From an uncultured bacterium (lineage in GTDB: Bacteria; Cyanobacteriota; Vampirovibrionia; Gastranaerophilales; Gastranaerophilaceae): DNA of 64,000 bases. The stretch is taken from positions 28,016-92,015 of the forward strand of contig CASDVM010000027.1 of NCBI GenBank assembly GCA_949284415.1, given 5' to 3'. Both the position numbers and the translations under genes were made by a program. Within the stretch, counting starts at the first letter, position 1. Each line of letters starts with the position of its first letter. Positions 1 through 64,000 of this stretch are shown here, one piece after another. The notes under the pieces are model-generated. The model saw only the letters and a program-made list of their open reading frames with translations. It was not told the origin of the DNA and searched no databases.

Positions 1-1271
1 ACAAATTCCTGTAAGAATAATCCTGCAGTAGATGCTCCGCCGTAGCGCGATCCTGTGTTTTTCATATCAGCGATATCAGATTTCAGGCTGTCCGTATATT
101 CTTTAAACATCGGCAGCTGCCAGTAAGTTTCGCCGGAATCTTTTGCTGTCTGGATTAATCTTTCAATCATTTGTTCATCGTTGCCCATAATACCTGATGC
201 TACGGTTCCGAGAGCTACCATACAGGCGCCTGTAAGAGTTGCAATATCTATAACTTCATCAACTCCGAGTTCGCAGGCATAACAGAGTGCATCTGCAAGA
301 GTTAATCTGCCCTCCGCATCGGTGTTATCTACTTCAATTGTTTTTCCGTTTTTGGCAGTTAAGATATCACCGGGTTTGTAAGATGAACCTGACGGCATAT
401 TTTCGCAGGCTGCAATAATTCCATGGACTTCCATATCAGGTTTAAGTTCCGTTAAAGCTCTCATTACACCTAAAATACATGCTGCGCCAGACATATCATC
501 TTTCATTGTCAGCATTGATGATGGCGGTTTAATATCAAGTCCGCCTGAGTCAAAGCAGATGCCTTTTCCGATAAGGGCGATTTTTTTCTTAACGTTTTTG
601 CCTGTGTATTTCATGTGTATGAATTTCGGCGGCCGTACGCTTCCCTGTCCTACGGCTAAATAAGCGCCCATCCCCATTCTTTCGATTTCATCTTTATCAA
701 ATATTTTTGTTTCAATACCTTCCAAACTTTTAGCGATTTCCGCAAGTTTTGAAGGTGTCGCAATTTGAGCAGGCGTATTTGCAAGATCTCTTGTGAATTT
801 CATTGCTTCACCAAACACAATTCCTTCCTTAACATCGCTTTCGGAAAATCTTGCGAATGTGATTTCATCAAGATGGTGTGCTTTTTCGGATTTGTATTTG
901 TCGTAGGCATAATCTGCAATCATTGCACCTATTGCAGCAGATTTTCCGTAATCTGCATTTACATCAAAATCAAATACTGCATTTTTTGCTTTAATTTGCT
1001 GAAGTTTTTTAACAGCTTTTGCAACAGCTTCTCTCATTTTATTATGGTCAAATTCTTCTTTTTTGCCGAAACCTATAACAAGGATTTTACCTGCAGGAAT
1101 TTGTCCTAAGGTATGTAATAAATATGTTTGACCGAATTTGCCTTCAAAATGATCTTTTTCTACAGCATAAGTATTGGCAAGCTCCTGAGAAGTTTTTTCA
1201 CCTTCAAATTTGTTGATCACAATAACTTCTGCAGGAGTGTTTTTTACGTCTTGTGAAACTTTAATTTCCAT
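1..1271 (-). CDS. pepA: Leucyl aminopeptidase, M17 family; the C-terminus runs off the window start
   Basis: Absent from the ORF track because it is truncated. Reverse translation from the ATG at 1271 (GGAGAG SD upstream) gives MEIKVSQDV... and contains the GKGICFDSGG and NTDAEGRL M17 signatures. Confidence 0.85.
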   Translation of the reverse strand, partial: MEIKVSQDVKNTPAEVIVINKFEGEKTSQELANTYAVEKDHFEGKFGQTYLLHTLGQIPAGKILVIGFGKKEEFDHNKMREAVAKAVKKLQQIKAKNAVFDFDVNADYGKSAAIGAMIADYAYDKYKSEKAHHLDEITFARFSESDVKEGIVFGEAMKFTRDLANTPAQIATPSKLAEIAKSLEGIETKIFDKDEIERMGMGAYLAVGQGSVRPPKFIHMKYTGKNVKKKIALIGKGICFDSGGLDIKPPSSMLTMKDDMSGAACILGVMRALTELKPDMEVHGIIAACENMPSGSSYKPGDILTAKNGKTIEVDNTDAEGRLTLADALCYACELGVDEVIDIATLTGACMVALGTVASGIMGNDEQMIERLIQTAKDSGETYWQLPMFKEYTDSLKSDIADMKNTGSRYGGASTAGLFLQEF

Positions 1272-1396
1272 ATATGTCTCTCTCCTTTTAACAATTTAAG
1301 TATACACTTTTTTTAAAGAATTGTAAATTAAAAATTTATGTAAGTGGCAAAATTTTGCTTTTACATATTTTTATAAAATGAAAATGAGGTAATAAA

Positions 1397-1966
1397 ATGG
1401 ATTTAAAAGTAAATAATAATTATAAAAATGCCCGCAAACCTTCTTTTACGGCTCAGTTAAGGGGTACCGCAATAAGATCCGCAATTAGAAATGCTAAAGA
1501 CGGTTTTCAAATTGGAGAAATCAGCGAAATAATCAGCAATGTGCAGGAGATGGGTGATAAAGCTACAGTAATTAACTGCTGTGCTGACGGCACAGTTATA
1601 GTAAGCAATAATAAGTTTGGAATTTCCGCTCATAAATATAAATTAAAAAAATATGAACAATCTGACAATCCTGCTTTAGATTTGTTGAGAAATTTTAGCA
1701 ATGAAAACGGTGTATTGAAAGCTGAATATAATTTATTTAATTATATTTTTGAACATAGTAAAAATACGGCTTCTAAAAAGGCTAAATACAAGTTTTATTC
1801 ATCATTACCGTTAAGCGGGACAACAAAAGGGATACTGGATGCCGCCGCGAAAAAGCAGGGAATTATTCCTGCTACTCCTATGCCTGGTATAAATGCAAAA
1901 AATCCTGAAGAAGAGTTTGAAAAATTTAAGTCAATTATTTTGAAAAACTTTGAGAAATATATTTAA
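1397..1966 (+). CDS. Hypothetical protein, 189 aa
   Basis: Long ORF in AT-rich DNA with GAGG SD-like purines before the ATG. No motif recognised. Confidence 0.5.
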   Translation: MDLKVNNNYKNARKPSFTAQLRGTAIRSAIRNAKDGFQIGEISEIISNVQEMGDKATVINCCADGTVIVSNNKFGISAHKYKLKKYEQSDNPALDLLRNFSNENGVLKAEYNLFNYIFEHSKNTASKKAKYKFYSSLPLSGTTKGILDAAAKKQGIIPATPMPGINAKNPEEEFEKFKSIILKNFEKYI

Positions 1967-2198
1967 TTACACACATAAAATATAAGAATTTTATGTAATG
2001 TATCAAAAAATAAATTTAGACTATACAAATATATATTTACATGCTATCATATTGACAGATGTAGTAGGTAAATATTTTTTGGAAATATATGCAATAAAAT
2101 TTATTTATATAGTTAAATAGTTTGAGGCTCGATAGGTTATATGTATCGGGCATTGCGTGTATTATTAAAAAATAGAAAAGGATAAGGTATAAAACTTT

Positions 2199-3719
2199 AT
2201 GGACTTTTTATTGATTATTGCGGTTATTGCGGTAATAGCATTAATCGCCGTGCTGTTTGTCCAGCAGAGCAAAACCAAATCCGTGCTTCAATCCGTTGAA
2301 AAAGACAGGAAGGCATTGGAAGAAAAAGAAAAACTGCTTCTTAAAGAGGCAAAAATCAAAGCAATCGAAGAATTGCAGGATGACAGAGAAAAACTTAACG
2401 AAGAAGAAAGAGAAAGACGTCAGGAGCTTGCAAGACAGGAACAAAAATTAGCAAAACGTGAAGATATGCTGGAAGATAAAATTCAGGAATATACTGAAAA
2501 AGATCTGCAGGCTCAAAGAAAGTTGGATGAACTTCTGGAAAAAGAAGATTATCTTGCTGAAATTGTTCAAAAACAGACAACCGAGCTTGAGAGAATTTCG
2601 GGAATGTCTGCAGAAGATGCTAAAAATATGCTTCTTGACCAGCTTAAACATGATCTGGCACAGGAGCAGATGCAGCTTATCAGAGAAAATGAAGCCAAGA
2701 TAAAAGAAACATCATTAGAAAAGGCAAAAGAAATTTTATCAACAACAATGCAGAGATGTATGATTGAGCAGGTGGTCGAAACAACTGTTTCTGTTGTTGC
2801 CTTGCCCAATGATGAAATGAAAGGCCGTATAATAGGACGTGAAGGACGTAATATCAGAGCGTTAGAAACTTTGACAGGCGTTGATTTGATTATTGATGAT
2901 ACACCTGAAGCCGTTGTATTATCAAGTTTTGATCCCGTAAGACGCGAGATTGCTAAACTGGCTCTTGAAAAACTTATTGTAGACGGTCGTATTCACCCTG
3001 TCCGTATTGAGGAAATGGTTGAAAAAGCTCAGGATGAAATTGATAAAAAAATCTGGGAAGAAGGCGAAAATGCTGCTCTTGAAATGGGTGTTATGGGCTT
3101 GAATAAAGAGCTTATCAAGACTCTAGGTCGACTTTATTACAGAACAAGCTACGGGCAGAATGTATTGAAGCATTCTCTTGAAGTCGGGCACATAGCAGGC
3201 ATGCTGGCCGCAGAAATCGGCGCGAATGAAAAAATTGCAAAACGTGCAGGTCTTTTGCATGATATTGGTAAGGCTGTTGATCAAACTCAGGAAGGCACCC
3301 ATATTCAGCTCGGGGTTGAACTTGCATCAAGATACGGTGAACGTCCTGAAGTAATTCATGCAATAGAAGCCCACCACGATGATGTTGTCGCCAATACAAT
3401 TGAAGCAGTTCTGGTAAAAGTTGCCGACGCAATTTCCGCAGGCAGACCGGGTGCGAGACGCGACACGCTTGAAATTTATATTAAACGTCTTCAAAAGATC
3501 GAAGAAATAGTTAACAGTTATGAAGGTATTAAGCAATCATTTGCGGTTCAAGCGGGACGCGAGGTCAGAATTATTGTTGAATCTGAAAGATTTGATGATC
3601 TTGCATCACAGAAACTGGCAAGAGATATTGCAAAACGTATAGAAGACGAACTTGATTACCCGGGACAAATCAGAGTTACGGTAGTAAGAGAGTTCAGAAC
3701 AACTGAAATAGCAAAATAG
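2199..3719 (+). CDS. rny: Ribonuclease Y
   Basis: N-terminal TM helix, Lys/Glu-rich coiled coil, KH motif [15 protein letters not shown] and HD domain LLHDIGK...HH. Confidence 0.95.
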
Positions 3720-3721
3720 AA

Positions 3722-3793
3722 GGCAAGAAGTTCAGAAGACAGGAAGGCAAGCTGATACAGATAACGCCTGACTTCCTGCCCTCCTGATCTTCG
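3722..3793 (+). terminator. Long imperfect palindrome after rny, built from the GGCAAGAAGTCAGG-type repeat unit
   Basis: GGCAAGAAGTTCAGAAGACAGGAAGGCA pairs imperfectly with GCCTGACTTCCTGCCCTCCTGATCTTC. The same unit recurs inside the pilin leaders at 9436-9463, 22636-22663 and 63976-64000. Confidence 0.5.
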
Positions 3794-3806
3794 GATATAT
3801 AAATGT

Positions 3807-4667
3807 ATGATAAAGAGTGATGATGAAACATTAAAAATATTATTTTTCGGCGATCTTGTGGGCAGACCCGGAAGATTTGCCGTACGTGATTTTCTGATGC
3901 AGGATGATTATGCTGCTCTGCCGCTGGCTGCCCGGGAAAAGTATGATTTTATAATCGCTAATGTTGAAAATGCATCTCATGGTTTCGGACTTACTGAAAA
4001 GAATTATAATGAATTATCCGAATACGGGATTGATTGTATGACATCAGGCAATCATATCTGGGATAAAAAAGAAATTTTTAACTACATAGATAAAGCTGAT
4101 AAATTAATCAGACCTTTTAATTACCCTGAAAATACTCCGGGTTTCGGAAGCCGTATTTTTGAAACGGATAACGGTGTTAAAATAGGGGTTATAAATGTTC
4201 TTGGCAGAGTTTTTATGGCGCCTGTTGAATCTCAGTGGACTGTTGTAAAAGAAGAAATAGAACGCTTAAAATCAATTACCCCTGTCGTGATAGTTGATTT
4301 TCATGCAGAAGCTACGGCAGAAAAAATCTGTTTCGGAAAATTTTGTTCAGAACTCGGCGCCAGCGCATTTTTTGGGACTCATACACATGTGCAGACAGCC
4401 GATGAACAAATTATTAATAATATGGGATATATAACAGACGCGGGTTTTTGCGGTGCGGCTGAAAGTGTTATCGGAATGGACTATAAAACTTCTCTTAACC
4501 GTTTCACAACTGTTATTCCCGAGCGGTACGATGTAGCGGACAGTAATGTCGTCCAAATAAATGCTGTTGAAGTGGAAATTAATTCAATAAGCGGGCATAC
4601 TGTAGCTGTAAAAAGAGTTTTTTGTTATGCAGATAAGAGTAAAAAGGAAGAGGAAAATGAAAAGTGA
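3807..4667 (+). CDS. ymdB: YmdB-like metallophosphoesterase (TIGR00282 type)
   Basis: FFGDLVGRPGR, ANVENASHGFG and SGNHIWDKKE motifs. The rny-ymdB gene order matches that in Firmicutes. Confidence 0.85.
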   Translation: MIKSDDETLKILFFGDLVGRPGRFAVRDFLMQDDYAALPLAAREKYDFIIANVENASHGFGLTEKNYNELSEYGIDCMTSGNHIWDKKEIFNYIDKADKLIRPFNYPENTPGFGSRIFETDNGVKIGVINVLGRVFMAPVESQWTVVKEEIERLKSITPVVIVDFHAEATAEKICFGKFCSELGASAFFGTHTHVQTADEQIINNMGYITDAGFCGAAESVIGMDYKTSLNRFTTVIPERYDVADSNVVQINAVEVEINSISGHTVAVKRVFCYADKSKKEEENEK

Positions 4668-5511
4668 TTTGCACATTCATACATTCTACTCGGACGGAGT
4701 TTTCTCGCCTGAAAAGATTGTCGATACCGCAATTGATGTAGGACTTCAGGCAATTGCTTTGACCGATCACGATAATGTTTTGTCGTATAAAGTCGCAAAA
4801 GACTATTTGAAAAAACAAAATAAAGAAGATAAACTGGAGATTATTCAGGGTATTGAAGTAAATACGCTTTATAAAAATTACGAAGTTCATATTTTAGGTT
4901 ACTTTATGGATGTAACTGATAATGATTTTCAGGAATTGTTAAAAATTCAGCAGCAGGCGCGTGTCAAACAGACAAAAGAGATTCTCGCGCTTCTTGCTAA
5001 AAAAGAAGGTATCAGAATAAAATTTGACGATATAAAAAAACAGGTTGCCGAAGGCGGAAGTATCGGCCGTCCGCATATTGCGAAAGCTATTACAAATGCC
5101 GGCGGTACAACAAGCGTTATGGAAGCTTATGCAAAGTATATCCATGATGATTCTCCTGTTTATGTACAGAGAAAAACGGTTACTCCGCAGGATGCTGTTG
5201 AAATTATCTATGATGCAGGCGGTGTTCCTGTAATAGCTCACCCTCATGATCTCGATATTGCGGAAAGTTTGATTAAAGAACTTATGCAGTACGGTTTAAG
5301 AGGAATTGAAGCTTACCACAGAAAACATACTCCTGCATGTGTTGAATATTTTTCATCAATGGCGGAAGAACTCGGGCTTATTGTAACCGGAGGATCGGAT
5401 TTCCATGCGCCGAATATTATGAACGGACAGATAATTCTCGGTAAAAACTTTGTTCCTGAATGGGTTTACGATAAATTAACCGAAGAAAAAAAACGTATTG
5501 ATATGGCGTAA
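4657..5511 (+). CDS. PHP-domain phosphoesterase (TrpH/YciV-like)
   Basis: SDLHIHTFYSDG at the N-terminus and GGSDFH near the C-terminus. The ATG at 4657 has a GGAAGAGG SD; the ORF track start at 4627 is less likely. Confidence 0.8.
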   Translation: MKSDLHIHTFYSDGVFSPEKIVDTAIDVGLQAIALTDHDNVLSYKVAKDYLKKQNKEDKLEIIQGIEVNTLYKNYEVHILGYFMDVTDNDFQELLKIQQQARVKQTKEILALLAKKEGIRIKFDDIKKQVAEGGSIGRPHIAKAITNAGGTTSVMEAYAKYIHDDSPVYVQRKTVTPQDAVEIIYDAGGVPVIAHPHDLDIAESLIKELMQYGLRGIEAYHRKHTPACVEYFSSMAEELGLIVTGGSDFHAPNIMNGQIILGKNFVPEWVYDKLTEEKKRIDMA

Positions 5512-5525
5512 TAAGAGGTTTTTTT

Positions 5526-6167
5526 ATGACAGTTAAAAACAGGTGGAAACTTGAATATTCTATAGCTCTGTTTGTAATGTTCGGAGTAATCTTGCTTATA
5601 ATGCCTTTTTCTATAGAAAATACAAGGCAGGCAAATTTTATTTCAAAGTGGAACGAAAAATTAAACCGCGTAGAATATATGTTTTCGGTTATTAATGCCC
5701 ATATAACGGACGATATGATAAAAAGTATGAATAAGTCTAATACTTCCCGTGAACGTGAAGAGTTGTTATTGACCGTTATAAAGCCGTATTTGCGTGTAAA
5801 TACTGATAATTATCCTATAAAACATTACAAACCGCGTTATATGAACGGTTCACATGTTTATAAAGGACAGACTTATTATTTTAATGATTTTTATTTCGCG
5901 GAAAACAATACTATTATCGGCTTTAAAGATATTAAAACAGACAAATCATCAGATATATGGTTTTTAATGATGTTTGATATAAACGGTCTTTTACCGCCGA
6001 ACAGGTGGGGGAAGGATATTTTTGGCATAAATATTTATGACGGCGGGAAAATAGAACCTTTTGGATATGATAAAAGTATGGAAGAATTACGAAAAGATTG
6101 TTCTTCATCGGGAACGGGGATAAGCTGCTCATATTATTATAAAATAGGCGGTGGTTTTGATGAATGA
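5526..6167 (+). CDS. Membrane-anchored protein with the C-terminal module of the pilin-like family but no canonical prepilin motif
   Basis: One N-terminal hydrophobic helix. DINGLLPPNRWGKDIFGINIY matches the family motif DxNG..PN..G.D.F seen in the six canonical paralogs. Confidence 0.45.
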   Translation: MTVKNRWKLEYSIALFVMFGVILLIMPFSIENTRQANFISKWNEKLNRVEYMFSVINAHITDDMIKSMNKSNTSREREELLLTVIKPYLRVNTDNYPIKHYKPRYMNGSHVYKGQTYYFNDFYFAENNTIIGFKDIKTDKSSDIWFLMMFDINGLLPPNRWGKDIFGINIYDGGKIEPFGYDKSMEELRKDCSSSGTGISCSYYYKIGGGFDE

Positions 6168-6753
6168 TATAAAGCGTGTTTGCGTATTCGCATCTTCCTG
6201 TAATTATCTTGAAAAATCATTCTACGGTGAAGCTGAAAAATTCGGGGATTTGTTAGGCAAATTCGGTTTTGATATGGTATATGGCGGAAGTTCTCTGGGA
6301 CTTATGTGGGCTTGTGCTAAAAAAGTTAAAGAAAACGGCGGGCAAATAATCGGTGTTATGCCTGAGAAATTACATAATATGGGAGTTAATACAGATGAAT
6401 GTGTTGAGCTGTATATTACTCCGTGTATGCGGAGCCGAAAAGCCAAAATGGACGAAATATCGGATGCTGTTGTCGCACTCCCGGGAGGTTTCGGCACTCT
6501 TGAAGAGTTATCGGAAATGATTGTGCAAAAACAATTAGGTTATAATAACAAACCTGTAGTAATTTTAAACACAAACAATTTTTATGATAAATTAATCGAA
6601 TTTTTAGATGAAGTAATTGAAAAGAAATTTGCATCCAAAAATTCCCGCACACTATTTTTTGTAGCTTCAACGCCTTTGCAAGCCGTGGAATATTTGAAAA
6701 ATTATATCCCGCAGAGTGCTCAGGTTACAAAAGAACATATTTACAACAGGTAA
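6160..6753 (+). CDS. LOG family (TIGR00730) nucleotide phosphoribohydrolase
   Basis: GGSSLGLMW and PGGFGTLEEL motifs. Confidence 0.85.
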   Translation: MNDIKRVCVFASSCNYLEKSFYGEAEKFGDLLGKFGFDMVYGGSSLGLMWACAKKVKENGGQIIGVMPEKLHNMGVNTDECVELYITPCMRSRKAKMDEISDAVVALPGGFGTLEELSEMIVQKQLGYNNKPVVILNTNNFYDKLIEFLDEVIEKKFASKNSRTLFFVASTPLQAVEYLKNYIPQSAQVTKEHIYNR

Positions 6754-6759
6754 ATCTGT

Positions 6760-7293
6760 TTAATATTGCAGCATTGAAACAGTTCTTGGGGAATCCGTTA
6801 ATTTTTCTCTGCCGTTAAGATCTGTCAGTTCGATTAAAAATGCTATACCGACTAAATTTGCGCCTGTTTTTTTGACAAGTTTGCATGCAGCTTCCGCTGT
6901 TCCGCCTGTTGCAAGCAAATCATCCACAATTAGCACATTTGCGCCTTTTTCAAAAGCATCTTTATGAACTTCAATTTTATCTGTGCCGTACTCAAGAGAA
7001 TATTCCTGAGAATACGTTTCGGCAGGTAATTTGTTGGGTTTTCTGATAGGAACAAAGCCTGCATTGAGTTTGTAAGCCATAGGCATGCCGAATATAAAAC
7101 CTCTGCTTTCTATCCCTGCGACATAATCAATTTTTACATCTTTAAATTGTGTACACAGATAGTCTATCATCACCTTTAATGTTTCAGGATCTTTCAGTGC
7201 TGTTGTTATATCGCGGAATATAATCCCTTCTTTTGGGAAATTAGGGACTGATCTGATTTTATTTCTTACGTCTATAATTGTTTCTGTAGCCAT
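6760..7293 (-). CDS. apt: Adenine phosphoribosyltransferase
   Basis: 177 aa with PRPP-binding motif VLIVDDLLATGGT. Confidence 0.92.
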   Translation of the reverse strand: MATETIIDVRNKIRSVPNFPKEGIIFRDITTALKDPETLKVMIDYLCTQFKDVKIDYVAGIESRGFIFGMPMAYKLNAGFVPIRKPNKLPAETYSQEYSLEYGTDKIEVHKDAFEKGANVLIVDDLLATGGTAEAACKLVKKTGANLVGIAFLIELTDLNGREKLTDSPRTVSMLQY

Positions 7294-7314
7294 TTTTATT
7301 TTTCTCCTTTTATT

Positions 7315-8775
7315 TTAATCCTCTTTGCCGGATTTTGTGTAGTTTTTAAATTCTCCTTCAGAGGTTCTTTCGGCAAGTATTTGTTTTAATTTTTCTCTGT
7401 ATTTTTCGGTATACTCTTTAGTATATTTTTTAGTTTTCTCTAATTCGTTTTTGATGAATGCTTTAATGCTTGCTTCTTCTTCCAGAACAAGGCCGTGTGC
7501 GGTTTTGCCCCAATTCATATCTTTTTTCATGAAAAGTATTTTAAAGCATATATATAAAACAAGCGGGAACCATATTATAAAAAGATAAATAGAGGTTTCT
7601 AATGCTTCAAATGTTGCATCGAATCTCGGCATGTAATCGTAGCGCCTCAAAGCATATCTGGCTCCGAAAAAGAAGCCGAATCCGATAGCACATCCGATAA
7701 CTATGGATGAGTAAAGCATGTGAGGCGGTGCCTGTTTGGCGAGAACTTTAAAACCGCGGATAAGAATCTCCATGACAAACCAGCCCGGCATGATAAACTG
7801 AGTTATATATGCTGTCATATCAAGGCTTGCGCGCAGGGACATATCTTTTGAAAACAAAACATCCCCCGCATATTCAAGATATCTTCTGATTGTTCCTTCC
7901 AGCCAGCGTCTTCTCTGTCTGTAAAGCGGTCTTAAATATATAATTCCTTCTTCATAAACAACAGCATCAGGACAAAATCTTATATCCCAGCCTTTTATGT
8001 GCAATCTTGTAGACATATCAAGATCGTCAACAAGTGTATAGTTATTCCATCCCCCGATATCATCAAGCGCCTGGCGTTTAATAAGCTCTCCGTTGCCTCT
8101 TAATTCTACAGCGCCTTTAATAGAGTCTCTTCCTACTTGAAAATGTGTATCCATTGTGTATTCATTGTTTTGGCATCTGGTTAGAAGATTTACGTTTTTG
8201 TTTCTTATAACTTTTCTTGCCTGAACAGCTCCTACATCTTTAGGTTCAAGATACGGTATAAGTTTTGAAAGGAAGTCGGGTTCTACTGTGGCATCAGCGT
8301 CAAATACAAGTATTGCTTCACCTTTTGCAATATTAAAAGCGTCATTTAATACGGCAGATTTCCCCGGAAATGCATCTTTAGGTCTTATCATTGCTGTAAC
8401 TTTTTCATATTTCTGTTCCAGATCTTTGATTACTGATGCTGTGTTATCGGTGCTTCTGTCATCAATTACGATAATATCAAAATTTTCATAATCCATGTTT
8501 AATATGTTACGTACAGTGTTAGAAATTACACTTTCTTCATTGTGAGCCGGTATCATGACAGTAACTGACGGTTTATAGCTTTCGTTAATTATTTGAGGGT
8601 ATTTTTCAAGTTTACGTTTTTTAAGTTTGTAAGAAAGGTTCAAAAATAACGCGTATATGAACATGAACGTGCATAAAAGCGCAAGCCCCCAAACCGTATT
8701 AAAATAGCTTTGAAATATGTAAATAAAAACTCCGAGTCCAAAAACTATGGTAAATAAAAGAATTCGTTCTTTCAT
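7315..8775 (-). CDS. Membrane glycosyltransferase family 2, processive type
   Basis: VMIPAHNEE, DDRSTDNT, DAD and QRRRW motifs, with flanking TM helices. Confidence 0.85.
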   Translation of the reverse strand: MKERILLFTIVFGLGVFIYIFQSYFNTVWGLALLCTFMFIYALFLNLSYKLKKRKLEKYPQIINESYKPSVTVMIPAHNEESVISNTVRNILNMDYENFDIIVIDDRSTDNTASVIKDLEQKYEKVTAMIRPKDAFPGKSAVLNDAFNIAKGEAILVFDADATVEPDFLSKLIPYLEPKDVGAVQARKVIRNKNVNLLTRCQNNEYTMDTHFQVGRDSIKGAVELRGNGELIKRQALDDIGGWNNYTLVDDLDMSTRLHIKGWDIRFCPDAVVYEEGIIYLRPLYRQRRRWLEGTIRRYLEYAGDVLFSKDMSLRASLDMTAYITQFIMPGWFVMEILIRGFKVLAKQAPPHMLYSSIVIGCAIGFGFFFGARYALRRYDYMPRFDATFEALETSIYLFIIWFPLVLYICFKILFMKKDMNWGKTAHGLVLEEEASIKAFIKNELEKTKKYTKEYTEKYREKLKQILAERTSEGEFKNYTKSGKED

Positions 8776-8996
8776 GCTGTCAATACCTTTTTATACTCCC
8801 GTTTTAATTCCTATAATATTATAGCAAAAACTAATTTTTCCCGTCCAAAATAAAAGAAATTTATTACTTTTTGTAATACAAATTCGTACGTTTGTATGTT
8901 TTATCGGCAAAAAAGTGTTAAAAAACGTAAAAATACTTGCTTTTAAAATAAATTACGCTATAATTAAGGATGTACAAAGAGAGAAGGAGTTTTATT

Positions 8997-9275
8997 ATGA
9001 ACAAAGAAGAATTAGTACAAGAAATTGCAAAAAAATCTAACGTAACTCAAAAAGAAGCATCAGAAGTTTTGGGTGCTTTAATTGAAACTATTCAGAAAAC
9101 GGTTTCAAAAGGCAAAAAAGTTACATTAGTAGGCTTCGGTACTTTTGAATCAAGAAAAAGAGCAGCAAGAGTCGGCCGTAACCCTCAAACCGGCAAGGAA
9201 CTTAAAATCCCTGCAAGAACAGTTCCGGCATTTTCAGCTGGTAAAAAATTCAAAGAAGCTGTTAACAAAAAATAA
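8997..9275 (+). CDS. hup: HU family DNA-binding protein
   Basis: MNKEELV...GFGTFE...RNPQTG..I motifs. AGAAGGAG SD before the ATG at 8997. Confidence 0.93.
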   Translation: MNKEELVQEIAKKSNVTQKEASEVLGALIETIQKTVSKGKKVTLVGFGTFESRKRAARVGRNPQTGKELKIPARTVPAFSAGKKFKEAVNKK

Positions 9276-9297
9276 GCAGTTTTTTGAAAGCTTTGTA

Positions 9298-9333
9298 AAC
9301 AACGGACTTAACAATATTGTTAAGTCCGTTGTT
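9298..9333 (+). terminator. Hairpin after hup
   Basis: AACAACGGACTTAACA-ATAT-TGTTAAGTCCGTTGTT, a perfect 16-bp stem. It overlaps the -35 of the next promoter. Confidence 0.6.
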
Positions 9334-9345
9334 GTATGATATAAT
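9317..9345 (+). promoter_or_regulatory. Sigma70-like promoter of pilin locus A
   Basis: TTGTTA, 17-nt spacer, then TGATATAAT (extended -10), about 35 nt upstream of the leader ATG. Confidence 0.55.
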
Positions 9346-9379
9346 AATATTAAAATTGAATTTAAGAAAGGAGCAAAGT

Positions 9380-9472
9380 ATGGGAAGTTTATTAAGAAAT
9401 GTAAATCGGGGGGGGGGGGCATTCTCGGCTGACAGGTGGCAAGAAGTCAGGAAGTCAGGTTGTTTACATTAA
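9380..9472 (+). other. Leader ORF of pilin locus A, containing a G12 tract at 9408-9419
   Basis: AGGAG at 9369-9373, ATG at 9380, sequence MGSLLRNVNRGGG, then the tract. As assembled it stops at 9470-9472. With 11 G it reads into the stop-free frame that continues as ORF 9489..10481. Confidence 0.7.
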
Positions 9473-9488
9473 TGTCATTGCGTATTTA

Positions 9489-10481
9489 TTGCGCAATCCG
9501 GAATTTTTCATAAAAAGGTCGCATACCATATGCGCGATGCCGGGTCTTAATATTAAATTCCTCGCCCTTTGGAAGAGAGTGTCCGAAGGACAGGGGATGG
9601 GCTTGTTACAAAGAAGGATGTCCTTGTTTAATGACTCAAAAGAGTCTCGTTATTACACAGAAAGTTCATGCAAAACTGATGTTGCGGGTGCAGCGGCTAC
9701 GATTCCGAAACGAACTTATTCACTTATTAACCTATTCTCTTATTCTCTTCATAAAAAAGCAGCGTTTACGCTTGCAGAGGTCTTGATAACATTAGGAATT
9801 ATCGGAATCGTAGCCGCTATGACTATGCCGTCTCTTATTTCGAATTACAGACATAAAGTTTTAGAAACCCAATTTAAAAAGGCATATTCTGTTATCAGCC
9901 GGCTTGGTTCAATGATTATTTCAGAGTATGGTGATTGTTCGTATAGTCAAACTGAAGATATAAAGGAGTTTATTTTATCTAATCTTATTAAGGCGGATCA
10001 GACGAGTTCTTCGGATAAATATACTAACTTTTTTACGTATACCAAAAACAAGGCATCTGTCGGAATTCATTTTAACTGTTTGGATAATGTTTCTTGGACA
10101 AACAGCAAAAGCGGTTCAACACCGGATGGAATGCAATTCGCTCTCTGTTCTCATAACAGCGGTATTGGAACAATAGTTGCAGTTGATACTAACGGAGCGG
10201 GAAAAAGACCTAATGCATTCGGTCATGATATATTTTTCTTTCATTTTAATACGGGAAATTGCAGGCTTGAACCTATAACATATACTATCCGCAATTGTAC
10301 TGATGAAGAAAAAGACAGTTGCACACAATCTTCAGATACATATAACGGATGGAAGAGTGTTAATGGAGAATGTTCTCATACAAGTACATCTTCTACAAAC
10401 GGATTTGCCTGTGCACGGTATGCTATTGCAAATGTATGTCCTGACAGTTCGGGCAAAGGATATTTTGATTGTCTGCCTTAG
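9489..10481 (+). CDS. Type IV pilin-like / pseudopilin-like protein A. The true start is probably the leader ATG at 9380, in frame only when the tract is in phase
   Basis: KKAAFTLAEVLITLGIIGIVAAMTMPSLISNYR prepilin-type motif at residue 91 of the tracked ORF; VDTNGAGKRPNAFGHDIFFFHF family motif. The frame is open back to 9405. Confidence 0.8.
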   Translation: MRNPEFFIKRSHTICAMPGLNIKFLALWKRVSEGQGMGLLQRRMSLFNDSKESRYYTESSCKTDVAGAAATIPKRTYSLINLFSYSLHKKAAFTLAEVLITLGIIGIVAAMTMPSLISNYRHKVLETQFKKAYSVISRLGSMIISEYGDCSYSQTEDIKEFILSNLIKADQTSSSDKYTNFFTYTKNKASVGIHFNCLDNVSWTNSKSGSTPDGMQFALCSHNSGIGTIVAVDTNGAGKRPNAFGHDIFFFHFNTGNCRLEPITYTIRNCTDEEKDSCTQSSDTYNGWKSVNGECSHTSTSSTNGFACARYAIANVCPDSSGKGYFDCLP

Positions 10482-11071
10482 AACTTTACTTTTTCAGCCT
10501 GTCTTGCTTCTTTTTCAAGAAGATTTGATTTATATAATATTTTTTTCTTTAATTTATTTTTTATCATAGCTTTAATACCTTTTTCATAGTAAACTTCCAA
10601 GTCGTTAATAAAAGTTAGATCAGGATACTGTCTTAGGGCTTTTGTATATTCTTTAGCTTTTTCAAATAACGGATGGCCTCTTTTGATTACACCGTCTTTT
10701 GCGATTGTTTGTTTATAAAATTTTTCGTTAAATTCCAGATGATTATACATCGGGAATTTTTGCAATATAAAACCTTTGAAATTATTCAGTCCTTTATCGA
10801 TATTTTTTGAAAGACCTGCAAAATATCTGGCAATAATCTGATATTGTTCAATATGTTTTGCTTCATGTTTTATAAATTTTTTAATAAGCGGACGGAATAA
10901 TCTGTTGTTATAAATAAAGTTCAAATTAATTTCGGCAGTATACGGATTTGCGCTGGCTGCTGTATTATCAAGGAATAAACTTGTATGGATTTTCGGTTTT
11001 ACGGGTAATTTATTTTTTTCAGCAACTTGATTTAGAGTATTTAGTATAAACCTGCACTGTTTGATTTTCAT
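10478..11071 (-). CDS. Hypothetical protein with an HExxH motif (HEAKH)
   Basis: 197-aa ORF. Its stop overlaps the stop of pilin A in convergent orientation. No family recognised beyond HExxH. Confidence 0.5.
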   Translation of the reverse strand: MKIKQCRFILNTLNQVAEKNKLPVKPKIHTSLFLDNTAASANPYTAEINLNFIYNNRLFRPLIKKFIKHEAKHIEQYQIIARYFAGLSKNIDKGLNNFKGFILQKFPMYNHLEFNEKFYKQTIAKDGVIKRGHPLFEKAKEYTKALRQYPDLTFINDLEVYYEKGIKAMIKNKLKKKILYKSNLLEKEARQAEKVKF

Positions 11072-11187
11072 TTTAAACTCCTGTATACTTAAAAGATTAA
11101 AAATATAAAAAATGCTGAAAATAATATTGATTTTAATAAAACTTTATGATTTACAAATAAGGTAAGATTTAATTTAATATCAATTTA

Positions 11188-11196
11188 TGTTATAAT
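11188..11196 (+). promoter_or_regulatory. Extended -10 element of pilin locus B
   Basis: TGTTATAAT, about 40 nt upstream of the leader ATG. Confidence 0.45.
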
Positions 11197-11237
11197 AAAA
11201 ATATAATTAATAATTCAGCAAGAAAGAGGAGAGAAGT

Positions 11238-11285
11238 ATGAAAGATTTATTAAGAATTGTGAACGCGGGGGGGGGCGCTTCTTAG
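11238..11285 (+). other. Leader ORF of pilin locus B, containing a G9 tract at 11267-11275
   Basis: AGGAG at 11227-11231, ATG at 11238, sequence MKDLLRIVNAGGG. It stops at 11283-11285 as assembled. With 8 or 11 G it is in frame with ORF 11371..12219, and there is no stop between them. Confidence 0.7.
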
Positions 11286-11370
11286 CTCCTTATCAATAAT
11301 TTTAACTTGTCAAAATAAAAAAAACTGTTATAATAGTGATAAAATACATCACAATTATAAGGGATTTAAC

Positions 11371-12219
11371 TTGGAAAAATTAAAAGGTTTTACCCGTGCG
11401 GAAGGTGCGCATGTAAGCGACTTTGACAAGATACGCAGAGCAGCATTTACTTTGGCAGAAGTTTTGATAACATTAGGAATTGTAGGAGTTGTAGCAGCCA
11501 TGACAATGCCCGCGCTGATAAATAATTACAGGGCAAAAGTCTTAGAAATAAGTTTTAAAAAAGCTGATTCCATTATTACCCAAGCAATGCAAACAACAAT
11601 GTATGAATACGGGTTTACAAGGTATTATGATTTCGGGATATTTTGTAGCGGTGAGTATTGTAAAGATACAAAACCTGAAGTTTACTTACCTCTGAACAAT
11701 TTATGGAAAAAGCAATTCAGCGGTTTAGAAGAGACAGGTTGGCAGCAAATAAAATCTAAAAATTATCCGTTTGCTAAATTTTGGGGAGAAAAAGCTAATT
11801 TTAATTACGTATTTATGGTTGCCGGTGCCAAGAATAATACTTCTCTAAAGGCATATTTTATGAAAGATGGAATGTTAATCAGTGAAATTATTTTTGAGGC
11901 AAATAATGCTTCGGAATTGGGTGATAAAAGTCATAGGTATACAATATTTCCATTTATATTTGTAGATACAAACGGACCGGCAAAAGGTCCGAATCGTTTA
12001 GGTTATGATATGTTCTATTGGGTTAAAATGACATGTTATTTTACATACTGCGATCCTTTATCTGATAATGTAAGAGGTTGTTATTTATGGGCAAGAAAAG
12101 ATCAAAATCCTTATGATAATTCGGTCAGTTATTGGAAATCATTGTATAAATCAAAGAGTTACTGGGAAAAATTAAAATCTATAGGCGGTGGTAATGGAGA
12201 ACCCAAAGAATTATATTAA
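11371..12219 (+). CDS. Type IV pilin-like / pseudopilin-like protein B
   Basis: RRAAFTLAEVLITLGIVGVVAAMTMPALINNYR and VDTNGPAKGPNRLGYDMFYW. A degenerate first motif MEKLKGFTRAE lies at the tracked TTG start. Confidence 0.8.
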   Translation: MEKLKGFTRAEGAHVSDFDKIRRAAFTLAEVLITLGIVGVVAAMTMPALINNYRAKVLEISFKKADSIITQAMQTTMYEYGFTRYYDFGIFCSGEYCKDTKPEVYLPLNNLWKKQFSGLEETGWQQIKSKNYPFAKFWGEKANFNYVFMVAGAKNNTSLKAYFMKDGMLISEIIFEANNASELGDKSHRYTIFPFIFVDTNGPAKGPNRLGYDMFYWVKMTCYFTYCDPLSDNVRGCYLWARKDQNPYDNSVSYWKSLYKSKSYWEKLKSIGGGNGEPKELY

Positions 12220-12285
12220 AATAAATTTGATTTCCGATTCTTGTTTTTTATACATTTTAGAGGATGAATACAGTACCTATGCCGC

Positions 12286-15200
12286 CTAGTCAACGGAGAA
12301 GATTTCTTTGATATCGTCCATTGTAAGAGATTTAACGATATTTCTGTCAACGGAAATTACACTGTCAACAAGGTTGCGCTTAACGGTTTTGAGCTTTTGA
12401 ATTTTTTCTTCAACGGTATTTTTCGTAATAAGTCTGTATACAAAAACTTTTTTAGTCTGGCCGATACGGTAGGCTCTGTCTGTTGCCTGATCTTCAACCG
12501 CAGGATTCCACCAAGGATCGTAATGGATTACGTAATCCGCTCCTGTCAAATTCAAACCTGTTCCGCCTGCTTTCAAACTGATTAAGAATATCGGAATAGA
12601 CGGGGTTGAATTAAATCTTTCAACAGCTCCCTGCCTGTCTTTGGTTTTACCTGTCAGATACTCGTAAGGAATTCCTTCTCTTTCAAGCCACGCTTTAATT
12701 ATATCGAGCATATCGACAAACTGGCTGAATAGTAATATTCTGTGCCCTTCGTCAATAATTTCTTCCAGCATTCCTTTAAGTTTTTCAAATTTACCGGATT
12801 TCATAATGTTTTTGACATTATTTTTGTCGTAAAGTCTCGGATGGCAGCATATCTGGCGTAATCTCAGAAGTGCCGAGAAAATTGAAAGTCTGCTCTTTTC
12901 AAGTCCGTTTTGTTCAATGGATTTGAACAGTTCTTCTTTAGTGCTGTCAAGAACCTGCAGGTAGAAATCTCTTTGCTCATCCGTAAGTTCGCAGTATGCA
13001 ATGTTTTCGACTTTATCAGGAAGATCTTTTGCAACATCGCGTTTCATACGGCGTAAGATGAACGGATAAATCTGGAGTTTTAAACGTTTTTCAACAGTTT
13101 TATCCTGACGTTCCATAATCGGGTTGACGTATCTGTAATTAAATTCAGACATGCTGAACAAAAATCCGGGCATTAAAAAGTCAAACACTGACCATAGTTC
13201 TTCAAGTTTGTTTTCAATAGGCGTGCCTGAAAGCGCGAGTTTATGAGATGCCTGTAATTTTTTTACTGCCTGTGCAGTCTGTGACATTGCGTTTTTGATA
13301 TTCTGTGATTCATCAAGAATTACATATCTGAAATTATAATCTTTTAATTTGTTAATATCGCGTCTTATAAGCGCATAGCTTGTAATTACAACATCGTAGT
13401 TTGGAATTTCTTTAAAGAATTCTTTTCTGTCAACGCCTGACAGTTTTAATGTTGTCAGAGTCGGCGCGAATTTTTGAATTTCTGATTCCCAGTTAAATAC
13501 AACTGTTGTCGGGCATATTACAAGAGTCGGTGAAGATCCGTCTTCTTCTTTGGCTTTTTGGATTACGGCAAGAGCCTGTAATGTTTTTCCAAGCCCCATA
13601 TCATCGGCCAGAATTCCGTTCAACCCGTATTTGTACATAAACCAGAGCCAGCCGAAACCTTTTGTCTGATATTCACGGAATTCAGCATGGATTCCTTCCG
13701 GCAGTTTCAAATCTTCCGAGGTTGAGAAGTTTGACATCTGTTTCCAGAAATTTTCGAACTCTTCGCTCAAAACAAGTTCTACATTCAGGTTTTTAAGTTC
13801 ATTAATTAATCCTGCGCGATATGTTTTTACGATAAATTTATTTTCGTTGTTTCTGTAAACATCAAATGAATTAAACGCACGCATGATAGAATAAATATCC
13901 TGCGCAGGGTATTCGACAAAACCGAGACTTCTTATACGGCTGTATTTTTCTCCGCTTTGAATTGTTTCATATATTTCATCAAAATTGATAATTTCTTCAC
14001 CAACCTGACCGTACAAAAATATTTCGAAAGAATCTTCAGCCTCTTCGGAAAAATCGATTTTTGCACAGAGTCTGAACGGATCATCCATAAGCTTGAAGAA
14101 GGTCATGTCGTCTTTTTCAACAAATTTCCAGCCTTCTCCTGCCTGTTTAATATAATAATTGTAGAAATCTATAGCATTTTCTTTTTCAAGTGCAAGGTTA
14201 TTTGTCTGCATTGGAACAAATTTGCACGCCAGAAGCATTTGATAAGCTTCCTGTTCATGTTTCAAATTTCTTTTAATCCAGTAGACAAGATCTTCGCCCT
14301 GTTTTTTGATAGTGATATAAGGAGCTTTTTCTGCTGTTGTTTTTGAATACGGAACAACTACACCGTCATATTCAAATTCCAGAGAGGCTTTTAAAGATTG
14401 GTCATAATCAATGCCCATTGTTACAATATTCAACGGCGGACGTTCCTCAAGCATAAGCTTGCTTATATTATCGGCAATTTCTACGTCCATAATTTCCTGA
14501 AGTTTGGGCAGTTCTTCGTAGATAAATTTTCCGCCGTCAGCATCTTTCAAGTCCGTAAAAGAAGATTTGAGTATATTTTGCGGAATAGAACTCATGGCAA
14601 TATTAGTCGGAAAAATTATATTTTTGTATCTGCCCCATTTCAAATGTCTTGAGAAATATCTTACTTCCTCAAGCGGGTAAACATCATCTTTATCAGGCCT
14701 TTTCCATTCAAGCGAGAGAAGAATTGTACCCTGAGCGCCTGTATTAACATTCAGAATAAGCTTCCATTCTTCATCCGTAAATTTAAGTCTGTCTTTTGTT
14801 TTTTCATCAAGAACTTCATCGGCTTTTGAAAGAAGTGTAAACATCGGTCCGAACTTTGTAATCGGAATATCGTACCAGCCTGCTTTTTTATCCTGTCTTG
14901 AGATAGTTAAAAGCTGCTGGAATATTGCAACTTCAACTTTTTGGGAATTGTTGAGTTCAAAATTCGGATTTTGTTTTTGAGCTTCAATCAGTGCCCTTAA
15001 GATAGGTTCAATCTGTCTGACGACTTTCCCTGTTTCTCTTGAACGTACAAGCACCGAGAAGAAATTTGCTTTCCTTTTTGAATTAAAGTGAAAAATATAA
15101 TTTCCCTGCGGTTCTTCCGTTAAAGCTGTATTCTCATCGGGAAAATCAAATTCCATGCCGAATTTCGTCTCAAGCCAGTCCTCATAAGCGTGCTCATCGA

Positions 15201-15471
15201 TTGCTTTTAATGCAACGGCAACCGAATGCTTGCACCATTCTTCTTTCAGCGGGCAGTTACAACGGGCTTCTACCTTATTTTTCTTAAAGATTAAATCAGT
15301 GTTATAATGATCCTGAAAATTTCCTTTGACTTTAGCCATGTAGAAATTTTTTTCAGGATACGAGTCAAACACCATGTCTTTAAGATGGTATTCATAACCT
15401 CTGCGCCAGCTTCCGGGGCTTGCATTCTCTTTTATGAATTTGTAGTTAAATTCCTGCGGTTTCGCACTCAT
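12286..15471 (-). CDS. SNF2-family helicase with an N-terminal SWIM zinc finger
   Basis: CNCPLKEEWCKHSVAV (SWIM), ADDMGLGKT, ILDESQNIKN, SLKAGGTGLNLT and QATDRAYRIGQ. Confidence 0.9.
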   Translation of the reverse strand: MSAKPQEFNYKFIKENASPGSWRRGYEYHLKDMVFDSYPEKNFYMAKVKGNFQDHYNTDLIFKKNKVEARCNCPLKEEWCKHSVAVALKAIDEHAYEDWLETKFGMEFDFPDENTALTEEPQGNYIFHFNSKRKANFFSVLVRSRETGKVVRQIEPILRALIEAQKQNPNFELNNSQKVEVAIFQQLLTISRQDKKAGWYDIPITKFGPMFTLLSKADEVLDEKTKDRLKFTDEEWKLILNVNTGAQGTILLSLEWKRPDKDDVYPLEEVRYFSRHLKWGRYKNIIFPTNIAMSSIPQNILKSSFTDLKDADGGKFIYEELPKLQEIMDVEIADNISKLMLEERPPLNIVTMGIDYDQSLKASLEFEYDGVVVPYSKTTAEKAPYITIKKQGEDLVYWIKRNLKHEQEAYQMLLACKFVPMQTNNLALEKENAIDFYNYYIKQAGEGWKFVEKDDMTFFKLMDDPFRLCAKIDFSEEAEDSFEIFLYGQVGEEIINFDEIYETIQSGEKYSRIRSLGFVEYPAQDIYSIMRAFNSFDVYRNNENKFIVKTYRAGLINELKNLNVELVLSEEFENFWKQMSNFSTSEDLKLPEGIHAEFREYQTKGFGWLWFMYKYGLNGILADDMGLGKTLQALAVIQKAKEEDGSSPTLVICPTTVVFNWESEIQKFAPTLTTLKLSGVDRKEFFKEIPNYDVVITSYALIRRDINKLKDYNFRYVILDESQNIKNAMSQTAQAVKKLQASHKLALSGTPIENKLEELWSVFDFLMPGFLFSMSEFNYRYVNPIMERQDKTVEKRLKLQIYPFILRRMKRDVAKDLPDKVENIAYCELTDEQRDFYLQVLDSTKEELFKSIEQNGLEKSRLSIFSALLRLRQICCHPRLYDKNNVKNIMKSGKFEKLKGMLEEIIDEGHRILLFSQFVDMLDIIKAWLEREGIPYEYLTGKTKDRQGAVERFNSTPSIPIFLISLKAGGTGLNLTGADYVIHYDPWWNPAVEDQATDRAYRIGQTKKVFVYRLITKNTVEEKIQKLKTVKRNLVDSVISVDRNIVKSLTMDDIKEIFSVD

Positions 15472-15590
15472 TATGTTTTGAGTATCTCTTTCTTTCCCTA
15501 AGGGTACAAACTTTCGGATATAGAGTTAAATCTATAAGCCCTTATTAACAATTATATTATTACATAAAAAAAATAAAACACAAGAAGTTT

Positions 15591-16052
15591 TTATCCCAGA
15601 AGATAAAAATGCAGGGCACCGGCAAATAAAATTCCGAAAATGGCTCCTGCAATGACTTCCAAAGGGGTGTGCCCGAGAAGTTCTTTTAATTTCCCGCCTA
15701 TTGCCTGAACATCATGTTTGTAAAAATCTTCCATCATTCTGTTTAAGCAGGCGGCTGTTTTACCTGCTGCACGGCGTACTCCTGCCGCGTCATACATTGT
15801 AATTAAAGCATACCCGATTGCGACTGCGAATATAATTGAATCCCAGCCTTCAATCAGACCGACAGAAGTTGACAATCCCATAACACCAGCTGAATGAGAG
15901 CTTGGCATGCCTCCTGTGGTTGTAAAGATTTTAAAATTTATTTTTTTTGTTTTGTATGTAAAAATAAAAAATTTAATTATCTGTGCAGAGGTGGCTGCCA
16001 GTAATCCTGCTGCTAAAGCCTCATAGCCTGTATTTAAGATGCCTGTAATCAT
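15591..16052 (-). CDS. Divergent PAP2 family membrane protein (YuiD-like)
   Basis: GGMPSSHSA and GHTPLEV motifs in a multi-TM protein. Confidence 0.8.
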   Translation of the reverse strand: MITGILNTGYEALAAGLLAATSAQIIKFFIFTYKTKKINFKIFTTTGGMPSSHSAGVMGLSTSVGLIEGWDSIIFAVAIGYALITMYDAAGVRRAAGKTAACLNRMMEDFYKHDVQAIGGKLKELLGHTPLEVIAGAIFGILFAGALHFYLLG

Positions 16053-16117
16053 TAATATCCTACTCTCTTTTTCAAGTTGCCTTTCAAGTATAGCATAAAA
16101 ACTATTTTTTGTGTATT

Positions 16118-17008
16118 TTAATTAATCCTGATTTTATTCAGAATTTGTTCAAAAACTTCTGATTTAAGATTATTTATTGACAAAATTTCAAAGCACTCAT
16201 CAATCAGTTTGCTTAAATCTTCTTTTGATTTTTTAAGTCCGTAAAGGCTAGTGTAAGTTAACTTCCCTTCTTCTTTATCTTTTCCTATAGTTTTTCCCAT
16301 TTCTTCAAAAGTTGAAGTTTCATCTAAAATGTCATCGGCTATTTGAAATGCTACCCCTAGTTTTTGTCCGAATTCTGTTATTTGTTCAAGCTGTTCATCT
16401 GTAGCATCGGCAATTATTGCCCCTGTTCGCAGTGCAAGTTTAAAAAGATCTGCTGTTTTGTGCGTATGAATATATTCCAAGATTCCGGGAAGTTGTTCAT
16501 CATCAGTATCAAACGAGCCGGCTTGAGAAAATTTTTCACTTTCAATATCAACAACCTGTCCTGCAATGACCCCGTAAGCTCCTGCTGCTTGGAAATATTC
16601 TTCCATAATTTTAATCAGTTTTTCTGCTCCGAGATGTTTAGAGTGTTTTAATATCGTCTGCGGTGCAAAAGTTAACAGAGCATCGCCTGCAAGCACCGCA
16701 TGGGCTTCTCCGAAAACCATATGGTTTGTAAGCCGGCCGCGTCTGTACATATCGTTATCCATGCAGGGAAGATCGTCATGTATAAGTGTTTGCGCGTGAA
16801 GCATCTCTATTGCACACGCTGTCGGGATTGCATCTTCATAATTCCCGCCAAACATACGGCATGCTTCAAGACACATAACAGGTCTTAAGCGTTTGCCGGG
16901 TAATGTTACCGTGTATTTCATTGATTTGAAAATCTTTTGCGGGTAACATACAGGCATATATGCATCAAGTTTTTTATCAATAAGTTCAATATATTCATTC
17001 ATTTTCAT
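16118..17008 (-). CDS. Polyprenyl diphosphate synthase (FPP/GGPP synthase type)
   Basis: LIHDDLPCMDNDMYRRG and IADDILD aspartate-rich motifs. Confidence 0.88.
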   Translation of the reverse strand: MKMNEYIELIDKKLDAYMPVCYPQKIFKSMKYTVTLPGKRLRPVMCLEACRMFGGNYEDAIPTACAIEMLHAQTLIHDDLPCMDNDMYRRGRLTNHMVFGEAHAVLAGDALLTFAPQTILKHSKHLGAEKLIKIMEEYFQAAGAYGVIAGQVVDIESEKFSQAGSFDTDDEQLPGILEYIHTHKTADLFKLALRTGAIIADATDEQLEQITEFGQKLGVAFQIADDILDETSTFEEMGKTIGKDKEEGKLTYTSLYGLKKSKEDLSKLIDECFEILSINNLKSEVFEQILNKIRIN

Positions 17009-17993
17009 ATTCGATACCTTTATAAATGTTTTGTTTTAATGTGTTTCTGGCGCTTTGCCGTTTCTTTTCGCTGATTTTTGCAATGTGTTTGTTGTGAACA
17101 AATTTTTTTGAATTTTCTTGTTTTCTGCCTTCGTATTTTATGCGTTCTTTGTATTCTCCTGCTTCTTCAATAAATGCAAGATAACTTTCATAGCGTGAAG
17201 GATTAATTTTTTCAATGTTATTTAAGACATTACACCCGTCTTCATTTATGTGAAGGCAGTCCGAGTACTTACATTCATCTCTGAATTTTGCAATATCATC
17301 AAAAAGCAAATCTACATCTGCAGGCATTATAAAATCAAATTTTACGTTGCTGAATCCGGGTGTGTCAACTATTCTTGATATATCATTGATTTTTATAATT
17401 TCACAATGTCTTGTTGTATGTGTGCCGCGTTGAGTTTTTTCGCTGACTTCTTTTGTTCTCAAATTAAGATTCGGGTTAATCGCATTTACAAGGCTGGATT
17501 TTCCTACACCGGAATTCCCGCACAAAACGCTTGTTTTGCCTTCCAGAAGCTTCTCAAAGTTTTTAATCCCTTTGTGTTCTGTTGCAGAAGTGTAGACAAT
17601 TTTGTAGCCTAGAGACTCATAAATCTTTTTAATTTTTTCTTTAAGATGTTTGTCCCATTTCAAATCTTCTTTATTAAAGCAAAGAACTGCAGGAATATTA
17701 TAATATTTCGTAAGCGAAATATAGCGGTTTAATTGATGAAGGTCTAAATCAGGCTCTTTCAGTGCTGAAACAATAATAATCTGGTCGATGTTTGCAACAC
17801 TGGGGCGTTTTATAAAATTTTTCCGCTGAATGAGTTTTTTAATTACACCGTTTTCAAACTCGACAAAATCTCCAACGAGAAATTTTTCTTTCTGCTTTTT
17901 TAAAACCTCGCGAATTTTACATTCATGCGTTTTTTGTCCGTCATCAACGTAATAAAAATCGGAATGAATTTTATAGATTTGTCCTTCAGCCAT
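16995..17993 (-). CDS. rsgA: Ribosome small-subunit-dependent GTPase A
   Basis: GNSGVGKSSL, VDTPGF and a C-terminal Cys/His cluster CKYSDCLHINEDGC. Confidence 0.9.
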   Translation of the reverse strand: MAEGQIYKIHSDFYYVDDGQKTHECKIREVLKKQKEKFLVGDFVEFENGVIKKLIQRKNFIKRPSVANIDQIIIVSALKEPDLDLHQLNRYISLTKYYNIPAVLCFNKEDLKWDKHLKEKIKKIYESLGYKIVYTSATEHKGIKNFEKLLEGKTSVLCGNSGVGKSSLVNAINPNLNLRTKEVSEKTQRGTHTTRHCEIIKINDISRIVDTPGFSNVKFDFIMPADVDLLFDDIAKFRDECKYSDCLHINEDGCNVLNNIEKINPSRYESYLAFIEEAGEYKERIKYEGRKQENSKKFVHNKHIAKISEKKRQSARNTLKQNIYKGIEYENE

Positions 17994-18081
17994 TACAGAA
18001 TTATTTTACCATGAAATTTTTTCTTAGTAAAAGATTCTAAGTTTACCAGGTAAATAAAAGAACAGGTTAATAAGAGAATAA

Positions 18082-18187
18082 GTCGTTCGCACTCTCTCCT
18101 ATGAAAGAGGGTTGAGGGCAGAGTTGATTTTTACCCACTCCCTTTACTTCCTCTGTTTTGCTCACCCGTGAATAACGGGAGTGCGAC
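18082..18187. repeat. Palindromic intergenic repeat element
   Basis: TCGCACTC at 18087-18094 pairs with GAGTGCGA at 18179-18186. The GAATAAGTC flank motif is shared with 36575-36589 and, in reverse complement, 47510-47518. Confidence 0.4.
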
Positions 18188-18310
18188 TTTATGTTATCTG
18201 TCTTTTGTTACTAATTTTGCTTTATTTTGTAACAATTATTTGAAGTTTTGAATGTTTATGATATTATCAGTTTAACAGATGATTATAATATTTATGAAAA
18301 GGGGAAAAAT

Positions 18311-18868
18311 ATGATTTCAGTAAACGATTTAAAAACAGGCTTAACGCTTCAATTGGACAACGGTTTATGGTCTGTTGTTGAATTTTTACACGTAAAACCC
18401 GGCAAAGGTGCTGCGTTTGTCAGATCAAAACTTAAAAACGTTGAAACAGGTCAGGTTGTTGAAAAAACTTTCCGTGCAGGCGAAAAAGTTGCAAAAGCTA
18501 TGCTTGACAGACGCGAAATGCAATACCTGTATAAAGAAGGCAAAGAGTACGTTATGATGGATAACGAAACTTATGAGCAGCTCCAGTTAACCGAAGAACA
18601 AATCGGAGACGGTATCAAATATTTGAAAGAAAACATGATTGTTCAGGTGTTGATGCACGATTCAAGAATTATAGGCGTTGACCTTCCTGCTCATGTAATT
18701 CTTGAAGTTACTGATACTCCTCCGTCAGAAAAGGGCAATACTGCTCAGGGCGGTACAAAACCTGCTACTCTTGAAACAGGTGCTGTTGTTAATGTTCCGT
18801 TCTTCATTTCAAACGGTGATAAAATCAGAGTAGATACAAGAACTAACGAGTATCTTGACAGAGCGTAA
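18311..18868 (+). CDS. efp: Elongation factor P
   Basis: [13 protein letters not shown]...[23 protein letters not shown] purines precede the ATG at 18311. Confidence 0.93.
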
Positions 18869-18989
18869 TTTAAGTAAACGGGTGAATAAATTAGAAATAA
18901 GGCTATTTTTTGTACTTTAAATTTGATAAGAACTTATTAGCTTATTAGCGTATTTACCTATTCACTTAATAGTTACAGAAAGGCAAAAT

Positions 18990-19439
18990 ATGAAATTTGA
19001 TATAGATTATGTTGAAAAATTGGCAAAGGTTTTAGCTGACAATTCGTTAACTGAAATTTCATTAGAAGACGGAGAACAAGCTATTACATTGAGAAAAGAA
19101 GTTATGGGCGTTGCTGCAGCTCCCGTTGCAGTCCCTGCAACTCAACCGGCACCGGCTGCTCCGTCAAATCCTGCAGCTCCTGCTGAACAAAAAGAAGTTA
19201 AAAAAGGAAAACCTCTAACTTCTCCTATGGTAGGAACTTTTTATTCAGCACCTTCTCCTGATGCGGAACCTTTTGTTAAGGTCGGTCAGACTGTTAAAGA
19301 AGGCGATGTGGTTTGTATTGTTGAAGCTATGAAGCTTATGAATGAAATTGAAGCAGAATTTTCAGGTAAAGTAGTTGAAATTTGTGTAGAAGACGGCCAG
19401 CCTGTAGAATTCGGACAAGTTTTAATGTATATAGAATGA
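18990..19439 (+). CDS. accB: Biotin carboxyl carrier protein of acetyl-CoA carboxylase
   Basis: Ala/Pro-rich linker and the biotinylation motif [13 protein letters not shown]. Confidence 0.93.
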
Positions 19440-19505
19440 AGTGAGACGTGAAGAGTGAAGTGTGAAACGAATTTCACTTTTCACTTTTCACCCTTCACCT
19501 TTTCT
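19438..19505. repeat. Hairpin built from tandem heptamers (GTGAAGN x4 and its complement x4)
   Basis: GTGAGAC GTGAAGA GTGAAGT GTGAAAC gaa TTTCACT TTTCACT TTTCACC CTTCACC. Likely an accB-accC attenuator or terminator. Confidence 0.6.
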
Positions 19506-19537
19506 TCAGAAGTATGATTATTTGAAAAGGGTTTAAA

Positions 19538-20896
19538 ATGTTTAGAAAAGTATTAATAGCAAACAGAGGCGAAATTGCTGTAAGAATTATCAGAGCGTGC
19601 AGAGAGATCGGGATTCCGACAGTCGCAATTTATTCTCAGGCTGATGCAAATTCTCTTCATGTCAGATTGGCAACGGAGGCTTATTGTATAGGTCCTGCTT
19701 CCAGTGCTAAAAGTTATTTAAGCATTCCTGCAATAATTTCGGCCGCGATCGTATCTGGCGCTGATGCTATTCACCCCGGTTACGGATTTATGTCTGAAAG
19801 AGCCGATTTCGCTGAAATTTGTGCTAAACACGGTATAAAATTTATCGGTCCGACAGCTGAAGCAATGCGTAAAATGGGTGATAAAGCAACCGCCCGTCAG
19901 ACGATGATTGATAATAACGTTCCTGTAACACCGGGGACCGGTATTTTGAAAACGCCTGAAGAAGTTAAAGAATTTGCAAACAGAGTCGGTTATCCGATTA
20001 TTTTAAAAGCGACAGCAGGCGGCGGCGGAAAAGGTATGAGAATTTGCCGTTCGGATGACGATGTGGAAACTAATATGAATTTATGCCAGTCTGAAGCCCA
20101 AAATTTCTTTGGAAATCCTGACGTTTATGCAGAAAAATATCTTGAAAATCCGCGTCATATAGAGGTTCAAATTCTTGCTGACCAGTACGGGAATGTTGTT
20201 CACTTAGGCGAAAGAGACTGCTCTATTCAAAGACGCCACCAAAAACTTCTTGAAGAAGCTCCGTCCCCTGCAATTGATGAAGCTACGCGTAAAGAAATGG
20301 GTGCAGCTGCTGTCAGAGCTGCAAAGGCAATTAATTATGAAAGCGCAGGAACCTGTGAATTTTTACTCGACCATGACGGCAAATGGTACTTTATGGAAAT
20401 GAATACCAGAATTCAGGTTGAACATTGCGTTACAGAAATGATTTCTAATATTGATTTAGTCAGAGAGCAGATAATGATTGCATCCGGCGAAAAACTTGAT
20501 TTTACTCAGGATGAAATTATGCTGCGCGGTCATGCAATTGAATGCCGTATTAATGCCGAAAATCCCGAAAAGGACTTTATGCCTAATCCGGGAACCATTA
20601 CGGGATATGTAACTCCTGGAGGTTTCGGTGTAAGAGTTGATTCTCACGCTTATCAGGATTATGCAATTCCGCCTTATTACGATTCAATGATAGGAAAACT
20701 TATCTGCTGGGGCAGAACAAGAAATGAAGCCCGCAGAAGAATGTACAGGGCATTGAAAGAGTATGTTATAACCGGTGTGGAAACAACTATTCCTTTCCAT
20801 CAGGAAATCATTGAAGATCCTGTATTTATGAGTGGGAATTTCAATACCGGATTTATAGAAGATTTCTATAAACGTACAGGAAAAGATAAAAAATAA
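19538..20896 (+). CDS. accC: Biotin carboxylase
   Basis: KVLIANRGEIAVRIIRAC, GGGGKGMR and EMNTRIQVEH. Confidence 0.96.
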   Translation: MFRKVLIANRGEIAVRIIRACREIGIPTVAIYSQADANSLHVRLATEAYCIGPASSAKSYLSIPAIISAAIVSGADAIHPGYGFMSERADFAEICAKHGIKFIGPTAEAMRKMGDKATARQTMIDNNVPVTPGTGILKTPEEVKEFANRVGYPIILKATAGGGGKGMRICRSDDDVETNMNLCQSEAQNFFGNPDVYAEKYLENPRHIEVQILADQYGNVVHLGERDCSIQRRHQKLLEEAPSPAIDEATRKEMGAAAVRAAKAINYESAGTCEFLLDHDGKWYFMEMNTRIQVEHCVTEMISNIDLVREQIMIASGEKLDFTQDEIMLRGHAIECRINAENPEKDFMPNPGTITGYVTPGGFGVRVDSHAYQDYAIPPYYDSMIGKLICWGRTRNEARRRMYRALKEYVITGVETTIPFHQEIIEDPVFMSGNFNTGFIEDFYKRTGKDKK

Positions 20897-20900
20897 AATA

Positions 20901-20931
20901 AAAAAGCCTGAGATATACCTCAGGCTTTTTT
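20901..20931. terminator. Bidirectional rho-independent terminator
   Basis: AAAAA-GCCTGAG-ATATAC-CTCAGGC-TTTTTT, lying between the convergent accC and the XRE gene. Confidence 0.8.
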
Positions 20932-21148
20932 AAAAGTCGAAGAAATCCTTAACGGGTATATCCAGTTTTTCTGCTATATCTATTAAAAGTCCTAAACTTA
21001 CGCATCTTTTGGCAGTTTCAATTTTTGCTAGGTGCTCTCTTGATATATCTAATAATTCTGCAAGCTGATTTTGCGAAAGTCCTTTTGCCTTTCTGAATTT
21101 GAAAATATTTCTGCCCAATTGTAAAATTTTTGTAGTCTTATTGTTCAC
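20930..21148 (-). CDS. XRE-family helix-turn-helix regulator, divergent from pilin D
   Basis: 72 aa, KGLSQNQLAELLDISREHLAKIETAKR. Confidence 0.85.
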   Translation of the reverse strand: MNNKTTKILQLGRNIFKFRKAKGLSQNQLAELLDISREHLAKIETAKRCVSLGLLIDIAEKLDIPVKDFFDF

Positions 21149-21202
21149 AATTTAATAATATGTGGTATATTAATAAATGTATGTAGTCTTAAAGAGAACA
21201 AA

Positions 21203-22027
21203 TTGAAGAGTTATATGAAAAACGCTTTTACGTTAACCGGAGGTGCTACACACGTAGTTATGCCGAGCAATTCTTGTCAATTCTTAACAGGGCTTTGTAC
21301 CGGTGGTACCACGCACATAACCTGCTTTGATAATATTAGTAAAGCCGCCTTCACTCTGGCAGAGGTTTTGATAACTTTAGGGATTATCGGTATTGTTGCA
21401 GCATTGACAATGCCTGCTTTAATCGGTAATTATCGCAAAAAACAGACAGTTGTGCAGTTGAAGAAGATATATTCTGCAATGTCGCAGTCTGTGCAAATGT
21501 CTCAGAGTAATTATGGAGATATTGCTGACTGGGATTGGACACTTAGTACGGAAGATTTTTTTTAAAGATATTTGAGTTATAATTTTTCTGTTCTTAAGTA
21601 TTGCGGAAAAAAAGAAGGCTGTTGGAACAAAGATGGCGGGCTAATGCCTAATGGAAATAAATACAGTGATCCTCCGACATTTGCATCTGGCAGTGATAGA
21701 GCCAAAATCAGCTTATCTGATGGTGCGTTTATTGCTATGCGTAAACAGGACAATAACCATGTGCATATCAATGTGGATATTAACGGTTTTAAACGTCCTA
21801 ATACTTATGGAGTGGATATTTTTGTATTTACATTAACGGCTGTCCCTTTTTCAGACAGTTCTCATAAGATTGCTTCACCGGGGCTGTTTATGTTTGGACA
21901 TGGATTGAATGAAAATGAAATAAAATCAAATTATAATGGCTGTTCCAAAAATTCGAACGGTCTTATGTGCGGTGAAAAAATATTAATGGACGGCTGGGAT
22001 ATTAAAGACGATTATCCGTGGAAATAA
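21203..22027 (+). pseudogene. Type IV pilin-like protein D, interrupted by one in-frame TAA at 21566-21568
   Basis: Tracked ORFs 21203..21565 and 21572..22027 are in the same frame. The N-part has KAAFTLAEVLITLGIIGIVAALTMPALIGNYR; the C-part has DINGFKRPNTYGVDIFVFTL and DGWDIKDDYPW. The stop aligns inside a conserved block of the paralogs. Confidence 0.7.
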
Positions 22028-22103
22028 TATTTAACATAAGGGTTGAAAACCTCTTCAAAATATGCTACAATAGTAACAGGAAGTATGTGTGTGAGGTTTT
22101 TGT

Positions 22104-22511
22104 ATGGCCGGAATTAATTTGTTCTATAATTTTACAAATCCTTTTGAAAAGCAGAAAGAACAGAGAAAGCAACAAAGAGATGCTTTGATAAAGAAAAATT
22201 ATGATGAAATTTATGCTCACGAACTTGCGCATAAGCGCGCGGGCGGTGATCTGGCAGGTGCAATCGTAATAGAGAGAAATGCTGACGGCATCCCGTTTGC
22301 AGGACATGTTGATATTAAAATGCCATCACTAAATCCGAATAATCCACAAAAAACCATAAATGATGCAAATACGGTAATTCGTGTAGCAATGGCGCCTTCA
22401 GATCCTTCACATCAGGATTATAAAGTCGCATCTCAGGCACAGAGTATAAAAATGCAGGCGCAGGCTGTAAAGTCTCAAAATGTGGGACAAAAACTAGATT
22501 ATAATGTATAA
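22104..22511 (+). CDS. SprA-related family putative metalloprotease
   Basis: YAHELAHKRAGGDLAG...HVDIKMP...AMAPSDPSHQDYKVASQA resembles the SprA-related (PF12118-type) pattern, recalled from memory. Confidence 0.6.
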   Translation: MAGINLFYNFTNPFEKQKEQRKQQRDALIKKNYDEIYAHELAHKRAGGDLAGAIVIERNADGIPFAGHVDIKMPSLNPNNPQKTINDANTVIRVAMAPSDPSHQDYKVASQAQSIKMQAQAVKSQNVGQKLDYNV

Positions 22512-22517
22512 TTGATA

Positions 22518-22546
22518 TTGAAAATTACATAAATTTTTGCTATAAT
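22518..22546 (+). promoter_or_regulatory. Sigma70-like promoter of pilin locus C
   Basis: TTGAAA, 17-nt spacer, then TGCTATAAT (extended -10). Confidence 0.55.
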
Positions 22547-22581
22547 AATAGTAGTAACAGTAAAAACAGAGGAGATTAATT

Positions 22582-22632
22582 ATGAAAGATTTATTAAGAT
22601 TTGTAAATCGGGGGGGGGGCATTCTCGGCTGA
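22582..22632 (+). other. Leader ORF of pilin locus C, containing a G10 tract at 22610-22619
   Basis: AGGAG at 22570-22574, ATG at 22582, sequence MKDLLRFVNRGGG. It stops at 22630-22632 as assembled. With 11 G it is in frame with ORF 22689..23615. Confidence 0.7.
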
Positions 22633-22688
22633 CAGGTGGCAAGAAGTCAGGAAGTCAGGTTGTTTACATTAATGTCATTGCGTATTTA

Positions 22689-23615
22689 TTGCGCAATCCG
22701 GAATTTTTCATAAAAAGGTCGCACACCATATGCGCGATGCCGGGTCTTAATATTAAATTCCTCGCTCATTGGAAGAGGGGGGCCGAAGGACATGAGAGGG
22801 GCTTTTTACAAAGAAGGATGTCCTTGTTTAACGACTCAAAAGAGTCTCGTTATTACACAGAAAGTTCATGCAAAACTCATATTGCGGGTGCCGCGGCTAC
22901 ACTGCCGAAACGAACTTATTCACCTGTTCACTTATTTTCTTATTCACTTCACAAAAAAGCAGCGTTTACGCTTGCAGAGGTCTTGATAACATTAGGAATT
23001 ATCGGAATCGTAGCCGCTATGACTATGCCGTCATTGATAACTAATTACCGAAAAAAACAAACTGCTGTCAGACTTGAAAGGTTTTATTCTATAATGAGTC
23101 AGGCTGTTCTCAGATGGCAGCAGGACGAAGGAATTGTGCCTGAGGATATCAGGTTTCCTGCGGAGACCGTAAAAAATGGTGTAAAAACGCAGGAGTGGTT
23201 TTCTTCTACAATCGGTAAATATATAACAACTACATATCAAACAACTAACGGGCAAAATTTTTCTGCTGCATTTAATGACGGTTCCGGATTTGATTCTTAT
23301 ATAGGCAATGAAAACCAGTTTTTTATATTTTACTGCGTAGATTATAAGTATTGTATAAATGCTAACGGAGACGGAAATTATAACGGTAAAACAGGGTTCC
23401 TGTTTGAGATAAACCGAGGCAAATTTCTAACATCTTCTCCATATTTTGATAACAAGACAAGAGAAGAAATCTTAGAATCGTGCAAATACGGAAACAGAGA
23501 TGACCCGTCTGTGAGTTCAAAAGGACGCCGTCATGCCTGTGCAAGACTTATTCAGATGGACGGCTGGGAAATAAGAAAAGACTACCCATGGGAACAAACA
23601 ATGTTAGAAAATTAA
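22689..23615 (+). CDS. Type IV pilin-like / pseudopilin-like protein C
   Basis: KKAAFTLAEVLITLGIIGIVAAMTMPSLITNYRKKQ and a C-terminal DGWEIRKDYPW. The leader is near-identical to locus A. Confidence 0.8.
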   Translation: MRNPEFFIKRSHTICAMPGLNIKFLAHWKRGAEGHERGFLQRRMSLFNDSKESRYYTESSCKTHIAGAAATLPKRTYSPVHLFSYSLHKKAAFTLAEVLITLGIIGIVAAMTMPSLITNYRKKQTAVRLERFYSIMSQAVLRWQQDEGIVPEDIRFPAETVKNGVKTQEWFSSTIGKYITTTYQTTNGQNFSAAFNDGSGFDSYIGNENQFFIFYCVDYKYCINANGDGNYNGKTGFLFEINRGKFLTSSPYFDNKTREEILESCKYGNRDDPSVSSKGRRHACARLIQMDGWEIRKDYPWEQTMLEN

Positions 23616-23651
23616 TTTACCTTTAATTGTTTGTGATATAATCATGGTCGT

Positions 23652-24965
23652 ATGAGTGTACAATTCAGGTATTATGCGAAAGAACTTTTAAACATTGCCC
23701 TGCCGATTATTATGGGTAACCTCGGTTTTATCCTGATCGGTGCAGGTGATGTGCTGGTTGCAGGGCACCATTCAACCGATACTCTTGCTGCAATCAGTAT
23801 TGCAACTGCAATTACAAATTGTATTCAGACATTCGGAGTAGGGTTGATTTCAAGCGTTTCTCCGCTTTTGTCAAATTTTCGCGGGGAAAAGAAAAGCGCT
23901 AAAAAATATTTTTATCCGACAATAAGATTTGCAATGCTTCTTGCATTTATAATTATGCTTGCGGTTCTTGCATTTATACCTGTTATAGATTATCTGCATT
24001 TCGCACCGAAGCTTGTCCCGATGATTAAGGAATATATGTTTATTACAGCATTTGCAACATTCGGCGCATATCTGCATTCGGCTTTAAAAGAATTCTTACA
24101 GGCTTTTGAAATTGTTGTGTTTCCGAATTTAATTACTGCTATAGCGGTATTTTTAAATATTGCTTTATGTTTTGCTATGGTATTCGGATTTGGTCCTATT
24201 CCTTCAATGGGAGTTGTAGGCTTAGCTGTCGCAAGTTTTATCATAAGATACTTTATGGGATTTGCACTTTTAATATATTGTTTTACATTAATGAATTTTA
24301 AGGATCATAAAGATTTTGAGTATTACAAGAGTTTGATAAGAATAGGAATACCGATATCATGTGCTGTTATGGTTGAATTTATAGCATTCAACAGTATTGC
24401 AATCCTGATGGGGCGTGTTGACGGAGTTTATGCTGCCGCTCAGAATTTGGTATGTACGTTGACGACAATTTCGTTTATGGTTCCGTTTGCTGTTTCTAAT
24501 GCTATTGCTGTTAAAGTCGGTTTTGCAAACGGTGCTGGTAATATCAAGGATTTGAAAAGATATTCTTTTGTTGGAATTGTTATTTGTACAGGATTTATGA
24601 TGCTGAGTGCGCTTGTATTCTCAACATTCCCGCATTTTCTTGTCGGATTGTTCAGTCAGGATGCAAATCTTATAAAAATTTCAGTGCCTATTTTGTATAT
24701 TTTGGCGATTTTTCAAGTATTTGACGGATTACAGATATCGCTTGCCGGAATTTTCAAGGGAATGAAAAGAACCGGAGTTGTATTACTTTCTAATTTTATC
24801 GCATACTGGCTGATTTCTATTCCCGTGGGATATACCCTTGCGTTCCATTATCACTTGAATTTAAAAGGTTTCTGGATAGGCCTTGCTTCAGCCGCGGTTA
24901 TCCTTTGCGCAATAATGTCTGCTATGCTTATTAAAAGTATTAAGAATTTGGAAACTGTTAAATAG
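23652..24965 (+). CDS. MATE family efflux transporter
   Basis: 437 aa, about 12 TM helices, and an N-terminal LLNIALPIIMGNL typical of MATE proteins. Confidence 0.8.
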   Translation: MSVQFRYYAKELLNIALPIIMGNLGFILIGAGDVLVAGHHSTDTLAAISIATAITNCIQTFGVGLISSVSPLLSNFRGEKKSAKKYFYPTIRFAMLLAFIIMLAVLAFIPVIDYLHFAPKLVPMIKEYMFITAFATFGAYLHSALKEFLQAFEIVVFPNLITAIAVFLNIALCFAMVFGFGPIPSMGVVGLAVASFIIRYFMGFALLIYCFTLMNFKDHKDFEYYKSLIRIGIPISCAVMVEFIAFNSIAILMGRVDGVYAAAQNLVCTLTTISFMVPFAVSNAIAVKVGFANGAGNIKDLKRYSFVGIVICTGFMMLSALVFSTFPHFLVGLFSQDANLIKISVPILYILAIFQVFDGLQISLAGIFKGMKRTGVVLLSNFIAYWLISIPVGYTLAFHYHLNLKGFWIGLASAAVILCAIMSAMLIKSIKNLETVK

Positions 24966-25003
24966 CTTATTTTTATGCTACAATAAACTTGAATGGAGGA
25001 ATT

Positions 25004-25480
25004 ATGCATACAGAAGAAAGAACATTTGTGGCTATCAAGCCTGACGGAGTAAAAAGAGGCTGTGTAGGCGAGATTATAAGCCGCTTTGAAAAGAAGGGTT
25101 ACAAGCTTATCGGCATGAAAATGCTTCAAGTTACGGAAGAAATAGCTGCAAAACATTATGAGGAACACATAAACAAACCATTTTACCCTAACCTTGTAAA
25201 ATATATTACAAGCGGTCCTATTATTGCTATGGTGTTTCAGGGTTATAAGGCTGTTCAGGGAATCCGTCACCTTTTAGGTGCAACAGACCCGTGTGAAGCC
25301 GATGTTGGTTCTATAAGAGCTGATTATGCACAATTAAAAGAATACAACACGATTCATGGTTCGGATAGTGTTGAAAGCGCTGAAAGAGAAATAGCTATTT
25401 ATTTCAAACCCGAAGAGCTCTGTACAAATTACAAAAATATGATGGAGCTTGTTACAGAGGATATTGATGAGGGCGAGTAA
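25004..25480 (+). CDS. ndk: Nucleoside diphosphate kinase
   Basis: ERTFVAIKPDGV and NTIHGSDS motifs. GGAGG SD before the ATG at 25004. Confidence 0.93.
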   Translation: MHTEERTFVAIKPDGVKRGCVGEIISRFEKKGYKLIGMKMLQVTEEIAAKHYEEHINKPFYPNLVKYITSGPIIAMVFQGYKAVQGIRHLLGATDPCEADVGSIRADYAQLKEYNTIHGSDSVESAEREIAIYFKPEELCTNYKNMMELVTEDIDEGE

Positions 25481-25567
25481 GCTGAGGACGGGACTTGTTA
25501 CTGCTGTGGCAAAGAGCCGTTAAGGTAACAGCCGCAGACCCGTTAAACGCGAACGAGTAAGATAAAA

Positions 25568-26683
25568 ATGGGAAACGATTATTTTAAATATGAATTAGTT
25601 CATGAATGTAAGCAGACAGGTGCAAGAGCAGGGATTTTAACAACCCCGCACGGAATGATTAAAACTCCGATTTTTATGCCTGTCGGAACTAATTCTGCCG
25701 TCAAAACCCTTACATCTGACCAAATAGCAGATACAGGCGCGCAAATTATGCTTTCAAATTCTTATCACTTGTATTTGAGGGCAGGTACAAAGCTGATAAA
25801 GCAGTTTGGCGGAATTCACGGCTGGATGAACTGGCATAAACCTGTTTTAACAGATTCCGGCGGTTTCCAGGTATTTTCACTGAGTCATTTGAACAAAATA
25901 ACTGAAGACGGCGTAGAGTTTCGTGATCCTAAAGACGGCAAAAAGCATTTTATAAATCCAGAAGTTTCAATGGAAATTCAGCAGGATATAGGTGCTGATA
26001 TAATTATGGCATTTGATCAGTGCGCGCCGTTTCCATGTGATTACGATACGGCTAAAAAAGCTATGGAGAGGACTCACCGCTGGCTTGAAAGATGTTTTAA
26101 AGCAAAAACAAACCCGCGTCAGGCGCTTTTCCCGATTGTTCAGGGCGCTTTTTATGATGATTTGAGGCGTGAAAGCGCAAATGTAATCTCATCTTATGAT
26201 GCTGTCGGATACGCAATCGGAGGATTGAGTGTCGGAGAAACAAAAGATATTATGAATCATTTTGTTGAATTTACGGCACCTCTGCTTCCTAAATATAAAC
26301 CGCGATACTTAATGGGAGTTGGGACTCCTGAAGATTTGCTTGACGGAATAAAACGCGGGATTGATATGTTTGATTGTGTATTGCCGACACGCAACGCAAG
26401 ACATGGCTCTTTCTTTACCCCAAACGGTAAATCGAATATTAAAACAAAACAGTATTATGATGACGAGCGTCCGCTTGTTGAAGGTTGTAACTGCTATGCA
26501 TGCAAAAATCATTCGAGAGCGTACATCAGACATCTGTGGAGATGCGGAGAAACAACAGCATCGACACTTTTGTCCATTCACAACATTAAATTTCTCGTAG
26601 ACTTTTCTCAAAAATGTCGTGAAGCAATTTTAAATGACACCTTCGGTGATTTTTATAACGAGAATTATAAAAATCTTATTTGA
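25568..26683 (+). CDS. tgt: Queuine tRNA-ribosyltransferase
   Basis: TPIFMPVGT, LTDSGGFQV, and CxCxxC followed by H (CNCYACKNHSRAYIRH). Confidence 0.95.
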   Translation: MGNDYFKYELVHECKQTGARAGILTTPHGMIKTPIFMPVGTNSAVKTLTSDQIADTGAQIMLSNSYHLYLRAGTKLIKQFGGIHGWMNWHKPVLTDSGGFQVFSLSHLNKITEDGVEFRDPKDGKKHFINPEVSMEIQQDIGADIIMAFDQCAPFPCDYDTAKKAMERTHRWLERCFKAKTNPRQALFPIVQGAFYDDLRRESANVISSYDAVGYAIGGLSVGETKDIMNHFVEFTAPLLPKYKPRYLMGVGTPEDLLDGIKRGIDMFDCVLPTRNARHGSFFTPNGKSNIKTKQYYDDERPLVEGCNCYACKNHSRAYIRHLWRCGETTASTLLSIHNIKFLVDFSQKCREAILNDTFGDFYNENYKNLI

Positions 26684-26737
26684 CTTTAACTGAAATATCA
26701 TTATTTATAAGTCAGAGGCAATAATGAGGTTTTAGTT

Positions 26738-26923
26738 ATGGATAAAATTGAAGATTTATCACAAACCGAAAGTGCTGTCGGCAAAACTGTCGATCATGTT
26801 ACAATCGACAACGAAGATTATGAAACTCTCGATATAGAGGATCCTCTAGTGTGGTTGTATTTGGACGGTCAAGAATCTCAAGGTCTTATGAATGCTGACT
26901 TTCTGGAATTCTTTACTATTTGA
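26738..26923 (+). CDS. Small acidic hypothetical protein, 61 aa
   Basis: ORF with a GAGG SD-like sequence upstream. No motif recognised. Confidence 0.35.
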   Translation: MDKIEDLSQTESAVGKTVDHVTIDNEDYETLDIEDPLVWLYLDGQESQGLMNADFLEFFTI

Positions 26924-26926
26924 GAC

Positions 26927-27535
26927 TTATAACCTGTGCGGATAATCTTTTCTGAATTCCCAATTGTCTATTTCCAGCAATGCAGAGCAATAAGCCCCAT
27001 TATTTTTGCATGCTTCAAGTATTTTATCTCTTGAATGCGGCTGATTTCCATAATAGTATGTGCACCATCCTTTATTTGGACACCATTCTGTTATTGATTT
27101 GTCGCAGGCTAAAAATCTGAATCTGTCCCTGCCCTCGACATTAGGTTTTTTATCTCCGTTAACATCAAAGATACAGTCCATACATCTTCCTCTGTATATA
27201 GTTAATTTTGTTCCATCAGGAAAATACATTATAGCCTGACTATTATTTTCATCAATAGACAAAGCCTTAAGATATGGAGCCCAGTATTTCGTGGCAAATT
27301 CTTTCGGAGGCAGTGATAAATCCCATTCATTAACATCACCGTTTTCTTCAACAGAAAGAATCAGTGCCTGCCCCATCATAGAATTGAATTTTTTCAACCT
27401 TGCACTTGTTTCTTGTCTTTTATAGCTAGTGATAAGACTAGGGAGTGTCAATGCTGCAACTATACCTATAATTCCGAGTGTAATCAAAACTTCAGCCAAA
27501 GTAAACCCGATTTTAGTCTCATTATTCTGTTTCAT
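26927..27535 (-). CDS. Type IV pilin-like protein G with a canonical short leader
   Basis: MKQNNETKIG-FTLAEVLITLGIIGIVAALTLPSLITSYKRQ, FDVNGDKKPNVEGRDRFRFL and C-terminal IDNWEFRKDYP. The ATG at 27535 is preferred over the tracked start at 27628. Confidence 0.85.
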   Translation of the reverse strand: MKQNNETKIGFTLAEVLITLGIIGIVAALTLPSLITSYKRQETSARLKKFNSMMGQALILSVEENGDVNEWDLSLPPKEFATKYWAPYLKALSIDENNSQAIMYFPDGTKLTIYRGRCMDCIFDVNGDKKPNVEGRDRFRFLACDKSITEWCPNKGWCTYYYGNQPHSRDKILEACKNNGAYCSALLEIDNWEFRKDYPHRL

Positions 27536-27567
27536 AATATAATTATAACTCTTTATATTATATATGT

Positions 27568-27604
27568 CAATATATAATACTACATTATATAGTATTATAT
27601 ATTG
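27568..27604. promoter_or_regulatory. Perfect 15-bp inverted repeat with a 7-nt spacer; candidate operator
   Basis: CAATATATAATACTA-cattata-TAGTATTATATATTG, in the 104-nt divergent spacer between pilin G and the XRE gene. Confidence 0.55.
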
Positions 27605-27639
27605 TTTATTGTAGTTTAAAATACTCATATTATAAAACT

Positions 27640-27864
27640 ATGGATGATAAAGAACTTTTTAGCAGAATTGGTCTGAATATTAGAGTAGAGCGTACTATAA
27701 AACGTCTCACCCAAGCCCAGCTTGCAGAAATGATTGATGTACATGAAAAATATATAGGTAAAATTGAAACAGGAAAACAAAATATAACTCTTAAAACCCT
27801 GAATAAAATTGCACAAGCTTTAAATATAGATATAACAAGACTGTTAGAAGACAAAAATCATTGA
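27640..27864 (+). CDS. XRE-family helix-turn-helix regulator, divergent from pilin G
   Basis: 74 aa, RLTQAQLAEMIDVHEKYIGKIETGKQN. Confidence 0.85.
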   Translation: MDDKELFSRIGLNIRVERTIKRLTQAQLAEMIDVHEKYIGKIETGKQNITLKTLNKIAQALNIDITRLLEDKNH

Positions 27865-27883
27865 CAATTATTTATTTTTTATG

Positions 27884-30460
27884 TTAATTAAACAGGTTTA
27901 ACTGTGGAACTTCAACAGATGGAACATCAACGGATTTTTTGCGTGTTGAAAGGTTATTGGAATAATCTTTCTGCATCCTTGTCATTAATTCCTGCGAGCG
28001 CTTAATTACAGCCTGCGGCAACCCTGCCATTTTTGCTACCTGAATTCCGTAGCTTTTGCTTGCACCGCCCTGGACTATTTTACGTAAAAATTCAATCTCT
28101 CCGTTTTCTTCCGTTATTGTAATTCTGTAATTTTTTATCTGCGGATAAGTTTTTGTCATTACGTTCAACTCATGATAATGTGTTGCAAAAATACATCTCG
28201 CTTTTATTTTTGTCGCAATGTATTCTGCAACTGACCATGCTATTGCAACACCATCGTAAGTGCTTGTACCTCTGCCGATTTCATCAAGAAGTATAAAACT
28301 CCTTTCTGTTGCGGAATTTAAAATACATGCTGTTTCAATCATCTCAACCATAAAAGTTGACTGTCCGAGTGTCAAATCATCAGATGCTCCGACACGTGTA
28401 AAGATTTTGTCAATAATACCGATTTTTGCGTAATCTGCAGGAACCCATGAACCTATCTGGGCTAAAATTGCAATCAGTGCATTCTGACGCATATAGGTTG
28501 ATTTACCTGCCATATTCGGGCCTGTCAAAATCATAAACTGTGTTGAATCAAGCGAATTACATTTTAATTCCAGGTCATTCGGAACATATTCCCCGAGCGG
28601 AAGTATTTTTTCAAGCACAGGGTGGCGCCCGTTTTTGACAATAAAATCATCTGATTCATCAATAACCGGTTTGCAGTAATTATTCTCGACAGCGGTTTGC
28701 GCAAGTCCTGTATATACATCGCATTTTGCTATGCATTCGGCAATTTCTCTGATTTTTGAGACGAATTCTTTTGAATATTCCCTGAAATCACAGAATAATT
28801 TATATTCCAATTCCGTTGATTTGAATTTTGCGGAAAGAACATCATCTTCATGTTTTTTTAACTCTTCTGTTATAAATCTTTCGCCCGTTGTCAGGGTTTG
28901 CTTTCTTACATAACCTTCGGGAATTTGATTAAGATAAGAATTTGAAATTTCGATAAAGTATCCGAATACTTTGTTAAATCCTATTTTTAAAGATTTAATG
29001 CCTGTTCTTTCTTTTTCCTTTTCTTCAAAGTTTTTCAGCCAATTTTCTCCTCCGGTCAAAAGTTCACGGAAATAATCAAGTTCACCTGATACGCCTTCTT
29101 TTAAAATTCCGCCTTCTTTTATAACCTGTGGAGCGTTTTCCGCAATTGTTCTGTCAATTAATGATGCATATTCAGATATTTCATCTCTATATTGGTTAAT
29201 CTCTGCCAGCGGGTTATATTCAAGCTTTTCTGTTGCATCTAAAAGCTGCGGAAGAATCATCAAAGATGATTTCAAACTTAGGAAGTCTCTTGGGTTTGCT
29301 GAACTGTTAGACATTCTTGTTGCAAGTCTCTGTATATCATATATTTTTTCTAAAAGATTTGATATAGTGATGCGTTCGTCTGACTTTTCAACAAGTTCGG
29401 TTATGCAATTCTGACGGTTTAGAATATCTTCAACATGTTTTAGAGGCTGGCAGACCCAGTTTTTCAAAAGCCTTGCGCCCATATTTGTTTTTGTTTTGTC
29501 AACAGACCAGAGTAATGAACCGAATTTGTTTTTATCGCGCAGAGTTTCCGTAAGCTCAAGATTTTTTCTCGTACTTCCGTCCAAAATCATGTATTCGGAA
29601 AGTTCATAAGGCTCAATTCTTTCGAATTTGGGAACATTGTCTTTTAATGTTTCCCAGATATAAGCAAGCAAGGCGCCTGCTGCTCTGAACCCTGTTTTAT
29701 ATCTGTCATAGCCGAAAGATTCAAGACTGGTCGCCTGAAAAACTGCCTTAAGGTTGTTTTCTGCAAAATTAGTTTCAAAAACTGATGACGGAATTTTTGA
29801 ACAATTGTAATTTTTGGTAATTTCTTCCGGCAAATCAATCTTTTCATCAGGTACAATCTGAAACGGCATAATTTTTTGTTTCACAGAAGGACCTACGACT
29901 TCTGCAGGTGCAATTCTTGTCAATTCTGCAAGAATAAGCTCATAAGGAGCCTGTGTAACTTTAAACTCCCCTGTTGAAATATCGGCGTATGAAAATCCCC
30001 ATATTCCGCTTTTTTCGTCTTTAAACAGTGCACAAATATAATTGTTGGAGTTCTGCTGTAGAAAGTCGCTTTCTGTCAGAGTACCTGATGTTACAATTCT
30101 TGTAACCCCTCTTTTTACAAGCCCTTTTGCAAACTTTGGATCTTCAAGCTGGTCGCATATTATAACTTTATAATTTTTTTGGACGAGTTTTTCAAGATAA
30201 TTATTTACGGCCTTTGCAGGAATTCCCGCAAGCGGAATTCTTCCGAATTTCCCCTGTTCTCTGCCGGTCAGCGTAAGTTCAAGTTCTTTAGACATCGTAA
30301 CGGCATCTTCAAAAAATGTTTCGTAAAAATCCCCGAGTCTGTATAGCAGAATTTTATCCGGATTCTGGTGTTTAATTTTTAAATACTCCTGCATTGCAGG
30401 TGTCAGCTCCTCGACTTTAATATCAGCTGTATTAATAAGATTGATTTCATTATTTTTCAT
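27884..30460 (-). CDS. mutS: DNA mismatch repair protein MutS
   Basis: TPAMQEYL, TGPNMAGKST, LLDEIGRGTSTYDG and ATHYHEL. The ATG at 30460 avoids overlap with the divergent gene at 30498. Confidence 0.95.
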   Translation of the reverse strand: MKNNEINLINTADIKVEELTPAMQEYLKIKHQNPDKILLYRLGDFYETFFEDAVTMSKELELTLTGREQGKFGRIPLAGIPAKAVNNYLEKLVQKNYKVIICDQLEDPKFAKGLVKRGVTRIVTSGTLTESDFLQQNSNNYICALFKDEKSGIWGFSYADISTGEFKVTQAPYELILAELTRIAPAEVVGPSVKQKIMPFQIVPDEKIDLPEEITKNYNCSKIPSSVFETNFAENNLKAVFQATSLESFGYDRYKTGFRAAGALLAYIWETLKDNVPKFERIEPYELSEYMILDGSTRKNLELTETLRDKNKFGSLLWSVDKTKTNMGARLLKNWVCQPLKHVEDILNRQNCITELVEKSDERITISNLLEKIYDIQRLATRMSNSSANPRDFLSLKSSLMILPQLLDATEKLEYNPLAEINQYRDEISEYASLIDRTIAENAPQVIKEGGILKEGVSGELDYFRELLTGGENWLKNFEEKEKERTGIKSLKIGFNKVFGYFIEISNSYLNQIPEGYVRKQTLTTGERFITEELKKHEDDVLSAKFKSTELEYKLFCDFREYSKEFVSKIREIAECIAKCDVYTGLAQTAVENNYCKPVIDESDDFIVKNGRHPVLEKILPLGEYVPNDLELKCNSLDSTQFMILTGPNMAGKSTYMRQNALIAILAQIGSWVPADYAKIGIIDKIFTRVGASDDLTLGQSTFMVEMIETACILNSATERSFILLDEIGRGTSTYDGVAIAWSVAEYIATKIKARCIFATHYHELNVMTKTYPQIKNYRITITEENGEIEFLRKIVQGGASKSYGIQVAKMAGLPQAVIKRSQELMTRMQKDYSNNLSTRKKSVDVPSVEVPQLNLFN

Positions 30461-30497
30461 AGTTATAATAATATTATAACATGACAAGGATTTCAAC

Positions 30498-31097
30498 ATG
30501 GGATGTTTAAAAAATATTTTACGCGCAATAATTCTTACCCTTGCAGCAGTCGGTTTTTTGGCGCTCGGCGACAAAGATTTGATAGTTTCTCTTGTCGGGA
30601 ATTATTTTAATCCGCCAAAAGATGTTGTAATGGAACGTGCGCAAAAGGTCGGTGATTTTTCAAAGATTAATGATGAATTTGAAATTGAAAAAGCCGCGGG
30701 AATAATGGGCTATAATGCGGTTGTTGCAGAACACAGAGCATCGGGGCAGAAAATGCTTGTAGTGGATTCCGGTGATAAAAAAATATTAACTGCAGATGAT
30801 ATAAAATCAGATAATGTTGAAGAAAAATTGCATAAGGCAATAAGTAAAATCAAATATCAGGCAATTTCTGTTGATGACTTAAAAGTTACAAAGCATGGTA
30901 CTATGAATTCTTACGGCAAAGAGGTTCCTTATGTGAGATTTGAAGCACGTGTTAAAAAACTCCCGATAGGCGATATCGGCGGTATAATATCTGTTGCGAG
31001 CACTAAAGACGGCGAGGAACGGATTTTGATATCCGCAAATGAAAAAAATAAATATTCACAATTGATTTCTGATGAATTTTTCAGGAAAATAAAATAG
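30498..31097 (+). CDS. Hypothetical exported protein
   Basis: N-terminal hydrophobic signal-like segment ILTLAAVGFLALG. No motif recognised. Confidence 0.5.
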   Translation: MGCLKNILRAIILTLAAVGFLALGDKDLIVSLVGNYFNPPKDVVMERAQKVGDFSKINDEFEIEKAAGIMGYNAVVAEHRASGQKMLVVDSGDKKILTADDIKSDNVEEKLHKAISKIKYQAISVDDLKVTKHGTMNSYGKEVPYVRFEARVKKLPIGDIGGIISVASTKDGEERILISANEKNKYSQLISDEFFRKIK

Positions 31098-31210
31098 GTT
31101 ATTAGGACGCAGCCCTTCTGATAAATATATTTAATTTAAGATATATGGCTTTATTATATAGACAGATTGGATTTTTTGTGTTATTTTATGGTTATAGAAA
31201 ATTTAATCAT

Positions 31211-31291
31211 GTCGGAGTGGTGGAATGGTAGACACGTACGTTTCAGGTGCGTATGGAGAAATCTGTGTGGGTTCAAGTCCCATCTCCGACA
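31211..31291 (+). tRNA. tRNA-Leu (anticodon CAG), class II with a long variable arm
   Basis: Acceptor GTCGGAG/CTCCGAC, D arm GTGGAATGGTAGACAC, anticodon loop TTCAGGT, T arm GTGGGTTCAAGTCCCAT. The architecture parallels E. coli tRNA-Leu(CAG). Confidence 0.9.
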
Positions 31292-31712
31292 ATTTTTCAA
31301 AAAAGGCCTTTTAAAGGTCTTTTTTTATTGCTATTATCCAAATATGGAAGTTCAAGCAGCGTCCAATTCTTTCAAGAAGCAGAATAGTGTCAGCTTCATT
31401 TAAAATCTTGTCAAGTATACCATTTTTTTGTAAACTGTTATATATGAAAGTTTGCTTACCAACACGACAAATTGTTCAAAAAAATTACTAAACGAAAGTG
31501 CAGAAATGAGGCACTTGCGAAGAAGATATAATATTTATAATTTCAGACAACAAAAAGCGGTTTTCAAAAATCCTGTTTATACACCTGCAAAAGCAAATAT
31601 CTTAACAGATTTTCTGACTTTGGTTGGAGTTTTGCCTATCCTAAGGCCGTAATGAATTTTGTTTTTTGTATATACTCTTGAAATATATATTAACATTTGT
31701 TATAATAATAGT

Positions 31713-31955
31713 ATGAGTGATTATGATAAACTGGTAAAAATAATTGACAAGGAAGTTATCAGCGTAAAAGAACTACAGCTTATTACAAATGACGAACTTG
31801 TAGCTCAAATGAGTGAAACAAGCCCTGATCCAAGACATAAAAATTGTTTCAGGTATGAAATTCGTCTAACTAATGGTGAAATTTATTTTGTCTTTATTAA
31901 AAAGCCATGGCATATGATTCTTTTTGGCGATAAAACTGCAGATATCAAGCAATAG
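31713..31955 (+). CDS. Small hypothetical protein, 80 aa
   Basis: ORF from the internal ATG of tracked ORF 31659..31955. No motif recognised. Confidence 0.35.
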   Translation: MSDYDKLVKIIDKEVISVKELQLITNDELVAQMSETSPDPRHKNCFRYEIRLTNGEIYFVFIKKPWHMILFGDKTADIKQ

Positions 31956-31956
31956 T

Positions 31957-32880
31957 TTAGACATTACCTGTGGAACTGTTTCTGTCATCTTCTAATTGCT
32001 TTATATCAATATTATCGTTGTCATCTGTATAAGTGTTTATGACAGGGACATCTATTTCAACGTTAACATCTGCATCAACCATTTCTATATCATTTTTCGC
32101 AAACTCTTTAGTTTTTCCGTCTTCCATTTTGACAGCTACTTTACCGCTCAAAAATTGCAGATAACAAACTTTGCCCAATCCTTCAGGTGTCATAACAGAG
32201 GAACCGACAGGAGGCATTCCTTTTGCGGCATCTATATAATTTGAATATTCATAAGTCAAACAGCACAACAATCTTCCGCAGGTGCCTGAAATTTTTCCGG
32301 GTGTAATCGGCATCCCCTGATCCTTTGCAAGTTTTACGTTAATTGTTGCAAATTTTCTTAAGAAACTTGAACAGCAAAAAGGTCTTCCGCAAATTCCTGT
32401 TCCTTCCATAATTGAAGTTTCATCTCTTACTCCGATATGGCGCAAATCTATTCTGACACGTGTAAAAACTTGTGTTAAGTCTTTTAAAAGCCCCCTGAAA
32501 TCAACGCGTTCAGGGGCAGTATAATAAAAAGTAATTTTTCTTCTGTCAAAAGTTATTCTGCACTGAACTAAATTCATATTTAATTTATGCTGTTGAACTA
32601 AGTTCTGGCATTTGAAAAAAGATGTTACTTCTTCACGTTTTATATCATCAAGAGTCTGTAAATCTCTCTGGGATAAACTTCTGATTACTTTTAGAGGTTC
32701 CGGTTTACTGATGCTTTTTTCCCATAATTCAGAAATTTTTGAATTAACGATAAATGCTTTTAGTGCTTCTTCACCTTTTTCGGTTCGGACAAGAACCATC
32801 TGCCCGTCCTCAATATGGAGTGTTTCAGGAACTTCCAGCGGGTAAAATGTGTTTTTCAAATATTTAACGGCATATTTCAT
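31957..32880 (-). CDS. PSP1 domain protein (YaaT/RicT-like)
   Basis: Cys-rich PSP1 core GICGRPFCCSSF...CGRLLCCLTYE. Confidence 0.85.
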   Translation of the reverse strand: MKYAVKYLKNTFYPLEVPETLHIEDGQMVLVRTEKGEEALKAFIVNSKISELWEKSISKPEPLKVIRSLSQRDLQTLDDIKREEVTSFFKCQNLVQQHKLNMNLVQCRITFDRRKITFYYTAPERVDFRGLLKDLTQVFTRVRIDLRHIGVRDETSIMEGTGICGRPFCCSSFLRKFATINVKLAKDQGMPITPGKISGTCGRLLCCLTYEYSNYIDAAKGMPPVGSSVMTPEGLGKVCYLQFLSGKVAVKMEDGKTKEFAKNDIEMVDADVNVEIDVPVINTYTDDNDNIDIKQLEDDRNSSTGNV

Positions 32881-33881
32881 TATACGTATCTTTCTTCTTC
32901 TTTAAGTTTTCTGTTCATTAATTTTTCCAGAAGCGCCTGCGGTGTAATATCTGTATAGACAGCTTCATATATAGCATTTGACACAGGAACTTCAATATCA
33001 AGTTTTTTTGCCAGTTCACAAATTGCTTTTGATGTTTTAACTCCCTCTGCAACTGAACCAAGTTCATTTAAAATATCATCAATTTTTTTACCTTTTGCAA
33101 GCATTGAACCGACTGTGTAATTTCTGGACATAGGGCTAGAACAGGTTGCGATTAAATCTCCCATTCCGGACAGTCCGTAAAGAGTTGAAGGATTTGCTCC
33201 TAAATTAATACTTACTCGGACGATTTCTGCCATTCCGCGCGTCAAAAGCGTTCCTGTGCAATTATCGCCGAGTCCCATTGTATGTGCAAAACCTGAAGCA
33301 ATAGCAATTACATTTTTCAATGAACCGCCGAGTTCAACGCCTGTAACATCGGAATTTGTATATAATCTGAATTTAGAAGGAACATTAAGTGCTTTTTGAA
33401 CAAATTCTGCGACTTTAATATCTTCACAGGCAACTGAGGCTGCTGTCGGAAGTCCTGCAAGTACTTCTTTGGCAAGAGTCGGCCCTGAAAGGATTGCAAG
33501 TTTTTGTTCGGGAAGAACATCTTTTATTACCTCAGACATTCTCATTAAGGAAGGAAGTTCAATACCTTTTGACGCGTTCACAAGAACTTGTTCTGATTTG
33601 ATACCTGCTTCTTTCAATTTTTCACAGACATCGCGGGTTCCTGAGGTTGCTACAACAGAAAGAATAATATCTGCATCAGATATTGCCTGTTTTAAATCAG
33701 ATGTAATTTCAACTTTTTTATCCAGCTGTACTTCAAGTGGTTTTGAAGTATGTTTATTAATTTTCAGGTCATCGGACAAATCCTGCTCACGTCCCCAGAC
33801 TGTAATATTTTCAAAATTATTTGTTAACAACCAGGCTAACGTTAATCCCCAGCATCCTGCACCAAGTACTGTTAATTTCAT
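32880..33881 (-). CDS. gpsA: NAD(P)H-dependent glycerol-3-phosphate dehydrogenase
   Basis: MKLTVLGAGCWG Rossmann start, GSLKNVIAIASG. GGAGAG SD before the ATG at 33881. Confidence 0.92.
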   Translation of the reverse strand: MKLTVLGAGCWGLTLAWLLTNNFENITVWGREQDLSDDLKINKHTSKPLEVQLDKKVEITSDLKQAISDADIILSVVATSGTRDVCEKLKEAGIKSEQVLVNASKGIELPSLMRMSEVIKDVLPEQKLAILSGPTLAKEVLAGLPTAASVACEDIKVAEFVQKALNVPSKFRLYTNSDVTGVELGGSLKNVIAIASGFAHTMGLGDNCTGTLLTRGMAEIVRVSINLGANPSTLYGLSGMGDLIATCSSPMSRNYTVGSMLAKGKKIDDILNELGSVAEGVKTSKAICELAKKLDIEVPVSNAIYEAVYTDITPQALLEKLMNRKLKEEERYV

Positions 33882-33894
33882 TATTTTTCTCTCC

Positions 33895-34788
33895 TTATGC
33901 TGTCTGAACGGTGTGAATAATTTTCCTGAGTACACCGCCGTGTTTTTTTAGCTCAAGCCTTGAATTTTCAATATCCAGTTTCATAATAATTGATATAATT
34001 GCCGTTTTAATCTCCCAATTACATTTTAACAGAGTTGCAAGAGCTTCGCTGTGTGTAACATTTGCGATTTGTGCAACAATTCTTATTGCTCTGTCTTTTA
34101 ATTTTTCATTAACAGGCTGTAAATCAATCATAAAGTTTTCATAAGTTTTTCCGATTTTTATCATAGCGCCTGTCGAAAGCATATTTAAAATCATTTTTTG
34201 AGCGGTTCCTGCTTTTAATCTTGAAGATCCTGCAATAACTTCAGGCCCGACTTCCGCACATATTACAAGCCCTGCTTCTTCTGCTATTCGTCCTTGGGGG
34301 TTGCAGGTAATACCAATTGTTTTGCAGTTAACTTCTTCAGCTCTTTTTAAGACGCCGAGAAGGTATTTAGGGTTTCCGCTTGCAGAAATGACTACTGCGA
34401 CATCGTTTTCATTTAAAACTTTTGCATCTTCATAGCCTAGATCAGGGTTATCTTCTGCTCCTTCTATGGAATGTCTGATAGCTTTATCACCGCCGCAGAT
34501 AAAGCCCTGTACCATATCATGGGAAACACTGAATGTAGGAGGACATTCAGAGGCATCTAAAATCCCGAGTCTTCCTGATGTTCCGGCTCCAAAATAGATT
34601 AATCTCCCGCCTTTTAAGAACTGTTTTGCAATCAAATCGACACCTTGTGCGATATGTTCTGTTTCTTCTTCAACAGCAAGTGCAACGAGTTTATCTTCCT
34701 CGTTCATTTTTTTTACGATTTCAATGGTAGGAAGAATATCAATATCTTTAGTATTCTCATTCCTGTACTCTGTAATAATATCTGACAT
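33895..34788 (-). CDS. murQ: N-acetylmuramic acid 6-phosphate etherase
   Basis: SIS-domain motif GAGTSGRLG, TE.RN N-terminal pattern, SRLKAGTAQK. Confidence 0.88.
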   Translation of the reverse strand: MSDIITEYRNENTKDIDILPTIEIVKKMNEEDKLVALAVEEETEHIAQGVDLIAKQFLKGGRLIYFGAGTSGRLGILDASECPPTFSVSHDMVQGFICGGDKAIRHSIEGAEDNPDLGYEDAKVLNENDVAVVISASGNPKYLLGVLKRAEEVNCKTIGITCNPQGRIAEEAGLVICAEVGPEVIAGSSRLKAGTAQKMILNMLSTGAMIKIGKTYENFMIDLQPVNEKLKDRAIRIVAQIANVTHSEALATLLKCNWEIKTAIISIIMKLDIENSRLELKKHGGVLRKIIHTVQTA

Positions 34789-34839
34789 TTTGCACCTGCT
34801 TTCTAATCGGAAAATCCGATTTCCCTTAAATAATAAACA

Positions 34840-35301
34840 CTATATTAATTTTAATAAATTAGCCATTTCAATTGCTGATTTAGCTGCATCAGAGCCTTTG
34901 TTGCCTGCTTTTGTTCCGGCTCTTTCAATTGCCTGTTCGATATTATCTGTTGTAAGAACTCCAAAAATAACAGGAACACCTGTCTGCAGACTTACCTGTG
35001 CAATACCTTTGGAAACTTCAGCGCTCACATAATCAAAGTGTGCCGTTGCACCTCTGATTACTGCTCCGAGTGTGATAATTACATTATATTTGCCTGATTG
35101 TGCGAATTTTTGTGCGGTAATCGGAATTTCAAAGGCACCCGGGACTTTTACTATATCTATATTATCGTCTGACACGCCATGGCGTTTAAGTTCATCAAGC
35201 GCGCCTGACAATAGTTTAGACCCGATAAAATCGTTAAATCTTGATAAAATTATACAAAACTTTTCATTTCCTGCTACTAACTGACCTTCATAAGTTTTCA
35301 T
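34840..35301 (-). CDS. ribH: 6,7-dimethyl-8-ribityllumazine synthase
   Basis: 153 aa, VPGAFEIP and [10 protein letters not shown] motifs. Confidence 0.93.
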
Positions 35302-35346
35302 CTTTATTCTCCATTTATAGATACAATTATTTTAGCGCATTTGTAC

Positions 35347-36051
35347 CTATTTTACAATAAGCGGAGCAAAAATCTTATAAAAAATATATATTGAGGCAAT
35401 TACAAGAAGCCCTCCGCTGATTTTTAAAAGCAGGTCCGAAAATTTGTAAAATCCTTTCCAGTTTTTAAGATGTGAAGTCAAAAATCCTGCAAGAATAAGG
35501 ATTAACCCCTGTCCCAGAGAGAATAAGAAAAGCATTAATATTGCCTGTGCAATGCTTGCTGAAAGTGATGCAAACGCCATAATGCCTGCTAAGATGGGTG
35601 TAGAACAGGGAGTGCCTGCAAGAGCAAATACTCCGCCCAGAATTATCGGATAAAGATAGGTATTTGTACCGTCATTTTTCGGCATTTCTTTTATTACGAC
35701 AGGAAGTTCAAAATCAAGCACTCCTATAAGTTTTAAACCCATAACCATTATAATCCCTGCTAAAAATATCCCGAAATATCCCCCTGCAAAAGAGATAAAA
35801 ACTTTTCCCGTTATGGCACAGATAATCCCAATAATCGAAAATACGATTGCGGTGCCGAATACAAAAAACAGCATTTGAACAAATGTTTTTAGCGGTTTTG
35901 CATCTGAATATCCGCCGATATAACCTATAATAATCGGAAGCATTGCTAAAGAGCAAGGCGAAATTGAGGCCACAAGACCGCCTAAAAATGACAAGCCCAG
36001 TAATATAGGCAAACTTCCCTGTTGAGTAAAAAGGCTGATATAGTTTTCCAT
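35347..36051 (-). CDS. ccdA: Cytochrome c biogenesis / thiol-disulfide transporter CcdA (DsbD family)
   Basis: Six TM helices with the SPCSLAMLP and GTPCSTPIL motifs. Confidence 0.85.
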   Translation of the reverse strand: MENYISLFTQQGSLPILLGLSFLGGLVASISPCSLAMLPIIIGYIGGYSDAKPLKTFVQMLFFVFGTAIVFSIIGIICAITGKVFISFAGGYFGIFLAGIIMVMGLKLIGVLDFELPVVIKEMPKNDGTNTYLYPIILGGVFALAGTPCSTPILAGIMAFASLSASIAQAILMLFLFSLGQGLILILAGFLTSHLKNWKGFYKFSDLLLKISGGLLVIASIYIFYKIFAPLIVK

Positions 36052-36053
36052 AG

Positions 36054-36440
36054 TTATTCAAGTCCCTGCAGGCATTTATCCATTTCTTCTTCTGATATGG
36101 CGCCTTCTATTCTTTTTACCTGCGCACCTTTTGAGTTGAGAAGAACAATTGTAGGTACAAGTGTTACATTATATTTTTTTATTTGTTCATCATTAAAAGA
36201 GTTTTTGTCCTGAACATGAATTTCTGTTAAAGTAATTTTGTCTTTGTATTTTGGCATAATATCTTCAAAAATTTTATTCATTGTCTGGCAGTCAAGGCAC
36301 ATTGCAGAGGTGAATTTAATAACCTGAGGCTTTCCGGTTTGAGCTATTTGTGCTGTTGTTGAACCGGATGTTGTAAGAAGCATATATGCCAATAAAGGTA
36401 TAGCAAATATTAAAGCAATAATAATTACATTTTTTTTCAT
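36054..36440 (-). CDS. Membrane-anchored thioredoxin-fold protein (TlpA/ResA-like)
   Basis: Signal anchor, then a CLDC CxxC motif. GAAAGGAG SD before the ATG at 36440. Adjacent to ccdA. Confidence 0.75.
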   Translation of the reverse strand: MKKNVIIIALIFAIPLLAYMLLTTSGSTTAQIAQTGKPQVIKFTSAMCLDCQTMNKIFEDIMPKYKDKITLTEIHVQDKNSFNDEQIKKYNVTLVPTIVLLNSKGAQVKRIEGAISEEEMDKCLQGLE

Positions 36441-36522
36441 GAAAAGAACTCCTTTCTGTTTAATATTAGCATAAACTAAAAAGGATTTTTTCAAAACCTC
36501 AGTCGGGTAGTTTTTTTTTTAC

Positions 36523-36879
36523 TACATAAGGAATGTTATTGGAAGTAAATAAGTAAATAGAAGAATAAGAGAATAAGTCTTTACGGTGCGCTGAAGCGCA
36601 CAAAAAATATAAATATCCGGCTGTTAGCGAAGTGAACAATCAATGTTTGCGAAACAATGACAAAGCCGGCTATTGTCTGAGCGTAATATTTCAAGATTCT
36701 GAAACAAGTTCAGAATGACATACGAGCGAGTTTAGCCGGCTCGAGTTGAGCAATTACAATTGATTAGTGAACTGAGTGAAAGCCGGGAGCTTCTTTGCGG
36801 TACTTTCTTGTCGGTACAAGAAAGTACCAACAAGGTATCTTTAGTAGATTGTTTTACTTCCAATAACATTCCTTATGTA
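36523..36879. mobile_element. MITE-like element, or a large structured RNA, bounded by 27-bp perfect inverted termini
   Basis: TACATAAGGAATGTTATTGGAAGTAAA at 36523-36549 is the exact reverse complement of 36853-36879. The 303-bp core has no ORF and holds three strong hairpins (36586-36601, 36696-36716, 36799-36828). Confidence 0.45.
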
Positions 36880-37044
36880 TTAAATATCTTCCGGTATATA
36901 AAAGTCTGCTTTAGATAAAAGCTCTCGTGTGTGTTCGTAACAGCAGGATTTATGACAAATCTTCTGGTATTCCCTTACAATATTTAAAATGTCGTCAACA
37001 GACATTTTGATAATCCGTCTTTCGCTTTCTATAATTCTTGCCAT
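36880..37044 (-). CDS. Small Cys-containing hypothetical protein, 54 aa (below the ORF-track cutoff)
   Basis: GGAGGT SD 4 nt before the ATG at 37044. Sequence MARIIESERRIIKMSVDDILNIVREYQKICHKSCCYEHTRELLSKADFYIPEDI. Confidence 0.45.
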   Translation of the reverse strand: MARIIESERRIIKMSVDDILNIVREYQKICHKSCCYEHTRELLSKADFYIPEDI

Positions 37045-37137
37045 TATTACCTCCAAAAATTATATCGGTAAATTTTTGGAAAAACTTTTGGCAAATCAGC
37101 TTTTGAGTGTAGAAAAATTGTTTTAAATTTGAATAAT

Positions 37138-37175
37138 AAGAACAACAGCCTCACTATAATGAGGCTGTTGTTCTT
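37138..37175 (-). terminator. Hairpin terminator after rpoC2
   Basis: AAGAACAACAGCCTCA-CTATAA-TGAGGCTGTTGTTCTT, a 16-bp perfect stem 20 nt past the rpoC2 stop. Confidence 0.75.
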
Positions 37176-37195
37176 ATAAAGAATTATTTATATAA

Positions 37196-40100
37196 TTATT
37201 CTTCGTCTTCATTACCGAGCTGGAAGTCAGGAGAACCGAACATACCTTCAATTTCTTCCAAAATCGCAGACGGTTTTCTTGCCTGATTTCTTTGAGCTAC
37301 CGCACGTTTTCTTTCTTCACGTTCTTTCTCTTCGTTCGCATTTGAAAGATGGTGGAAGCCTGTGCCTGCAGGTATCAAACGACCGATGATAACGTTTTCT
37401 TTCAAACCTCTCAACATGTCTTTTTTACCTTCAACGGCTGCTTCTGTCAGGATTCTTGTTGTTTCCTGGAATGAAGCTGCTGAAATGAAACTTTCTGTGT
37501 TCAAAGAAGCTTTTGTGATACCTAATAACATATATTCACAAGTTGCAGGTTGACCGCCTTTTTCTTCAACTTCTTTGTTTTCTTTTTCGAATGTCTGCAT
37601 TTCAATTAATTCACCCGGCAGTAATGTTGTATCACCTGCATCGACAACTTTAACTTTTTTAGTCATCTGTCTTACGATGATTTCAACGTGTTTATCGGCA
37701 ATTTCTACACCTTGAGAACGATATACTCTCTGTACTTCATCCACAAGATATTGCTGTGCGGCTTCCGGTCCGCAGAGTCTTATAACATCGTGCGGGTTCA
37801 AAGGTCCGCTTGTCAAAGGCTGACCTTTTTTGATTTTCTGTTTATTCTGAACAACGATGTTTGCATCAATTGCGTATTTGATCTCGGTTCTGCCATTGTC
37901 AGTAACAAGATAGAGTCTCGGCAAATCTTCATCCGTTTCAATTTCCGCAATACCGTCTTCTTCTGCCAGAATAGCACAATCTTTAGGTTTGCGGCCTTCA
38001 AGAAGTTCTTCAACCCTCGGAAGACCCTGAACGATATCACCTGTTTTTTGTCTTTCAAATACAAGTGTTGCAATGTTATCACCGCGGAGAACAAGTGCGC
38101 CTGCTTCAACCTGTAACATAGTACCCGGGCTGATTAAGTATGGACGACCGTTTCTGATTGTTATTTCACCTTTATTAACAGATGTTACCATACCTGAAAC
38201 GGTTGATTTTTCTCCGCTGTCCGCAATGATTGAATCAAGTTTTACAAAGTCGCCTTTTTTAACGTTTGCTTTGCCTTTTACAGACAATGTTGTTTCATAA
38301 GTTTCGCTTGTTAAAAGAAGTCTTCTTGCATCTTCTTTTTCGGATTTTATTGAAGCAACGCCGTCATTGATTGCCAGTACCTGAGTTTTAGCAACAGGTG
38401 TTTTCGGGTCAATAGTCTGGCCGTCTTTTACAAGAAGTTCTGTTTGAAGTGATGACATTGTTTTTGCATTGCCTTCAAATTCACGGCGGACGATTAAGTT
38501 TTCAAGAACAACTATTCTTAAATTATCTTTATCATCAAGTTCTACCATACCTTTAAGGTGTGATAAGTAGCCCTGCATCTGCAGAACAAGACTTGTTCTT
38601 GTAATTGTAGAACCATCGAGATTTCTAACTCTTGCACCGTCTTTGTATTGCAATTGTGTTACAGGTACAATGTCAATCAAGCTGTCAGATGTGTTGAATT
38701 TGATAGATACATTTTTTTGTTCAACATTTAATACCTGAACAGGTCTGATAAGTATCTGTATAGGCTGATTTGATATGTTATCTTCATCAAGCGAAAGACT
38801 TGAGTCAAGTTCTTCATCAAGATCATCGATATCCAGATCATCCATTGAAGAATCCATAATCGTAACGATAGAAGTTTCTTTTACTTTAATACCGTCTGCA
38901 ATTACGGTGCCTTTTTTTACAACTTCGCCTTCGTCAACCTTTAATTCCGAAACACTTGAAAGTGTATGAATTTCACCAGGGCGGATTGTTATTTCATGGA
39001 TAACATCGTTGTATTCTTTGAATTCAACAATACCGTCAATGTGGCAGTAAACATCTTTTACAACTTCGGTGCCTGCTGTAACGTGAGTTCCGTTTTCAAC
39101 CATTTTTAAAGAAGAATCTTTATTAATCTGGTGAATTTCTTCCGGAATAAATACAACAGAACCCGGTTTTGTAATAATCTGGTTTTCGTCTACTTCAACA
39201 TCAACATATCTGATTTCGCCTGATGAAGTTACTGCACATTCATCATCAATAAGTTCTGCGATAATCATACCGTTTTCAACCGTTGTATCAACAGGTGCTT
39301 TTACGATATATTTTTCACCGGTTTTGTTAACTGTCCACAACTGTTCTTTTTTAGTTTGTTCAAATGTCGCATTTTCAGGCATCAATGAAGCAATTACTAT
39401 TGTCAATTCTTTACCTTGAACAATTTTTTTGATATTTTTGCCTTCAAATTTAACATCTTCAATAACTAAATCTTCACCGAAACGGACTTCACCGCCGTGT
39501 TCAGAGATTGTTAAAGTTTCTGCGAGTTTTTCGCCTTCTTTAATTTTCTGACCGTCTTTTACAAGAACTTTAGATCCGCCGGGGAGGTTATAAACATCAC
39601 CGCCAAGAACCCAGATAATACCTTGTTTGTTGGTAGTTCTTGAGATGTTGCCCTGTCTGTCTTTCTTTTCATCAGCTACAAAATCTTCATATAACACTTC
39701 ACCGGAAAGATCTGATGTAATATCTTTTGTGGCTTTTTCTGTCAGACGTGAGCCTGAGCCTTGAGCTGACGGTTCAAACTGGGCAAGTTTAAAGCCTTTT
39801 TTAACCTGCATTCCGTTTGTAAAGAAGATTGTAGAGCCTGCCGGAATATGGTATTTTTCAGTTCTTTTGGCGCCTTTAATTTCAATGTCGGTTTCGTAAT
39901 TAGAGATATTAACAACATCGCCATGACGTGTTCTTAATTCTCTTGTTTTTACATTAGAAATTACTTCACCGTCTTGTTTTGCAATTACTTCTTTGATTGC
40001 ATCTTTAACGCCTACCGCACCGCCAGTGTGGAATGTTCTCATTGTAAGCTGTGTACCGGGTTCACCGATTGACTGCGCTGCAATAATACCGATTGCTTCC

Positions 40101-41056
40101 CCGATATCAACGAGTTTCTGGGTCGTCATTGCCCAGCCGTAGCATTTCTGGCAGATTCCGTATTCAAGACCGCAGGTTAAACCTGAACGAACTTTCAATT
40201 CCTGAAGATTCAGATGTTTAACTTTTTGAATATCATCTCTGTTCATTGTTGTTCCTGCTTTTACAAGAACTGTACCATCCGTATCAACGATATCTTCTGC
40301 AATTGTTCTGCCAAGTAACCTGTCAATCAGAGGAACAATAACATTATCACCGTCAGTAATAGGTTTCATGTTAATTGATTTTGTAGTATGGCAGTCATCG
40401 GCACGGATAATGACATCCTGAGCAACGTCTACCAGTCGTCTTGTCAAATAACCTGAGTCAGCTGTTTTCAACGCCGTATCTACAAGCCCTTTTCTTGCGC
40501 CGTATGATGAAATGATGTATTCCGTAACGGATAAGCCTTCTTTAAAGTTTGATTTAATCGGCAAGTCGATGATTTGTCCCTGCGCATCTGCCATCAAACC
40601 TCTCATTCCCACAAGCTGAGATACCTGTGATAAGTTACCTCTGGCACCTGAGAATGCCATCATATATACAGGGTTTAATTTGTCAAAGTTTTCAACTACC
40701 TGAGATGTTAATTTAGCTGTTGTTTCAGACCAGGTGTCGATAACTTTTGTATATCTTTCTACTTCGGTGATTTCACCTTTAAGATATCTGTTAGTTGATT
40801 TTTCGATTTCTTTTTCGGCTTCTTGAAGCAATTCTTTCTTTGCTTCCGGAACCTGCAAGTCTGCAATAGAAATTGTTGTTCCGGATTTCGTAGCATACTT
40901 ATAGCCGAGGTTTTTCAGGCTGTTAGCCAATTCTGCGGTTTTAGCCCCGCCAAACTCCAGATACATTTGTGAAAGCAAATTGTTTAATCCTTTTTTATCC
41001 ATTTGCTTGTTAATGAAATCTACAGTTTTTTTACCATGTGTGTATGTTGTTTCCAT
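37196..41056 (-). CDS. rpoC2: RNA polymerase beta-prime subunit, C-terminal part (cyanobacterial-type split)
   Basis: Starts after the NADFDGD-containing part and carries the trigger-loop and C-terminal beta-prime blocks (GEAIGIIAAQSIGEPGTQLTMRTFHTGG) with a large lineage-type insertion. Confidence 0.95.
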   Translation of the reverse strand: METTYTHGKKTVDFINKQMDKKGLNNLLSQMYLEFGGAKTAELANSLKNLGYKYATKSGTTISIADLQVPEAKKELLQEAEKEIEKSTNRYLKGEITEVERYTKVIDTWSETTAKLTSQVVENFDKLNPVYMMAFSGARGNLSQVSQLVGMRGLMADAQGQIIDLPIKSNFKEGLSVTEYIISSYGARKGLVDTALKTADSGYLTRRLVDVAQDVIIRADDCHTTKSINMKPITDGDNVIVPLIDRLLGRTIAEDIVDTDGTVLVKAGTTMNRDDIQKVKHLNLQELKVRSGLTCGLEYGICQKCYGWAMTTQKLVDIGEAIGIIAAQSIGEPGTQLTMRTFHTGGAVGVKDAIKEVIAKQDGEVISNVKTRELRTRHGDVVNISNYETDIEIKGAKRTEKYHIPAGSTIFFTNGMQVKKGFKLAQFEPSAQGSGSRLTEKATKDITSDLSGEVLYEDFVADEKKDRQGNISRTTNKQGIIWVLGGDVYNLPGGSKVLVKDGQKIKEGEKLAETLTISEHGGEVRFGEDLVIEDVKFEGKNIKKIVQGKELTIVIASLMPENATFEQTKKEQLWTVNKTGEKYIVKAPVDTTVENGMIIAELIDDECAVTSSGEIRYVDVEVDENQIITKPGSVVFIPEEIHQINKDSSLKMVENGTHVTAGTEVVKDVYCHIDGIVEFKEYNDVIHEITIRPGEIHTLSSVSELKVDEGEVVKKGTVIADGIKVKETSIVTIMDSSMDDLDIDDLDEELDSSLSLDEDNISNQPIQILIRPVQVLNVEQKNVSIKFNTSDSLIDIVPVTQLQYKDGARVRNLDGSTITRTSLVLQMQGYLSHLKGMVELDDKDNLRIVVLENLIVRREFEGNAKTMSSLQTELLVKDGQTIDPKTPVAKTQVLAINDGVASIKSEKEDARRLLLTSETYETTLSVKGKANVKKGDFVKLDSIIADSGEKSTVSGMVTSVNKGEITIRNGRPYLISPGTMLQVEAGALVLRGDNIATLVFERQKTGDIVQGLPRVEELLEGRKPKDCAILAEEDGIAEIETDEDLPRLYLVTDNGRTEIKYAIDANIVVQNKQKIKKGQPLTSGPLNPHDVIRLCGPEAAQQYLVDEVQRVYRSQGVEIADKHVEIIVRQMTKKVKVVDAGDTTLLPGELIEMQTFEKENKEVEEKGGQPATCEYMLLGITKASLNTESFISAASFQETTRILTEAAVEGKKDMLRGLKENVIIGRLIPAGTGFHHLSNANEEKEREERKRAVAQRNQARKPSAILEEIEGMFGSPDFQLGNEDEE

Positions 41057-41161
41057 TTATATCTATCCTTTTTTTAACTTGTCAATGCACTCGGGTGGTC
41101 TTCATAACTTGTTTCAAGATTTTGAGACTTTTCCCTCGCATCTGTTTGTTTTATCGATTTC

Positions 41162-42871
41162 CTACGCAAGAGCATTTCTTACAGCTTCGTTGAAGATAAT
41201 TCTTCCTGCTGTTGTCTCAATTCTTTCACCGTGTTCGTCTCTTACGACAATTTTGTCGTGAAGATCGATTACGCCGACTTCAAGAGCTGAAATTGCATCC
41301 TGGAAGTTGTAGAAATATCCTTTAGGTTCCATTTCAGGATTTTTAAGTATTGTCAGGTAATACATACCCAATACCATGTCCTGTGTCGGAGTGATAATAG
41401 GTTTACCTGTTGCAGGAGCTAAGATGTTGTTAGTTGCTAACATTAACATTCTTGCTTCAGTCTGAGCCTCAATTGATAAAGGTACGTGAACAGCCATCTG
41501 GTCGCCGTCAAAGTCTGCGTTGAATGCCGTACATACAAGCGGATGAAGCTGGATTGCACGTCCTTCTACCAGTTTAGGCTCAAATGCCTGAATACCCAGT
41601 CTGTGAAGAGTCGGGGCACGGTTTAGCAATACGGGGTGTCCATCGATTACTTCTTCTAATATATCCCAGACAACAGCTTCCGAGCGTTCAATTTTCTTTT
41701 TAGCTGATTTTATGTTTTGTACATATCCTCTTTCAATCAATTTATTAACAACAAACGGTTTAAATAATTCGATTGCCATTTCTTTCGGTAAACCGCACTG
41801 GTTCAATTTTAATTGAGGACCTACAACGATTACTGAACGACCTGAGTAGTCAACACGTTTTCCTAATAAGTTTTGACGGAAACGTCCCTGTTTACCTTCG
41901 ATAATGTTAGATAAGGATTTCAATGCTCTGTTGTTTGGTCCGACAACTGTTCTTCCGCGTCTGCCGTTATCAATCAGGGCATCAACCGCTTCCTGCAACA
42001 TACGTTTTTCGTTACGTACAATGATTTCGGGGGCACCCATTTCCAAAAGTCTTTGTAAACGGTTATTTCTGTTGATTACGCGTCTGTATAAGTCGTTTAA
42101 ATCTGATGTTGCAAAACGTCCGCCGTCCAATTGAACCATCGGTCTTAAATCCGGAGGAGTTACAGGCAATACGTCCATAATCATCCATGTCGGATCCGTT
42201 TCTGATGAAATCAATGAATCAAGCAATCTTAAACGTTTGATAAGCTTGCTTTTCTTTTGTACGGAATTAACCGAACCTGCAAGTTCCGATCTTATTTCTT
42301 CTGCAAGTTCTTTTGTATTAACTTCCGAAAGAAGTTCTTTTATGGCTTCGGCACCGATTCCGACTTTTAATTCAGAATCTTCATGTTCTGCCATATAATC
42401 TTCATATTCTTCTTCGGACAACAATTGTAATTTTTTGAATTCGCTTTCGCCCGGATCAAGAACCACGTAGTTGTTGAAATAGATTACCTGTTCAAGATCT
42501 TTTAAAGTCATATCAAGAAGCAAGCCAAGATAAGAAGGAATACCTTTCAAAAACCAGATATGAGAAACGGGAGCTGCAAGTTTAATATGTCCCATTCTCT
42601 GTCGTCTTACCTTACTATCCGTAACTTCAACGCCGCAGCGTTCGCAGATAATACCTTTGTGTCTTACTCTTTTATATTTACCGCAATAGCATTCCCAGTC
42701 TTTAGAAGGTCCAAAAATTCTTTCGCAGAACAGACCGTCTCTTTCCGGTTTTAATGTACGGTAATTAATTGTTTCCGGTTTAGTAACTTCGCCGTAAGAC
42801 CATTTAAGTATTCTTTCCGGTGAAGCGATACTAATTCGTATATAGTCAAAATAATCTATGCTTGTTGACAT
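41162..42871 (-). CDS. rpoC1: RNA polymerase gamma subunit (N-terminal part of beta-prime)
   Basis: Zinc-binding [23 protein letters not shown] and catalytic [12 protein letters not shown]. Ends where rpoC2 begins. Confidence 0.95.
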
Positions 42872-43049
42872 TTATATCTCCTTTTTATACCACAGCTTAC
42901 GATTATCGTAATGCCGCCTGTTTAGTAATTTTTATTTATGTTTTCCGAATATTTTTATTATCGGCTTTATTTTGTCAACGCACTCGGTGCATAGCACCTC
43001 GCACCTGTTTTGTTCGGCAGGGGATATGATATCCCCGCCTCACAAATTA

Positions 43050-46000
43050 TTAAATATCTCCGAATGTAGTCGGTGTTTCAAAGAAATTGATATTTAACAA
43101 CTCTGAATCCATATCAGAAAGGACTCTTCTCGGGGCTGATTTTCTCAAATCATCCATATCTGTCATTAAATCAACTTCCTGACCGTCTTTTTTCGCTACC
43201 GTAATATCCAAACCGATACTTTGTAATTCTCTTACAAGTACTTTGAATGATTCGGGAATACCCGGTCTTGGAATATTGTCGCCTTTGACGATTGCTTCGT
43301 AAGCTCTGTTACGTCCGTTAACATCGTCAGATTTGATTGTTAACATTTCTTGCAGAGTATATGCAGCACCGTAAGCTTCCAACGCCCAAACTTCCATTTC
43401 ACCGAATCTCTGACCGCCGAATTGAGCTTTACCGCCCAGAGGCTGTTGAGTAACAAGTGAGTATGGACCTGTAGAACGTGCGTGAATTTTGTCATCTACA
43501 AGGTGGACAAGTTTAAGGATGTAGGAAAGACCGACAGCAACAGGTTCATCAAACGGTTCACCTGTTCTTCCGTCTATCAGTCTTACTTTTCCGTCTTCGT
43601 TAACCCAATCGCAGCCTGATTCTTTGATACCTTTAAGCAATTCTGCTTTAGTTGCTTTTTCAGATTGGTTATCACCGTATCTTTCATCAAAAGACGGTGT
43701 TTCATAGTAGTTGCCTGTCAGGTATGCTGCCAAACCTAACAATAATTCATAAGTCTGGCCGACATTCATACGAGAAGGTACACCGAGCGGGTTCAAAACG
43801 ATATCAACAGGAGTTCCGTCAGGTAAGAAAGGCATATCTTCTTTCGGTAAGATTCTGGATACAATACCTTTGTTACCGTGTCTTCCCGAAAGTTTATCAC
43901 CTACAGATACTTTACGTTTTTGAGCAATATAAACTCTGATAACAGTATTTGCTCCGGGCGGTAATTCATCACCTTTTTCTCTGTCGAATACCTTAACGTC
44001 AAGTACCCTTCCGCCTTCGCCGTGAGGAACTCTTAATGAGTTATCTTTCACGTCTCTTGCTTTTTCCGCAAAGATTGCGCGCAGGAGTTTTTCTTCCGGC
44101 GGATGTTCTGATTCGCCTTTCGGTGTAACTTTACCTACCAGTATATCGTCAGCATAAACTCTTGCACCGATTCTGACAATTCCGCGTTCATCAAGGTGTC
44201 TGAGTGCATCTTCAGAAACGTTCGGAATTTCACGGGTAATTTCTTCCGGCCCGAGTTTTGTTTGACGTGCATCTATTTCTAATTTTTCAATGTGTACTGA
44301 TGTGAAGATGTCATCGTGAACGCATCTTTCTGATAGCAGGATAGCATCTTCGTAGTTGTAACCTTCCCACGGCATATAGGCAACGATTACGTTTTTACCG
44401 AGCGAAAGTTCTCCGCAGTTTGTAGAAGCACCGTCAGCGATTACATCACCTTCCTTAACCTTTTCACCTTCATGTACCAGAGGTTTCTGGTTAATGCAGG
44501 TATCCTGGTTGCTTCTTACATATTTCATTAAATTATATACATGAGGTTTGTTGTGAATATCGCGAATGATAATTTCTTCACCTACAACTCTTTCTACAAC
44601 ACCGTCGCAGTCAGAGATTATAACCATACCTGAATCTCTTGCGGCTCTTTTTTCCATACCGGTTCCTACAACAGGTCTTTCAGTAATTAAAAGAGGTACT
44701 GACTGACGCTGCATGTTAGAACCCATCAGGGCACGGTTAGCATCATCGTGTTCAATAAACGGAATTAATGAAGTCGCAACAGAGATAATCTGAATCGGAG
44801 ATACACCTACAAAGTCAACTTTGCTTGACTGATCCATTGTAAATTCAGATCTGTAACGAACAGGTACATATTCATCTTTAAATGTTCCGTCCGGATTTAG
44901 TTGAACGTCTGCAGGTGCACATCTGAATTCTTCGTCTTCGTCTGCTGTCATATAAACTACTTCATCTGTAACTTTACCGTCTTTTACAACAAAGAACGGT
45001 GCTTCAACAAATCCGTAGTCGTTAACTTTTGCGTGAGTAGCCAGAGATCCGATCAATCCTGCGTTAGGACCTTCAGGAGTTTCAATCGGACAGATACGTC
45101 CGTAGTGTGAAGGGTGAATGTCGCGGACTGCAAAGCCTGCACGTTCTCTCATCAAACCGCCGGGTCCTAATGCTGAAATACGTCTTTTATGTGTTAATTC
45201 GGCAAGCGGGTTAATCTGATCCATGAACTGTGATAACTGAGAACTTCCGAAGAATTCTTTTAATGAAGCAACTAACGGTTTAGTGTTCAATAAATTCAGC
45301 GGAGTTAAAGTTTCAGAATCCTGCAGAGTCATTCTTTCTTTTACAATTCTTTCAATTCTTGAAAGACCTACTCTGAACTGGTTCTGCAATAATTCGCCGA
45401 CTGAACGTATTCTTCTGTTTCCTAAGTGGTCGATATCATCAACGGTTCCTTCATCATAAGTTAAGTTAATTAAGTACTCGATTGATGCAACGATATCCTG
45501 AACAGTCAAAGTTCTCTGGTTTTTCGGAATGTTCAGGTTTAATTTTTTATTTAATTTATAACGGCCTACACGTCCGATATCGTATTTCTTTTCATCAAAG
45601 AAACGGGCTTCCAATATTGAACGTCCGCCTGCAGCTGATGCAGGATCGCCGGGTCTTAATTTTTTATAAACTTCAATTAAAGCATCATCTGTTGTTTCTG
45701 CGGTATCTTTATCCAGAGTTTTCTTCAAAAATTCAAAGTGAGTGAATAAAGTTTCCATTTCAGAAACAGTGATACCCATAGCTTTCAATAAAGTTGTAGC
45801 TAAAATTTTTCTGTTTTTGTCTATTTTTACGTAGATAATGTCATTTGAATCTGTTTCGATTTTAAGCCATGCACCGCGGTTAGGAATCATAGTAGCGTTA
45901 TACAATCTTTTTCCTGCCGGTGAAACTTCGCGTTTAAAATAAACACCCGGTGAACGGACGATTTGAGATACGATTACACGTTCTGCTCCGTTAACAATGA

Positions 46001-46367
46001 ATGTACCTTTGTCCGTCATTGTCGGAATATCGCCGATATAGACTTCCTGTTCTTTAATTTCGCCGCTGTCGCGGTTAACAAGTCTTACCATAACGCGTAA
46101 TTGTTTTGCATAAGTTGCGTCATGAATTCTTGCTTCTTCAATTGTATACTTTGCATTGTCGAAAGTATAGTTGGGTAAAAAATGCAGTTCCAATCTGCCT
46201 GTGTAGTCTTTAATCGGAGAGAATGAAAGTAATTCTTCCTTCAAACCTTCTTTTAAAAACCATTCAAAAGATTTTTTCTGCACTTCAATAAGGTCGGGTA
46301 AATCATCCAAACGAGTATGCGGTATACCCATTGGAGTTACTCTTTCTGCATATTTTGTGTTAGACAT
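43050..46367 (-). CDS. rpoB: RNA polymerase beta subunit
   Basis: [29 protein letters not shown] and other beta blocks. Confidence 0.97.
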
Positions 46368-46779
46368 TAATTCACCTCGTCTATGTGTACGTACTATATA
46401 TAAAAAATTGTATTATTTTTTCATTTGTTATTCTGAATTTATTTCAGGGTCTCATGAAAATTATTTACAATAATAAAAATCTAACTTGAGGCTGTAAACC
46501 TTTCATTTTACTGAATTTCAGCTTAATGAACTTTTGTGATTAAATTTAATTCGGGCACAATACACCTAACTTAAATTTATCATGTTACTTAATCATAATA
46601 CATCAATTTTTTGCGTCAAGAAAATATCGCTTAATTTAAAAAAATATGTTAAATTTTTGTTACAAAGTGTTAATTGCTTAATTTCCGCTGGCTGAAAGCT
46701 TGATTATATAATGAATAGAGTGTCAAGACTATACTTCTGGGGTGTTCATTATATGATATTAAAATAAAAAGGAGTATAT

Positions 46780-47421
46780 ATGAAAAAAATAGTAATTCTA
46801 TTATGTTTGTTAATTATAGGGAAAGCTGGACTATCAGCGGATGTTGAGCCGCCTAAAGTTATAGAAAATGTCCCTTCGGAAATTGTTCTTACAGGAAATC
46901 TTGTATTTGACTGGCTTGATATTTCACAGGTTGAAAGAGATGCTGTTATTGATAAATATCAAAAAGAGCTTTTTGATGAAAATACTGTTTATAAATATAA
47001 GAAAAAAGATTTTAGGGCAGAGTATAAAGATTTTTTGAAGGACAAAGATTTTAAAAGACATTATATGCTTGTTCAAAACGGTGTTAAAGAAACGGACACG
47101 GAAAACCTTTGCGGTTTTTATTATAAGAACAACCTGCTCATAAGTTATGCTATTCAATATAAGAATGATCTGCGGACTGTTTATTATTATGATGCTATGG
47201 GAAAACTCAGGTATATTGATAAATTCTCGGAGAATTATCCGAATTTTCCTTATATGTCAAAACAATACAGGGCAAACGGAACTTTAGTAAGCGCAATATA
47301 TTTTATATCACACGATATGCAGTATATGTATAATGATGATAAATCCTTCAGAGGTGCATGGTATAAAGATAAAATGTATGACCGTCATGCAAAGCAGACT
47401 TTGACAAGGACAAACTGGTAA
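46780..47421 (+). CDS. Hypothetical exported protein
   Basis: Signal peptide MKKIVILLCLLIIGKAG and a Tyr-rich repeat-like body. AGGAG SD. Confidence 0.6.
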   Translation: MKKIVILLCLLIIGKAGLSADVEPPKVIENVPSEIVLTGNLVFDWLDISQVERDAVIDKYQKELFDENTVYKYKKKDFRAEYKDFLKDKDFKRHYMLVQNGVKETDTENLCGFYYKNNLLISYAIQYKNDLRTVYYYDAMGKLRYIDKFSENYPNFPYMSKQYRANGTLVSAIYFISHDMQYMYNDDKSFRGAWYKDKMYDRHAKQTLTRTNW

Positions 47422-47444
47422 GTTACATAATAAATATTATTTGA

Positions 47445-47525
47445 AATGAATTTTCCCTCTCCCAAAAGGGGAGGGAGATAATATTTTGTGCGCTTTAGCG
47501 CCCCTTAAAGACTTATTCACTTCTA
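47445..47525. repeat. Composite intergenic repeat (CCCTCTCCC/GGGAGGGAG palindrome plus GTGCGCT-hairpin plus GACTTATTC)
   Basis: The reverse complement of 47489-47525 (AGAAGTGAATAAGTCTTTAAGGGGCGCTAAAGCGCAC) closely matches 36561-36601. Confidence 0.5.
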
Positions 47526-47618
47526 ATATTATTTATTCTGTAAATTTTTATTAAACATACTGACAAAAAAATTTTTTGGTGTTTTTATATATTTTAGGTA
47601 AAATGAGAAAGGAGTTAT

Positions 47619-48107
47619 ATGAGAGTAAACAGTATTCAAAATTCTCAAAATTTCGGTATGGCTTTTAGAGTAAATGCTGAAGGAGCTAAAAAACTGGCCG
47701 AAAAATTTCACGGTTTCAGCGACCCGCGTATAGCAGAAGCAGATTTTGTTAAACGTTTTGTGAAACCTGTGGAACATTTTAAAAGTGAGGTTATCTATGA
47801 CGGAAAAGATGTATTTGTAAGAGATCATAAGACTGCCGATATTTATGAGGTAGCCTCAGGAAAACCTTTAGTCGATGATACGGCAGTGTTTTATCCTGTA
47901 AAAAACAAGGCTAAAAACGATTTGCTGTTCAAAGTGGAATACTATTCCAAAGATCGTGTCCCGGACATAAAAAAAATGTCTGATTCAAATGATATGGAAA
48001 CAAGATTAAATTATGCAAAAGAAATTATGAGAGAAATCGGATTTCACGATAATACGGTTGAATCAGTAGAAGAAACGGCAGAAAGATTAAATAAGATATA
48101 CGGTTAA
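47619..48107 (+). CDS. Hypothetical protein, 162 aa, N-terminus MRVNSIQNSQN
   Basis: AGGAG SD. The N-terminal motif is shared with the protein at 55918..56778. Confidence 0.55.
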   Translation: MRVNSIQNSQNFGMAFRVNAEGAKKLAEKFHGFSDPRIAEADFVKRFVKPVEHFKSEVIYDGKDVFVRDHKTADIYEVASGKPLVDDTAVFYPVKNKAKNDLLFKVEYYSKDRVPDIKKMSDSNDMETRLNYAKEIMREIGFHDNTVESVEETAERLNKIYG

Positions 48108-48147
48108 TAGATTAATTCAATTGAATAATAAAATAAAGCCTCAATTT

Positions 48148-50730
48148 TTATTGAGGCTTTACAATTGATAAAACGTAGTTGTTGTTAAAATATTTGTTTG
48201 CTACTTCAATAATATCGGATTCCGTAACGCTGTTTATTAATTGGGCATACTGGTCATCAAATTTGTAGCCTCGGCCTGATGTTTCAAACCAGCCTATTGT
48301 TGTTGCTTTGTCAAGGTTAGTTTCCTGTCCGATTATATAGTGGCCGAGAAGTTTATCTTTGGCCTCCTGAAGTTCTTTAGATCCGACAAATTCTTTTTTT
48401 AGTCTGAAAACTTCTTCAAGCATACGGCGCTGTGCATAATCAAGGTTTTCAGGATTTGTTCCTATATAGACAATGAAAGCACCTTTCAAAACATTCGGTG
48501 AAAACTGCGAACCGAGTTGATATGCAAGTCCGTCTTTATCTCTCAAATTCTTAAACAGACGTGAACTCATGCCTGAACCGAGCAGAGAATCTATTACCTG
48601 TAGTGTTGCATACTCTTTGCGGCACAAAACTCCGGGTGTCTGCCAGCCGATTATAATCCAATCGGTTTTCAGATCTTTAACAGATGTCGTAATTTTTTTG
48701 CCTTCTTTTAGCGAGGGTATTGAATATTTGGCATAGGCAAACTTTTCGCCTTTTTTATTATTAAAGATTTTTGTAAATTCATTTATTGTTTTTTCTTTAT
48801 CAACATTGCCGTTTATTGAAATAACAACATTTTGCGGGAAGAAAGCTTTATCATAGTATGCTTTTATATCTTCCTGAGTAATTTGCGGCAGTGTTTTTGA
48901 GAGCACTTTATCCGAATTAGAATACGGAGTGTTTTCAAAGATATAAGTTTTGTAGTTATCAACTGCCAAATTTAGTGGTATATCTTTGCTTTTTTTTATC
49001 GCATTAAGCATATCTGTTCTTGATTTTTCGATTTCGTAATCATCAAGAGTTGCGTTATTTATTATTTCGTTTAAAATGCCGAGAGTTTTTTCGTATTCAT
49101 TTTTTGTTGTAAGAACGGTAACGGAGAAACTGTCAGCTTTTGCTGACGGAACAATTTTTATGCCGTTGTCTTCCAGAAGCTGTGCAAGTTCAAGAGATGA
49201 ATATTTTTTTGTCCCTTTCGTAAGAACTGACGCTGTCAATTCTGCTGTACCCGGTATAGTTTCCGTGAATTCTCCGCCTTTTGAGAAAATAGTTATTGCA
49301 ACAATGTCGTTTGCTTTATTCGGAGTAAGAAGAAGTGCTGCACCGTTTGAAAGTTCATATTTTTGAGTATTTTCATTTTCGCTTATGAGTTTTGCACTTC
49401 CTAGAGGCTTTTCCGTAATATTTGAAATTTGAACTTCTTTTGAGTCTTCCGGTAAAACTATTGATACCGCGCTTTTTTCTTTCCCCAGATATTTATTTGC
49501 AGCGCGTTTTACATCTTCTGCCGTTACTTTTTTAATATTGTCAATGTAATTTTCATAATATTTTATATCATCGGTTGTAACGTAGGTATAACCGATTTCT
49601 CCTGCAATATTTGAAATCGATTCTCTTGCATAATATGTATCGCGTTCAATAATATTTTTTGCAAGATTAAGCTGTTCTTGAGTTACTCCATGTTTTTGAA
49701 TATTTTTTATCTCATCAAATATTGTGTCTTCAAGTTTTTTGCATTTGTCAGGAATAAAATTCGCCGAGATATAGAAAATCCCATCGTCTTTAAACCCTGC
49801 ATTTGAAGCACCTATTGAATATGCAAGCTGTTTTTGTTCTTTGATTTTTTGATAAAAGACAGAAGAACGTCCGTCTCCTAAAATTGTGGAAAGGACATCG
49901 AGGGCATAAGAATCTTTGTCATCAACATCTGTCCCTCTGAAACCTATAAGCATATAGCCTGATTTAACATCCGCGTATGCAATATTTCTGGCTTGAGATG
50001 TAAGAATTTTTTCTTTAGGATAATTTTGTTTCAAAGGTTTTTTGTATTCGGCATTAAAGTCATATTTAACTTTTTCTATGGCAGATGCAGGATCAACATC
50101 CCCTACTATTACCGTAACCATATTTGAAGGATTATAGTATTTGTTATAGTAATCCATTATTTCTTCTCTCTGGATTTTGCTTATAATATCGGCTTTGCCT
50201 ATAACTTTTCTTTTATACGGGTGGTTTGTGTATAGCAGATTTATGAGATTATCATAGACCATAGTATTCGGAGAATTTGCATCTTTCATAATCTCTTCTG
50301 TTACGACTTTACGTTCTTTTTCAAGTTCTTTTCTCGGGATAAGCGGATGAAGAAGCATATCTGAGTGCATTTCAAGCGCCAGATCAAAATCTTTGGAAGG
50401 GATAGTTACATAATAGTGTGTAAAATCTTTGCTTGTAGCAGCATTTGTGATTGCACCTTTGGTCTCTAAGATTTTATCAAATTCACCTGGCGCATGGTTT
50501 GTTGAACCTTTAAAAAATAAGTGTTCAAGAAAATGCGATACTCCGTTATTTTTGTCGTTTTCGTTTATGGAGCCTGTTTTAATCCATGTGTCTATCGTAA
50601 CAATGGGATTTGTTTTCACTTCCTGAATTATAACGGTCTGCCCGTTATCAAGTTTATAGACATTAAAATCTGCCGCATTTACGATACCTGCAAATAACAG
50701 TGTTATCAATAAAACAATAAATTTTTTCAT
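48148..50730 (-). CDS. M16 (insulinase/pitrilysin) family peptidase, double-length, exported
   Basis: Signal peptide, then the inverted zinc motif HFLEH with downstream E. 860 aa, consistent with two fused M16 units. Confidence 0.85.
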   Translation of the reverse strand: MKKFIVLLITLLFAGIVNAADFNVYKLDNGQTVIIQEVKTNPIVTIDTWIKTGSINENDKNNGVSHFLEHLFFKGSTNHAPGEFDKILETKGAITNAATSKDFTHYYVTIPSKDFDLALEMHSDMLLHPLIPRKELEKERKVVTEEIMKDANSPNTMVYDNLINLLYTNHPYKRKVIGKADIISKIQREEIMDYYNKYYNPSNMVTVIVGDVDPASAIEKVKYDFNAEYKKPLKQNYPKEKILTSQARNIAYADVKSGYMLIGFRGTDVDDKDSYALDVLSTILGDGRSSVFYQKIKEQKQLAYSIGASNAGFKDDGIFYISANFIPDKCKKLEDTIFDEIKNIQKHGVTQEQLNLAKNIIERDTYYARESISNIAGEIGYTYVTTDDIKYYENYIDNIKKVTAEDVKRAANKYLGKEKSAVSIVLPEDSKEVQISNITEKPLGSAKLISENENTQKYELSNGAALLLTPNKANDIVAITIFSKGGEFTETIPGTAELTASVLTKGTKKYSSLELAQLLEDNGIKIVPSAKADSFSVTVLTTKNEYEKTLGILNEIINNATLDDYEIEKSRTDMLNAIKKSKDIPLNLAVDNYKTYIFENTPYSNSDKVLSKTLPQITQEDIKAYYDKAFFPQNVVISINGNVDKEKTINEFTKIFNNKKGEKFAYAKYSIPSLKEGKKITTSVKDLKTDWIIIGWQTPGVLCRKEYATLQVIDSLLGSGMSSRLFKNLRDKDGLAYQLGSQFSPNVLKGAFIVYIGTNPENLDYAQRRMLEEVFRLKKEFVGSKELQEAKDKLLGHYIIGQETNLDKATTIGWFETSGRGYKFDDQYAQLINSVTESDIIEVANKYFNNNYVLSIVKPQ

Positions 50731-50873
50731 TTTATCCCCTTCTTTTGAAAATACACATAACCTATATTAAACATAATACAATAAATTTGTATATAGTAAA
50801 CAGGTTTATTTTTGTCTGGCGTACAAGCTCCTAAATAAAATCGTCATTTCAAATAAAATGATGATTTGCTTAC

Positions 50874-51671
50874 TTAAAAACTAATTCTTCTGGGGTAGTT
50901 TTTCGGGATTTTCCATCCGTTGCGCTGGATTATTGCTGTACAATATGCTCCTCCACTTTCATTGTTTGTTCCGCTATTTGGGTTACACCCTATTTGGGTA
51001 TCATTGTATAATGTATCTTCATCCCCATCCCAATTGTATAGATATGGTTCCATTCCTTTCTTATACAAGTATTTCCAGAAAGGTGCATCACTAATGGGAT
51101 AGAATTCAAAAATAAATCTGCAAGATCCTATGGAGTTTTCTTTTTTTATACATTTTTCAGGATTTTTAGGTATAAAATATATATCACGGTTTTCATGCTG
51201 TGCAAAGTAAAAAGCGCTCCCGTCAGCTAAAAAGTAAAGAATAATTTTATTTCCGTCAGCATCTTTAGCTTCTTTTTTATGAGTAATTTTCATGTACGGC
51301 GCAAGGTATTCTTGAAAAGACTCGTCATTTTTGTCAGCCTGATTAACTTTATTCCCCTCATCATCTTCTATATCGTTGTTGAAATAGCTCCAGCTTTCAA
51401 CCTCACCGTTATCGACAATTGACTGTAAAATAGCCTGATTCATAACAGAGTAGAATTTTTTCAGTCTTGTTTCAGCCACGGAGTGTGTGTAATTTTGTAT
51501 TAAAGCCGGCATTGTCATAGCAGCGACAATCCCTATAATGCCTAAGGTTATTAAAACTTCGGCCAATGTAAACGCGACTCGTTTTTTAAGTGAAGTGTGA
51601 AAAGTAAAGTGTGAAGTACATTTCCCTCTCCCCTTGCGGGAGAGGGGGAACGTAGCCGTTCCATCCAACAC
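50874..51671 (-). CDS. Type IV pilin-like / pseudopilin-like protein F
   Basis: KKRVAFTLAEVLITLGIIGIVAAMTMPALIQNY and C-terminal NGWKIPKNYP. The frame stays open upstream to 51806, through the C tract. Confidence 0.8.
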   Translation of the reverse strand: MLDGTATFPLSRKGRGKCTSHFTFHTSLKKRVAFTLAEVLITLGIIGIVAAMTMPALIQNYTHSVAETRLKKFYSVMNQAILQSIVDNGEVESWSYFNNDIEDDEGNKVNQADKNDESFQEYLAPYMKITHKKEAKDADGNKIILYFLADGSAFYFAQHENRDIYFIPKNPEKCIKKENSIGSCRFIFEFYPISDAPFWKYLYKKGMEPYLYNWDGDEDTLYNDTQIGCNPNSGTNNESGGAYCTAIIQRNGWKIPKNYPRRISF

Positions 51672-51763
51672 CTTAGTCTTGCATAAAACTTTTACGATAC
51701 TTCCTACTGCCCTATTGCCATAGTATTTTACTATCTTCTTAAATACTAAATCACAATCCCTTG

Positions 51764-51814
51764 CTATACAATACTTCTCGGGGGGGGGGCGATTCTCAGC
51801 TCTTCTCTATTCAT
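51764..51814 (-). other. Leader ORF of pilin locus F, containing a C10 tract (coding sense) at 51780-51789
   Basis: AGGAGG at 51823-51828 (minus strand), ATG at 51814, sequence MNREELRIAPPP. It stops at 51764-51766 as assembled. ATG to the pilin GTG is 143 nt, so one extra C (11) restores the frame. Confidence 0.7.
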
Positions 51815-51850
51815 AATTTTTGCCTCCTAAAATTTAAAAACCATATTTTT

Positions 51851-51879
51851 ATTATTTCCGATTTTTCTATATTTGTCAA
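51851..51879 (-). promoter_or_regulatory. Sigma70-like promoter of pilin locus F
   Basis: On the minus strand: TTGACA (51879-51874), 17-nt spacer, AATAAT (51856-51851). Confidence 0.5.
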
Positions 51880-51883
51880 TATG

Positions 51884-51920
51884 AAAAAGCGGAATCTCCT
51901 GCAAGGAGATTCCGCTTTTT
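51884..51920. terminator. Bidirectional rho-independent terminator after thrS
   Basis: AAAAA-GCGGAATCTCC-TGCAA-GGAGATTCCGC-TTTTT. Confidence 0.85.
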
Positions 51921-51941
51921 ATAGTGTTAAATGTATTAAAA

Positions 51942-53747
51942 TTATGCTTTAACAAGTGATTTAGCAAAAGATTCGGAGCTTCTGGAATGTATTTCATCCT
52001 GAATTTTTTTGATAAATTCATCGACTCCCATTGTTCCGACCTGTCCGATACCGCGTGCGCGAACAGCAACCGCATCGGCTTCAATTTCTTTATCGCCTAC
52101 TACGCATACATAAGGAATTTTCTTATCCTGCAGACTTTCTCTGATTTTGTAATTCATACTTTCGGAGCGGTCATCAAGATTTACTCTGATTCCTGCATCA
52201 CGAATTTTTCTGTAGACTTTTTCTGCAAAATCTATGTGTTTTTCGTTCGAAATCGGAACGATTGCAACCTGTGTAGGAGCAAGCCAGGTCGGGAATGCGC
52301 CTGCATAGTGCTCAATTAAAATTCCGTGGAAGCGTTCCATTGAACCGAAAATTACACGGTGAAGCATAACAGGAGTTTTCATCGAGCCGTCTTTATCCTG
52401 ATATTTGATATCAAATCTTTCAGGAAGGTTAAAATCAAGCTGAATGGTTGCGCACTGCCATGTTCTGCCGATAGCATCTTTGACTTTAAAGTCAATTTTC
52501 GGGCCGTAGAATGCTCCATCACCCTCGTTAATATCGTATTTCATGCCGCGTCTGTCCATAGCTTCTTTCAAACCTGATTCAGCTCTGTTCCAGTTTTCTA
52601 TTTCCCCTACATAACTTTCAGGGCGAGTTGATAATTCAACTTCAAATTTCATATTGAAAATGTCCATTGTATCAGCTACAAAGTCAATAATTTCATTGAT
52701 TTCATCAACAAGCTGTTCCGGGGTGCAGAAAATATGCGCATCATCCTGTGTGAAGCCCTGTACTCGTGTTAAACCGGACAGTGCACCTGATTTTTCTTTT
52801 CTGTAAACAGTTCCGAGTTCTGCCATTCTCAATGGTAATGAACGGTATGAATATCTGTTTGCCTGATAAATTAAAATATGGAAAGGACAATTCATAGGTT
52901 TCAGGATAAATTGTTCGTCAGAATCTTCATCTTTTTGGATAAAGAACATATTTTCACGGTAGTGATCTGCGTGTCCCGAAATTTCCCAGAGTTTTGATTT
53001 TGCTATGTGAGGAGTGTTTACAATTACATAACCGCGTTTTCTGTGTTCTGTTCTCCAATAGTTTTCAATTTCTTCTCTGACAATTGCCAGATTAGGATGC
53101 CAGAGGACAAGTCCTCCGCCTAATTCATCTCTTGTAGAGAACAAATCAAGCTTTGCACCGATTTTTCTGTGGTCGCGTTTTTCTGCTTCTTCCAAAAAGT
53201 GAAGATAATCTGCTAAATCTTCTTTTGTCCAGAATGCAGTTGCATAAATTCTCTGGAGCATTTTATTTTTAGCATTACCTCTCCAGTATGCGCCTGCAAC
53301 TTTTAAGAGCTTAAATGCGTTTGCTTTAATATATGAAGTATTGGGAAGGTGAGGCCCTGCGCAAAGATCGTTGAATAAAACATTGCCGTCTTTATCTTTT
53401 GTCAGGTATAAAGTCGGATTGTCATTTTTGTGTTCTTCCAATAATTCTGCTTTGTAAATCTCGCCTTCTGCTTTAAATTCCGCAATTTGTTTTTCAACGT
53501 CCGGGATTACGTATTTTTCAAATGAAAGATTTTGTTTAACAATATTTTTCATTTCTTCTTCGATTTTTACAAGATCTTCCTGTGTGAAGGCATGTCCGTC
53601 AGTTAAATCAAAATCATAATAAAAACCGTTTTCAATCGCAGGTCCGATAGCCAACTTTGCTGACGGAAACAGCTTTTGAACGGCTTGTGCCATAACGTGT
53701 GATGTTGAGTGTCTTAAAACACTTAAAGTTTCATTGTTTTTTTCCAT
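51942..53747 (-). CDS. thrS: Threonine--tRNA ligase (no N-terminal TGS domain)
   Basis: LRHSTSHVMAQAV editing-domain motif, RDHRKIG, class II core and anticodon-binding domain. Confidence 0.95.
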   Translation of the reverse strand: MEKNNETLSVLRHSTSHVMAQAVQKLFPSAKLAIGPAIENGFYYDFDLTDGHAFTQEDLVKIEEEMKNIVKQNLSFEKYVIPDVEKQIAEFKAEGEIYKAELLEEHKNDNPTLYLTKDKDGNVLFNDLCAGPHLPNTSYIKANAFKLLKVAGAYWRGNAKNKMLQRIYATAFWTKEDLADYLHFLEEAEKRDHRKIGAKLDLFSTRDELGGGLVLWHPNLAIVREEIENYWRTEHRKRGYVIVNTPHIAKSKLWEISGHADHYRENMFFIQKDEDSDEQFILKPMNCPFHILIYQANRYSYRSLPLRMAELGTVYRKEKSGALSGLTRVQGFTQDDAHIFCTPEQLVDEINEIIDFVADTMDIFNMKFEVELSTRPESYVGEIENWNRAESGLKEAMDRRGMKYDINEGDGAFYGPKIDFKVKDAIGRTWQCATIQLDFNLPERFDIKYQDKDGSMKTPVMLHRVIFGSMERFHGILIEHYAGAFPTWLAPTQVAIVPISNEKHIDFAEKVYRKIRDAGIRVNLDDRSESMNYKIRESLQDKKIPYVCVVGDKEIEADAVAVRARGIGQVGTMGVDEFIKKIQDEIHSRSSESFAKSLVKA

Positions 53748-53959
53748 TTTTTATCCTTTCTTAATAAAATCTCTCCACCGCTTTTGCGGTTCCCCTCCCT
53801 TTACAAGGGAGCCCGAGAAATTTTTGGGGCGGATCCCCCTAACTGCTACAATCAAATAGTATCACCTATATAATTTAATTACAACAATAAAAAAATGTTA
53901 TTAAAAATTTGTGTTTTTTATATGATTTATTTATAATTGATAACAGGGAGATAGAGTAT

Positions 53960-54895
53960 ATGCTGAAAAAGATTTTTTCGATAGACACAAAGTATTATGA
54001 TAACGGGAATGTAAAATTTAATGTTGTAAAAATATTCGGGCATATTTGTCTATACTTATATCGGGGTTACAAAGTTGATTTTTCATTTGCAGATGCTTTT
54101 AAAAAGTATTTTAAATCTAATAATATGGATTTGAAGATAAAAAAATTAAAGCAAAATATGGATGAGCTTTCTTGTGAATATATTGATCATTTTATGCGAA
54201 TATCAAAATTTTGGGGGAAATATTTGACTAAAAATTATTGGAGTGCTTATGATAAAAAGCTTATAAATAAATACGAAAAAATGTCATTTGAACAGCCATA
54301 TCCTGATATTACGACATTCAACAAGCTGACTTTTTACAATAAATATGGTTTAATTAATTTATCTGATGAAGTGCTTGCATCAGTTAACGGAAAGGATATT
54401 ATTGATATCGGCGGTTTGAATGGAGATACTGCATTAATATTTAAGAGCTTATTTCCCGAGTCTGCAATCTATGTTTATGAACCTTTATCCAAAAATATTG
54501 ATGTGATAAAAAATATTGCACAGAGAGCCAATCAGGTCGGGGGAGGGGCAATTGTTCCGTTCTGCAAAGGATTAGGCGATAAACAAGAGATAATTGACAT
54601 AACATTTAATTATTCGGAGAAATGTGAAATAACAACTCTTGATAAAGATTATAAAGGAAGCTGTATTGGTTTAATTAAGATGGATACGGAAGGTTTTGAG
54701 AGCAAAATTGTTGAAGGAGCGTCAAGTTTAATAAAACAATACAAACCGGTTCTTATAATTGCAATTTATCATACACCTGAGGATTTTTTTGAAATAAAAG
54801 ATAAAATTTTAAACTTAAATCCTGATTATAAATTTATGATAAGGCGGAGTGAATTTATAAATTTTTCTACTGAGCTTGTATTGATCGCGTATTAG
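53960..54895 (+). CDS. FkbM-family methyltransferase, paralog 1
   Basis: IDIGGLNGDTALIF (SAM-binding glycine loop) and IKMDTEGFESKIVEGA. GGGAG SD before the ATG at 53960. Confidence 0.75.
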   Translation: MLKKIFSIDTKYYDNGNVKFNVVKIFGHICLYLYRGYKVDFSFADAFKKYFKSNNMDLKIKKLKQNMDELSCEYIDHFMRISKFWGKYLTKNYWSAYDKKLINKYEKMSFEQPYPDITTFNKLTFYNKYGLINLSDEVLASVNGKDIIDIGGLNGDTALIFKSLFPESAIYVYEPLSKNIDVIKNIAQRANQVGGGAIVPFCKGLGDKQEIIDITFNYSEKCEITTLDKDYKGSCIGLIKMDTEGFESKIVEGASSLIKQYKPVLIIAIYHTPEDFFEIKDKILNLNPDYKFMIRRSEFINFSTELVLIAY

Positions 54896-54896
54896 T

Positions 54897-55910
54897 ATGA
54901 ATATTTTCACGGTATTAATTTGTAGTATTTTTATAATTACGGTAACGAAAAATTTTATGAAATTAAAAAATTTATTTACAATCAGGACGCGTCATTATTA
55001 TAGAATGGGAATTAGAACAGGATTTGTAAAATTCAGAATTTTAACTGTTTTAGGATTCAGGTTTTGTATTTATGAAGGTTATAAAATAAATTTTGAATGG
55101 GCGGATGCTTTTAGAAAATATTTTAATTCACATAATATGAAATCTAAAATTAAAAATTTGAAACGGAATATGGATAGTATATCCTGTGAGTATATAGATT
55201 TTTTTATGAAATTATCAAAGGTGTGGGGAAAATACAGGTTTGCTGATTTTTGGTCAAAGTATGATAAAAAACTAATAAAAAAATACAAAGAACTTAATTT
55301 TGAACAGCCGTTTCCTGATATTACAAAATTTAATTCATTTACTTTTTTGCATAAGTATGGTTTGGCTGACTTGCCAAAAGATGTTTTGGAATTTGTTAAC
55401 GGAAAAGATATTATTGACGCAGGCGGCTTAAACGGCGACACAGCATTGATTTTCAATAATTTATTTCCGAAATCAAATATTTATGTTTACGAACCTTTAT
55501 CTGAATATTTGAATATTATAAAAAAAGTAGCAGATAAAGTAAATTTGAATAAAGAAGAAAAGATTATTCCCATCAAAAAAGGATTAAGCAATAAACAGGA
55601 AATATGCAATATTACATTCGATAATTATTCGGAAAATTGTGCAATAACGACTCTTGATTCGGATTATAACGATGAAAATCCAGGTTTAATTAAGATGGAT
55701 ACGGAAGGTTTTGAGAGCAAAATTGTTGAAGGAGCGTCAAATTTAATAAAACAATATAAACCTGTTCTTGTAATTGCAATTTATCATACTCCGGAAGATT
55801 TTTTTGAAATGAAAGATAAAATTTTTAAATTAAACCCGGAGTATAGGTTTATGATAAGAAGAAGTGAATTTATAATTCCAACAGCTGATTTTATTTTAAT
55901 AGCATATTAA
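54897..55910 (+). CDS. FkbM-family methyltransferase, paralog 2 (start may be the ATG at 54957)
   Basis: IDAGGLNGDTALIF and IKMDTEGFESKIVEGA. Colinear with paralog 1 from MKLKNLF. Confidence 0.75.
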   Translation: MNIFTVLICSIFIITVTKNFMKLKNLFTIRTRHYYRMGIRTGFVKFRILTVLGFRFCIYEGYKINFEWADAFRKYFNSHNMKSKIKNLKRNMDSISCEYIDFFMKLSKVWGKYRFADFWSKYDKKLIKKYKELNFEQPFPDITKFNSFTFLHKYGLADLPKDVLEFVNGKDIIDAGGLNGDTALIFNNLFPKSNIYVYEPLSEYLNIIKKVADKVNLNKEEKIIPIKKGLSNKQEICNITFDNYSENCAITTLDSDYNDENPGLIKMDTEGFESKIVEGASNLIKQYKPVLVIAIYHTPEDFFEMKDKIFKLNPEYRFMIRRSEFIIPTADFILIAY

Positions 55911-55917
55911 TCAGAAA

Positions 55918-56778
55918 TTAAGTGTTTGGATTTTTATTACCTGACAATTTTACACCTGCTGCCGTAATTAGCGCCGATGCACATCCTGTTATTAATGCCC
56001 ATTTTGACTGTGCAACTTTAGGAATAAATCTTTTTACATCATTAAATGAAATATTTGTAAGCATGCTGTCAATTATGGGTTTGATGTCTTTTTTAGCCGA
56101 TTCAAGCATATCTTTTTTCAAAAGAATTCCGTTTTTCTCAACTTGTGAAAGATTTTTATACAGCTTAAGCTCCTGATTTGAAATATTTAGCGCGATATCT
56201 TTTGAAGATTTAAACATATCTGTTGTACTGTCATCAATCGGATTTACCGTTTTATATCCGTCTTCGCCTATGATATTTACGATACTTTCTTTTACTGTTT
56301 TAATTATATTTTCAGGTAAAATCTCTCTTTTGCCTAATTCTTTGAAATAATCTTCAAGAGACATGTTTGTCCCTTTTTTCTTTGTCATATCGGAGATAAA
56401 ACTATCAATTTTTTTGCCGGCTTCTTTTACCTGTTTTTCTTGCTTTTTCAATTGTTTGTTGAAATCTTTTGCGGGAATTTTATCTCCTGGGAAAGCATTA
56501 TTAAGCCTTATTTCTAAAGAATCAAGCGAGGCTTTTGCAGGGATTAAAGACCATGATTTGGCATAAGCTTCAAGAGATTTTGCATTTTGCATATTATCAA
56601 TTGTTTTACAGAAGATATCAGGTTTGCTTTGTAAAAGTTCATCCATATTTTTTGCTGCTCGCGGAGCAAAATTGTAACCTGCTAAAGCTCCTGCAGTGCC
56701 TGCACAAATCCCGGCGGATGCTGCCATTATGTTATTTTGAACTCTGTTATCGGAATTTTGTATGGAATTTACGGACAT
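55918..56778 (-). CDS. Hypothetical protein, 286 aa, N-terminus MSVNSIQNSDN, C-terminal hydrophobic segment
   Basis: GGGGAAAA purines before the ATG. No family recognised. Confidence 0.55.
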   Translation of the reverse strand: MSVNSIQNSDNRVQNNIMAASAGICAGTAGALAGYNFAPRAAKNMDELLQSKPDIFCKTIDNMQNAKSLEAYAKSWSLIPAKASLDSLEIRLNNAFPGDKIPAKDFNKQLKKQEKQVKEAGKKIDSFISDMTKKKGTNMSLEDYFKELGKREILPENIIKTVKESIVNIIGEDGYKTVNPIDDSTTDMFKSSKDIALNISNQELKLYKNLSQVEKNGILLKKDMLESAKKDIKPIIDSMLTNISFNDVKRFIPKVAQSKWALITGCASALITAAGVKLSGNKNPNT

Positions 56779-56932
56779 AATTTTTCCCCTTTTTTATACT
56801 TTTTTTATTAAAACCCGTAAATATATAAATTGCTACTATATATGCTTAATGTTACAAAAAGTTACGTATATTTTGCAGAGAAAATATTTTTTGTTGTAAA
56901 ATATCTATTATTATAAAGAAAGAGGTACAGAT

Positions 56933-57271
56933 ATGAATACGGCAGTTTTAGTAGGCAGAGTAGGACGCGATGCTGAAATAAGATATTTTGAATCCGGTAA
57001 GGTTAAGGCAAATTTTTCTATTGCAGTAAACCGCTGGGATCCTAAAACAAAATCAGAAGTTGCTGATTGGTTTAATATAGATGTTTGGGATAAACTTGCC
57101 GAATTTGCAGGAGAATATGTAAAAAAAGGTATTCAGGTTGTCGTTGACGGCAGAATCGGGCAGAATAAATGGACCGATAAAGCTACGGGCAATGAAAGAG
57201 AAAATTTTCTTATTATCGCAAACAGTATAAGATTATTAGGTTCAAAAAGGGATGTTGAGCAGGAATTATGA
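56933..57271 (+). CDS. ssb: Single-stranded DNA-binding protein (short, no acidic tail)
   Basis: NTAVLVGRVGRDAEIRYFESGKVKANFSIAVNR OB-fold pattern. Confidence 0.85.
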   Translation: MNTAVLVGRVGRDAEIRYFESGKVKANFSIAVNRWDPKTKSEVADWFNIDVWDKLAEFAGEYVKKGIQVVVDGRIGQNKWTDKATGNERENFLIIANSIRLLGSKRDVEQEL

Positions 57272-58590
57272 TAATTAATTCTAATATTGTCGGAATAATT
57301 GCCGATGATTTGACGGGGGCAAATGATACGGCATTACAGTTTCATTTGAAGGGTGCTAATACTCAGATTTTGCTGTCTGATGAGATAGAGCCTTTAAATG
57401 TTAAAAATACCCAAACCTGGGCGATTTCAACAGAATCAAGAAATGTTGAGCCTGAAATTGCTTATGAAAAAGTTTTAAAATCGACTAAAATGTTTGTAGA
57501 TAAACTTAACCCCGATTATTTTTACAAAAAAATAGATTCAACGCTGAGAGGCAATATTGCTGTAGAAGTTCTGGGTATTTTATCTGTTTTGGAATATGAT
57601 GCCGCAATTGTTGTTCCTGCATTTCCCGCGGAGATCAGAACAACGGTAGGCGGTTATCATCTTTTAAAAGGGGTGCCCATAGAAAGAACAGAAATGGCAA
57701 GAGATCCGTATTCTCCTATTTTTGAATCTCATATTCCGACATTATTAAAATCTCAGGTGCTTCCGCAGTATCAAGACCTTATTGGCAGTCTGGAGCTTAA
57801 GACAATCATGAAGGGTGCAGGTCCTATTTTGCAAAAAATTAATGAACTTGTAAGAGAGGGGAAAAAACTTATTGTTGCGGATGCTGTATCTACAGTTGAT
57901 ATTGAACAAATTGCATTAGCAATAAAGAAGTCCGAAAATAAAATTTTGCCTGCAGGAACTGCTGCTTTCGCACAGGCCCTCGGTGAATACTGGTTTGCGG
58001 ATCTGGATGCGGAACATATAATTAAGACATTTCCACGCCTTCCGAAACTTATTGTGTCAGGAAGTGCTACACAAATTACTGCCAATCAGATTGAAAAACT
58101 GGAAAACAGTGATGAATTTGATGATGTTTTGACAATAAGTCTCGATTTAAAAACAGTTCTTGACGGTGTAAAAGATGAACTTGTTGAACGTATTGTGTCA
58201 AATCTCAGATTTGAAAATACTGTAGTTGTACACACTTCAAAACTTATAAAAGAGTTTGACGGATTCTCTGAAGATTCATTGAATGCAGAATTAACTAAAG
58301 CTAATCTTGCCTGTGTTATAACAGATTTTCTTGCGGAATTAACAAGACGGGTGTTAGCCCGCAAAGAAGCTATTTTAATAACTCTCGGCGGTGAAACATC
58401 TTATAAATGCTGCAGTGCAATAGGTGCTTATCAGCTTCAGCTTATTGATGAAGTTGCTCCTGCTATTGCTCTGACGCTTGATCATAATGCTCAGTGGATT
58501 GTTACAAAATCGGGAAATCTTGGTAACGCCAATACTTTGATTGATATTTTAAAGTATTTTGAAACTCACGGCGGTTTGCAAAATGAATAA
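57268..58590 (+). CDS. Four-carbon acid sugar kinase family protein (DUF1537, OtnK/DtnK-like)
   Basis: N-terminal IIADDLTGANDTALQF motif. The ATGA overlap with the ssb stop and the pairing with a PdxA-family gene are typical. Confidence 0.8.
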   Translation: MIINSNIVGIIADDLTGANDTALQFHLKGANTQILLSDEIEPLNVKNTQTWAISTESRNVEPEIAYEKVLKSTKMFVDKLNPDYFYKKIDSTLRGNIAVEVLGILSVLEYDAAIVVPAFPAEIRTTVGGYHLLKGVPIERTEMARDPYSPIFESHIPTLLKSQVLPQYQDLIGSLELKTIMKGAGPILQKINELVREGKKLIVADAVSTVDIEQIALAIKKSENKILPAGTAAFAQALGEYWFADLDAEHIIKTFPRLPKLIVSGSATQITANQIEKLENSDEFDDVLTISLDLKTVLDGVKDELVERIVSNLRFENTVVVHTSKLIKEFDGFSEDSLNAELTKANLACVITDFLAELTRRVLARKEAILITLGGETSYKCCSAIGAYQLQLIDEVAPAIALTLDHNAQWIVTKSGNLGNANTLIDILKYFETHGGLQNE

Positions 58591-59509
58591 AATTGCTATT
58601 ACAACAGGAGATCCAAACGGTATAGGTGCAGAAATTACGATTAAAGCTCTAAAGAAGCTTGACTTACCGCCTGCAAGTATTGTTTTAATTTCTAACAAAA
58701 GGATTTTAGATTTTTACGGTAAGAGAAGTCATTCTGAACTTGTTTCAGGATCTGATACTTTAATTGCCAATAAATATCGGATTATCGAAATTCCGTATGA
58801 TGCGGATATTGAACCGGGCAAAGTTACAAAAGAAGCCGGAGAATTTTCTTTTCAATCCGTTAAAAAAGCTTGTGAAATAAATGCAAAAGCGATAGTTACT
58901 GCTCCTGTTGCCAAAAATGCTTTATATCTTGCAGGACATAATTTTAACGGTCAGACTGAAATTTTGCAAAAATATCTTGCTCATGACAATCAAATGGCAG
59001 AAATGCTTTTTGTTGCGGGAAATTTTAGAGTTCTTCTTTTGACACGCCATACCGCATTAAAAGATATTGTTCTTACAAAAGAAATGGTTGTTGAAAAAAT
59101 TCTTAATTTAAAAGAATTTTTTGTAAAACATTTAAAAATTACAGATCCGAAATTCGCACTGTGCGGCTTTAATCCTCATGCGGGCGAGGATGGAATTCTG
59201 GGACGGGAGGAAATAGATATTTTAATTCCTGCTGTTGAAGAACTGCGTTCAAGAGGTGTTAATATTACAAATCCGCTTCCTGCCGATACATTGTTTATAA
59301 AGGCTTTGGATTATGACTGTTGTATCGCAAATTATCATGATCAAGGATTAATACCTATAAAGACCATTGCAGGTGATAAGACCGTTAATATGACAATAGG
59401 ACTTGATATTATAAGAACATCGCCCGGGCATGGAACGGCTTTTGATATCGCGGGGAAAAACATTGCCGATGAAACGGGCATGATAGAGGCTATAAAAACG
59501 GTTTTGTAA
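58583..59509 (+). CDS. pdxA: PdxA-family NAD-dependent dehydrogenase (4-hydroxythreonine-4-phosphate dehydrogenase family)
   Basis: IAITTGDPNGIGAEI, NPHAGE and SPGHGTAFDIAG motifs. The ATG at 58583 overlaps the kinase stop. Confidence 0.88.
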   Translation: MNKIAITTGDPNGIGAEITIKALKKLDLPPASIVLISNKRILDFYGKRSHSELVSGSDTLIANKYRIIEIPYDADIEPGKVTKEAGEFSFQSVKKACEINAKAIVTAPVAKNALYLAGHNFNGQTEILQKYLAHDNQMAEMLFVAGNFRVLLLTRHTALKDIVLTKEMVVEKILNLKEFFVKHLKITDPKFALCGFNPHAGEDGILGREEIDILIPAVEELRSRGVNITNPLPADTLFIKALDYDCCIANYHDQGLIPIKTIAGDKTVNMTIGLDIIRTSPGHGTAFDIAGKNIADETGMIEAIKTVL

Positions 59510-59575
59510 ATTAACTTTAATTATTAGTGCAATTTTTATTGTTTTGTGATTTAATCCTTTTGGAGGTATGAAAAA

Positions 59576-59932
59576 ATGAATAGAGTAGGGCCTGTTATTA
59601 TTACAATGGCAATGCTTGCTGCAGGTTACAGTGCATATCAAGGCAAATCTAAGGTTTCTGATCTTAAGGAGAAAGTTTTAAATATTGATTCAACGCGTTA
59701 TAAAAATGCTTGTAAAAGATTGGATAAAGAACTTTTAAATAAACCTTCAAGTTTGGAAGATCATACGCATAATTATTCGGTAGAAATAAATTTCTGGCGC
59801 AATGAATATAAAGCTGCCAAGGATTCCATAGAAGCCTTGAAACTTGACGGGTTGGCTAAAAAGGCTTACATCGAAGGTGCTCAACTTGTAAAAGACAGAT
59901 TTAAGGCCGCAGCTAAATTGAGCTGTAAATAG
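59576..59932 (+). CDS. Small membrane-anchored hypothetical protein
   Basis: GGAGG SD and one N-terminal TM helix. Confidence 0.5.
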   Translation: MNRVGPVIITMAMLAAGYSAYQGKSKVSDLKEKVLNIDSTRYKNACKRLDKELLNKPSSLEDHTHNYSVEINFWRNEYKAAKDSIEALKLDGLAKKAYIEGAQLVKDRFKAAAKLSCK

Positions 59933-60003
59933 CATCAGTATTAAAAGCTAATTTGTCCTCGTTCGAGATATTTTTATTTATTTTAACAATATAAATTGAT
60001 TTT

Positions 60004-60272
60004 ATGCAAGAGTCAAAGTTAAAAAAGAACAGAGAAATTTGTAGGCTGCTTGGTACCGTTGTTAAGGAATTGAGCGGGGAAAAGAAAAAATCAATTCTTG
60101 CTTATGAGAGTGATTTGTCCAGAAGTGTATTATACTATATTTTGGACGGGAAAAAGATCCTCAGCTGACTACATTTTGGAGACTTGCATCAGGGCTTGAT
60201 ATGAGACCATCCGAGCTTTTAAAAATTTTGGAAGACAGAATAGAAGGTGGCTGGGATTCTTTTTTTGATTAG
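60004..60272 (+). pseudogene. XRE-family HTH gene broken by a frameshift at an A5 run
   Basis: Frame 1 gives MQESKLKKNREICRLLG...ESDLSRSVLYYILDGKK, then a stop at 60166-60168. The next frame continues DPQLTTFWRLASGLDMRPSELLKILEDR... to 60272. One extra A in GGGAAAAAG would join the two frames. Confidence 0.6.
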
Positions 60273-60277
60273 GATAA

Positions 60278-60328
60278 GCCCCTCTCTCTAACTCTCTCCC
60301 TTTTGGGGAGAGAGTTAGAGAGAGGGGC
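60278..60328. repeat. Perfect 22-bp-stem palindrome of the CCCTCTC...GAGAGGG repeat class
   Basis: GCCCCTCTCTCTAACTCTCTCC-loop-GGAGAGAGTTAGAGAGAGGGGC, followed by a second hairpin AGACCTCT-AAAAAG-AGAGGTCT at 60336-60357. Confidence 0.7.
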
Positions 60329-60468
60329 TGAAAAAAGACCTCTAAAAAGAGAGGTCTTTATAGTATGTTTGTTATAAAACTTCAGTTAAAACAGTGTAGG
60401 GGCGTGTTAAGCGGCACGCTTATCTTTAGTTAAGACTATGTAAGTTTATCCGAAACCTGTATGGTGGG

Positions 60469-61437
60469 TTAAGCGGCACGCTTATCGTTCCAGAAATCAA
60501 CGAGCATTGAACAGAAGAATATACTTGAATATGTTCCGATAGCAATACCGAGTATCATACATAGAACGAAATCTTTTGTTGTTACACCGCCGAAGAAATA
60601 CAACGCAAGAAGTGTTATCAACGTTGTTAATGAAGTATTAATACTTCTGGTCAATGTCTGATTTACCGATGCGTCTACAATTTCTCCGAATGACATTTTC
60701 TTTGAATAATATCTTAAGTTTTCTCTGATTCTGTCAAATACAACGATTGTATCGTGAACGGAGAAACCTATAACCGTCAAAATTGCTGTAATAAATAATC
60801 CGTCAATTTGAACATTGTAAATAAGACCGAGTATTGAAAAGATTCCGCATACAAAGATTACGTCATGCAATACACCTAAAATTGCGGCAAGTGCATAGTC
60901 AAATCTGAACCTGAATGAAAGATATGCAACAATTCCTAAAAACGCAAGTGTTACTGCAAGTAAAGAGTTTTTGAACAATTCTTTACCCATTGTTGGTCCG
61001 ACTGAACTTACCGAGATAAGCTCGGGATTCGTGTAATCTTTTTTTAGCTGTTCCGTAATAACTTCTGTTGTATTTGAATTTTTGTCAATAAATTTTGTTC
61101 TTATTGAAATTATTGAATTAATATTTGATTTTGTTTTTTTCTGCTGGTCGTTATTGACGTTTAAAATTTGTATGTAAGGGTTTTCAATTCCGGCTTTTTC
61201 GAGGCTTTCTCTTGTTTTTGCAACATCGCTGTTTGCAAGTTTTTGTTCAAGCCCGTACTGCAAAATTGTTCCGCCAGTATAGTCAATTCCGACTTTCATC
61301 GGAGCGTGGTTCGGGTAAGTTACGGATGAATAAATCATCGCGATAATACCGGGAACCAGCAGAAGGCAGGTTAAAGCCATCCACCACCATCTGAATTTAA
61401 CTATATGAACTAAATGTTTTCTACCTGTATTTATCAT
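60469..61437 (-). CDS. secF: Protein translocase subunit SecF
   Basis: IDYTGGT N-terminal motif, six TM helices, HDTIVVFDRIREN. Confidence 0.93.
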   Translation of the reverse strand: MINTGRKHLVHIVKFRWWWMALTCLLLVPGIIAMIYSSVTYPNHAPMKVGIDYTGGTILQYGLEQKLANSDVAKTRESLEKAGIENPYIQILNVNNDQQKKTKSNINSIISIRTKFIDKNSNTTEVITEQLKKDYTNPELISVSSVGPTMGKELFKNSLLAVTLAFLGIVAYLSFRFRFDYALAAILGVLHDVIFVCGIFSILGLIYNVQIDGLFITAILTVIGFSVHDTIVVFDRIRENLRYYSKKMSFGEIVDASVNQTLTRSINTSLTTLITLLALYFFGGVTTKDFVLCMILGIAIGTYSSIFFCSMLVDFWNDKRAA

Positions 61438-61479
61438 TTTTTTATCCTCTTTATTAATTTTCGTCAGATTTATTGAGTA

Positions 61480-62787
61480 TTAATCAAGAATACCGAAACG
61501 AGCTTTTTCTCGTTTTGTTTCGGTTGCTTCATAGCTCTGTCCTATTTCATCTTTTCTTAATCCGAACAGTGCAGGGTGTTTAAGCTCGCCTGTACCGAAG
61601 ATTAAGTGCATGAAGTTTTTGGTTACGGTAATTGCACTGAACATAGAAACAATAACACCGATTGCAAGAGTCAGGGCAAAACCTTTAACAACGCTTGTCC
61701 CTAACAGATAAAGAATTGTACATGTGATTATTGTTGTCATGTTTGAGTCAAAAATACTTGTAAATGCTCTGTCAAAACCGGAATTAATTGCCGTAAACAG
61801 ATTTCTGCCTGCTCTTAATTCTTCTTTAGTTCTTTCAAAAATAAGAATATTGGCATCAACAGCCATACCTATTGAAAGAATAAAACCTGCAATACCTGCA
61901 AGAGTTAAAGTTACAGGGATTGTTTTAAACAGTGCAAATAATATTAAACTGTATATTACTAAGGCGATATCAGCAATCAAACCGGGAACGTGATAGAAGA
62001 CTATCATAAACAGCATAACTGCCGAAAGACCTATTATACCTGCTTTTTTTGATTTTTCAATACTGTCTGCACCGAGTGTCGGACCTACAGTATTTTCTTC
62101 AACGATTTTGGCAGGAACAGGTAAAGCACCTGCGTTAAGAAGGTTTACCATTCTTTCGGCTTCTTCATAAGCGAAACCGCTTTCTCCGCCTGAGATCTGG
62201 GCTTTGCCGCCATAAATCGCTTCATTTACACGAGGTGCAGATTGAAGTTCACCGTCAAAGAATATTGCCATCTGCTGACCTACAAGAGCTTTTGTTAAAT
62301 CTGCGAATTTTTTAGCTCCTTCCGAATTAAACTCCAGTGATACAACCCACTGTCCCGTAGTATCGGTGCTTAAGGTTGATTTTGCAAGATCGCGTCCCGT
62401 AATGCCTGTTGAAACCCATACAGGTGAACCGTCTGCAGCTTTCCCTTCTTTTTTGAATTCCAGCTGGGCAGTTTCCCCGATAAAAGCTTTGGCTTCTTTT
62501 AAATCGGTTACGTTTGGAATTTCAATCAGCAGTCTTTTGTCGCCTACCTGTTGAACTACCGTTTCCGCAACACCGAGTTTGTTTACACGCTGTTCAATCG
62601 CAAATTGCAGTCTGTTCATTACGTCAGGTGTAATTTTTGCAATACTGTCTGTTGTTTCGGCTTCAAGAACCAATCTTGACCCGCCGACAAGGTCAAGCCC
62701 GAGTTTTGTCGGTTTAATAAGGATAAGAGCTATTGATACAATAACTATTGCCACAATAAACCAGAACATTAAAATTTTGTTTTTCAT
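61480..62787 (-). CDS. secD: Protein translocase subunit SecD
   Basis: LGLDLVGG, periplasmic domain, C-terminal TM bundle with VDANILIFERTKEE. Confidence 0.93.
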   Translation of the reverse strand: MKNKILMFWFIVAIVIVSIALILIKPTKLGLDLVGGSRLVLEAETTDSIAKITPDVMNRLQFAIEQRVNKLGVAETVVQQVGDKRLLIEIPNVTDLKEAKAFIGETAQLEFKKEGKAADGSPVWVSTGITGRDLAKSTLSTDTTGQWVVSLEFNSEGAKKFADLTKALVGQQMAIFFDGELQSAPRVNEAIYGGKAQISGGESGFAYEEAERMVNLLNAGALPVPAKIVEENTVGPTLGADSIEKSKKAGIIGLSAVMLFMIVFYHVPGLIADIALVIYSLILFALFKTIPVTLTLAGIAGFILSIGMAVDANILIFERTKEELRAGRNLFTAINSGFDRAFTSIFDSNMTTIITCTILYLLGTSVVKGFALTLAIGVIVSMFSAITVTKNFMHLIFGTGELKHPALFGLRKDEIGQSYEATETKREKARFGILD

Positions 62788-62864
62788 TTTTTATCCTCTT
62801 TATTAACTGTTTTTTATTTTTTATTTTACTTGTAATTTTAAATTTTATTTATAGTTCCGTCAGG

Positions 62865-63758
62865 CTAATCGTTATTAACTTCATCTATAACCATAAATAA
62901 ATCTTTTTTTTCTATTTGTGTAAGTTCTACAAGCGGTCGTCTTACAAAATCTTCCATAATTCCTTTATGAGCAAGCGCTGCCTTTACCGGAACAGGATTA
63001 GGCGCCATAAATAATTTTCTGAAAACAGGGTAGAGTTTTTTGTGCATATTAACAGCGGCAAGAAATTCTCCTGTTTTGTAATTTCTAATCATAGATTTTA
63101 TTTCCGAACCGAAAATATGTGATGCAACGGAAATTACACCTCTGGCGCCTAAAGACATCATTGGAAGCGTTAAGCTGTCATCTCCCGAATATACCGAAAA
63201 ATTCTCGGGACAGCATATTTTCATTTCGGTAATCATATCCATATCTGCATAACTTTGTTTAACAGCAACAATATTTTCATATTTTTCTGCAAGTGCGGCA
63301 ACGGTTTCGGGGAGCATATTAACTCCTGTTCTTCCCGGAATATTATAAATAATTACGGGTAAATCAACACTTTCTGCCACTGCTGAAAAATGTTCAATCA
63401 TACCTTTTTGAGATGGTTTGTTATAGTATGGAACAACCGAAAGTATTGCATCAACACCTTCTTTTTGAGCCCATTTTGCAGACAAGACAGCTGTTTCTGT
63501 TGAATTTGAACCTGCATTCATAATAACTTTTGCTTTATTTGCAACGGCTCTTTTTATTGTGCTTAAAAGCTCAAATTCTTCTTCATGTGTTAAAGTCGGA
63601 CCTTCCCCTGTTGTTCCGGCAACAAGAAGGGCATCGCTTCCATGACTAATCAAATATCTGGCAAGTTCTTCGGCTTTGTTATAATCGATTTCTCTTTTTG
63701 AATTAAACGGAGTAACCATAGCTGTTATAACTTCGCCCGCATCGTATCTTAATGCCAT
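62865..63758 (-). CDS. dapA: 4-hydroxy-tetrahydrodipicolinate synthase
   Basis: ITAMVTPF, VAGTTGEGPTLTHEE, YNIPGRTG and the active-site K in VAVKQS. Confidence 0.93.
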   Translation of the reverse strand: MALRYDAGEVITAMVTPFNSKREIDYNKAEELARYLISHGSDALLVAGTTGEGPTLTHEEEFELLSTIKRAVANKAKVIMNAGSNSTETAVLSAKWAQKEGVDAILSVVPYYNKPSQKGMIEHFSAVAESVDLPVIIYNIPGRTGVNMLPETVAALAEKYENIVAVKQSYADMDMITEMKICCPENFSVYSGDDSLTLPMMSLGARGVISVASHIFGSEIKSMIRNYKTGEFLAAVNMHKKLYPVFRKLFMAPNPVPVKAALAHKGIMEDFVRRPLVELTQIEKKDLFMVIDEVNND

Positions 63759-63921
63759 ATAAACCTCTTTCCCTTTTTCAGTCTGTATAACTATCTTTAA
63801 AAATTATAAAACAAACGGTTTGAAAAAACATAAAATATTAAGTTATTTATTGAAATATAAAACAATATATGTTATATTGTTTATATAATAGTTTTTATAA
63901 TAATAAGAGGAGTTTAAAATT

Positions 63922-63972
63922 ATGAAAAGATCAGATTATTCAAGAGTTCGGGGGGGGGGCACTCTCAGTTAG
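63922..63972 (+). other. Leader ORF of a fifth phase-variable locus (E), containing a G10 tract at 63950-63959. The downstream gene lies beyond the window
   Basis: AGGAG at 63908-63912, ATG at 63922, sequence MKRSDYSRVRGGG, stop at 63970-63972. The alternative frame HSQLAEGKKSGSQ matches the in-phase frame of loci A and C. Confidence 0.6.
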
Positions 63973-64000
63973 CTGAGGGCAAGAAGTCAGGAAGTCAAGT

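Follow-up and report, generated by a model that had tools for sequence, protein, structure and literature searches.

In Neisseria, the opa family comprises about 11 loci, in each of which the region encoding the signal peptide contains CTCTT repeats. Neisseria pilC and the contingency genes of Campylobacter jejuni carry poly-G tracts of about 8-13 nt in their 5′ coding regions, which turn expression ON or OFF by frameshifting, with mutational bias setting the modal tract lengths; each of these tracts belongs to a single accessory gene, the functions of these genes are diverse, and ON alleles are common in the consensus genomes. The Opa repertoire and its phase variation (PMC3745409) as well as the Neisseria repeats (PMC5320596, PMC5084427) have been covered previously. 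Stochastic pilus expression is also found in Streptococcus gallolyticus, in which the pil1 pilus gene is preceded by a short leader ORF that contains a repeat, remains separate from the structural gene, and acts via a transcription terminator (PMC3894217).

Here, we analysed a 64-kb stretch of DNA (the window; 36.2% G+C) from a Candidatus Gastranaerophilales (Melainabacteria) genome, the order Gastranaerophilales being an uncultured gut relative of cyanobacteria. Its sequence points to slipped-strand translational phase variation of a repertoire of type IV pilin-like genes, a reading to which we assign a probability of about 0.7. A literature search found no earlier description of such a system in this lineage, in agreement with the original prediction, which knew of none in cyanobacteria-related bacteria. 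Similar to opa, the genes are many unlinked paralogs for putative surface proteins with their own promoters, which would be switched independently at the level of translation and expressed in combinations, and the slippage-prone repeat lies inside an N-terminal signal sequence predicted to be cleaved. They differ from opa in carrying a homopolymer rather than a pentamer, in encoding type IV pilin-like proteins rather than beta-barrel adhesins, in their class III (prepilin) signal, which would be extended to 69-128 aa or more, in a consensus that is almost always OFF, and in their host, an uncultured gut melainabacterium. The poly-G tract in the 5′ coding region, with frameshifting between ON and OFF, is shared with pilC and C. 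jejuni, but nearly every long G/C tract here belongs to the pilin-like family and ON consensus alleles are rare (5/47). As in S. gallolyticus, a short repeat-containing leader ORF precedes a pilus gene whose expression would be stochastic; here, however, leader ORF and pilin are joined into one reading frame, and the scans revealed no conserved terminator.

Only five G/C runs of at least 7 nt occur in the window: G12 at 9408-9419 (locus A), G9 at 11267-11275 (locus B), G10 at 22610-22619 (locus C) and G10 at 63950-63959 (locus E), all in genes on the + strand, and G10 at 51780-51789 (locus F), which reads as C10 in the coding sense of a gene on the - strand. From base composition, about 0.02 runs of at least 9 nt would be expected. 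A single G6 is also present, at 22777. Each of the five tracts starts 25-29 nt after a leader ATG (9380 in A, 11238 in B, 22582 in C and 63922 in E on the + strand; 51814 in F on the - strand) with a strong Shine-Dalgarno (SD) sequence 6-9 nt upstream. Every leader is preceded by a sigma-70-like promoter with an extended -10 element, found by scan in A and read directly from the sequence in B, C, F, and E. The leader before the tract is short and conserved (8-10 codons, often M-x-x-LLRNVN). Reaching the pilin frame takes a change of -1 in A, -1 or +2 in B, and +1 in C, F, and E; the tract lengths that give ON at all five loci are 8, 11, or 14. In the other two length classes the leader ORF stops 2-17 codons past the tract, and all five loci are OFF as assembled. 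The original prediction had named these five tracts as the only long ones in the window, placed an SD and ATG leader before each, and given the same frame changes; the run scan, sequence reading, and recomputation agree with it on all three points.

The same leader-tract-pilin architecture is found across the order Gastranaerophilales, the leader-plus-tract DNA pattern matching dozens of MAG contigs from Candidatus Gastranaerophilales. Related DNA totalling 348 kb contains 57 G/C runs of 8 nt or more, of which 49 lead in an open frame to a pilin motif and six others are cut by contig ends; 48 of 55 pilin motifs have a tract of this length. Both G tracts and, more rarely, C tracts occur, suggesting that the run itself matters and not the encoded Gly or Pro.

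Locus A begins with a promoter at 9317-9345 (TTGTTA-17-TGnTATAAT) and the SD AAGGAG, which together occupy 9317-9379 (+ strand). Its leader ORF as assembled (9380-9472) reads MGSLLRNVNRGGGAFS...H up to the stop, and its 115-codon spacer (9420-9764), about 92% identical to that of locus C, is stop-free in the pilin frame only. The mature pilin-like protein (9765-10481, to the stop) starts with FTLAEVLITLGIIG and scores 24.3 bits for Pfam N_methyl (cutoff 21.2). In locus B, the extended -10 element TGTTATAAT (11188-11196), the SD GAGGAG, the ATG, the leader, and the tract span 11188-11284 (+ strand), and the leader ORF is MKDLLRIVNAGGGAS followed by a stop. The 56-codon spacer (11276-11445), open in the pilin frame, contains a strong (11/12) promoter-like relic at 11307-11334 (TTGTCA-16-TATAAT) and a degenerate old start; the mature protein follows at 11446-12219, its N_methyl score of 21.0 bits falling just below the cutoff. 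Locus C combines the promoter TTGAAA-17-TGcTATAAT, the SD GAGGAG, ATG, leader ORF, and tract (22518-22634, + strand) with an open spacer of 115 codons (22620-22964) and a mature protein at 22965-23615 (N_methyl 24.4 bits). On the - strand, locus F comprises the promoter TTGACA-17-AATAAT, the SD AGGAGG, ATG, leader (MNREELRIAPPPRSIV, then a stop), and tract (51765-51879), an open 69-codon spacer (51573-51779) with a GC-rich hairpin similar to repetitive extragenic palindromes (CCCUCUCCC...GGGAGAGGG; z-score -3.8), and a mature protein with N_methyl and DUF6613 (50874-51572). Locus E (63850-64000, + strand; promoter TTGAAA-17-TATATT, SD GAGGAG, ATG, and tract) leaves the window at its end; in L096, which holds the full locus, the spacer is open for 77 codons up to the pilin.

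The pilin-like proteins are of the Pfam N_methyl plus DUF6613 type (E = 3e-27 for DUF6613 in locus F). Similar to canonical type IV pilins and type II secretion pseudopilins, they have an N-terminal methylation motif with Glu5, and the AlphaFold2 model of the locus F protein (pLDDT 91.5) predicts a long hydrophobic alpha-1 helix of 53 residues at the N-terminus, followed by an alpha/beta head. In a profile search, all matches of the same protein were type IV pilins or pseudopilins of solved structure, whose mature residue 1 lined up with the F of FTLAEV. In contrast to canonical pilins, the DUF6613 head domain has no significant match among solved pilin folds, residue -1 of the predicted cleavage site is Ala instead of Gly in the tract-gated genes, and the ON-state leader would be several-fold longer than any prepilin leader known to us. 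Gastranaerophilus genomes encode pilB, pilC, pilD, and pilT (PMC5877343).

The stop-free frames from the tracts to AFTLAEVLITLGIIG are as originally described in A, B, C, and F, and at the 7.1% stops per codon measured in the other two frames, the joint chance of the four open spacers is about 4e-12. In 45 distinct tract-to-pilin spacers from the window and related genomes, collected without pre-filtering for openness, the pilin frame contains 0 stops in 3601 codons, compared with 219 and 292 stops in the other two frames. Selection thus keeps this frame open, and translation must run from the leader ATG through the tract. Consistent with the predicted gating, no SD-linked start in the pilin frame was found upstream of the tract in OFF alleles, most of which have a stop 4-7 nt before it, and in L045, L081, and L025 the spacer of only 7 codons leaves no room for an alternative start.

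Spacer length ranges from 7 to 276 codons, and the spacers are mosaics in which old promoters and starts are mixed with partially duplicated pilin sequence and hairpins like repetitive extragenic palindromes. Some relatives retain an internal SD and ATG or a leaderless ATG. Because such starts, or the promoter-like site of locus B, are kept, gating may be leaky at locus B and in some relatives, where these relics could give tract-independent expression. They are also what would be expected from coupling or attenuation by the leader ORF, in which the distance that ribosomes cover in a hairpin-rich spacer would depend on the tract, read-through would melt terminators or unmask internal starts, and the pilin would be made from an internal or leaderless start. 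The promoter relics in some spacers (TGTTATAAT, read as 'CYN'), the canonical short leaders that the internal starts would give (e.g., MKKHFG ahead of FTLAEV), the better folding of the B and F spacers than of shuffled controls (z-scores -3.0 and -3.8), and the precedent of the pil1 leader-peptide switch (PMC3894217) fit such coupling. We nevertheless consider it quite improbable: with the pilin frame free of stops from tract to pilin, ribosomes that read through necessarily make the fusion in any case, folding of the A and C spacers is unremarkable (z-score +0.43), no convincing terminator emerged from scanning loci A and B, spacers of 7-19 codons are too short for an attenuator, and A, C, F, and E have no credible internal SD and ATG.

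Tract lengths range from 8 to 12 across loci, and paralog families span G8 to G12. The comparison across related genomes proposed with the original prediction revealed G9 at locus B in the window and G10 in three other assemblies of the same strain, which have no substitutions relative to the window over the compared stretches (the longest about 18 kb); the G9 could be an assembly error. The locus A ortholog in an approximately 90% identical strain has G10, not G12. Among nine clusters of near-identical orthologs, tract length differs in only one. ON alleles occur at the predicted lengths of 11 (L024, L109-111, L112) and 8 (L053); a G11 allele with a full-length 346-aa ORF is present in three independent samples, another G11 in L112, and one paralog family includes G8 (ON), G11 (ON), and G10 (OFF).

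The OFF state of all five window loci could also indicate decaying pseudogenes, or genes that are truly in frame but were mis-assembled through homopolymer sequencing errors. Pilin pseudogenes do exist (e.g., locus D and L001, interrupted by an in-frame TAA and TGA, respectively), and one related assembly has odd indels. However, the same lengths (G12 for A; G10 for C, F, and E) recur in independent assemblies, among them Logan and other ENA samples, the absence of stops from 3601 spacer codons would not be maintained in dead genes, and the recovery of lengths 8, 9, 10, 11, and 12 means that no systematic miscall explains the pattern, leaving decay or error very hard to sustain.

Among 47 distinct alleles, 36 need +1 (OFF, one G short), six need -1, and five are ON (P = 3e-4 for at most five ON under a one-in-three expectation). 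In a tract-length-unbiased metagenome scan, which accepted tracts of 6-16 nt, all ten hits were G10. These two patterns leave room for programmed recoding at the RNA level. The conserved G10 would then be the normal functional state with low constitutive pilin, RNA polymerase inserting an extra G (transcriptional slippage) or ribosomes shifting -1 on G GGG GGG, and tract-length changes in the DNA would be noise. In line with this, L089 (G9 plus an extra upstream A) keeps the frame that needs +1 and not the tract length, L052, L055, and L084, for which the ON length is 10, sit at G9, and the modal OFF frame meets a stop 2-5 codons after the tract. Yet the full ON alleles (G11, G8) are the assembly consensus in several populations, and the six alleles needing -1 include A (G12) and B (G9) of the window. 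Across 12 families, RNA structure in the 70 nt after the tract is neither conserved nor unusually stable (z-scores -1.6 to +0.7), a shared leader cassette with a mutational mode at G10 can explain the common frame state, and slippage of the DNA itself would be expected for a run of ten G in any bacterium. Recoding is an unlikely explanation, albeit one to be taken seriously.

Under slipped-strand phase variation, each locus would be an independent transcription unit with a constitutive-looking sigma-70 promoter, a strong SD, and an ATG, followed by the leader, a run of about 10 G (rarely C), the spacer, the class III (prepilin) cleavage motif, and the pilin body. The leader ATG would be in frame with the pilin in only one length class modulo 3; in a wrong class, the ribosome would stop soon after the tract, and no other start would serve the pilin frame. 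Slipped-strand mispairing at replication would alter the tract by +/-1, so that each paralog would flip ON and OFF stochastically and independently, probably reversibly and at high frequency within one clone. Most loci would be OFF in most cells, and the pilus or pseudopilus subunits, presumably displayed at the surface, would form a combinatorial repertoire. In the ON state, the spacer would be translated as an unusually long N-terminal leader and presumably be cut off by prepilin peptidase. The predicted leaders of ON products measure 69-128 aa, a length for which we know of no precedent in prepilins, and judging from the spacers, the unusual feature of the system would be 'junk' leaders that are translated over as many as 276 codons.

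The window also contains two tract-less pilin-like genes. Locus D (21203-22027, + strand) has a long leader, carries its in-frame TAA at 21563-21565, and adjoins a divergent XRE-family HTH gene (20920-21138). A canonical short-leader pilin gene (26927-27535, - strand), likewise beside a divergent XRE-family HTH gene (27641-27865), encodes a 10-aa leader (MKQNNETKIG, ahead of FTLAEV); its mRNA is probably leaderless, since the ATG follows TATAAT by 6 nt and lacks an SD. Locus D, this gene, and the promoter-like site in the locus B spacer are additions to the original account.

A scan of all homopolymers in the window (64 kb, G+C content 36.2%) yields G/C runs of 7 nt or longer at exactly five sites, the same five that the original prediction had named as its only long G/C runs. 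They lie at the pilin-like loci A (G12, 9408-9419), B (G9, 11267-11275), C (G10, 22610-22619), F (G10 on the plus strand, which is C10 in the coding sense on the minus strand, 51780-51789), and E (G10, 63950-63959). Base composition predicts only ~0.02 runs of at least 9 nt where five are found, and the tracts are thus not due to chance. As predicted, each tract is preceded by a leader start codon with a strong Shine-Dalgarno sequence 6-9 nt upstream, which we read directly from the sequence (ATG at 9380 in A, 11238 in B, 22582 in C, 51814 on the minus strand in F, and 63922 in E). The tract begins 25-29 nt after the ATG at all five loci, and a sigma-70-type promoter with an extended -10 element lies upstream of every leader (for example, TTGTTA-17-TATAAT at 9317-9345 in the promoter scan of locus A). 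Among A/T homopolymers, only one in the window reaches 10 nt, a T10 run (36511-36520) located just upstream of a thioredoxin/DsbD gene pair (36494-35347, minus strand).

Three-frame translation reproduces the predicted frame arithmetic: locus A requires the loss of one nucleotide, B the loss of one or the gain of two, and C, F, and E the gain of one. At a tract length of 11 (or 8 or 14), the leader ATG is therefore joined to the frame of the pilin motif and all five loci are ON; at its assembled length, every one of them is OFF. A single tract-length class (modulo 3) gives the full-length product, and the other classes terminate early, with the leader frame ending 2-17 codons past the tract and OFF leader ORFs of 11-30 amino acids. 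In the four complete loci, the pilin frame runs without stops from the tract to FTLAEVLITLGIIG over 115 (A), 56 (B), 115 (C), and 69 (F) codons, confirming the open non-leader frame that had been observed there.

The same openness characterizes the spacers between tract and pilin motif in related loci. We collected 45 distinct spacers without pre-filtering for openness and tallied the stops between each tract and the closest pilin motif, whichever its frame. Across 3601 spacer codons, the pilin frame contains none, compared with 219 and 292 in the other two frames, and this holds for spacer lengths from 7 to 276 codons. Upstream of the tract, OFF alleles have no Shine-Dalgarno-linked start in the pilin frame, in which a stop usually occurs 4-7 nt before the tract. 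Taken together, the open spacers, the lack of such alternative starts, and the early ends of the leader frame argue that pilin synthesis from the leader ATG through the tract is under selection. Substitutions within the spacers show only mild enrichment at third positions (e.g., 17/15/24 by codon position between locus A and L001), which suggests that the constraint is to stay open rather than to encode a particular protein. Within the spacers of A, C, F, and E, we found no credible internal Shine-Dalgarno sequence with an ATG. The spacer of locus B retains an old promoter that still matches at 11 of 12 positions (11307-11334), and the old ATG is now AAA; this relic, together with a weak TTG start left in the spacer, indicates that gating at B may be leaky.

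This arrangement recurs throughout the order. A DNA pattern consisting of the conserved leader and at least eight Gs, scanned over one genome per species, matched dozens of Gastranaerophilales contigs in which Shine-Dalgarno sequence, ATG, about nine codons, tract, open frame, and pilin motif follow one another as they do in the window. In 348 kb of related DNA including the window, 49 of the 57 G/C runs of at least 8 nt lead in an open frame to a pilin motif (six of the other eight are truncated by contig ends), and, reciprocally, a tract is present at 48 of 55 pilin motifs. Poly-C versions exist at locus F and in the related contig L077, so that the nucleotide run matters, not the glycine or proline it encodes. 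Almost all loci related to those of the window come from metagenome-assembled genomes (MAGs) of Candidatus Gastranaerophilales, an order of Candidatus Melainabacteria. The window itself carries the cyanobacterial arrangement of a split rpoC (37196-42871, minus strand), with genes for a 569-aa gamma and a 1286-aa beta-prime subunit; the larger subunit contains a long insertion, its Rpb1 domain 5 spanning residues 174-1187.

The comparison of tract lengths across related genomes, proposed as a check of the original prediction, revealed variation. Three other assemblies carry the strain of the window with no substitutions relative to it over the stretches compared, the longest being ~18 kb, and all three have G10 at locus B where the window has G9; in two of them (L091 and L092), this tract is the only difference. 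The assemblies agree on G12 at locus A and on G10 at C, F, and E. The ortholog of A in a strain that is ~90% identical carries G10, and paralog families span G8 to G12. Furthermore, ON alleles exist in relatives, at G11 in L024 (a 283-aa ORF), in L109-111 (identical in three independent samples), and in L112, at G8 in a second locus of L053, and as G10TGGG in L011, which bears out 8 and 11 as the ON lengths given by the frame arithmetic. Among clusters of near-identical orthologs, tract length differs in one of nine.

The alleles are strongly biased toward OFF: 36 of 47 distinct alleles need one additional nucleotide, six need one fewer, and five are ON. As assemblies report the majority state, we read this to mean that most cells keep any given locus OFF, usually a single insertion short of ON. 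Three factors could produce the bias, singly or jointly: descent of the leader cassettes from a common ancestor, selection against ON majorities, and a mutational mode at G10 comparable to the well-known length bias of Campylobacter G tracts. A scan of a metagenome collection with a pattern open to tracts of 6-16 nt gave ten true matches, all of them G10, a number that is informative yet too small for a length distribution.

The predominance of alleles one nucleotide short, along with the ten G10 matches in metagenomes, keeps a recoding model alive, in which an extra G could be inserted in the RNA or ribosomes could shift by -1 on G GGG GGG. Evidence against such a model comes from the consensus alleles that are ON (five) or need the loss of a nucleotide (six), and from the use of both G and C tracts. 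Moreover, the 70 nt following the tract contain no conserved or stable RNA structure in 12 families (z-scores between -1.6 and +0.7; no common hairpin). Weighing these observations, we favor DNA-level phase variation as the main mechanism, with a probability of roughly 70%. As judged from the sequences, it would be textbook slipped-strand translational phase variation, and the proposed multi-locus phase-variable pilin repertoire is supported by the comparative evidence.

One precedent, similar in spirit, is leader-peptide attenuation as described for Streptococcus gallolyticus pil1 (PMC3894217). This model does not fit the loci studied here, because leader and pilin form a single in-frame fusion instead of separate ORFs, and because terminator-like matches are weak and none is conserved. 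Folding of the whole spacer is unremarkable in locus A (z-score +0.43) and moderate in B and F. A search of the whole window with Rfam at gathering thresholds identified only a tRNA-Leu and no riboswitch or known leader RNA in the spacers.

The gated genes belong to a large family of pilin-like proteins, for which homology searches returned at least 7000 members. The Pfam N_methyl domain (PF07963), with Glu at +5 followed by a hydrophobic helix, is detected in A (24.3 bits), C (24.4 bits), and F (21.5 bits) above the cutoff of 21.2 bits, and the score of B is just below it (21.0 bits). Locus F also encodes a DUF6613 domain (E = 3e-27), a family for which full-text searches found no paper. When the family profile was compared with solved structures, only type IV pilins and pseudopilins matched, over alpha-1, and the F of the FTLAEV motif aligned with mature residue 1. 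An AlphaFold2 model (pLDDT 91.5) comprises a 53-residue N-terminal helix (residues 9-61) and a five-stranded alpha/beta head, for which a Foldseek search of the PDB gave no match with E < 0.4. In A, B, C, F, and E, the residue at -1 is Ala and not the Gly of typical type IV pilins, and the ON-state leaders measure 69-128 aa, compared with the short basic leaders of ~5-30 aa. In the tract-less pilin gene at 27535, the leader is 10 aa long and the residue at -1 is Gly. We found no prepilin peptidase or assembly ATPase in the annotated parts of the window; published Gastranaerophilus genomes encode pilB, pilC, pilD, and pilT (PMC5877343).

In translation, the spacers are mosaics of recurring modules. 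These include an "HSQL...IAHLLRN" block common to A, C, and E, partial pilin duplications of the form "AAFTLAEGATHV...RRAAFTLAEV", and perfect GC-rich hairpins resembling repetitive extragenic palindromes, such as that in the F spacer (51610-51650, minus strand), whose sequence CCCTCTCCCGCAAGGGGAGAGGG reads as "PLSRKGRG". The hairpin modules reappear in many related spacers, in combinations that differ between loci and species; this pattern suggests that recombination or insertion is frequent and constrained to preserve the frame. A further block, "CYNSD(M)xHH", is encoded by TGTTATAAT, followed by an ATG 6 nt later, and occurs in many tract-gated spacers (L013, L035, L005, L053, L076, and the window at 11326-11345). 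The same promoter-plus-leaderless-start arrangement heads the canonical tract-less pilin gene at 27535, where TATAAT is located 6 nt before the ATG and no Shine-Dalgarno sequence is present (27536-27560, minus strand), so that canonical pilin genes of this lineage look like leaderless mRNAs. From these relics, we infer that the switch cassette was probably added upstream of once-autonomous pilin genes, whose old 5' regions now serve as leader peptide.

More tentatively, and with the odds somewhat against the combination as a whole, these features may reflect a portable "promoter-SD-ATG-leader-poly-G" cassette, disposable leaders, and a lottery-type surface variation. Such a cassette would have been inserted in front of many pilin genes across Gastranaerophilales that were once autonomous and probably transcribed as leaderless mRNAs. 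Former promoters and starts, partial pilin duplications, and palindromic repeat-like hairpins would now be translated as a prepilin leader, 7 to 276 codons long and disposable, whose only constraint would be the absence of stops. Populations would be held one slip below ON (G10 to G11), and each cell would then express only a few members, drawn at random from a very large repertoire, a logic comparable to that of the opa or var families, here in a human gut commensal. In a variant of this scheme, RNA-level slippage would provide basal expression from the G10 allele.

The Neisseria opa family is similar in logic, with many loci and a repeat inside the signal-peptide coding region, as are Neisseria pilC and the Campylobacter poly-G genes. 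What is new with respect to these systems is the lineage and the near-exclusive association of long G/C tracts with one pilin-like family, together with features read from sequence, namely the very long, putatively translated and disposable leaders with Ala at -1 and the apparent strong OFF bias. In line with the original prediction, full-text searches found no earlier description of such a system in Melainabacteria.

Among the gut relatives of cyanobacteria, the Gastranaerophilales are widespread and uncultured, and next to nothing is known of how they interact with the host. An order-wide, stochastically switched pilin-like repertoire, with five gated loci in this 64-kb window alone, would imply strong fluctuating selection on surface filaments, for which host IgA, phages that use pili as receptors, and changing attachment substrates are candidate sources. 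The long stop-free "junk" leaders also constitute a natural experiment on how much N-terminal cargo is tolerated in a prepilin peptidase substrate, and on the recruitment of non-coding DNA into a translated, disposable region. There are practical consequences as well: automated gene prediction systematically truncates these genes or assigns them a wrong start, with the result that the corresponding entries in public protein databases start from spurious internal codons; in addition, MAG assemblies are interrupted at tract-gated loci, and functional profiles under-count the pilin-like family. When the virtual ON-state leader of locus A was searched against 5.8 billion proteins, no ON-state protein of that family was found, and the one match was a fragment with an internal start, encoded on a G10 (OFF) contig.

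Two pilin-like genes of the window lack a tract, namely locus D (21203-22027) and the canonical short-leader gene (26927-27535, minus strand). Each is arranged back-to-back with a small XRE-family HTH gene (20920-21138, minus strand, and 27641-27865, plus strand, respectively), a neighbor that is absent at all five tract-gated loci, which suggests two control modes, by transcription factor or by repeat switch. Locus D contains a single in-frame TAA (21563-21565) where relatives suggest a Lys codon; the independent Logan assembly L094 is 100% identical, indicating a real nonsense allele or a pseudogene. The pilin of L001 likewise has an in-frame TGA, near position 926. We rejected TGA recoding as an explanation, given that code 11 leaves the long housekeeping ORFs of the window uninterrupted.

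One assembly of the same strain (L090/L093; ENA ERZ16268086 scaffold_714) has no substitutions relative to the window and several indels. Its A and C spacers carry tandem duplications of 8 and 11 nt at almost equivalent positions (~9501 and ~22696). These were considered as a second switch and rejected, as in the same assembly accC is split by a 10-nt deletion (20152-20161) and efp has a 36-nt gap (18421-18456), which makes all of its indels probable assembly errors. The pairing of duplications in two paralogous spacers is still odd.

The leader-plus-tract pattern also matched contigs labeled as other taxa. In a MAG labeled Muribaculaceae, contig L017 has a typical Gastranaerophilales leader (Shine-Dalgarno sequence, ATG, MTKFIKKCKF, G10, CACTCTAAGCC) and was probably mis-binned; another matching contig, L023, is labeled Gammaproteobacteria. 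Approximately 30 Bacteroidales genomes matched as well (L004, L007, L012, L015, L016, L034, L042, L063, L064, L071, L072, and others). Here, a run of G8-G13 is followed by TAAA, which the pattern does not demand, and often, ~15-25 nt further, by a TAnnTTTG box corresponding to the Bacteroidetes -7 promoter element. The Bacteroidales poly-G may be a promoter-embedded switch unrelated to the pilin system.

Follow-up and report, generated by a model that had tools for sequence, protein, structure and literature searches.

In a gut bacterium of the order Gastranaerophilales, a promoter-like site, ribosome-binding site and start codon (locus A) lead into a frame that closes after 30 codons, while a long open frame for a pilin-like protein begins right beside it. 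Do the two belong together, and if so, how is the pilin-like protein made? Gastranaerophilales (Melainabacteria) live in human and animal guts; they are related to cyanobacteria but do not photosynthesize, have not been cultured, and their surface biology is almost uncharted. The locus was studied in the context of the window, that is, the whole stretch of 64,000 nucleotides that was analyzed, and of related loci from other genomes of the order. The features discussed below are collected in the table.

The promoter-like site of locus A consists of TTGTTA (from position 9317) and TATAAT (9340-9345), with 10 of 12 matches, and a TG at 9337. The same TGnTATAAT box lies at a comparable distance from the ATG at loci B, C and E of the window and in relatives. 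A perfect inverted repeat downstream of the HU gene overlaps the -35 hexamer. Almost all related loci that were scored carry an equivalent Shine-Dalgarno sequence and ATG 23-35 nt upstream of the tract, and the pre-tract peptides at other loci are alike (MKDLLRIVN, MKDLLRFVN, MKELLRNIN, MKLLHNVN). The sequence-only reading had described this promoter, the AGGAG, the ATG at 9380, the peptide MGSLLRNVN-R and the 12 G residues that follow, and all of them were found at these coordinates; the TAA at which it ended the ATG frame (9470-9472) was confirmed as well.

The pilin frame opens at 9405, directly past a TAA, and reads IGGGGHSRLTGGKKSGSQVVYINVIAYLLRNPEFF.... Its continuation to KKAAFTLAEV at 9765, also claimed earlier, holds, since this frame is stop-free to 10479-10481. 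Removal of one G puts ATG 9380 into the pilin frame, creating a 128-codon leader (to the F at 9765); G11, or G8 or G14, would have this effect. Thus, one mod-3 class of repeat numbers gives a full-length open reading frame, and G12 truncates it at 9470. The tract is G12 in both available assemblies, with no length difference between them. Near the pilin domain, locus A has no canonical start codon with a Shine-Dalgarno sequence. The first ATG of the pilin frame, at 9537 (the called start of P0001), lacks a properly spaced one, and so does the ATG nearest to the prepilin motif, as the same reading had noted: it lies at 9618, 49 codons upstream, and is abutted by GAAGG without a spacer.

Features of locus A and of the sister loci in the window (positions are those of the window).
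Feature	Position	Strand	Description
HU gene upstream of locus A	8970-9275		Pfam match
Inverted repeat, perfect	9300..9330	+	AACGGACTTAACA-ATAT-TGTTAAGTCCGTT; hairpin alignment
Promoter-like site, extended -10	9317..9345	+	TTGTTA, 17 nt, TG-n-TATAAT
Shine-Dalgarno AGGAG and ATG	9369-9373, ATG 9380-9382	+	6-nt spacer between them
Pre-tract codons of the switch cassette	9380..9407	+	Nine codons MGSLLRNVN and the C of CGG; conserved
G12 homopolymer, putative switch	9408..9419	+	G12, OFF; nine codons past the ATG
Leader	9420..9764	+	345 nt, open in the pilin frame only
TAA closing the OFF product	9470..9472	+	30-codon out-of-frame product
Long imperfect palindrome within the leader	9473..9542	+	GTCATTGCG...CGCGATGCC
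Mature type IV pilin-like protein	9765..10481	+	238 aa and stop; starts FTLAEVLITLGIIGIVAAMTMP
Sister locus B	11238..12219	+	ATG 11238, G9 11267-11275; pilin frame open; OFF, ON at 8/11
Sister locus C	22582..23615	+	ATG 22582, G10 22610-22619; leader as in A; OFF, ON at 11
Sister locus D	50874..51814	-	ATG 51814, C10 51780-51789; 78-codon open leader; OFF, ON at 11
Sister locus E	63922..64000	+	ATG 63922, G10 63950-63959; A/C-type leader; OFF, ON at 11

The protein encoded by the open frame has the N-terminal features of type IV pilins. Residues 124-148 of the G11 product matched PF07963 (24.2 bits, cut-off 21.2) and TIGR02532 (19.2 bits, cut-off 16.3). The motif around the predicted cleavage site KKAA/F (slash, site of cleavage) reads FTLAEVLITLGIIGIVAA, with Glu at +5 and a hydrophobic helix. 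The residue at -1 is Ala, not Gly; since many short-leader relatives have Ala or Ser in this position (e.g., MKKQKA/F and MKKNA/F), this appears to be a trait of the lineage. The short-leader paralogues MKQNNETKIG/FTLAEV (27505, minus strand) and MKKQKA/FTLAEV likewise identify the FTLAEV motif as the processing site and Ala at -1 as normal in the lineage. Where these paralogues have ATG, the codon of locus A is CAT. The AlphaFold2 model shows a helix (residues 95-146), then a beta-rich domain, with pLDDT >90. A Foldseek search of this model against PDB returned no match with E <1 (the TcpA pilus appeared only at E 5.6), and the assignment to pilins therefore rests on the N-terminal motif and the overall architecture. 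The C-terminal domain is cysteine-rich, and the globular domain of the paralogues is DUF6613. No pilus machinery (prepilin peptidase, assembly ATPase) was found among the window ORFs scanned; the genes pilA, pilB, pilC, pilT, and pilD have been reported in another Gastranaerophilales genome (PMC5877343).

The leader has no stops in the pilin frame and 2 and 8 in the other frames over its 345 nt. No Pfam domain was found in it, and its modelled part, which starts at 9489 and makes up most of the leader, is predicted to be disordered (pLDDT <50). Only the final residues, HKKAA, look like a canonical prepilin leader. The leader of locus C (22620-22964) shares 93% identity with it, the codon changes between them being 10 synonymous and 13 non-synonymous, while 23% synonymous changes would be expected by chance; this synonymous excess is weak, and the changes are too few to decide whether the leader peptide is under selection. 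The palindrome is a repeat module common to loci A, C, and E and to relatives, small repeats of the leader recur in intergenic DNA at 18040-18130, and homologous leader DNA is read in differing frames from locus to locus. Two seemingly compensatory changes between loci A and C had prompted an alignment of six module sequences as a candidate structured RNA. It showed a highly conserved palindrome with 25 predicted pairs, none of which covaries, and the palindrome is therefore taken as a repeat element rather than a proven functional RNA. A search of the whole window with Rfam 15 gave a tRNA as the sole gathering-level match, with no riboswitch or other family, and nothing below E 0.26 over 9280-9800.

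Locus A has four counterparts in the window. At a G+C content of 36%, the window contains 13 G/C runs of length 5, one of length 6, none of 7-8, and five of 9-12. All five long tracts are located 25-29 nt past a Shine-Dalgarno sequence and ATG, 5' of a pilin-like gene, and their presence is not due to chance. The length that restores the pilin frame is 11 at loci A, C, D, and E, and 8 or 11 is the nearest at locus B; locus E is truncated by the end of the window. The window also encodes MutS, and a neighbouring pilin gene (21215-22027) has an in-frame stop.

Related loci were then retrieved from many Gastranaerophilales genomes via the mature pilin motif alone, and this set is thus unbiased with respect to the leader. 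Across the order, a tract is present in about half of the pilin-like genes that were sampled. Of 47 genes linked to a tract, 41 have a pilin frame without a single stop all the way from the tract to the pilin, over spans of 24-829 nt; the non-pilin frames contain up to 29. The pilin frame mostly opens within 15 nt of the tract. Leaders of the relatives range from 21 to 298 codons, and six tract-linked genes have a short leader and a start of their own. The same open-frame architecture was found in all seven evaluable metagenome matches. A weak motif flanking the tract, TC-G(n)-CRNTYYYNAGCT, goes with the strand that carries the G residues, not with the coding strand. Neither flanking inverted repeats nor evidence of a recombinase turned up that would point to the poly-C loci having arisen by DNA inversion. 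A search of the literature on homopolymeric tracts, pilins and phase variation in Gastranaerophilales and Melainabacteria found no description of such a system. Locus A belongs to a large, apparently undescribed family of switchable pilin-like genes.

Tract lengths within this family differ between otherwise near-identical loci. All verified in-frame alleles have 11 repeats (G11 in L002, L107, L110, and L111; C11 in L038). L107 with G11 and L085 with G10 are 98.8% identical over 650 nt, the 297 nt upstream of the tract are identical in L111 (G11) and L092 (G10), and locus B of the window (G9) differs in tract length from L001 of another assembly (G10) over 6.9 kb without substitutions. In-frame tracts are nevertheless rare. 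Among 40 unbiased loci, 27 need one more nucleotide, 12, including locus A, need one less, and only one is in frame, i.e., about 1 in 40 instead of the one third expected by chance, an excess of the OFF state. Most assembled tracts lack exactly one repeat for the ON state, and G10 is the length in each of the 12 metagenome matches, several of them on contigs of about 3.5-4x coverage. A tract that mutates freely would hardly be expected to be so uniform, which counts against plain phase variation. Proteins beginning with MFENVGGG... were considered as ON alleles with G10 and rejected; they are OFF alleles whose called start is a TTG of the pilin frame.

The uniformity of G10 could mean that the off-by-one G10/C10 state is itself functional and that low expression is achieved by programmed recoding, through slippage of RNA polymerase or ribosomal frameshifting. 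The preponderance of loci that need exactly one additional nucleotide fits this idea; moreover, the tract encodes GGG or PPP, and re-pairing of tRNA is possible in any frame. However, recoding is unlikely, given that the required shift goes both ways (27 loci against 12), that in-frame G11/C11 alleles exist, with the same locus occurring as G10 and as G11, and that the 60 nt past the tract have no consistent stable structure (Z-scores from -2.5 to +1.6, centred on 0). To our knowledge, transcriptional slippage has been documented for A/T runs and not for G/C runs. In addition, a contraction bias like that of Campylobacter jejuni, where G11->G10 changes occur at 38.8 and G10 expansions at 3.7 x 10^-4 per division, an approximately tenfold difference, would alone yield a G10 mode with rare G11 (PMC3401435). 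We regard it as similarly improbable that selection keeps G10/C10 across species and paralogues, the pilin repertoire being expressed via programmed slippage, or that a factor recognizing the TC-G(n) flanks sets the length. If either were true, the leader made of repeats would serve these prepilins, and no others, as a spacer that is translated and then discarded.

Two further explanations dispense with the switch. In one, the ATG, tract and short ORF are a regulatory upstream ORF or unrelated to the pilin, which starts inside the "leader." Gene callers do pick internal codons (MPGLNIK for P0001 and a TTG at 9489), the spacer of locus B contains a stretch resembling TTGTCA...TATAAT as well as a TTG with AAGGGA, and the six tract-linked pilins mentioned above do have starts of their own. 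Yet an internal start would let stops build up 3' of the tract, which the open frames of up to 829 nt in 41 of the 47 genes contradict, and at locus A neither of the two ATGs has a properly spaced Shine-Dalgarno sequence and CAT stands in place of the paralogues' ATG, so this explanation is very unlikely. Still less credible is that locus A is a decaying pseudogene or that the length of its tract is an artefact of assembly or sequencing. It is true that homopolymers are error-prone, that frame-breaking tandem duplications of 8 and 11 bp are present in the leaders of loci A and C in another assembly of this strain, and that the pilin gene at 21215-22027 is interrupted by an in-frame stop. But G12 was recovered twice independently, the ORF is intact on either side of the tract both here and across species, tract position, flanks and ON length are conserved, and in-frame alleles occur; a decaying family would not hold hundreds of codons open in one frame only.

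Taken together, the conservation of the open frame, the in-frame alleles with 11 repeats, and the pairs of loci differing in tract length indicate that locus A is most likely a slipped-strand contingency (phase-variation) locus for a pilin-like protein, which is OFF owing to a surplus G in the tract. The earlier proposal that the real gene extends over 9380..10481 and is phase-OFF with one G too many is thus supported by the logic of the frames and by comparison with relatives. According to this phase-variation model, the pilin, having no start codon of its own, could be expressed only from the promoter, Shine-Dalgarno and ATG cassette at 9317-9382. Replication slippage would alter the length of the presumably hypermutable G tract nine codons past the ATG. 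At a length of 11 G (8 or 14 would serve as well), translation would continue across a spacer of 115 codons and reach the pilin; the assembled length of 12 G would end it after 30 codons, and no pilin would be made. The spacer, a patchwork of small palindromic repeats, is apparently retained merely as an open reading frame. Its translation would yield a leader of unusual length, which prepilin peptidase would cut off at KKAA/FTLAE. The length of this leader, 128 residues here and up to about 298 elsewhere, is a point against the model, being far beyond that of any type IV prepilin leader known to us; the constant G12 of locus A, the lack of a significant PDB match and the failure to find pilus machinery among the window ORFs scanned also count against it. 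The organism carries many such genes, five of them in the window; every one has a switch of its own, and almost all are OFF in the population consensus. They probably serve to vary a surface structure under pressure from the host or phages.

These data point to a large set of pilin-like genes in Gastranaerophilales that can be switched independently of one another. Such a set suggests that a pilus-like surface structure is under strong, fluctuating selection by attachment sites, phages or the antibodies of the host. Selfish palindromic repeats may make up prepilin leaders that extend over hundreds of residues. Annotation pipelines miss tract-gated pilins, calling them from internal codons or as fragments. 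Tract lengths offer a read-out of the population state in metagenomes, and mutation bias, counter-selection and recoding as causes of the near-universal off-by-one state can be distinguished from existing reads.

Among known systems, the opa genes of Neisseria are similar in being a multigene family of surface proteins in which each copy has its own repeat and switches independently, with most copies OFF. The opa repeats are located in the region coding for the signal peptide. Unlike the genes described here, they are pentamers (CTTCT/CTCTT; PMC5953494) and belong to outer-membrane beta-barrels with leaders of normal length. Neisseria pilC (Jonsson et al. 1991, cited in PMC5953494) shares with locus A a G/C homopolymer in the 5' coding region and frameshift ON/OFF control of a type IV pilus protein; a range of G9-20 has been reported for its tract. 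However, PilC is a tip adhesin or assembly factor with an ordinary signal peptide rather than a pilin, is present in one or two copies instead of dozens, and has no long repeat-built leader.

Campylobacter jejuni lacks mismatch repair, whereas MutS is encoded in the window. Its polyG/C loci resemble those found here in combining an A+T-rich genome with G/C tracts of 8-12 and in changing by single-repeat steps, and their modal length is set by mutational bias, with insertions at G8-9 and deletions at G11 (PMC3401435). The mode is G9 in C. jejuni and G10 here. In contrast to the pilin-like genes, the C. jejuni targets are mostly glycan-modifying enzymes, many of which are ON in isolates.

Like type IV prepilins and pseudopilins, the locus A product has basic residues, a small residue at -1, FTLAE with Glu5 and a hydrophobic stretch of about 20 residues. 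Its model shows a long N-terminal helix and then a beta domain, and the globular domain has no significant PDB match. The leaders of described type IV pilins comprise roughly 5-30 residues, and locus A departs from them by its leader of 128 residues (21-298 in relatives) and by Ala at -1. Finally, the Rickettsia palindromic elements are in-frame palindromic repeats within protein-coding genes. The leader repeats have no sequence relationship to them and pile up in the presumably cut-off part of the protein, but they are likewise dispersed, lie within open reading frames with the frame kept, and are presumably translated.

At locus A, a pilin-like gene, the promoter-like site, AGGAG, the ATG at 9380 and the MGSLLRNVN codons followed by 12 G were all found where the sequence-only reading had placed them. 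It had also been right that the frame of this ATG, which continues past the tract as ...RGGGAFSADRWQEVRKSGCLH, ends at 9470-9472, and that the frame from 9405 is open as far as KKAA/FTLAEV (slash, predicted prepilin cleavage site); the latter is stop-free to 10481. Removal of one G fuses the two frames and yields a 128-codon leader. The nearest upstream ATG in the pilin frame indeed lies 49 codons from the pilin motif, at 9618, and is abutted by GAAGG with zero spacer. Comparison with the family supports the proposal that the real gene is 9380..10481, a tract-gated pilin gene that is OFF at present by one G too many. Slipped-strand phase variation is the probable mechanism.

Locus A, further tract-linked pilin-like loci (B-E) and neighbouring genes of the window
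Feature	Position	Strand	Details
Promoter-like site, A	TTGTTA 9317, 17 nt, TATAAT 9340	+	TG before TATAAT; promoter scan 10/12
SD AGGAG, A	9369-9373	+	sequence; ATG at 9380
G12 tract, A	9408-9419	+	preceded by MGSLLRNVN codons, then C
Pilin frame, A	9405-10481	+	opens directly after TAA; stop-free through KKAA/FTLAEV, F at 9765
G9 tract, B	11267	+	OFF; in frame at 8 or 11
G10 tract, C	22610	+	OFF; in frame at 11
C10 tract on coding strand, D	51780-51789	-	OFF; in frame at 11
G10 tract, E	63950	+	OFF; in frame at 11; locus cut by window end
MutS, full length	27884-30574	-	all five MutS domains; domain matches
rpoB, then rpoC1 (569 aa), rpoC2 (1286 aa)	37196-46367	-	gene order

The window has 36% G+C, and its G/C runs comprise 13 of length 5, one of 6, none of 7-8 and five of 9-12; since the lengths skip 7-8, base composition is not the source of the long tracts. 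All five long tracts are preceded at 25-29 nt by an SD and ATG and followed by a gene whose product has FTLAEVLITLGIIGIVAA. The stretch from tract to pilin is open in the pilin frame at every complete locus, and all five loci are out of frame as assembled.

The G11 product of locus A matched PF07963 (24.2 bits, cut-off 21.2) and TIGR02532 (19.2, cut-off 16.3) at residues 124-148, distant from the N-terminus; several paralogues also matched DUF6613. For the ORF from 9489, AlphaFold2 predicted the leader portion at pLDDT below 50 and, from FTLAEV on, a 52-residue helix followed by a confident beta-rich domain. Foldseek found no significant match to this model in the PDB, so the protein is assigned as a pilin by its motif and general architecture. 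A sixth paralogue in the window (27505, minus strand) has a short ordinary leader, MKQNNETKIG/FTLAEV, which marks the FTLAEV motif as the processing site. Another pilin-like gene (21215-22027, plus strand) lacks a G tract in its 46-codon leader (MKNAFTLTGGATHVV...SKAA/FTLAEV) and is split by an in-frame TAA (21563-21565) immediately 3' of a T8 run; it is possibly a pseudogene or a second type of switch.

Relatives were fetched with the mature N-terminal pilin motif, one genome per species, giving more than 570 confirmed matches, from which 80 loci were kept. Nearly all carried the label Candidatus Gastranaerophilales or Melainabacteria and came from gut metagenomes of humans and animals. Being chosen by the mature pilin only, they are unbiased for upstream sequence. 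Pilin motifs number 88 in these loci, and upstream of 47 genes a G/C run of at least 7 lies inside 1 kb. A separate metagenome scan by the tract-plus-flank pattern found 12 loci of the tract-gated type, 7 of them extending to the pilin. In 41 of the 47 tract-linked genes the pilin frame is free of stops from the tract to the motif, a distance of 24-829 nt; the other two frames contain up to 29 stops. The opening of the pilin frame mostly lies within 15 nt of the tract. The remaining six have their own start codon and a short leader. The seven pilin-reaching metagenome loci likewise lack stops in this frame (0 over 201-828 nt), with 5-23 present in each of the others. Selection for a frame open exactly from the tract onward would be hard to explain unless translation enters at the upstream ATG.

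The leader peptide itself seems of little importance, because a Pfam search of it found no domain, it is predicted to be disordered (the first 23 post-tract codons lie outside the model), homologous leader DNA is read in differing frames (GGCAAGAAGTCAGGAAG is GKKSGS at locus A, and the homologous stretch at position 582 of relative locus L065 is RQDVRK), and codon changes between leaders A and C are 13 non-synonymous and 10 synonymous. These two leaders are 93% identical across 345 nt. The first module of leader A includes an imperfect palindrome of about 70 nt (25 predicted pairs) common to relatives, with which its alignment revealed no covariation. Leaders of database relatives reach about 250 residues and consist of palindrome translations in changing combinations: ILNLFQDL / LKQVQDD, PSPQPSPIGEGV, LSLWERV-like and tandem AFTLAEGATHV units. 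Copies of the leader repeats occur in either orientation in intergenic DNA of the window (18040-18130, upstream of the EF-P gene efp; 18930-18971; 36542-36578), for example ...GAACTTATTCACTTATTAACC... and the hairpin CTCTCTCC...GAGGGTTGAGGG. Dispersed palindromic repeats may thus pile up in a part of the precursor that would be discarded, and frame-breaking insertions would be purged from it. The leader ends (HKKAA, PRKRCA, LKKRAA) still resemble a normal short leader. Many leaders of relatives (proteins P0013, P0046, P0010) end in 1-3 tandem AFTLAEGATHVxxFDNxRR pseudo-cleavage units before the true AFTLAEVLITLG, and locus B contains a degenerate unit, GFTRAEGAHVSDFDKIRRAA (11371-11445). Such tandem units suggest that the 5' end of the pilin-coding sequence has been duplicated more than once.

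Eleven repeats were found in each of the five verified alleles whose ORF runs unbroken from SD and ATG (G11 in relative loci L002, L107, L110 and L111; C11 in L038). The G11 locus L107 is 98.8% identical to the G10 locus L085 over 650 nt, upstream gene included, and 297 nt upstream are identical in L111 (G11) and L092 (G10). Locus B, G9 in the window, is G10 in a second assembly of the same strain, with zero substitutions over 6.9 kb; tract C is constant (G10, three assemblies). At the DNA level, these comparisons show the family to be polymorphic for predicted ON and OFF lengths, locus A itself being G12 in both assemblies. The second assembly (L001, L083; ENA ERZ16268086 scaffold_714) also carries two tandem duplications, one of 8 bp, GAATTTTT, in leader A (window 9500) and one of 11 bp, TCCGGAATTTT, at the matching spot of leader C (22696). 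Both lie within the loop of the palindromic module and shift the frame by +2. They may mark a further variable site; alternatively, they may have arisen as an artefact of scaffolding, which is conceivable because A and C are identical over about 190 bp there.

Of the 40 leader-type loci in the unbiased set, 27 would come into frame by gaining a base and 12 by losing one, and 1 is already in frame; with the metagenome set added, the ON share is about 1/47, versus one third expected. The combination seen most often is 10 repeats with an ON length of 11, and all 12 metagenome loci are G10. Programmed slippage on an off-by-one tract, by which such loci would be expressed as they stand, is disfavoured: the direction of shift required is mixed among loci, in-frame alleles are present in nature, and there is no consistent structure 3' of the tract across loci.

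Mutation bias and counter-selection of expressing cells both fit the OFF excess and are not mutually exclusive. Rates in C. jejuni are 38.8 x 10^-4 per division for contraction of G11 to G10 and 3.7 x 10^-4 for expansion of G10 to G11, and G8-G9 tracts are biased toward insertion (PMC3401435); biases of this type would therefore set the modal length just under 11. Counter-selection would fit the few loci with ON at 10, which were observed at 9, and those with ON at 9, observed at 10 or 8.

The tracts share a flank motif, in G-strand orientation TC-G(n)-C-R-N-T-Y-Y-Y-N-A-G-C-T (also TC-G(n)-CRNTYYYNAGCT), seen at window tracts 9408, 11267, 22610, 51780 and 63950 and relative loci L003-L082. A weight matrix derived from the 16 nt 3' of the tract in 33 G-type loci averaged +3.0 when applied to the equivalent side of 11 C-type loci, versus -6.0 ± 4.3 for random sequence and -9.9 for the opposite side. 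The motif, weak at about 5 bits (1.6 of them from the first C), tracks the DNA strand and not the direction of translation, poly-G and poly-C reading alike. The motif might stem from a cassette of shared ancestry inserted either way, mark a protein-binding site or be a coding coincidence, the last because AGCT gives x-Leu in either direction.

The window encodes the housekeeping genes rpoB, split rpoC1/rpoC2, ThrRS, MutS, TGT and EF-P; the pilin genes thus lie singly, interspersed among such genes. The split beta-prime arrangement is cyanobacterial and would agree with the Melainabacteria assignment. Since MutS is present, the G tracts vary in a lineage with at least one mismatch-repair component; C. 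jejuni is not known to possess mismatch repair. Between loci A and B, a 197-aa ORF on the minus strand (10478-11071) overlaps the stop codon of pilin A by 4 nt, and a Pfam search of it gave no match.

Slipped-strand phase variation of this kind is a classical mechanism, and the significance of the system lies in family-level features more than in locus A alone. We found no report of such a phase-variable pilin system in the literature on gut Melainabacteria. Of known systems, the tract-gated pilins most resemble Neisseria pilC, for which PMC5953494 describes a G/C tract within the reading frame, the Neisseria opa family, in which each paralogue has one repeat in the leader-coding region, and the C. 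jejuni polyG loci. The present system differs from all three in its lineage, the gut Melainabacteria; in scale, with roughly one in two members of a very large pilin-like family involved; in the long, repeat-built and probably translated leader of a type IV prepilin; and in a default state that is OFF by one repeat.

Follow-up and report, generated by a model that had tools for sequence, protein, structure and literature searches.

Within the window (the whole 64 kb stretch of DNA analysed here) we identified five related genes, designated copies A to E, in which a ribosome-binding site (RBS) and ATG are followed by a homopolymer tract, a leader and, wherever the gene is completely contained, a pilin-like protein. 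Copy A, on the plus strand, is preceded by a promoter-like site (TTGTTA, 17 nt, and TATAAT with a TG; 9317–9345), recognized by consensus match alone, and by a Shine-Dalgarno sequence (AAGGAG, 9368–9373) 6 nt 5′ of the ATG. This layout of RBS and ATG was common to every related locus. The start codon and 9 codons (MGSLLRNVN, 9380–9407) lead up to a tract of 12 G (9408–9419), and the peptide MKDLLRxVN was kept among G-type loci. As assembled, copy A is OFF; its pilin is in frame at 8, 11 or 14 G. Next comes a leader of 115 codons (9420–9764) that is open in the pilin frame and ends in ...HKKAA before F+1. The mature pilin-like protein (9765–10481) combines an FTLAEVLITLGIIGIVAAMTMP helix with a globular part that varies, and matches PF07963 and TIGR02532.

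The leader of copy A is modular. Its core module (SQVVYINVIAYLLRNPEFFIKRSHTICAMPGLNI, 9453–9554) contains two hairpins, the second of which (9520–9534), with an A run 5′ of it, is terminator-like on the antisense strand. Downstream lies a module edge with GTGTCCGAAGGACAGG (9566–9605), described as a variable patch in the initial annotation; this sequence is read in another frame in loci L005 and L006. The tail module (9705–9764) comprises degenerate CTTATTCA repeats followed by AAAAAAGCAGCG and is a member of a repeat family dispersed between genes.

Copy C, also on the plus strand, has an AGGAG RBS and an ATG at 22582 (22570–22584), a tract of 10 G (22610–22619; OFF, with 11 being ON), a leader of 115 codons (22620–22964), and a mature pilin-like protein (22965–23615) that is the same as that of copy A up to 23032 and unrelated beyond. 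Copy B (11238–12219, plus strand) starts at an ATG at 11238 and carries a G9 tract (11267–11275; OFF, ON at 8 or 11), an AT-rich leader of 55 codons that is open in frame, and a pilin beginning with the F at 11446. Copy E (50874–51814, minus strand) is C-type: between its ATG (51814–51812) and its 68-codon leader (51779–51573) lies a sense poly-C tract, corresponding to G10 on the plus strand (51780–51789; OFF, ON at 11), and the pilin follows the leader. Copy D (63922–64000, plus strand) has its ATG at 63922 and a G10 tract at 63950–63959. The window end cuts off its leader after the start, and the conspecific locus L003 shows the whole gene. An intergenic copy of the hairpin and tail modules of the leader lies upstream of rsgA (18041–18164, minus strand), with stops in the homologous frame.

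The pilin parts of copies A and C scored above the cut-offs of both PF07963 (N_methyl; 24.2 bits, cut-off 21.2) and TIGR02532 (19.2–19.3 bits, cut-off 16.3). Their signal site reads ...HKKAA, the predicted cleavage point, and FTLAEVLITLGIIGIVAAMTMP. As in class III signal peptides (PMC10191384), a basic, hydrophilic leader ending in Ala precedes F+1, E+5 and ~20 hydrophobic residues, and the charge follows the positive-inside rule. The definition of these signals permits either Ala or Gly as the leader-terminal residue (PMC10191384); the long-leader genes here have Ala at position −1, and a short-leader paralogue at 27508 has Gly. The gene pilD has been reported in a Gastranaerophilus genome (PMC5877343). 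The pilin helix has a hydropathy of 2.2, and the leaders are hydrophilic, with net charges of +6 to +15 and no hydrophobic segment of transmembrane grade.

Known prepilin leaders comprise some 5–30 amino acids. Counted from the sole RBS-ATG, the leaders described here are well outside this range, with 128 residues in A and C, 69 in B, 80 in E, and a maximum of ~316 in relatives. These predicted lengths bear out the precursor extension of about 70–130 amino acids proposed in the initial annotation. In addition to their length, these leaders differ from class III signal peptides in being made of repeat DNA. Leader length is known to be variable, and the leaders of T4b pilins and of S. sanguinis have been called "much longer" or "very long" (PMC10191384). 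Among relatives, the distance from the tract to the pilin motif ranged from 10 to 302 codons. In A and C, no start that would give a short leader lies nearer than an in-frame TTG (9624 and 22824), 47 codons before the pilin. Both copies have AAGGA-N5-TTG at this position, where internal initiation could occur. Within the leader of copy B lie a very good promoter-like site (matching at 11 of 12 positions), an RBS and a TTG (11371), and therefore, judging from these motifs, copy B might also be expressed without dependence on its tract. Leader tails were of the ...HKKA, ...IRRA or ...KKRA type, all without Met, and no start codon near AFTLAE was conserved across leader families.

Five homopolymer tracts in the window compare with 0.03 expected. 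Four lie 3′ of an RBS-ATG in the sense orientation, and the fifth (copy E) does likewise on the minus strand. The tracts are uninterrupted, at least 8 bases long, and located in the 5′ part of an ORF, and polymorphism in their length sets the reading frame, both of which are features of SSR contingency loci. Tract lengths of 8, 9, 10, 11 and 12 were seen, with G8 and G11 in frame and G9, G10 and G12 out of frame. In every complete locus but L001 (7, 10 or 13), the ON length was 8, 11 or 14, and this rule held despite varying ATG-to-tract distances and post-tract frames. In L020–L024, for example, a 7-nt deletion 3′ of the tract is balanced by one additional nucleotide 5′ of it. L001 combines G9 with an extra A, giving the same −1 relation.

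Natural ON alleles were present in L031 (G11) and L032 (G8), which form unbroken ORFs of 327 and 387 amino acids from the canonical RBS-ATG; L035 (G11) is open as far as its contig end. OFF alleles accounted for 21 of the 23 complete loci, among them the four that are complete in the window, and the tract was exactly 10 bases, one below ON, in 25 of 31 distinct tracts. This uniform excess of G10 and OFF is no obvious prediction of ordinary stochastic switching. Nearly every scored G10 locus has a zero-frame stop 2–4 codons past the tract, and the tract with its 12-nt flank was found in either orientation with respect to the gene. GC skew was not monotonic, leaving the leading strand unreadable. 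An assembly artefact at the tract was set aside because the architecture repeats in independent assemblies from several studies and tract lengths differ within the window.

We compared 22 distinct leaders, taken from the window and from related Candidatus Gastranaerophilales contigs. Their 2622 codons contained no stop in the pilin frame, compared with 158 and 186 stops in the other two frames. The pilin motif lay downstream, with no stop in between, in all 24 complete RBS-ATG-tract loci. Intergenic copies of the leader modules, by comparison, are interrupted by stops in the corresponding frame. Strong support for translation of the leader in the pilin frame comes from the openness of that frame in all homologues, the compensated frameshifts, the conserved phase and the naturally occurring ON alleles. 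We infer that translation starts at the ATG ahead of the tract and that the leader is cleaved off. Several genes in the window look like pilins that can be reached only through a leader resembling non-coding repeat DNA kept free of stops.

The initial annotation had aligned the A and C leaders and read their substitution pattern as a sign of translation in the pilin frame. The alignment was borne out: the two leaders (9420–9764 and 22620–22964) align without gaps at an offset of 13200 and have 24 base differences. Fifteen of these lie outside the patch at 9566–9605 and change exactly the 14 codons previously counted, eight synonymously (9524, 9632, 9692, 9701, 9732, 9737, 9746 and 9752) and six by replacement (D-H, V-I, I-L, L-P, I-V and N-H). 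Another 9 changed codons lie in the patch, which had been left out (2 synonymous, 7 replacements). Between the tract and AFTLAE, neither copy has a stop in the pilin frame, and stops occur in the other two frames. When the same base changes were randomly re-placed, 6.4 synonymous changes were expected compared with 10 observed (P = 0.07 with all 24 differences included; P = 0.04 with the patch dropped post hoc). Differences were distributed 7/5/12 over the three codon positions (chi-square P = 0.20), and Nei-Gojobori dN/dS was 0.36 in the pilin frame versus 1.15 and 1.68 in the others.

These differences were patchy along the sequence, with 0 in 9420–9523, 9 within 40 nt, 15 within 121 nt, and 0 in 9753–9832. 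Finding no difference across the initial 104 of 413 nt has a probability of ~0.001. Because of this patchiness the A/C pair looks like a gene-conversion mosaic, and dN/dS therefore has limited meaning for it. Taken by itself, the substitution pattern is a weak sign of translation in the pilin frame; translation stands on the stronger grounds given above.

The initial annotation had further proposed that the leader is constrained at the protein level, a view that dN/dS near 1 in the pilin frame, or better conservation in another frame, would have contradicted. With more sequences, dN/dS was 0.45–0.66 in the pilin frame versus 0.9–1.5 in the other frames. In the core, pN/pS was 0.45 in the pilin frame versus 1.2–1.5 in the others, and over their whole length the leaders of A, C and L001 gave pilin-frame values of 0.36–0.66. 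Parsimony placed 26 synonymous and 41 replacement events in the core. Other measures spoke against protein-level constraint. Variable sites were spread almost evenly over the codon positions (14/11/17 in the core, 15/13/18 in the second half), and entropy per position was 0.25/0.19/0.33 in the core versus 0.29/0.06/1.30 in the pilin helix. Across 13 genes, pS was 0.21 for the leader versus 0.64 for the adjacent helix of the same genes, so silent sites were roughly threefold more conserved in the leader. Leader coding potential was ~0, compared with 0.52 ± 0.15 for housekeeping genes, and GC content was flat over codon positions (0.42/0.43/0.41). The dN/dS part of the claim stood, and protein-level constraint is weakly supported when this is set beside the flat codon positions, the conserved silent sites and the near-zero coding potential.

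Comparison with a distant genome, in which the syntenic helicase is just 41% identical, gave silent-site identities of 0.86 for the core, 0.39 for the helix and 0.50 for the helicase. In this comparison, nucleotide identity of the core (0.81) exceeded its amino-acid identity (0.65). Flanks of the cross-species loci were without DNA similarity to the window and therefore provided no orthologous calibration; the syntenic helicase of L033 was the sole usable comparison. Frame also proved labile: 58 of 280 leader-to-leader HSPs included a frame change, and homologous DNA at module edges was read in different frames in different genes. The main constraints on the leader are the exclusion of stop codons and the nucleotide sequence, not the amino-acid sequence.

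Searches for relatives of the leader as a protein returned little. Pfam and NCBIfam gave no domain over the leader, and a word-indexed protein search produced 2 matches only. An exhaustive HMMER search yielded 24 relatives among 1.84 billion representative proteins. Of these, 19 were read, and all belonged to the same family except P0010 and P0019; no contig position was found for P0007. P0010 and P0019 are repetitive proteins of ~1040 amino acids that are seemingly unrelated. AlphaFold2 returned no confident fold for the leader (pLDDT 31–44), which is weak evidence because the 16-sequence alignment was shallow.

These data bear on the protein-level reading in its fullest form, that the leader is a folded N-terminal domain under purifying selection on its amino acids, such as a cytoplasmic chaperone or regulatory pro-domain. 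We consider this unlikely. It would fit a dN/dS below 1 in the pilin frame only, the two helices predicted at residues 16–42, and a core module that is read in one constant frame and confined to pilin leaders within the window. However, since the other core frames hold stops, single-frame reading is forced by the need to stay open and not by amino acids. A folded domain also fits poorly with near-equal variability at the three codon positions, silent sites as conserved as replacement sites, the excess of nucleotide over amino-acid identity in the distant comparison, absent coding potential, and flat GC content. Nor would it be expected to vary from 10 to 302 codons through gain, loss, triplication and frame switching of modules, or to lack domain matches and give pLDDT below 45.

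Conservation of the leader at the nucleotide level requires its own explanation. Identities of 81–89% were kept between genomes that are otherwise saturated at silent sites. This is too high for a neutral spacer, and therefore a nucleotide-level function or horizontal spread must be added. Possible roles for the core are that of an RNA or DNA element acting in cis and that of a homology arm in gene conversion. Within the 64 kb window it had no copy outside pilin leaders, and the middle and tail modules occurred at 9 further sites. Across leaders, modules were gained, lost, tandemly triplicated or switched in frame. An Rfam 15 scan of 9250–9900 (E up to 10) gave chance-level matches only, the best scoring 21.9 bits versus a gathering score of 70, and the fold of the whole leader RNA was no more stable than shuffles (z = 0.18). 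RNAalifold on 17 leaders recovered two hairpins with 0 compensatory pairs, a result that therefore neither proves nor excludes RNA structure. No pair fell in alignment columns 1–53, the first ~50 nt past the tract, and nothing near the tract resembled the stimulatory structures of frameshifting or slippage.

Our preferred reading, to which we assign a probability of roughly 0.7, is that all five copies (A, C and the paralogues B, D and E) encode prepilins made phase-variable by a poly-G or poly-C tract, and that their leader is translated as a spacer that is kept free of stops, is built from repeat modules conserved in nucleotide sequence, and is presumably cut off by prepilin peptidase. Expression would begin from a canonical promoter, AGGAG RBS and ATG, with the tract ~9 codons on. 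At tract lengths of 8, 11 or 14 bases the ribosome would stay in the pilin frame through the leader (55–115 codons here, up to 302 in relatives) into the AFTLAEVLITLG... class III signal, and the leader would therefore be translated. Other lengths would lead to a stop 2–17 codons past the tract and no pilin. The leader would serve as a strongly basic cytoplasmic spacer, free of stops and of conserved protein domains, and would be pieced together from hairpin and low-complexity modules conserved in nucleotide sequence, several of which belong to repeat families with intergenic members. Cleavage by prepilin peptidase after Ala −1 would remove it.

A bolder and more tentative extension of the phase-variable prepilin model would give the leader a dual use. 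In addition to being translated, its core, with two hairpins of which one forms a canonical antisense-strand terminator, might act in cis to read the state of the tract, as a ribosome-sensed attenuator or polarity element that ends pilin transcription when translation stops past the tract; RNA slippage on G10 could perhaps add low-level programmed expression. If true, this would be a translation-coupled phase switch of an undescribed kind, in ten or more pilin genes per genome.

The prevalence of G10 invites a different account, in which G10 is the functional resting state and pilin is made by RNA polymerase slippage (+1 G) or −1 ribosomal frameshifting, aided by the conserved downstream sequence, with DNA length changes being secondary. 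Unlikely in our estimate, this account would fit the 25 of 31 tracts of exactly 10 bases, the −1 relation of the pilin to the ATG frame wherever it could be scored among them, the G9 and extra A with which L001 keeps this relation, and the zero-frame stop within 2–4 codons of the tract in nearly every scored G10 locus. Ten bases is also about the length of the RNA-DNA hybrid. Against it, lengths of 8, 9, 11 and 12 exist, and of these it is precisely G11 and G8 that are in frame; an earlier candidate, that these genes are never ON and so always recoded, lost most of its support once these alleles turned up. Columns 1–53 contain no conserved pair, the two hairpins downstream lack covariation, and assemblies report the majority allele only. 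The tract and flank also occur as sense poly-C in C-type genes, with the flank upstream, which therefore precludes a downstream-stimulator role there.

It is very improbable that the leader is an untranslated 5′ UTR of intergenic repeats, with the ATG and tract forming a separate upstream ORF and pilin made from an internal start: non-coding-like composition, embedded dispersed repeat modules and candidate internal starts in B (RBS and TTG 11371) and A/C (AAGGA-N5-TTG 9624) would suit it, but the 0 stops in 2622 codons fall in a single frame that is always that of the pilin, shifts across the tract are compensated so that ATG and pilin are in phase at G11, the leader families share no start codon near AFTLAE, ON alleles form single ORFs, and intergenic module copies carry stops.

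The phase-variable prepilins proposed here share properties with several known systems. Campylobacter has poly-G contingency genes. Neisseria pilC carries a genic G tract of 9–20 (PMC5953494, citing Jonsson 1991). As in such SSR contingency loci, the tract lies within the first 10–15 codons, its length toggles between full-length and truncated products, natural ON and OFF alleles exist, several such loci occur per genome, and the product is tied to type IV pili and probably surface-exposed. The genes described here differ in that the host is a non-photosynthetic gut relative of cyanobacteria, a translated spacer of 55–300 codons separates the tract from the functional protein, tract length is strikingly uniform (10), and the tract with its 12-nt flank occurs in both orientations. 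Our full-text literature search found nothing on Gastranaerophilales pilins or pilin leaders, or on phase variation in Melainabacteria.

Programmed transcriptional slippage and −1 ribosomal frameshifting, as in dnaX and IS1/IS911, similarly involve a homopolymer run, an early zero-frame stop and a long ORF in the −1 frame, which is the arrangement of most assembled alleles here. In contrast, the runs here consist of G or C instead of A or T and exceed a heptamer in length, the search for a conserved stimulatory structure was negative, and in-frame DNA alleles are present. Rickettsia palindromic elements and MITE-like repeats insert in frame into ORFs (reviewed in PMC10969869). Like them, the leader modules are short, palindromic and nucleotide-conserved, the middle and tail modules also have intergenic copies, and those translated within host ORFs encode peptides without known function. 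The hairpins noted in the leader modules are internal ones. Unlike them, the modules are gathered in one permissive region, the presumably discarded leader, of one gene family, and the core module is absent outside pilin leaders in the window.

If these precursors are real, they would have the longest prepilin leaders described by far, and would reveal how much cytoplasmic cargo is tolerated by SRP/Sec targeting and prepilin peptidase. Homopolymer phase variation of surface filaments, with many independently switchable pilin variants per genome, would extend to human-gut Melainabacteria, which are uncultured and whose host interactions are little understood. The leaders would also represent intergenic repeat DNA drawn into a reading frame and held open by selection, bearing on the origin of new coding sequence. 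They recommend caution in both dN/dS reasoning and annotation, as selection for openness can be strong while the amino-acid sequence scarcely matters. Gene callers truncated these pilin genes at an internal Met.

Copy A of the tract-bearing pilin-like genes carries a promoter-like site (9317-9345), a ribosome-binding site AAGGAG (9368-9373) and an ATG at 9380, followed by nine codons, a 12-G tract (9408-9419), the leader (9420-9764) and the motif AFTLAEVLITLGIIG..., with F+1 at 9765 (all on the + strand). The motif, part of a type IV pilin-like ORF, passes the curated thresholds for Pfam N_methyl and TIGR02532. Copy C, also on the + strand, has the same layout (ATG 22582, G10 tract 22610-22619, F+1 22965). 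Tracts were also found in copy B (G9, 11267-11275), copy D (G10, 63950-63959, its gene cut by the window end), and copy E, a minus-strand gene whose sense poly-C tract is the + strand G10 at 51780-51789. All five tracts place G on the + strand. Two further pilin-like genes, at 21215 and 27508, lack a tract. The former (21215-22027) has a 44-aa leader and an in-frame TAA at 21563 right after a T8 run, with an ORF continuing in the same frame from 21572; the interruption marks a pseudogene or else a further switch.

Related loci came from a one-genome-per-species scan, and more were added by scanning metagenomes, by searching exhaustively with HMMER, and by looking up contigs. In the one-genome-per-species scan, the leader was confined to Candidatus Gastranaerophilales (Melainabacteria) gut MAGs; one leader-bearing MAG carries the wrong label, Clostridium. 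Altogether, 31 distinct tract loci were identified. One locus (L003) is conspecific with the window, as the two are 97% identical across 2.5 kb.

Strong evidence at the sequence level argues that the leader is translated in the pilin frame, as the initial annotation had proposed. All 24 complete loci with a ribosome-binding site, ATG, and tract run stop-free to the pilin motif. The leaders of these loci comprise 22 distinct sequences, each 10-302 codons long and together 2622 codons, with no stop in the pilin frame but 158 and 186 in the other two. The ATG and pilin frames come into phase at 8, 11, or 14 tract bases, with one exception among complete loci, and this relation is kept although the ATG-to-tract distance and the post-tract frame vary by leader type. 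In L020-L024, a 7-nt deletion right after the tract is offset by one base added before it. Wherever homologous leader DNA had acquired frameshifting indels, the frame was restored in every case. Natural in-phase (ON) alleles were also present: in L031 (G11) and L032 (G8), one uninterrupted ORF (327 and 387 aa, respectively) runs from the canonical ATG across tract and leader into the pilin, and the L035 (G11) ORF is open up to the contig end. Intergenic copies of several leader modules in the window contain stops in the homologous frame. No conserved start codon was found near AFTLAE. The nearest in-frame start in A and C is a TTG (9624, with AAGGA 5 nt upstream), which would still leave 47 leader codons.

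The A and C leaders align without gaps at an offset of 13200, differing at 24 positions within 9420-9764, and the pilin frame is the sole open frame in both. The eight synonymous and six replacement codons previously listed outside a variable patch (9566-9605) proved exact; the patch contributes two more synonymous and seven more replacement codons. Of the 24 single changes, 10 are synonymous where 6.4 would be expected (P = 0.07; P = 0.04 with the patch removed post hoc), differences by codon position are 7/5/12 (P = 0.20), and dN/dS is lower in the pilin frame (0.36) than in the other two (1.15 and 1.68). As statistics, this substitution pattern is thin. Because the differences are very unevenly spread, with none in the first 104 nt or over 9753-9832 (the latter within the pilin helix), the pair appears to be a recent gene-conversion mosaic and not the product of clean divergence. 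Over the opening 68 nt of the mature pilin (A 9765-9832, C 22965-23032) the two copies are identical; beyond that point they are unrelated, and their upstream promoter regions differ as well. The tract-to-helix segment thus behaves like a cassette that loci exchange.

The suggestion that this segment is under protein-level constraint was only weakly supported by additional leaders. We compared 17 distinct sequences of the core, a 34-codon module (9453-9554 in A). In the pilin frame pS was 0.20 and pN 0.09, and the resulting ratio of 0.45 is below the 1.2-1.5 of the other frames, as protein-level constraint would predict. Against this, variability was nearly flat across codon positions (14/11/17 variable sites; entropy 0.25/0.19/0.33). 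Parsimony assigned 26 synonymous and 41 replacement events. A 26-codon pilin helix from the same genes served as a built-in positive control, with 45/8/195 events by codon position, entropy at 0.29/0.06/1.30, and a pN/pS ratio of 0.10. Silent sites are themselves conserved in the core, with a divergence of 0.21 versus 0.64 in the helix (13 genes having both regions). Relative to the L033 genome, whose syntenic SNF2 helicase fragment has a protein identity of only 41%, the core retains 81% DNA identity but only 65% protein identity. Where the residue is the same, the third codon position matches in 86% of core codons, compared with 50% for the helicase and 39% for the helix. The second half of A-type leaders (7 sequences) was similar, with 15/13/18 variable sites and 17 synonymous and 34 replacement changes. 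Coding potential, trained on the housekeeping genes of the window (0.52 +/- 0.15), was about 0 for leaders and 0.19-0.31 for mature pilin parts. Leader GC was flat across codon positions, Pfam and NCBIfam models had no match over the leader, AlphaFold2 pLDDT over it was 31-44, and only 24 of 1.84 billion representative proteins were similar to it. The observation behind the earlier proposal holds, and its interpretation stands in part: the leader is very likely translated, but its amino-acid sequence is only weakly constrained. As for the conserved core nucleotides, the core may act in cis as RNA or DNA, it may serve as a homology arm when paralogues undergo gene conversion, or it may have spread horizontally. 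We found no Rfam hit, covariation, or excess fold stability in support of any of these.

Leaders are mosaics of modules, many of which are hairpins. These include ATTGCGCA-TTTAT-TGCGCAAT; CCCCTCTCCC-GCAA-GGGGAGAGGG in copy E; and ATCGCGCA-N5-TGCGCGAT, the second core hairpin (9515-9540, minus strand; alignment A2 columns 93-119). This last hairpin is preceded by an invariant A5 run, and its antisense strand reads as a canonical intrinsic terminator, a stem followed by CTTTTTAT. One 189-nt (63-codon) unit occurs three times in tandem and in frame (L006:2534-3100), three different tail types lie upstream of AFTLAE, and the translation of GTGTCCGAAGGACAGG changes from VSEGQ in A to VRRTG in L005 and L006. 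The repeat families that include the middle and tail modules are also located between unrelated genes of the window (3718-3754, 18041-18164(-), 18924-18971, 19439-19498, 36542-36578(-), 36693-36721, 46426-46458, 58728-58756, and 60279-60327), unlike the core, which was not found outside pilin leaders in the window. Being modular, hairpin-rich, and shared with intergenic repeats, the leader looks like 5'-UTR or intergenic repeat DNA pulled into the ORF and kept open. The dispersed families comprise short hairpin and pyrimidine-rich repeats among housekeeping genes (e.g. ahead of rsgA, ahead of accB, and in the accB-accC gap).

Degenerate pseudo-N-termini (K-GFTRAEGAHV..., MKNAFTLTGGATHV..., and AFTLAEGATHV...DNIRR) directly precede the true AFTLAEVLITLG at 11386-11445 and 21215-21346 and in L003, L006, and L007. 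The arrangement gives the impression that recombination at the conserved sequence encoding AFTLAE has stacked pilin 5' ends.

In the proposed switch, slipped-strand changes in tract length would turn each gene on or off. With 8, 11, or 14 bases, a ribosome would proceed from the ATG through the leader to the class III signal sequence; with other lengths, it would halt within 2-17 codons. Since leaders are strongly basic (net +6 to +15) and lack a membrane-grade hydrophobic stretch, they would remain cytoplasmic, matching the positive-inside topology of prepilins. The last residue of the leader is Ala, and only one other residue is permitted at that position ahead of the class III cleavage site (PMC10191384), suggesting cleavage before F+1.

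The tract is exactly 10 bases in 25 of 31 distinct loci, always one short of an in-frame length, and OFF alleles make up 21 of the 23 complete loci. One explanation would be populations that are mostly OFF, with 10 as the mutational optimum. RNA-level slippage or -1 frameshifting may also contribute. In L001, a G9 tract with an extra A keeps the -1 relation.

The proposed switch shares with Neisseria pilC (PMC5953494) an ordinary homopolymer contingency mechanism, the product belongs to the class III signal-peptide proteins, and the in-frame repeats recall Rickettsia palindromic elements (PMC10969869). The novelty lies in how these are combined, with a translated repeat-DNA spacer of 55-300 codons between switch and pilin, in human-gut Melainabacteria and in many copies per genome. 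No description of it was found in the literature on Gastranaerophilales pilins and Melainabacteria phase variation.

Individual loci showed further features. Sense poly-G (G-type) genes and sense poly-C (C-type) genes have the tract and a 12-nt flank (tC-G10-CAyTCnnAGCT) in common. The module is read as sense (Gly) in the former and is antisense (Pro) in the latter; it therefore occurs in both gene orientations (compare 51780-51802 (+) with 9408-9432 (+), and L005, L009, and L033). L009 has three tracts, all on one strand. In L033 (1735-1790) and L034, the leader tail consists of a perfect octamer repeat, (CTTATTCA)x6, homologous to 9713-9752 and degenerate in A and C. In these two loci the C10 tract and the leader share a frame that is lost at the octamer repeat, so the repeat may act as an additional switch of its own.

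The B leader contains the best promoter-like site in this region (11307-11334; TTGTCA, 16 nt, TATAAT; 11/12 matches, with TG), with AAGGGA and a TTG start downstream (11362-11373). Expression of B might also be independent of its own tract. Even so, this AT-rich 31-codon stretch is stop-free in the pilin frame. Elongation factor P, which aids poly-proline stretches, is encoded at 18248-18868; C-type leaders encode PPP at the tract, and its presence in the window may be coincidental.

Follow-up and report, generated by a model that had tools for sequence, protein, structure and literature searches.

A G tract one base short of the open frame in a probable phase-variable type IV pilin-like gene of a gut Melainabacterium

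The genes closest in design to the one described here are known from Neisseria, Campylobacter jejuni, and Haemophilus influenzae. We compared them with locus C, one of five homopolymer-bearing pilin-like loci (A to E) in a 64,000-nucleotide stretch of DNA from an uncultured bacterium of the Gastranaerophilales, which we call the window. Neisseria pilC1 and pilC2 resemble locus C in carrying a run of at least nine G or C in the 5′ coding region of a gene for a pilus-associated protein. However, PilC is a tip adhesin and retraction modulator with a Sec signal peptide, whereas the product here is a pilin-like subunit with a class III signal. The pilC genes also exist as two copies in a proteobacterium, whereas here we find a large paralogous family in a melainabacterium. 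The Neisseria opa genes, like those of the window, form a multicopy surface-protein family in which each copy has its own 5′ repeat. The opa copies switch independently, most of them are off, and recombination between paralogues adds variation (PMC5953494). They differ in that the repeat is a CTTCT pentamer in the leader-peptide region and the products are outer membrane beta-barrels with an ordinary signal peptide, in contrast to the leaders of 66 to 180 residues found here.

C. jejuni offers a further likeness, as an AT-rich gut bacterium with G or C runs of 9 to 11 within reading frames. Its capA gene is on at G11 and off at G10 or G12, which is the same logic as at locus C (PMC3401435). 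However, the C. jejuni targets are mostly enzymes of surface-glycan or flagellar modification, and their tracts extend beyond any single gene family or common 5′ module. In H. influenzae, lic1 combines a tetranucleotide repeat with start codons in more than one frame. The relatives P0008, P0057, P0061, and P0060 likewise have, upstream of the tract, a second ATG that lies in a different frame, such that more than one tract length leads to a long open reading frame (ORF). Unlike in lic1, these second starts lack a Shine-Dalgarno sequence, run through the promoter, and are probably gene-caller artefacts. Our literature search found no paper linking Melainabacteria or Gastranaerophilales to homopolymer phase variation and no paper mentioning DUF6613, the domain found in this family. 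The mechanism is of a known kind, and the lineage, the very long and apparently translated leaders, and the uniform in-frame length are the new details. We believe that locus C is probably a phase-variable, or contingency, gene through which a gut Melainabacterium makes a surface protein similar to type IV pilins.

The anatomy of locus C is given in Table 1. A first-pass annotation had placed at this locus a promoter, an AGGAG, an ATG at 22582, the sequence MKDLLRFVNR, ten G, and a stop at 22630, and we saw each of these at its position. The promoter was the top match within 22000-23800 and is kept in strain L015. The G run begins 28 nt past the ATG, inside the reading frame, and at G10 the frame closes after 16 codons. 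At G9 or G12 the product would likewise be short, at 29 to 30 amino acids. With 11 G, the annotation proposed, the short frame joins a pilin frame at 22689..23615. The junction was confirmed: G11, and equally G8 or G14, gives a 344-codon ORF that is open from 22582 to a stop at 23613-23615 and whose product includes KKAAFTLAEVLITLGIIGIVAAMTMP. The end of the proposed pilin frame at 23615 was right as well, but a leader of 115 stop-free and apparently translated codons had been overlooked. At 11 G, this leader joins the start region to KKAA^FTLAEV, with the caret marking the predicted cleavage site. The structural core of the annotation, a slippage-prone tract one G short in a pilin gene whose leader is held in common with locus A, stands in full.

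Table 1. Features of locus C and the five tract loci of the window
Feature	Position	Strand	Remarks
Sigma-70-type promoter, TTGAAA-17-TATAAT with TG extension	22518..22546	+	11/12 matches
Shine-Dalgarno sequence GAGGAG	22569..22574	+	7 nt upstream of ATG 22582
Short ORF as read at G10	22582..22632	+	MKDLLRFVNRGGGILG, then TGA 22630-22632
G10 homopolymer, candidate switch	22610..22619	+	In-frame lengths 8, 11, 14
Leader, 345 nt	22620..22964	+	Ends KKAA before predicted prepilin cleavage site
Predicted mature type IV pilin-like protein	22965..23615	+	Begins FTLAEVLITLGIIGIVAAMTMP; DUF6613; stop codon included
Locus A	9380..10481	+	ATG 9380; G12 at 9408-9419 (in-frame length 11); leader; pilin-like gene
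Locus B	11238..12219	+	ATG 11238; G9 at 11267-11275 (in-frame length 8 or 11); pilin-like gene
Locus C	22582..23615	+	G10 at 22610-22619 (in-frame length 11)
Locus D	50874..51814	-	Pilin-like gene; ATG 51814; tract 51780-51789, C10 in coding sense (in-frame length 11)
Locus E	63922..64000	+	ATG 63922; G10 at 63950-63959 (in-frame length 11); runs past window end

The product of locus C matched PF07963 at 24.4 bits (cut-off, 21.2). Its cleavage context, KKAA^FTLAEVLITLGIIGIVAAMTMP, fits the pattern [G/A]^F-x-x-x-E followed by a hydrophobic helix of about 20 residues, with Ala at residue -1, where Gly is usual. Precomputed annotation places DUF6613 (PF20318) on the locus C product and its homologues, and the product of locus D matched the same family at 96.2 bits against a cut-off of 24.3. 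In an AlphaFold2 model (pLDDT, 83.9), a 53-residue helix at residues 7 to 59 is followed by a beta sheet of six or seven strands with conserved Cys pairs. A Foldseek search of this model against the PDB returned no match at an E value of 0.001 or below. Our assignment of the protein as pilin-like rests on the N-terminal motif, DUF6613, and the predicted helix-then-sheet fold. The genes pilA, pilB, pilC, pilT, and pilD have been reported in a Gastranaerophilus genome (PMC5877343). Within the 64-kb window, we found no gene for a prepilin peptidase or an assembly ATPase. The window also carries a split rpoC, with a 569-amino-acid gene and a 1286-amino-acid gene, which we take to be the cyanobacterial arrangement.

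A type IV pilin is expected to have a short, positively charged leader of about 6 to 30 residues, and this is not what locus C has. Counted from ATG 22582, its leader spans about 125 to 127 residues before the cleavage site, and the other paralogues have 66 to 180. A canonical short leader does occur in the same family, on the minus strand at 27535-26927 (MKQNNETKIG^FTLAEV). A leader of about 125 residues before a prepilin cleavage site, with Ala at -1, is unusual and counts against our reading of locus C. However, the reading frames point to translation of this leader. At locus C, the pilin frame contains no stop codon, while the other two frames contain two and five (probability of no stop in shuffles, 0.001). 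The same holds at nine long-leader loci, where 170 to 510 nt separate the tract from FTLAE: the pilin frame has no stops and the other frames have 2 to 15 each, with a shuffle probability of a stop-free pilin frame of 0 to 0.0125 per locus. The leaders of A and C differ by 24 substitutions at a dN/dS of 0.36, which, given the small counts, is weak evidence of constraint in the pilin frame. At locus L016b/L017b, the tract is coding beyond doubt because it sits inside an ordinary 20-residue leader, MRIFLNNASTGGG(A)LLAAING^FTLAEV. Judged by these sequence patterns, the pre-tract ATG appears to be the start codon and the leader appears to be translated.

We also considered that the tract might lie in a 5′ untranslated region or a regulatory upstream ORF, with the pilin starting internally, nearer to FTLAEV. 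Locus B lends itself to such a reading, having an internal promoter at 11307-11334 (11/12 matches) and, after AAGGGA, a TTG at 11371 that would give a leader of normal length (22 residues). Gene callers also place the start of locus C at internal ATGs (P0001). However, locus C has no ATG, GTG, or TTG preceded by a Shine-Dalgarno sequence within 47 codons of FTLAEV, its candidate internal ATGs are not properly spaced to any purine-rich stretch, and we found no promoter-like site inside its leader. An internal start would also leave the open leader frame and the dN/dS below 1 unexplained, and we regard it as most improbable. An in-frame alternative start upstream of the tract was likewise rejected for the G10 allele, as no ATG, GTG, or TTG occurs in the pilin frame from the upstream stop at 22530 to the tract. 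A known RNA element in the leader was ruled out by an Rfam search, which gave no match in the locus C leader and only one tRNA window-wide, and by RNA folding of 22548-22760, which was no better than shuffles (z = -0.71). Taken together, the long leaders seem to be translated but disposable segments under at most weak sequence constraint, which suggests that a class III signal peptide can still function behind a large cytoplasmic segment.

The earlier annotation implied three tracts, which is too few: the window holds five, and one of them (locus D) is poly-C in the coding sense. Runs of at least nine G occur at five sites in this window of 36% G+C, compared to a mean of 0.03 in 100 dinucleotide-preserving shuffles. 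This over-representation is non-random and is a real feature of the sequence. Each of the five tracts belongs to the 5′ end of a pilin-like gene. The 333 kb of related sequence that we examined has 34 G or C runs of at least 8, and every one of them lies at the 5′ end of a pilin gene. The geometry is also repeated from locus to locus, with 25 to 29 nt from ATG to tract at each locus of the window and an AGGAG or GGAGG 6 to 9 nt upstream of the ATG at every tract locus. At length 11, each tract is in frame with a gene whose product has the prepilin motif A^FTLAEVLITLGIIG (PF07963) as well as DUF6613.

The leaders themselves are related. Loci A and C had been described as identical over the first 100 nt after the tract; the identity in fact spans 104 nt and is followed by about 93% identity, ungapped, over about 378 nt into the pilin N terminus. 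A BLAST search of the leader against the window and the relatives matched other pilin leaders only, and generic intergenic repeats (REP or MITE) were rejected on this result as the source of the module in this sample. On the G strand, C-N(5-7)-AGCT comes after every run, irrespective of gene orientation. The poly-C start modules resemble the antisense of a B-like post-tract leader.

We compared the window with three other assemblies of the same strain (ERZ16268086, ERZ17292901, and Logan ERR10610480). The overlaps compared, about 23 kb of non-redundant sequence, contained no substitutions. The sole difference in tract length was at locus B, where the window has 9 and each of the other three has 10. 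Apart from this tract, the same-strain differences came to three short indels in ERZ16268086 scaffolds. That assembly has tandem duplications of 8 nt and 11 nt in the A and C leaders, inside the 104-nt stretch common to both. We do not count these as true variants, as they are most likely join artefacts within the shared stretch. Locus C was G10 in 4/4 same-strain assemblies, with no variation within the strain. Locus A is also G12 in L011, locus D is also C10 in L024, and locus E has a length of 10 in two assemblies. At A, C, D, and E, no covering assembly departs from these lengths.

Homopolymers of at least 10 are error prone, most of the lengths here are 10 where 11 is needed, and ERZ16268086 has evident join artefacts in the repeated leader. 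One could therefore suppose that the true length is 11 everywhere, that short-read consensus under-calls the G runs, and that the genes are constitutively on. However, the lengths recur in separate assemblies and samples (four times for C, twice each for A, D, and E). The length is not capped at 10 either, given that tracts of 9, 11, and 12 were assembled elsewhere. At locus A, the tract has one base too many rather than too few. We find it very unlikely that the observed lengths are an artefact of sequencing or assembly.

Relatives were surveyed through 12 exact-protein look-ups, and the related contigs derive from assembled metagenomes, of which one or more are labelled human gut. A search of genome contigs with the full-length in-frame protein returned four loci, with uncultured Candidatus Melainabacteria MAGs (MEL.A1 and one from the human gut) as the nearest genomes, and a leader-only protein search gave two matches. 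Strain L015 is syntenic with the window at 93 to 96% identity across an SNF2 helicase, EF-P, accB/accC, an HTH gene, the pilin gene, and an SprA-like gene. It is 93.5% identical from the upstream genes through the promoter, the ATG, and the first 150 nt of the leader. At the same promoter/ATG/tract module, L015 has G11 in frame, which gives a full-length protein of 375 amino acids. L014, with a protein 83% identical, also has G11 in frame. A single out-of-phase length fixed in all relatives was the pattern that the first-pass annotation had named as contrary to slippage, and what we found instead is G11 in L015 and L014 and 9 versus 10 at locus B. Its claim that loci A and C lie on opposite sides of the on length also proved correct (G12 versus G10, with an in-frame length of 11 in both). 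These relatives support the view that the variation in tract length is probably real.

The comparison with L015 also revealed a rearrangement. A block of MatE, NDK, and TGT (window positions of about 22861-27506) is inverted between two inverted pilin genes. In the window, locus C joins the G-type 5′ module of one pilin gene to the mature domain of the second. The remaining mature domain lies on the minus strand at 27535-26927, with its own promoter and the canonical short leader. The inversion between pilin genes implies that strains differ through recombination in the conserved region of the leader and N-terminal helix, which pairs expression modules with new pilin bodies.

All five tracts of the window are out of frame, at 12, 9, 10, 10, and 10 for A to E. 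A sixth pilin paralogue, at 21203-22027, has a nonsense codon at 21563. We examined its T8 run (21556-21563) as a second slippage switch and rejected it, as an A-to-T substitution makes the TAA and no length change is involved. The body of the locus E gene has a frame-breaking deletion, seen in L023. With all five window loci out of frame and two pilin paralogues otherwise broken, some decay is under way, which counts against a purely switching family. These observations would also suit a family in which surplus pilin paralogues have already been inactivated and the tracts are mutational weak points, with no adaptive, reversible switching. However, every out-of-frame allele still has a long leader free of stops in the pilin frame, a state that decay would not maintain. 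Tracts of 9 to 12 G or C have been retained, in either orientation, at a matching position in diverged paralogues and species, in a genome of 36% G+C. In-frame alleles are also held by relatives. As a full account of the family, we judge decay quite unlikely.

The in-frame length counted from the Shine-Dalgarno-preceded ATG is 8, 11, or 14 at 10 of 11 distinct tract loci, despite differing flank geometry. Seven loci are exactly one base short of it, with 10 at C, D, E, L003, P0060, and L028, and with 9 and 10 at L016b/L017b, where the in-frame lengths are 10 and 11. Two loci are in frame at an observed length of 11, and two are in another state (12 at A and 9 at the P0008 locus). Locus B completes the 11, being one base short in the three assemblies with 10 but not in the window. 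[quoted passage not shown] A mutational bias as in C. jejuni would be the simplest explanation for the excess of G10 alleles here. An on length of 11 combined with a bias toward 10 implies that the gene would be off most of the time.

The near-uniform one-base-short state is nevertheless more even than a freely fluctuating switch suggests. It would fit programmed slippage, in which G10 is the working state and RNA polymerase adds a G, or the ribosome slips by -1 on G GGG GGG, as an expression device that yields a low level of full-length protein. Such a device would account for 7 of 11 distinct loci being exactly one base short, and C, D, E, P0060, and L003 do hold that length in every assembly covering them. 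A -1 slip in the G10 frame would return the ribosome to the pilin frame, with tRNA-Gly re-pairing perfectly. The run of 10 also roughly matches the RNA-DNA hybrid in length, which allows realignment. However, the sequence past the tract has no significant RNA structure (the z score given above), conservation of a small CUGAC/GUCAG hairpin does not extend to E, L015, or L014, and the leader has no Rfam match. Alleles of 9, 11, and 12 exist too, and a bias of the C. jejuni type to G9-G10 accounts for the excess without an extra mechanism. To our knowledge, documented cases of efficient slippage involve A or T runs far more often than G or C. Overall, we hold programmed slippage to be unlikely at locus C.

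A broader form of this idea is that the one-base-short length is a designed state, with low expression tuned by slippage on G10 or C10, and/or that the "G-run plus C-N(5-7)-AGCT" is a recognition site or portable module through which the tract comes to be placed in front of pilin genes or those genes are recombined. We give this an outside chance. If true, either the designed state or the portable module would go beyond classical slipped-strand phase variation.

Phase variation is the reading that we prefer. We observed the anatomy of the locus, a leader frame that is open, tract lengths that differ from strain to strain and from assembly to assembly, and in-frame alleles in relatives. In our model, the promoter at 22518-22546 would drive transcription, and translation from ATG 22582 would meet the G run nine codons on. 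With G11 (or 8 or 14), the ribosome would pass through the 115-codon leader and the class III signal KKAA^FTLAEV into the DUF6613 domain. Prepilin peptidase would then remove the entire leader, which is presumably cytoplasmic throughout, and the mature protein would be displayed at the surface. With G10, translation would end at TGA 22630 after 16 codons, and no pilin would be made because the pilin part lacks a start codon and a Shine-Dalgarno sequence for independent initiation. Slipped-strand mispairing at replication would shift the run by one base and turn the gene on or off. For locus C in this strain, we infer both the switching and its rate. Each of five or more paralogues in the window would carry its own tract, with most copies off at any time, so a population could show differing combinations of pilin-like proteins.

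The proteins may be pilin-like surface filaments, or pseudopili of a secretion or uptake machine, under fluctuating selection by agents such as immunity, phage attack, or changing attachment sites. The finding also has a practical side, in that the annotation of metagenome-assembled genomes would systematically mis-call such genes, as truncated starts, as "pseudogenes," or with spurious N-terminal extensions through promoters. Little is known about how uncultured gut Melainabacteria interact with the host, phages, and other microbes. If our reading is correct, gut Melainabacteria would use bet-hedging as well-known mucosal pathogens do.

When we compared the region around locus C, a pilin-like gene with a G10 tract, with that of the syntenic strain L015, the MatE-NDK-TGT block was found in inverted orientation (window 22770-27884 versus L015 10190-15680). 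Two pilin-like genes, themselves inverted, bracket this block. By the same comparison, locus C consists of the promoter, tract, and leader from one pilin-like gene and the mature domain from the other. One pilin-like gene of the window has a short leader and no tract, and in L015 its mature domain is joined to a G11 long-leader module. The 5' modules and pilin bodies appear to have been shuffled by homologous recombination within the common leader/N-terminal helix region. The HTH_3-family regulator gene and the SprA-related gene that flank the pilin cluster are both kept in L015.

Features of the window discussed in the text
Feature	Position	Strand	Details
Right flanks of tracts	9420-9435, 11276-11290, 22620-22635, 51790-51805, 63960-63975	G strand	C-N(5-7)-AGCT
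Locus B internal promoter	within 11307-11371	+	TTGTCA-16-TATAAT, 11/12 matches, strong
Small HTH_3-family regulator gene	20930-21148	-	flanks pilin cluster upstream of locus C
Split pilin-like paralogue	21203-22027	+	TAA nonsense codon at 21563-21565
SprA-related gene	22104-22511	+	flanks pilin cluster upstream of locus C
Short-leader pilin-like gene	26927-27535	-	canonical short leader MKQNNETKIG/FTLAEV (slash, cleavage-motif boundary); tract absent
Promoter of short-leader gene	about 27560-27590	-	TTGACA/TATAAT, the gene's own
rpoC	37196-42871	-	split gene, as two genes (569 aa + 1286 aa)

Read on the G strand, C-N(5-7)-AGCT directly follows every run at window loci A to E and in the relatives, e.g., CATTCTCAGCTGAC and CGATTCTCAGCTC. 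It is present also at locus D and at the tract loci L003 and P0008, whose genes run in the opposite direction. Poly-C start modules are laid out as Shine-Dalgarno sequence, ATG, about 22 nt, and C-run, and they resemble a post-tract leader of the locus B type (GGG-A-I/L-L-S-S...) read in antisense.

Downstream of its tract, locus B has, besides the internal promoter, a TTG start with AAGGGA (window 11307-11371), and its expression may be independent of its own tract. The locus B leader also contains a second, degenerate pilin motif (KGFTRAEG).

Two paralogues are broken. The split paralogue is whole (270 aa) in L015 and broken in every assembly of the window's strain. A change in length of the T run was rejected as the origin of its stop, which is an A-to-T substitution (T7AAAA to T8AAA). 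Past window 64000, as read in contig L023, the locus E pilin body is missing some of the sequence that codes for the N-terminal helix and reads ...GIIGIVAA up to a frameshift. Locus E would be nonfunctional even at G11, and its G10 tract is retained despite the disrupted body.

Split rpoC is the arrangement of cyanobacteria, and its presence in the window fits the Melainabacteria assignment.

ERZ16268086, another assembly of the window's own strain, carries 11-nt and 8-nt tandem duplications at window 22697 (scaffolds L009/L001) and 9501 (L011), both within the 104-nt stretch common to leaders A and C. Its biotin carboxylase gene also has a 10-nt deletion (L001, at window 20152). All three are probably scaffolding artefacts, not biology. 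In several relatives (contigs L014, L016-L022, and L025-L027; proteins P0057, P0060, P0061, and P0008), the out-of-phase frame is open upstream across the promoter to a further ATG/GTG, so that gene callers give long "in-frame" proteins with spurious N-termini; in one, ...YVIIRNV is the translated TATAAT box. Such N-termini can mislead annotation and on/off allele counts drawn from protein databases.
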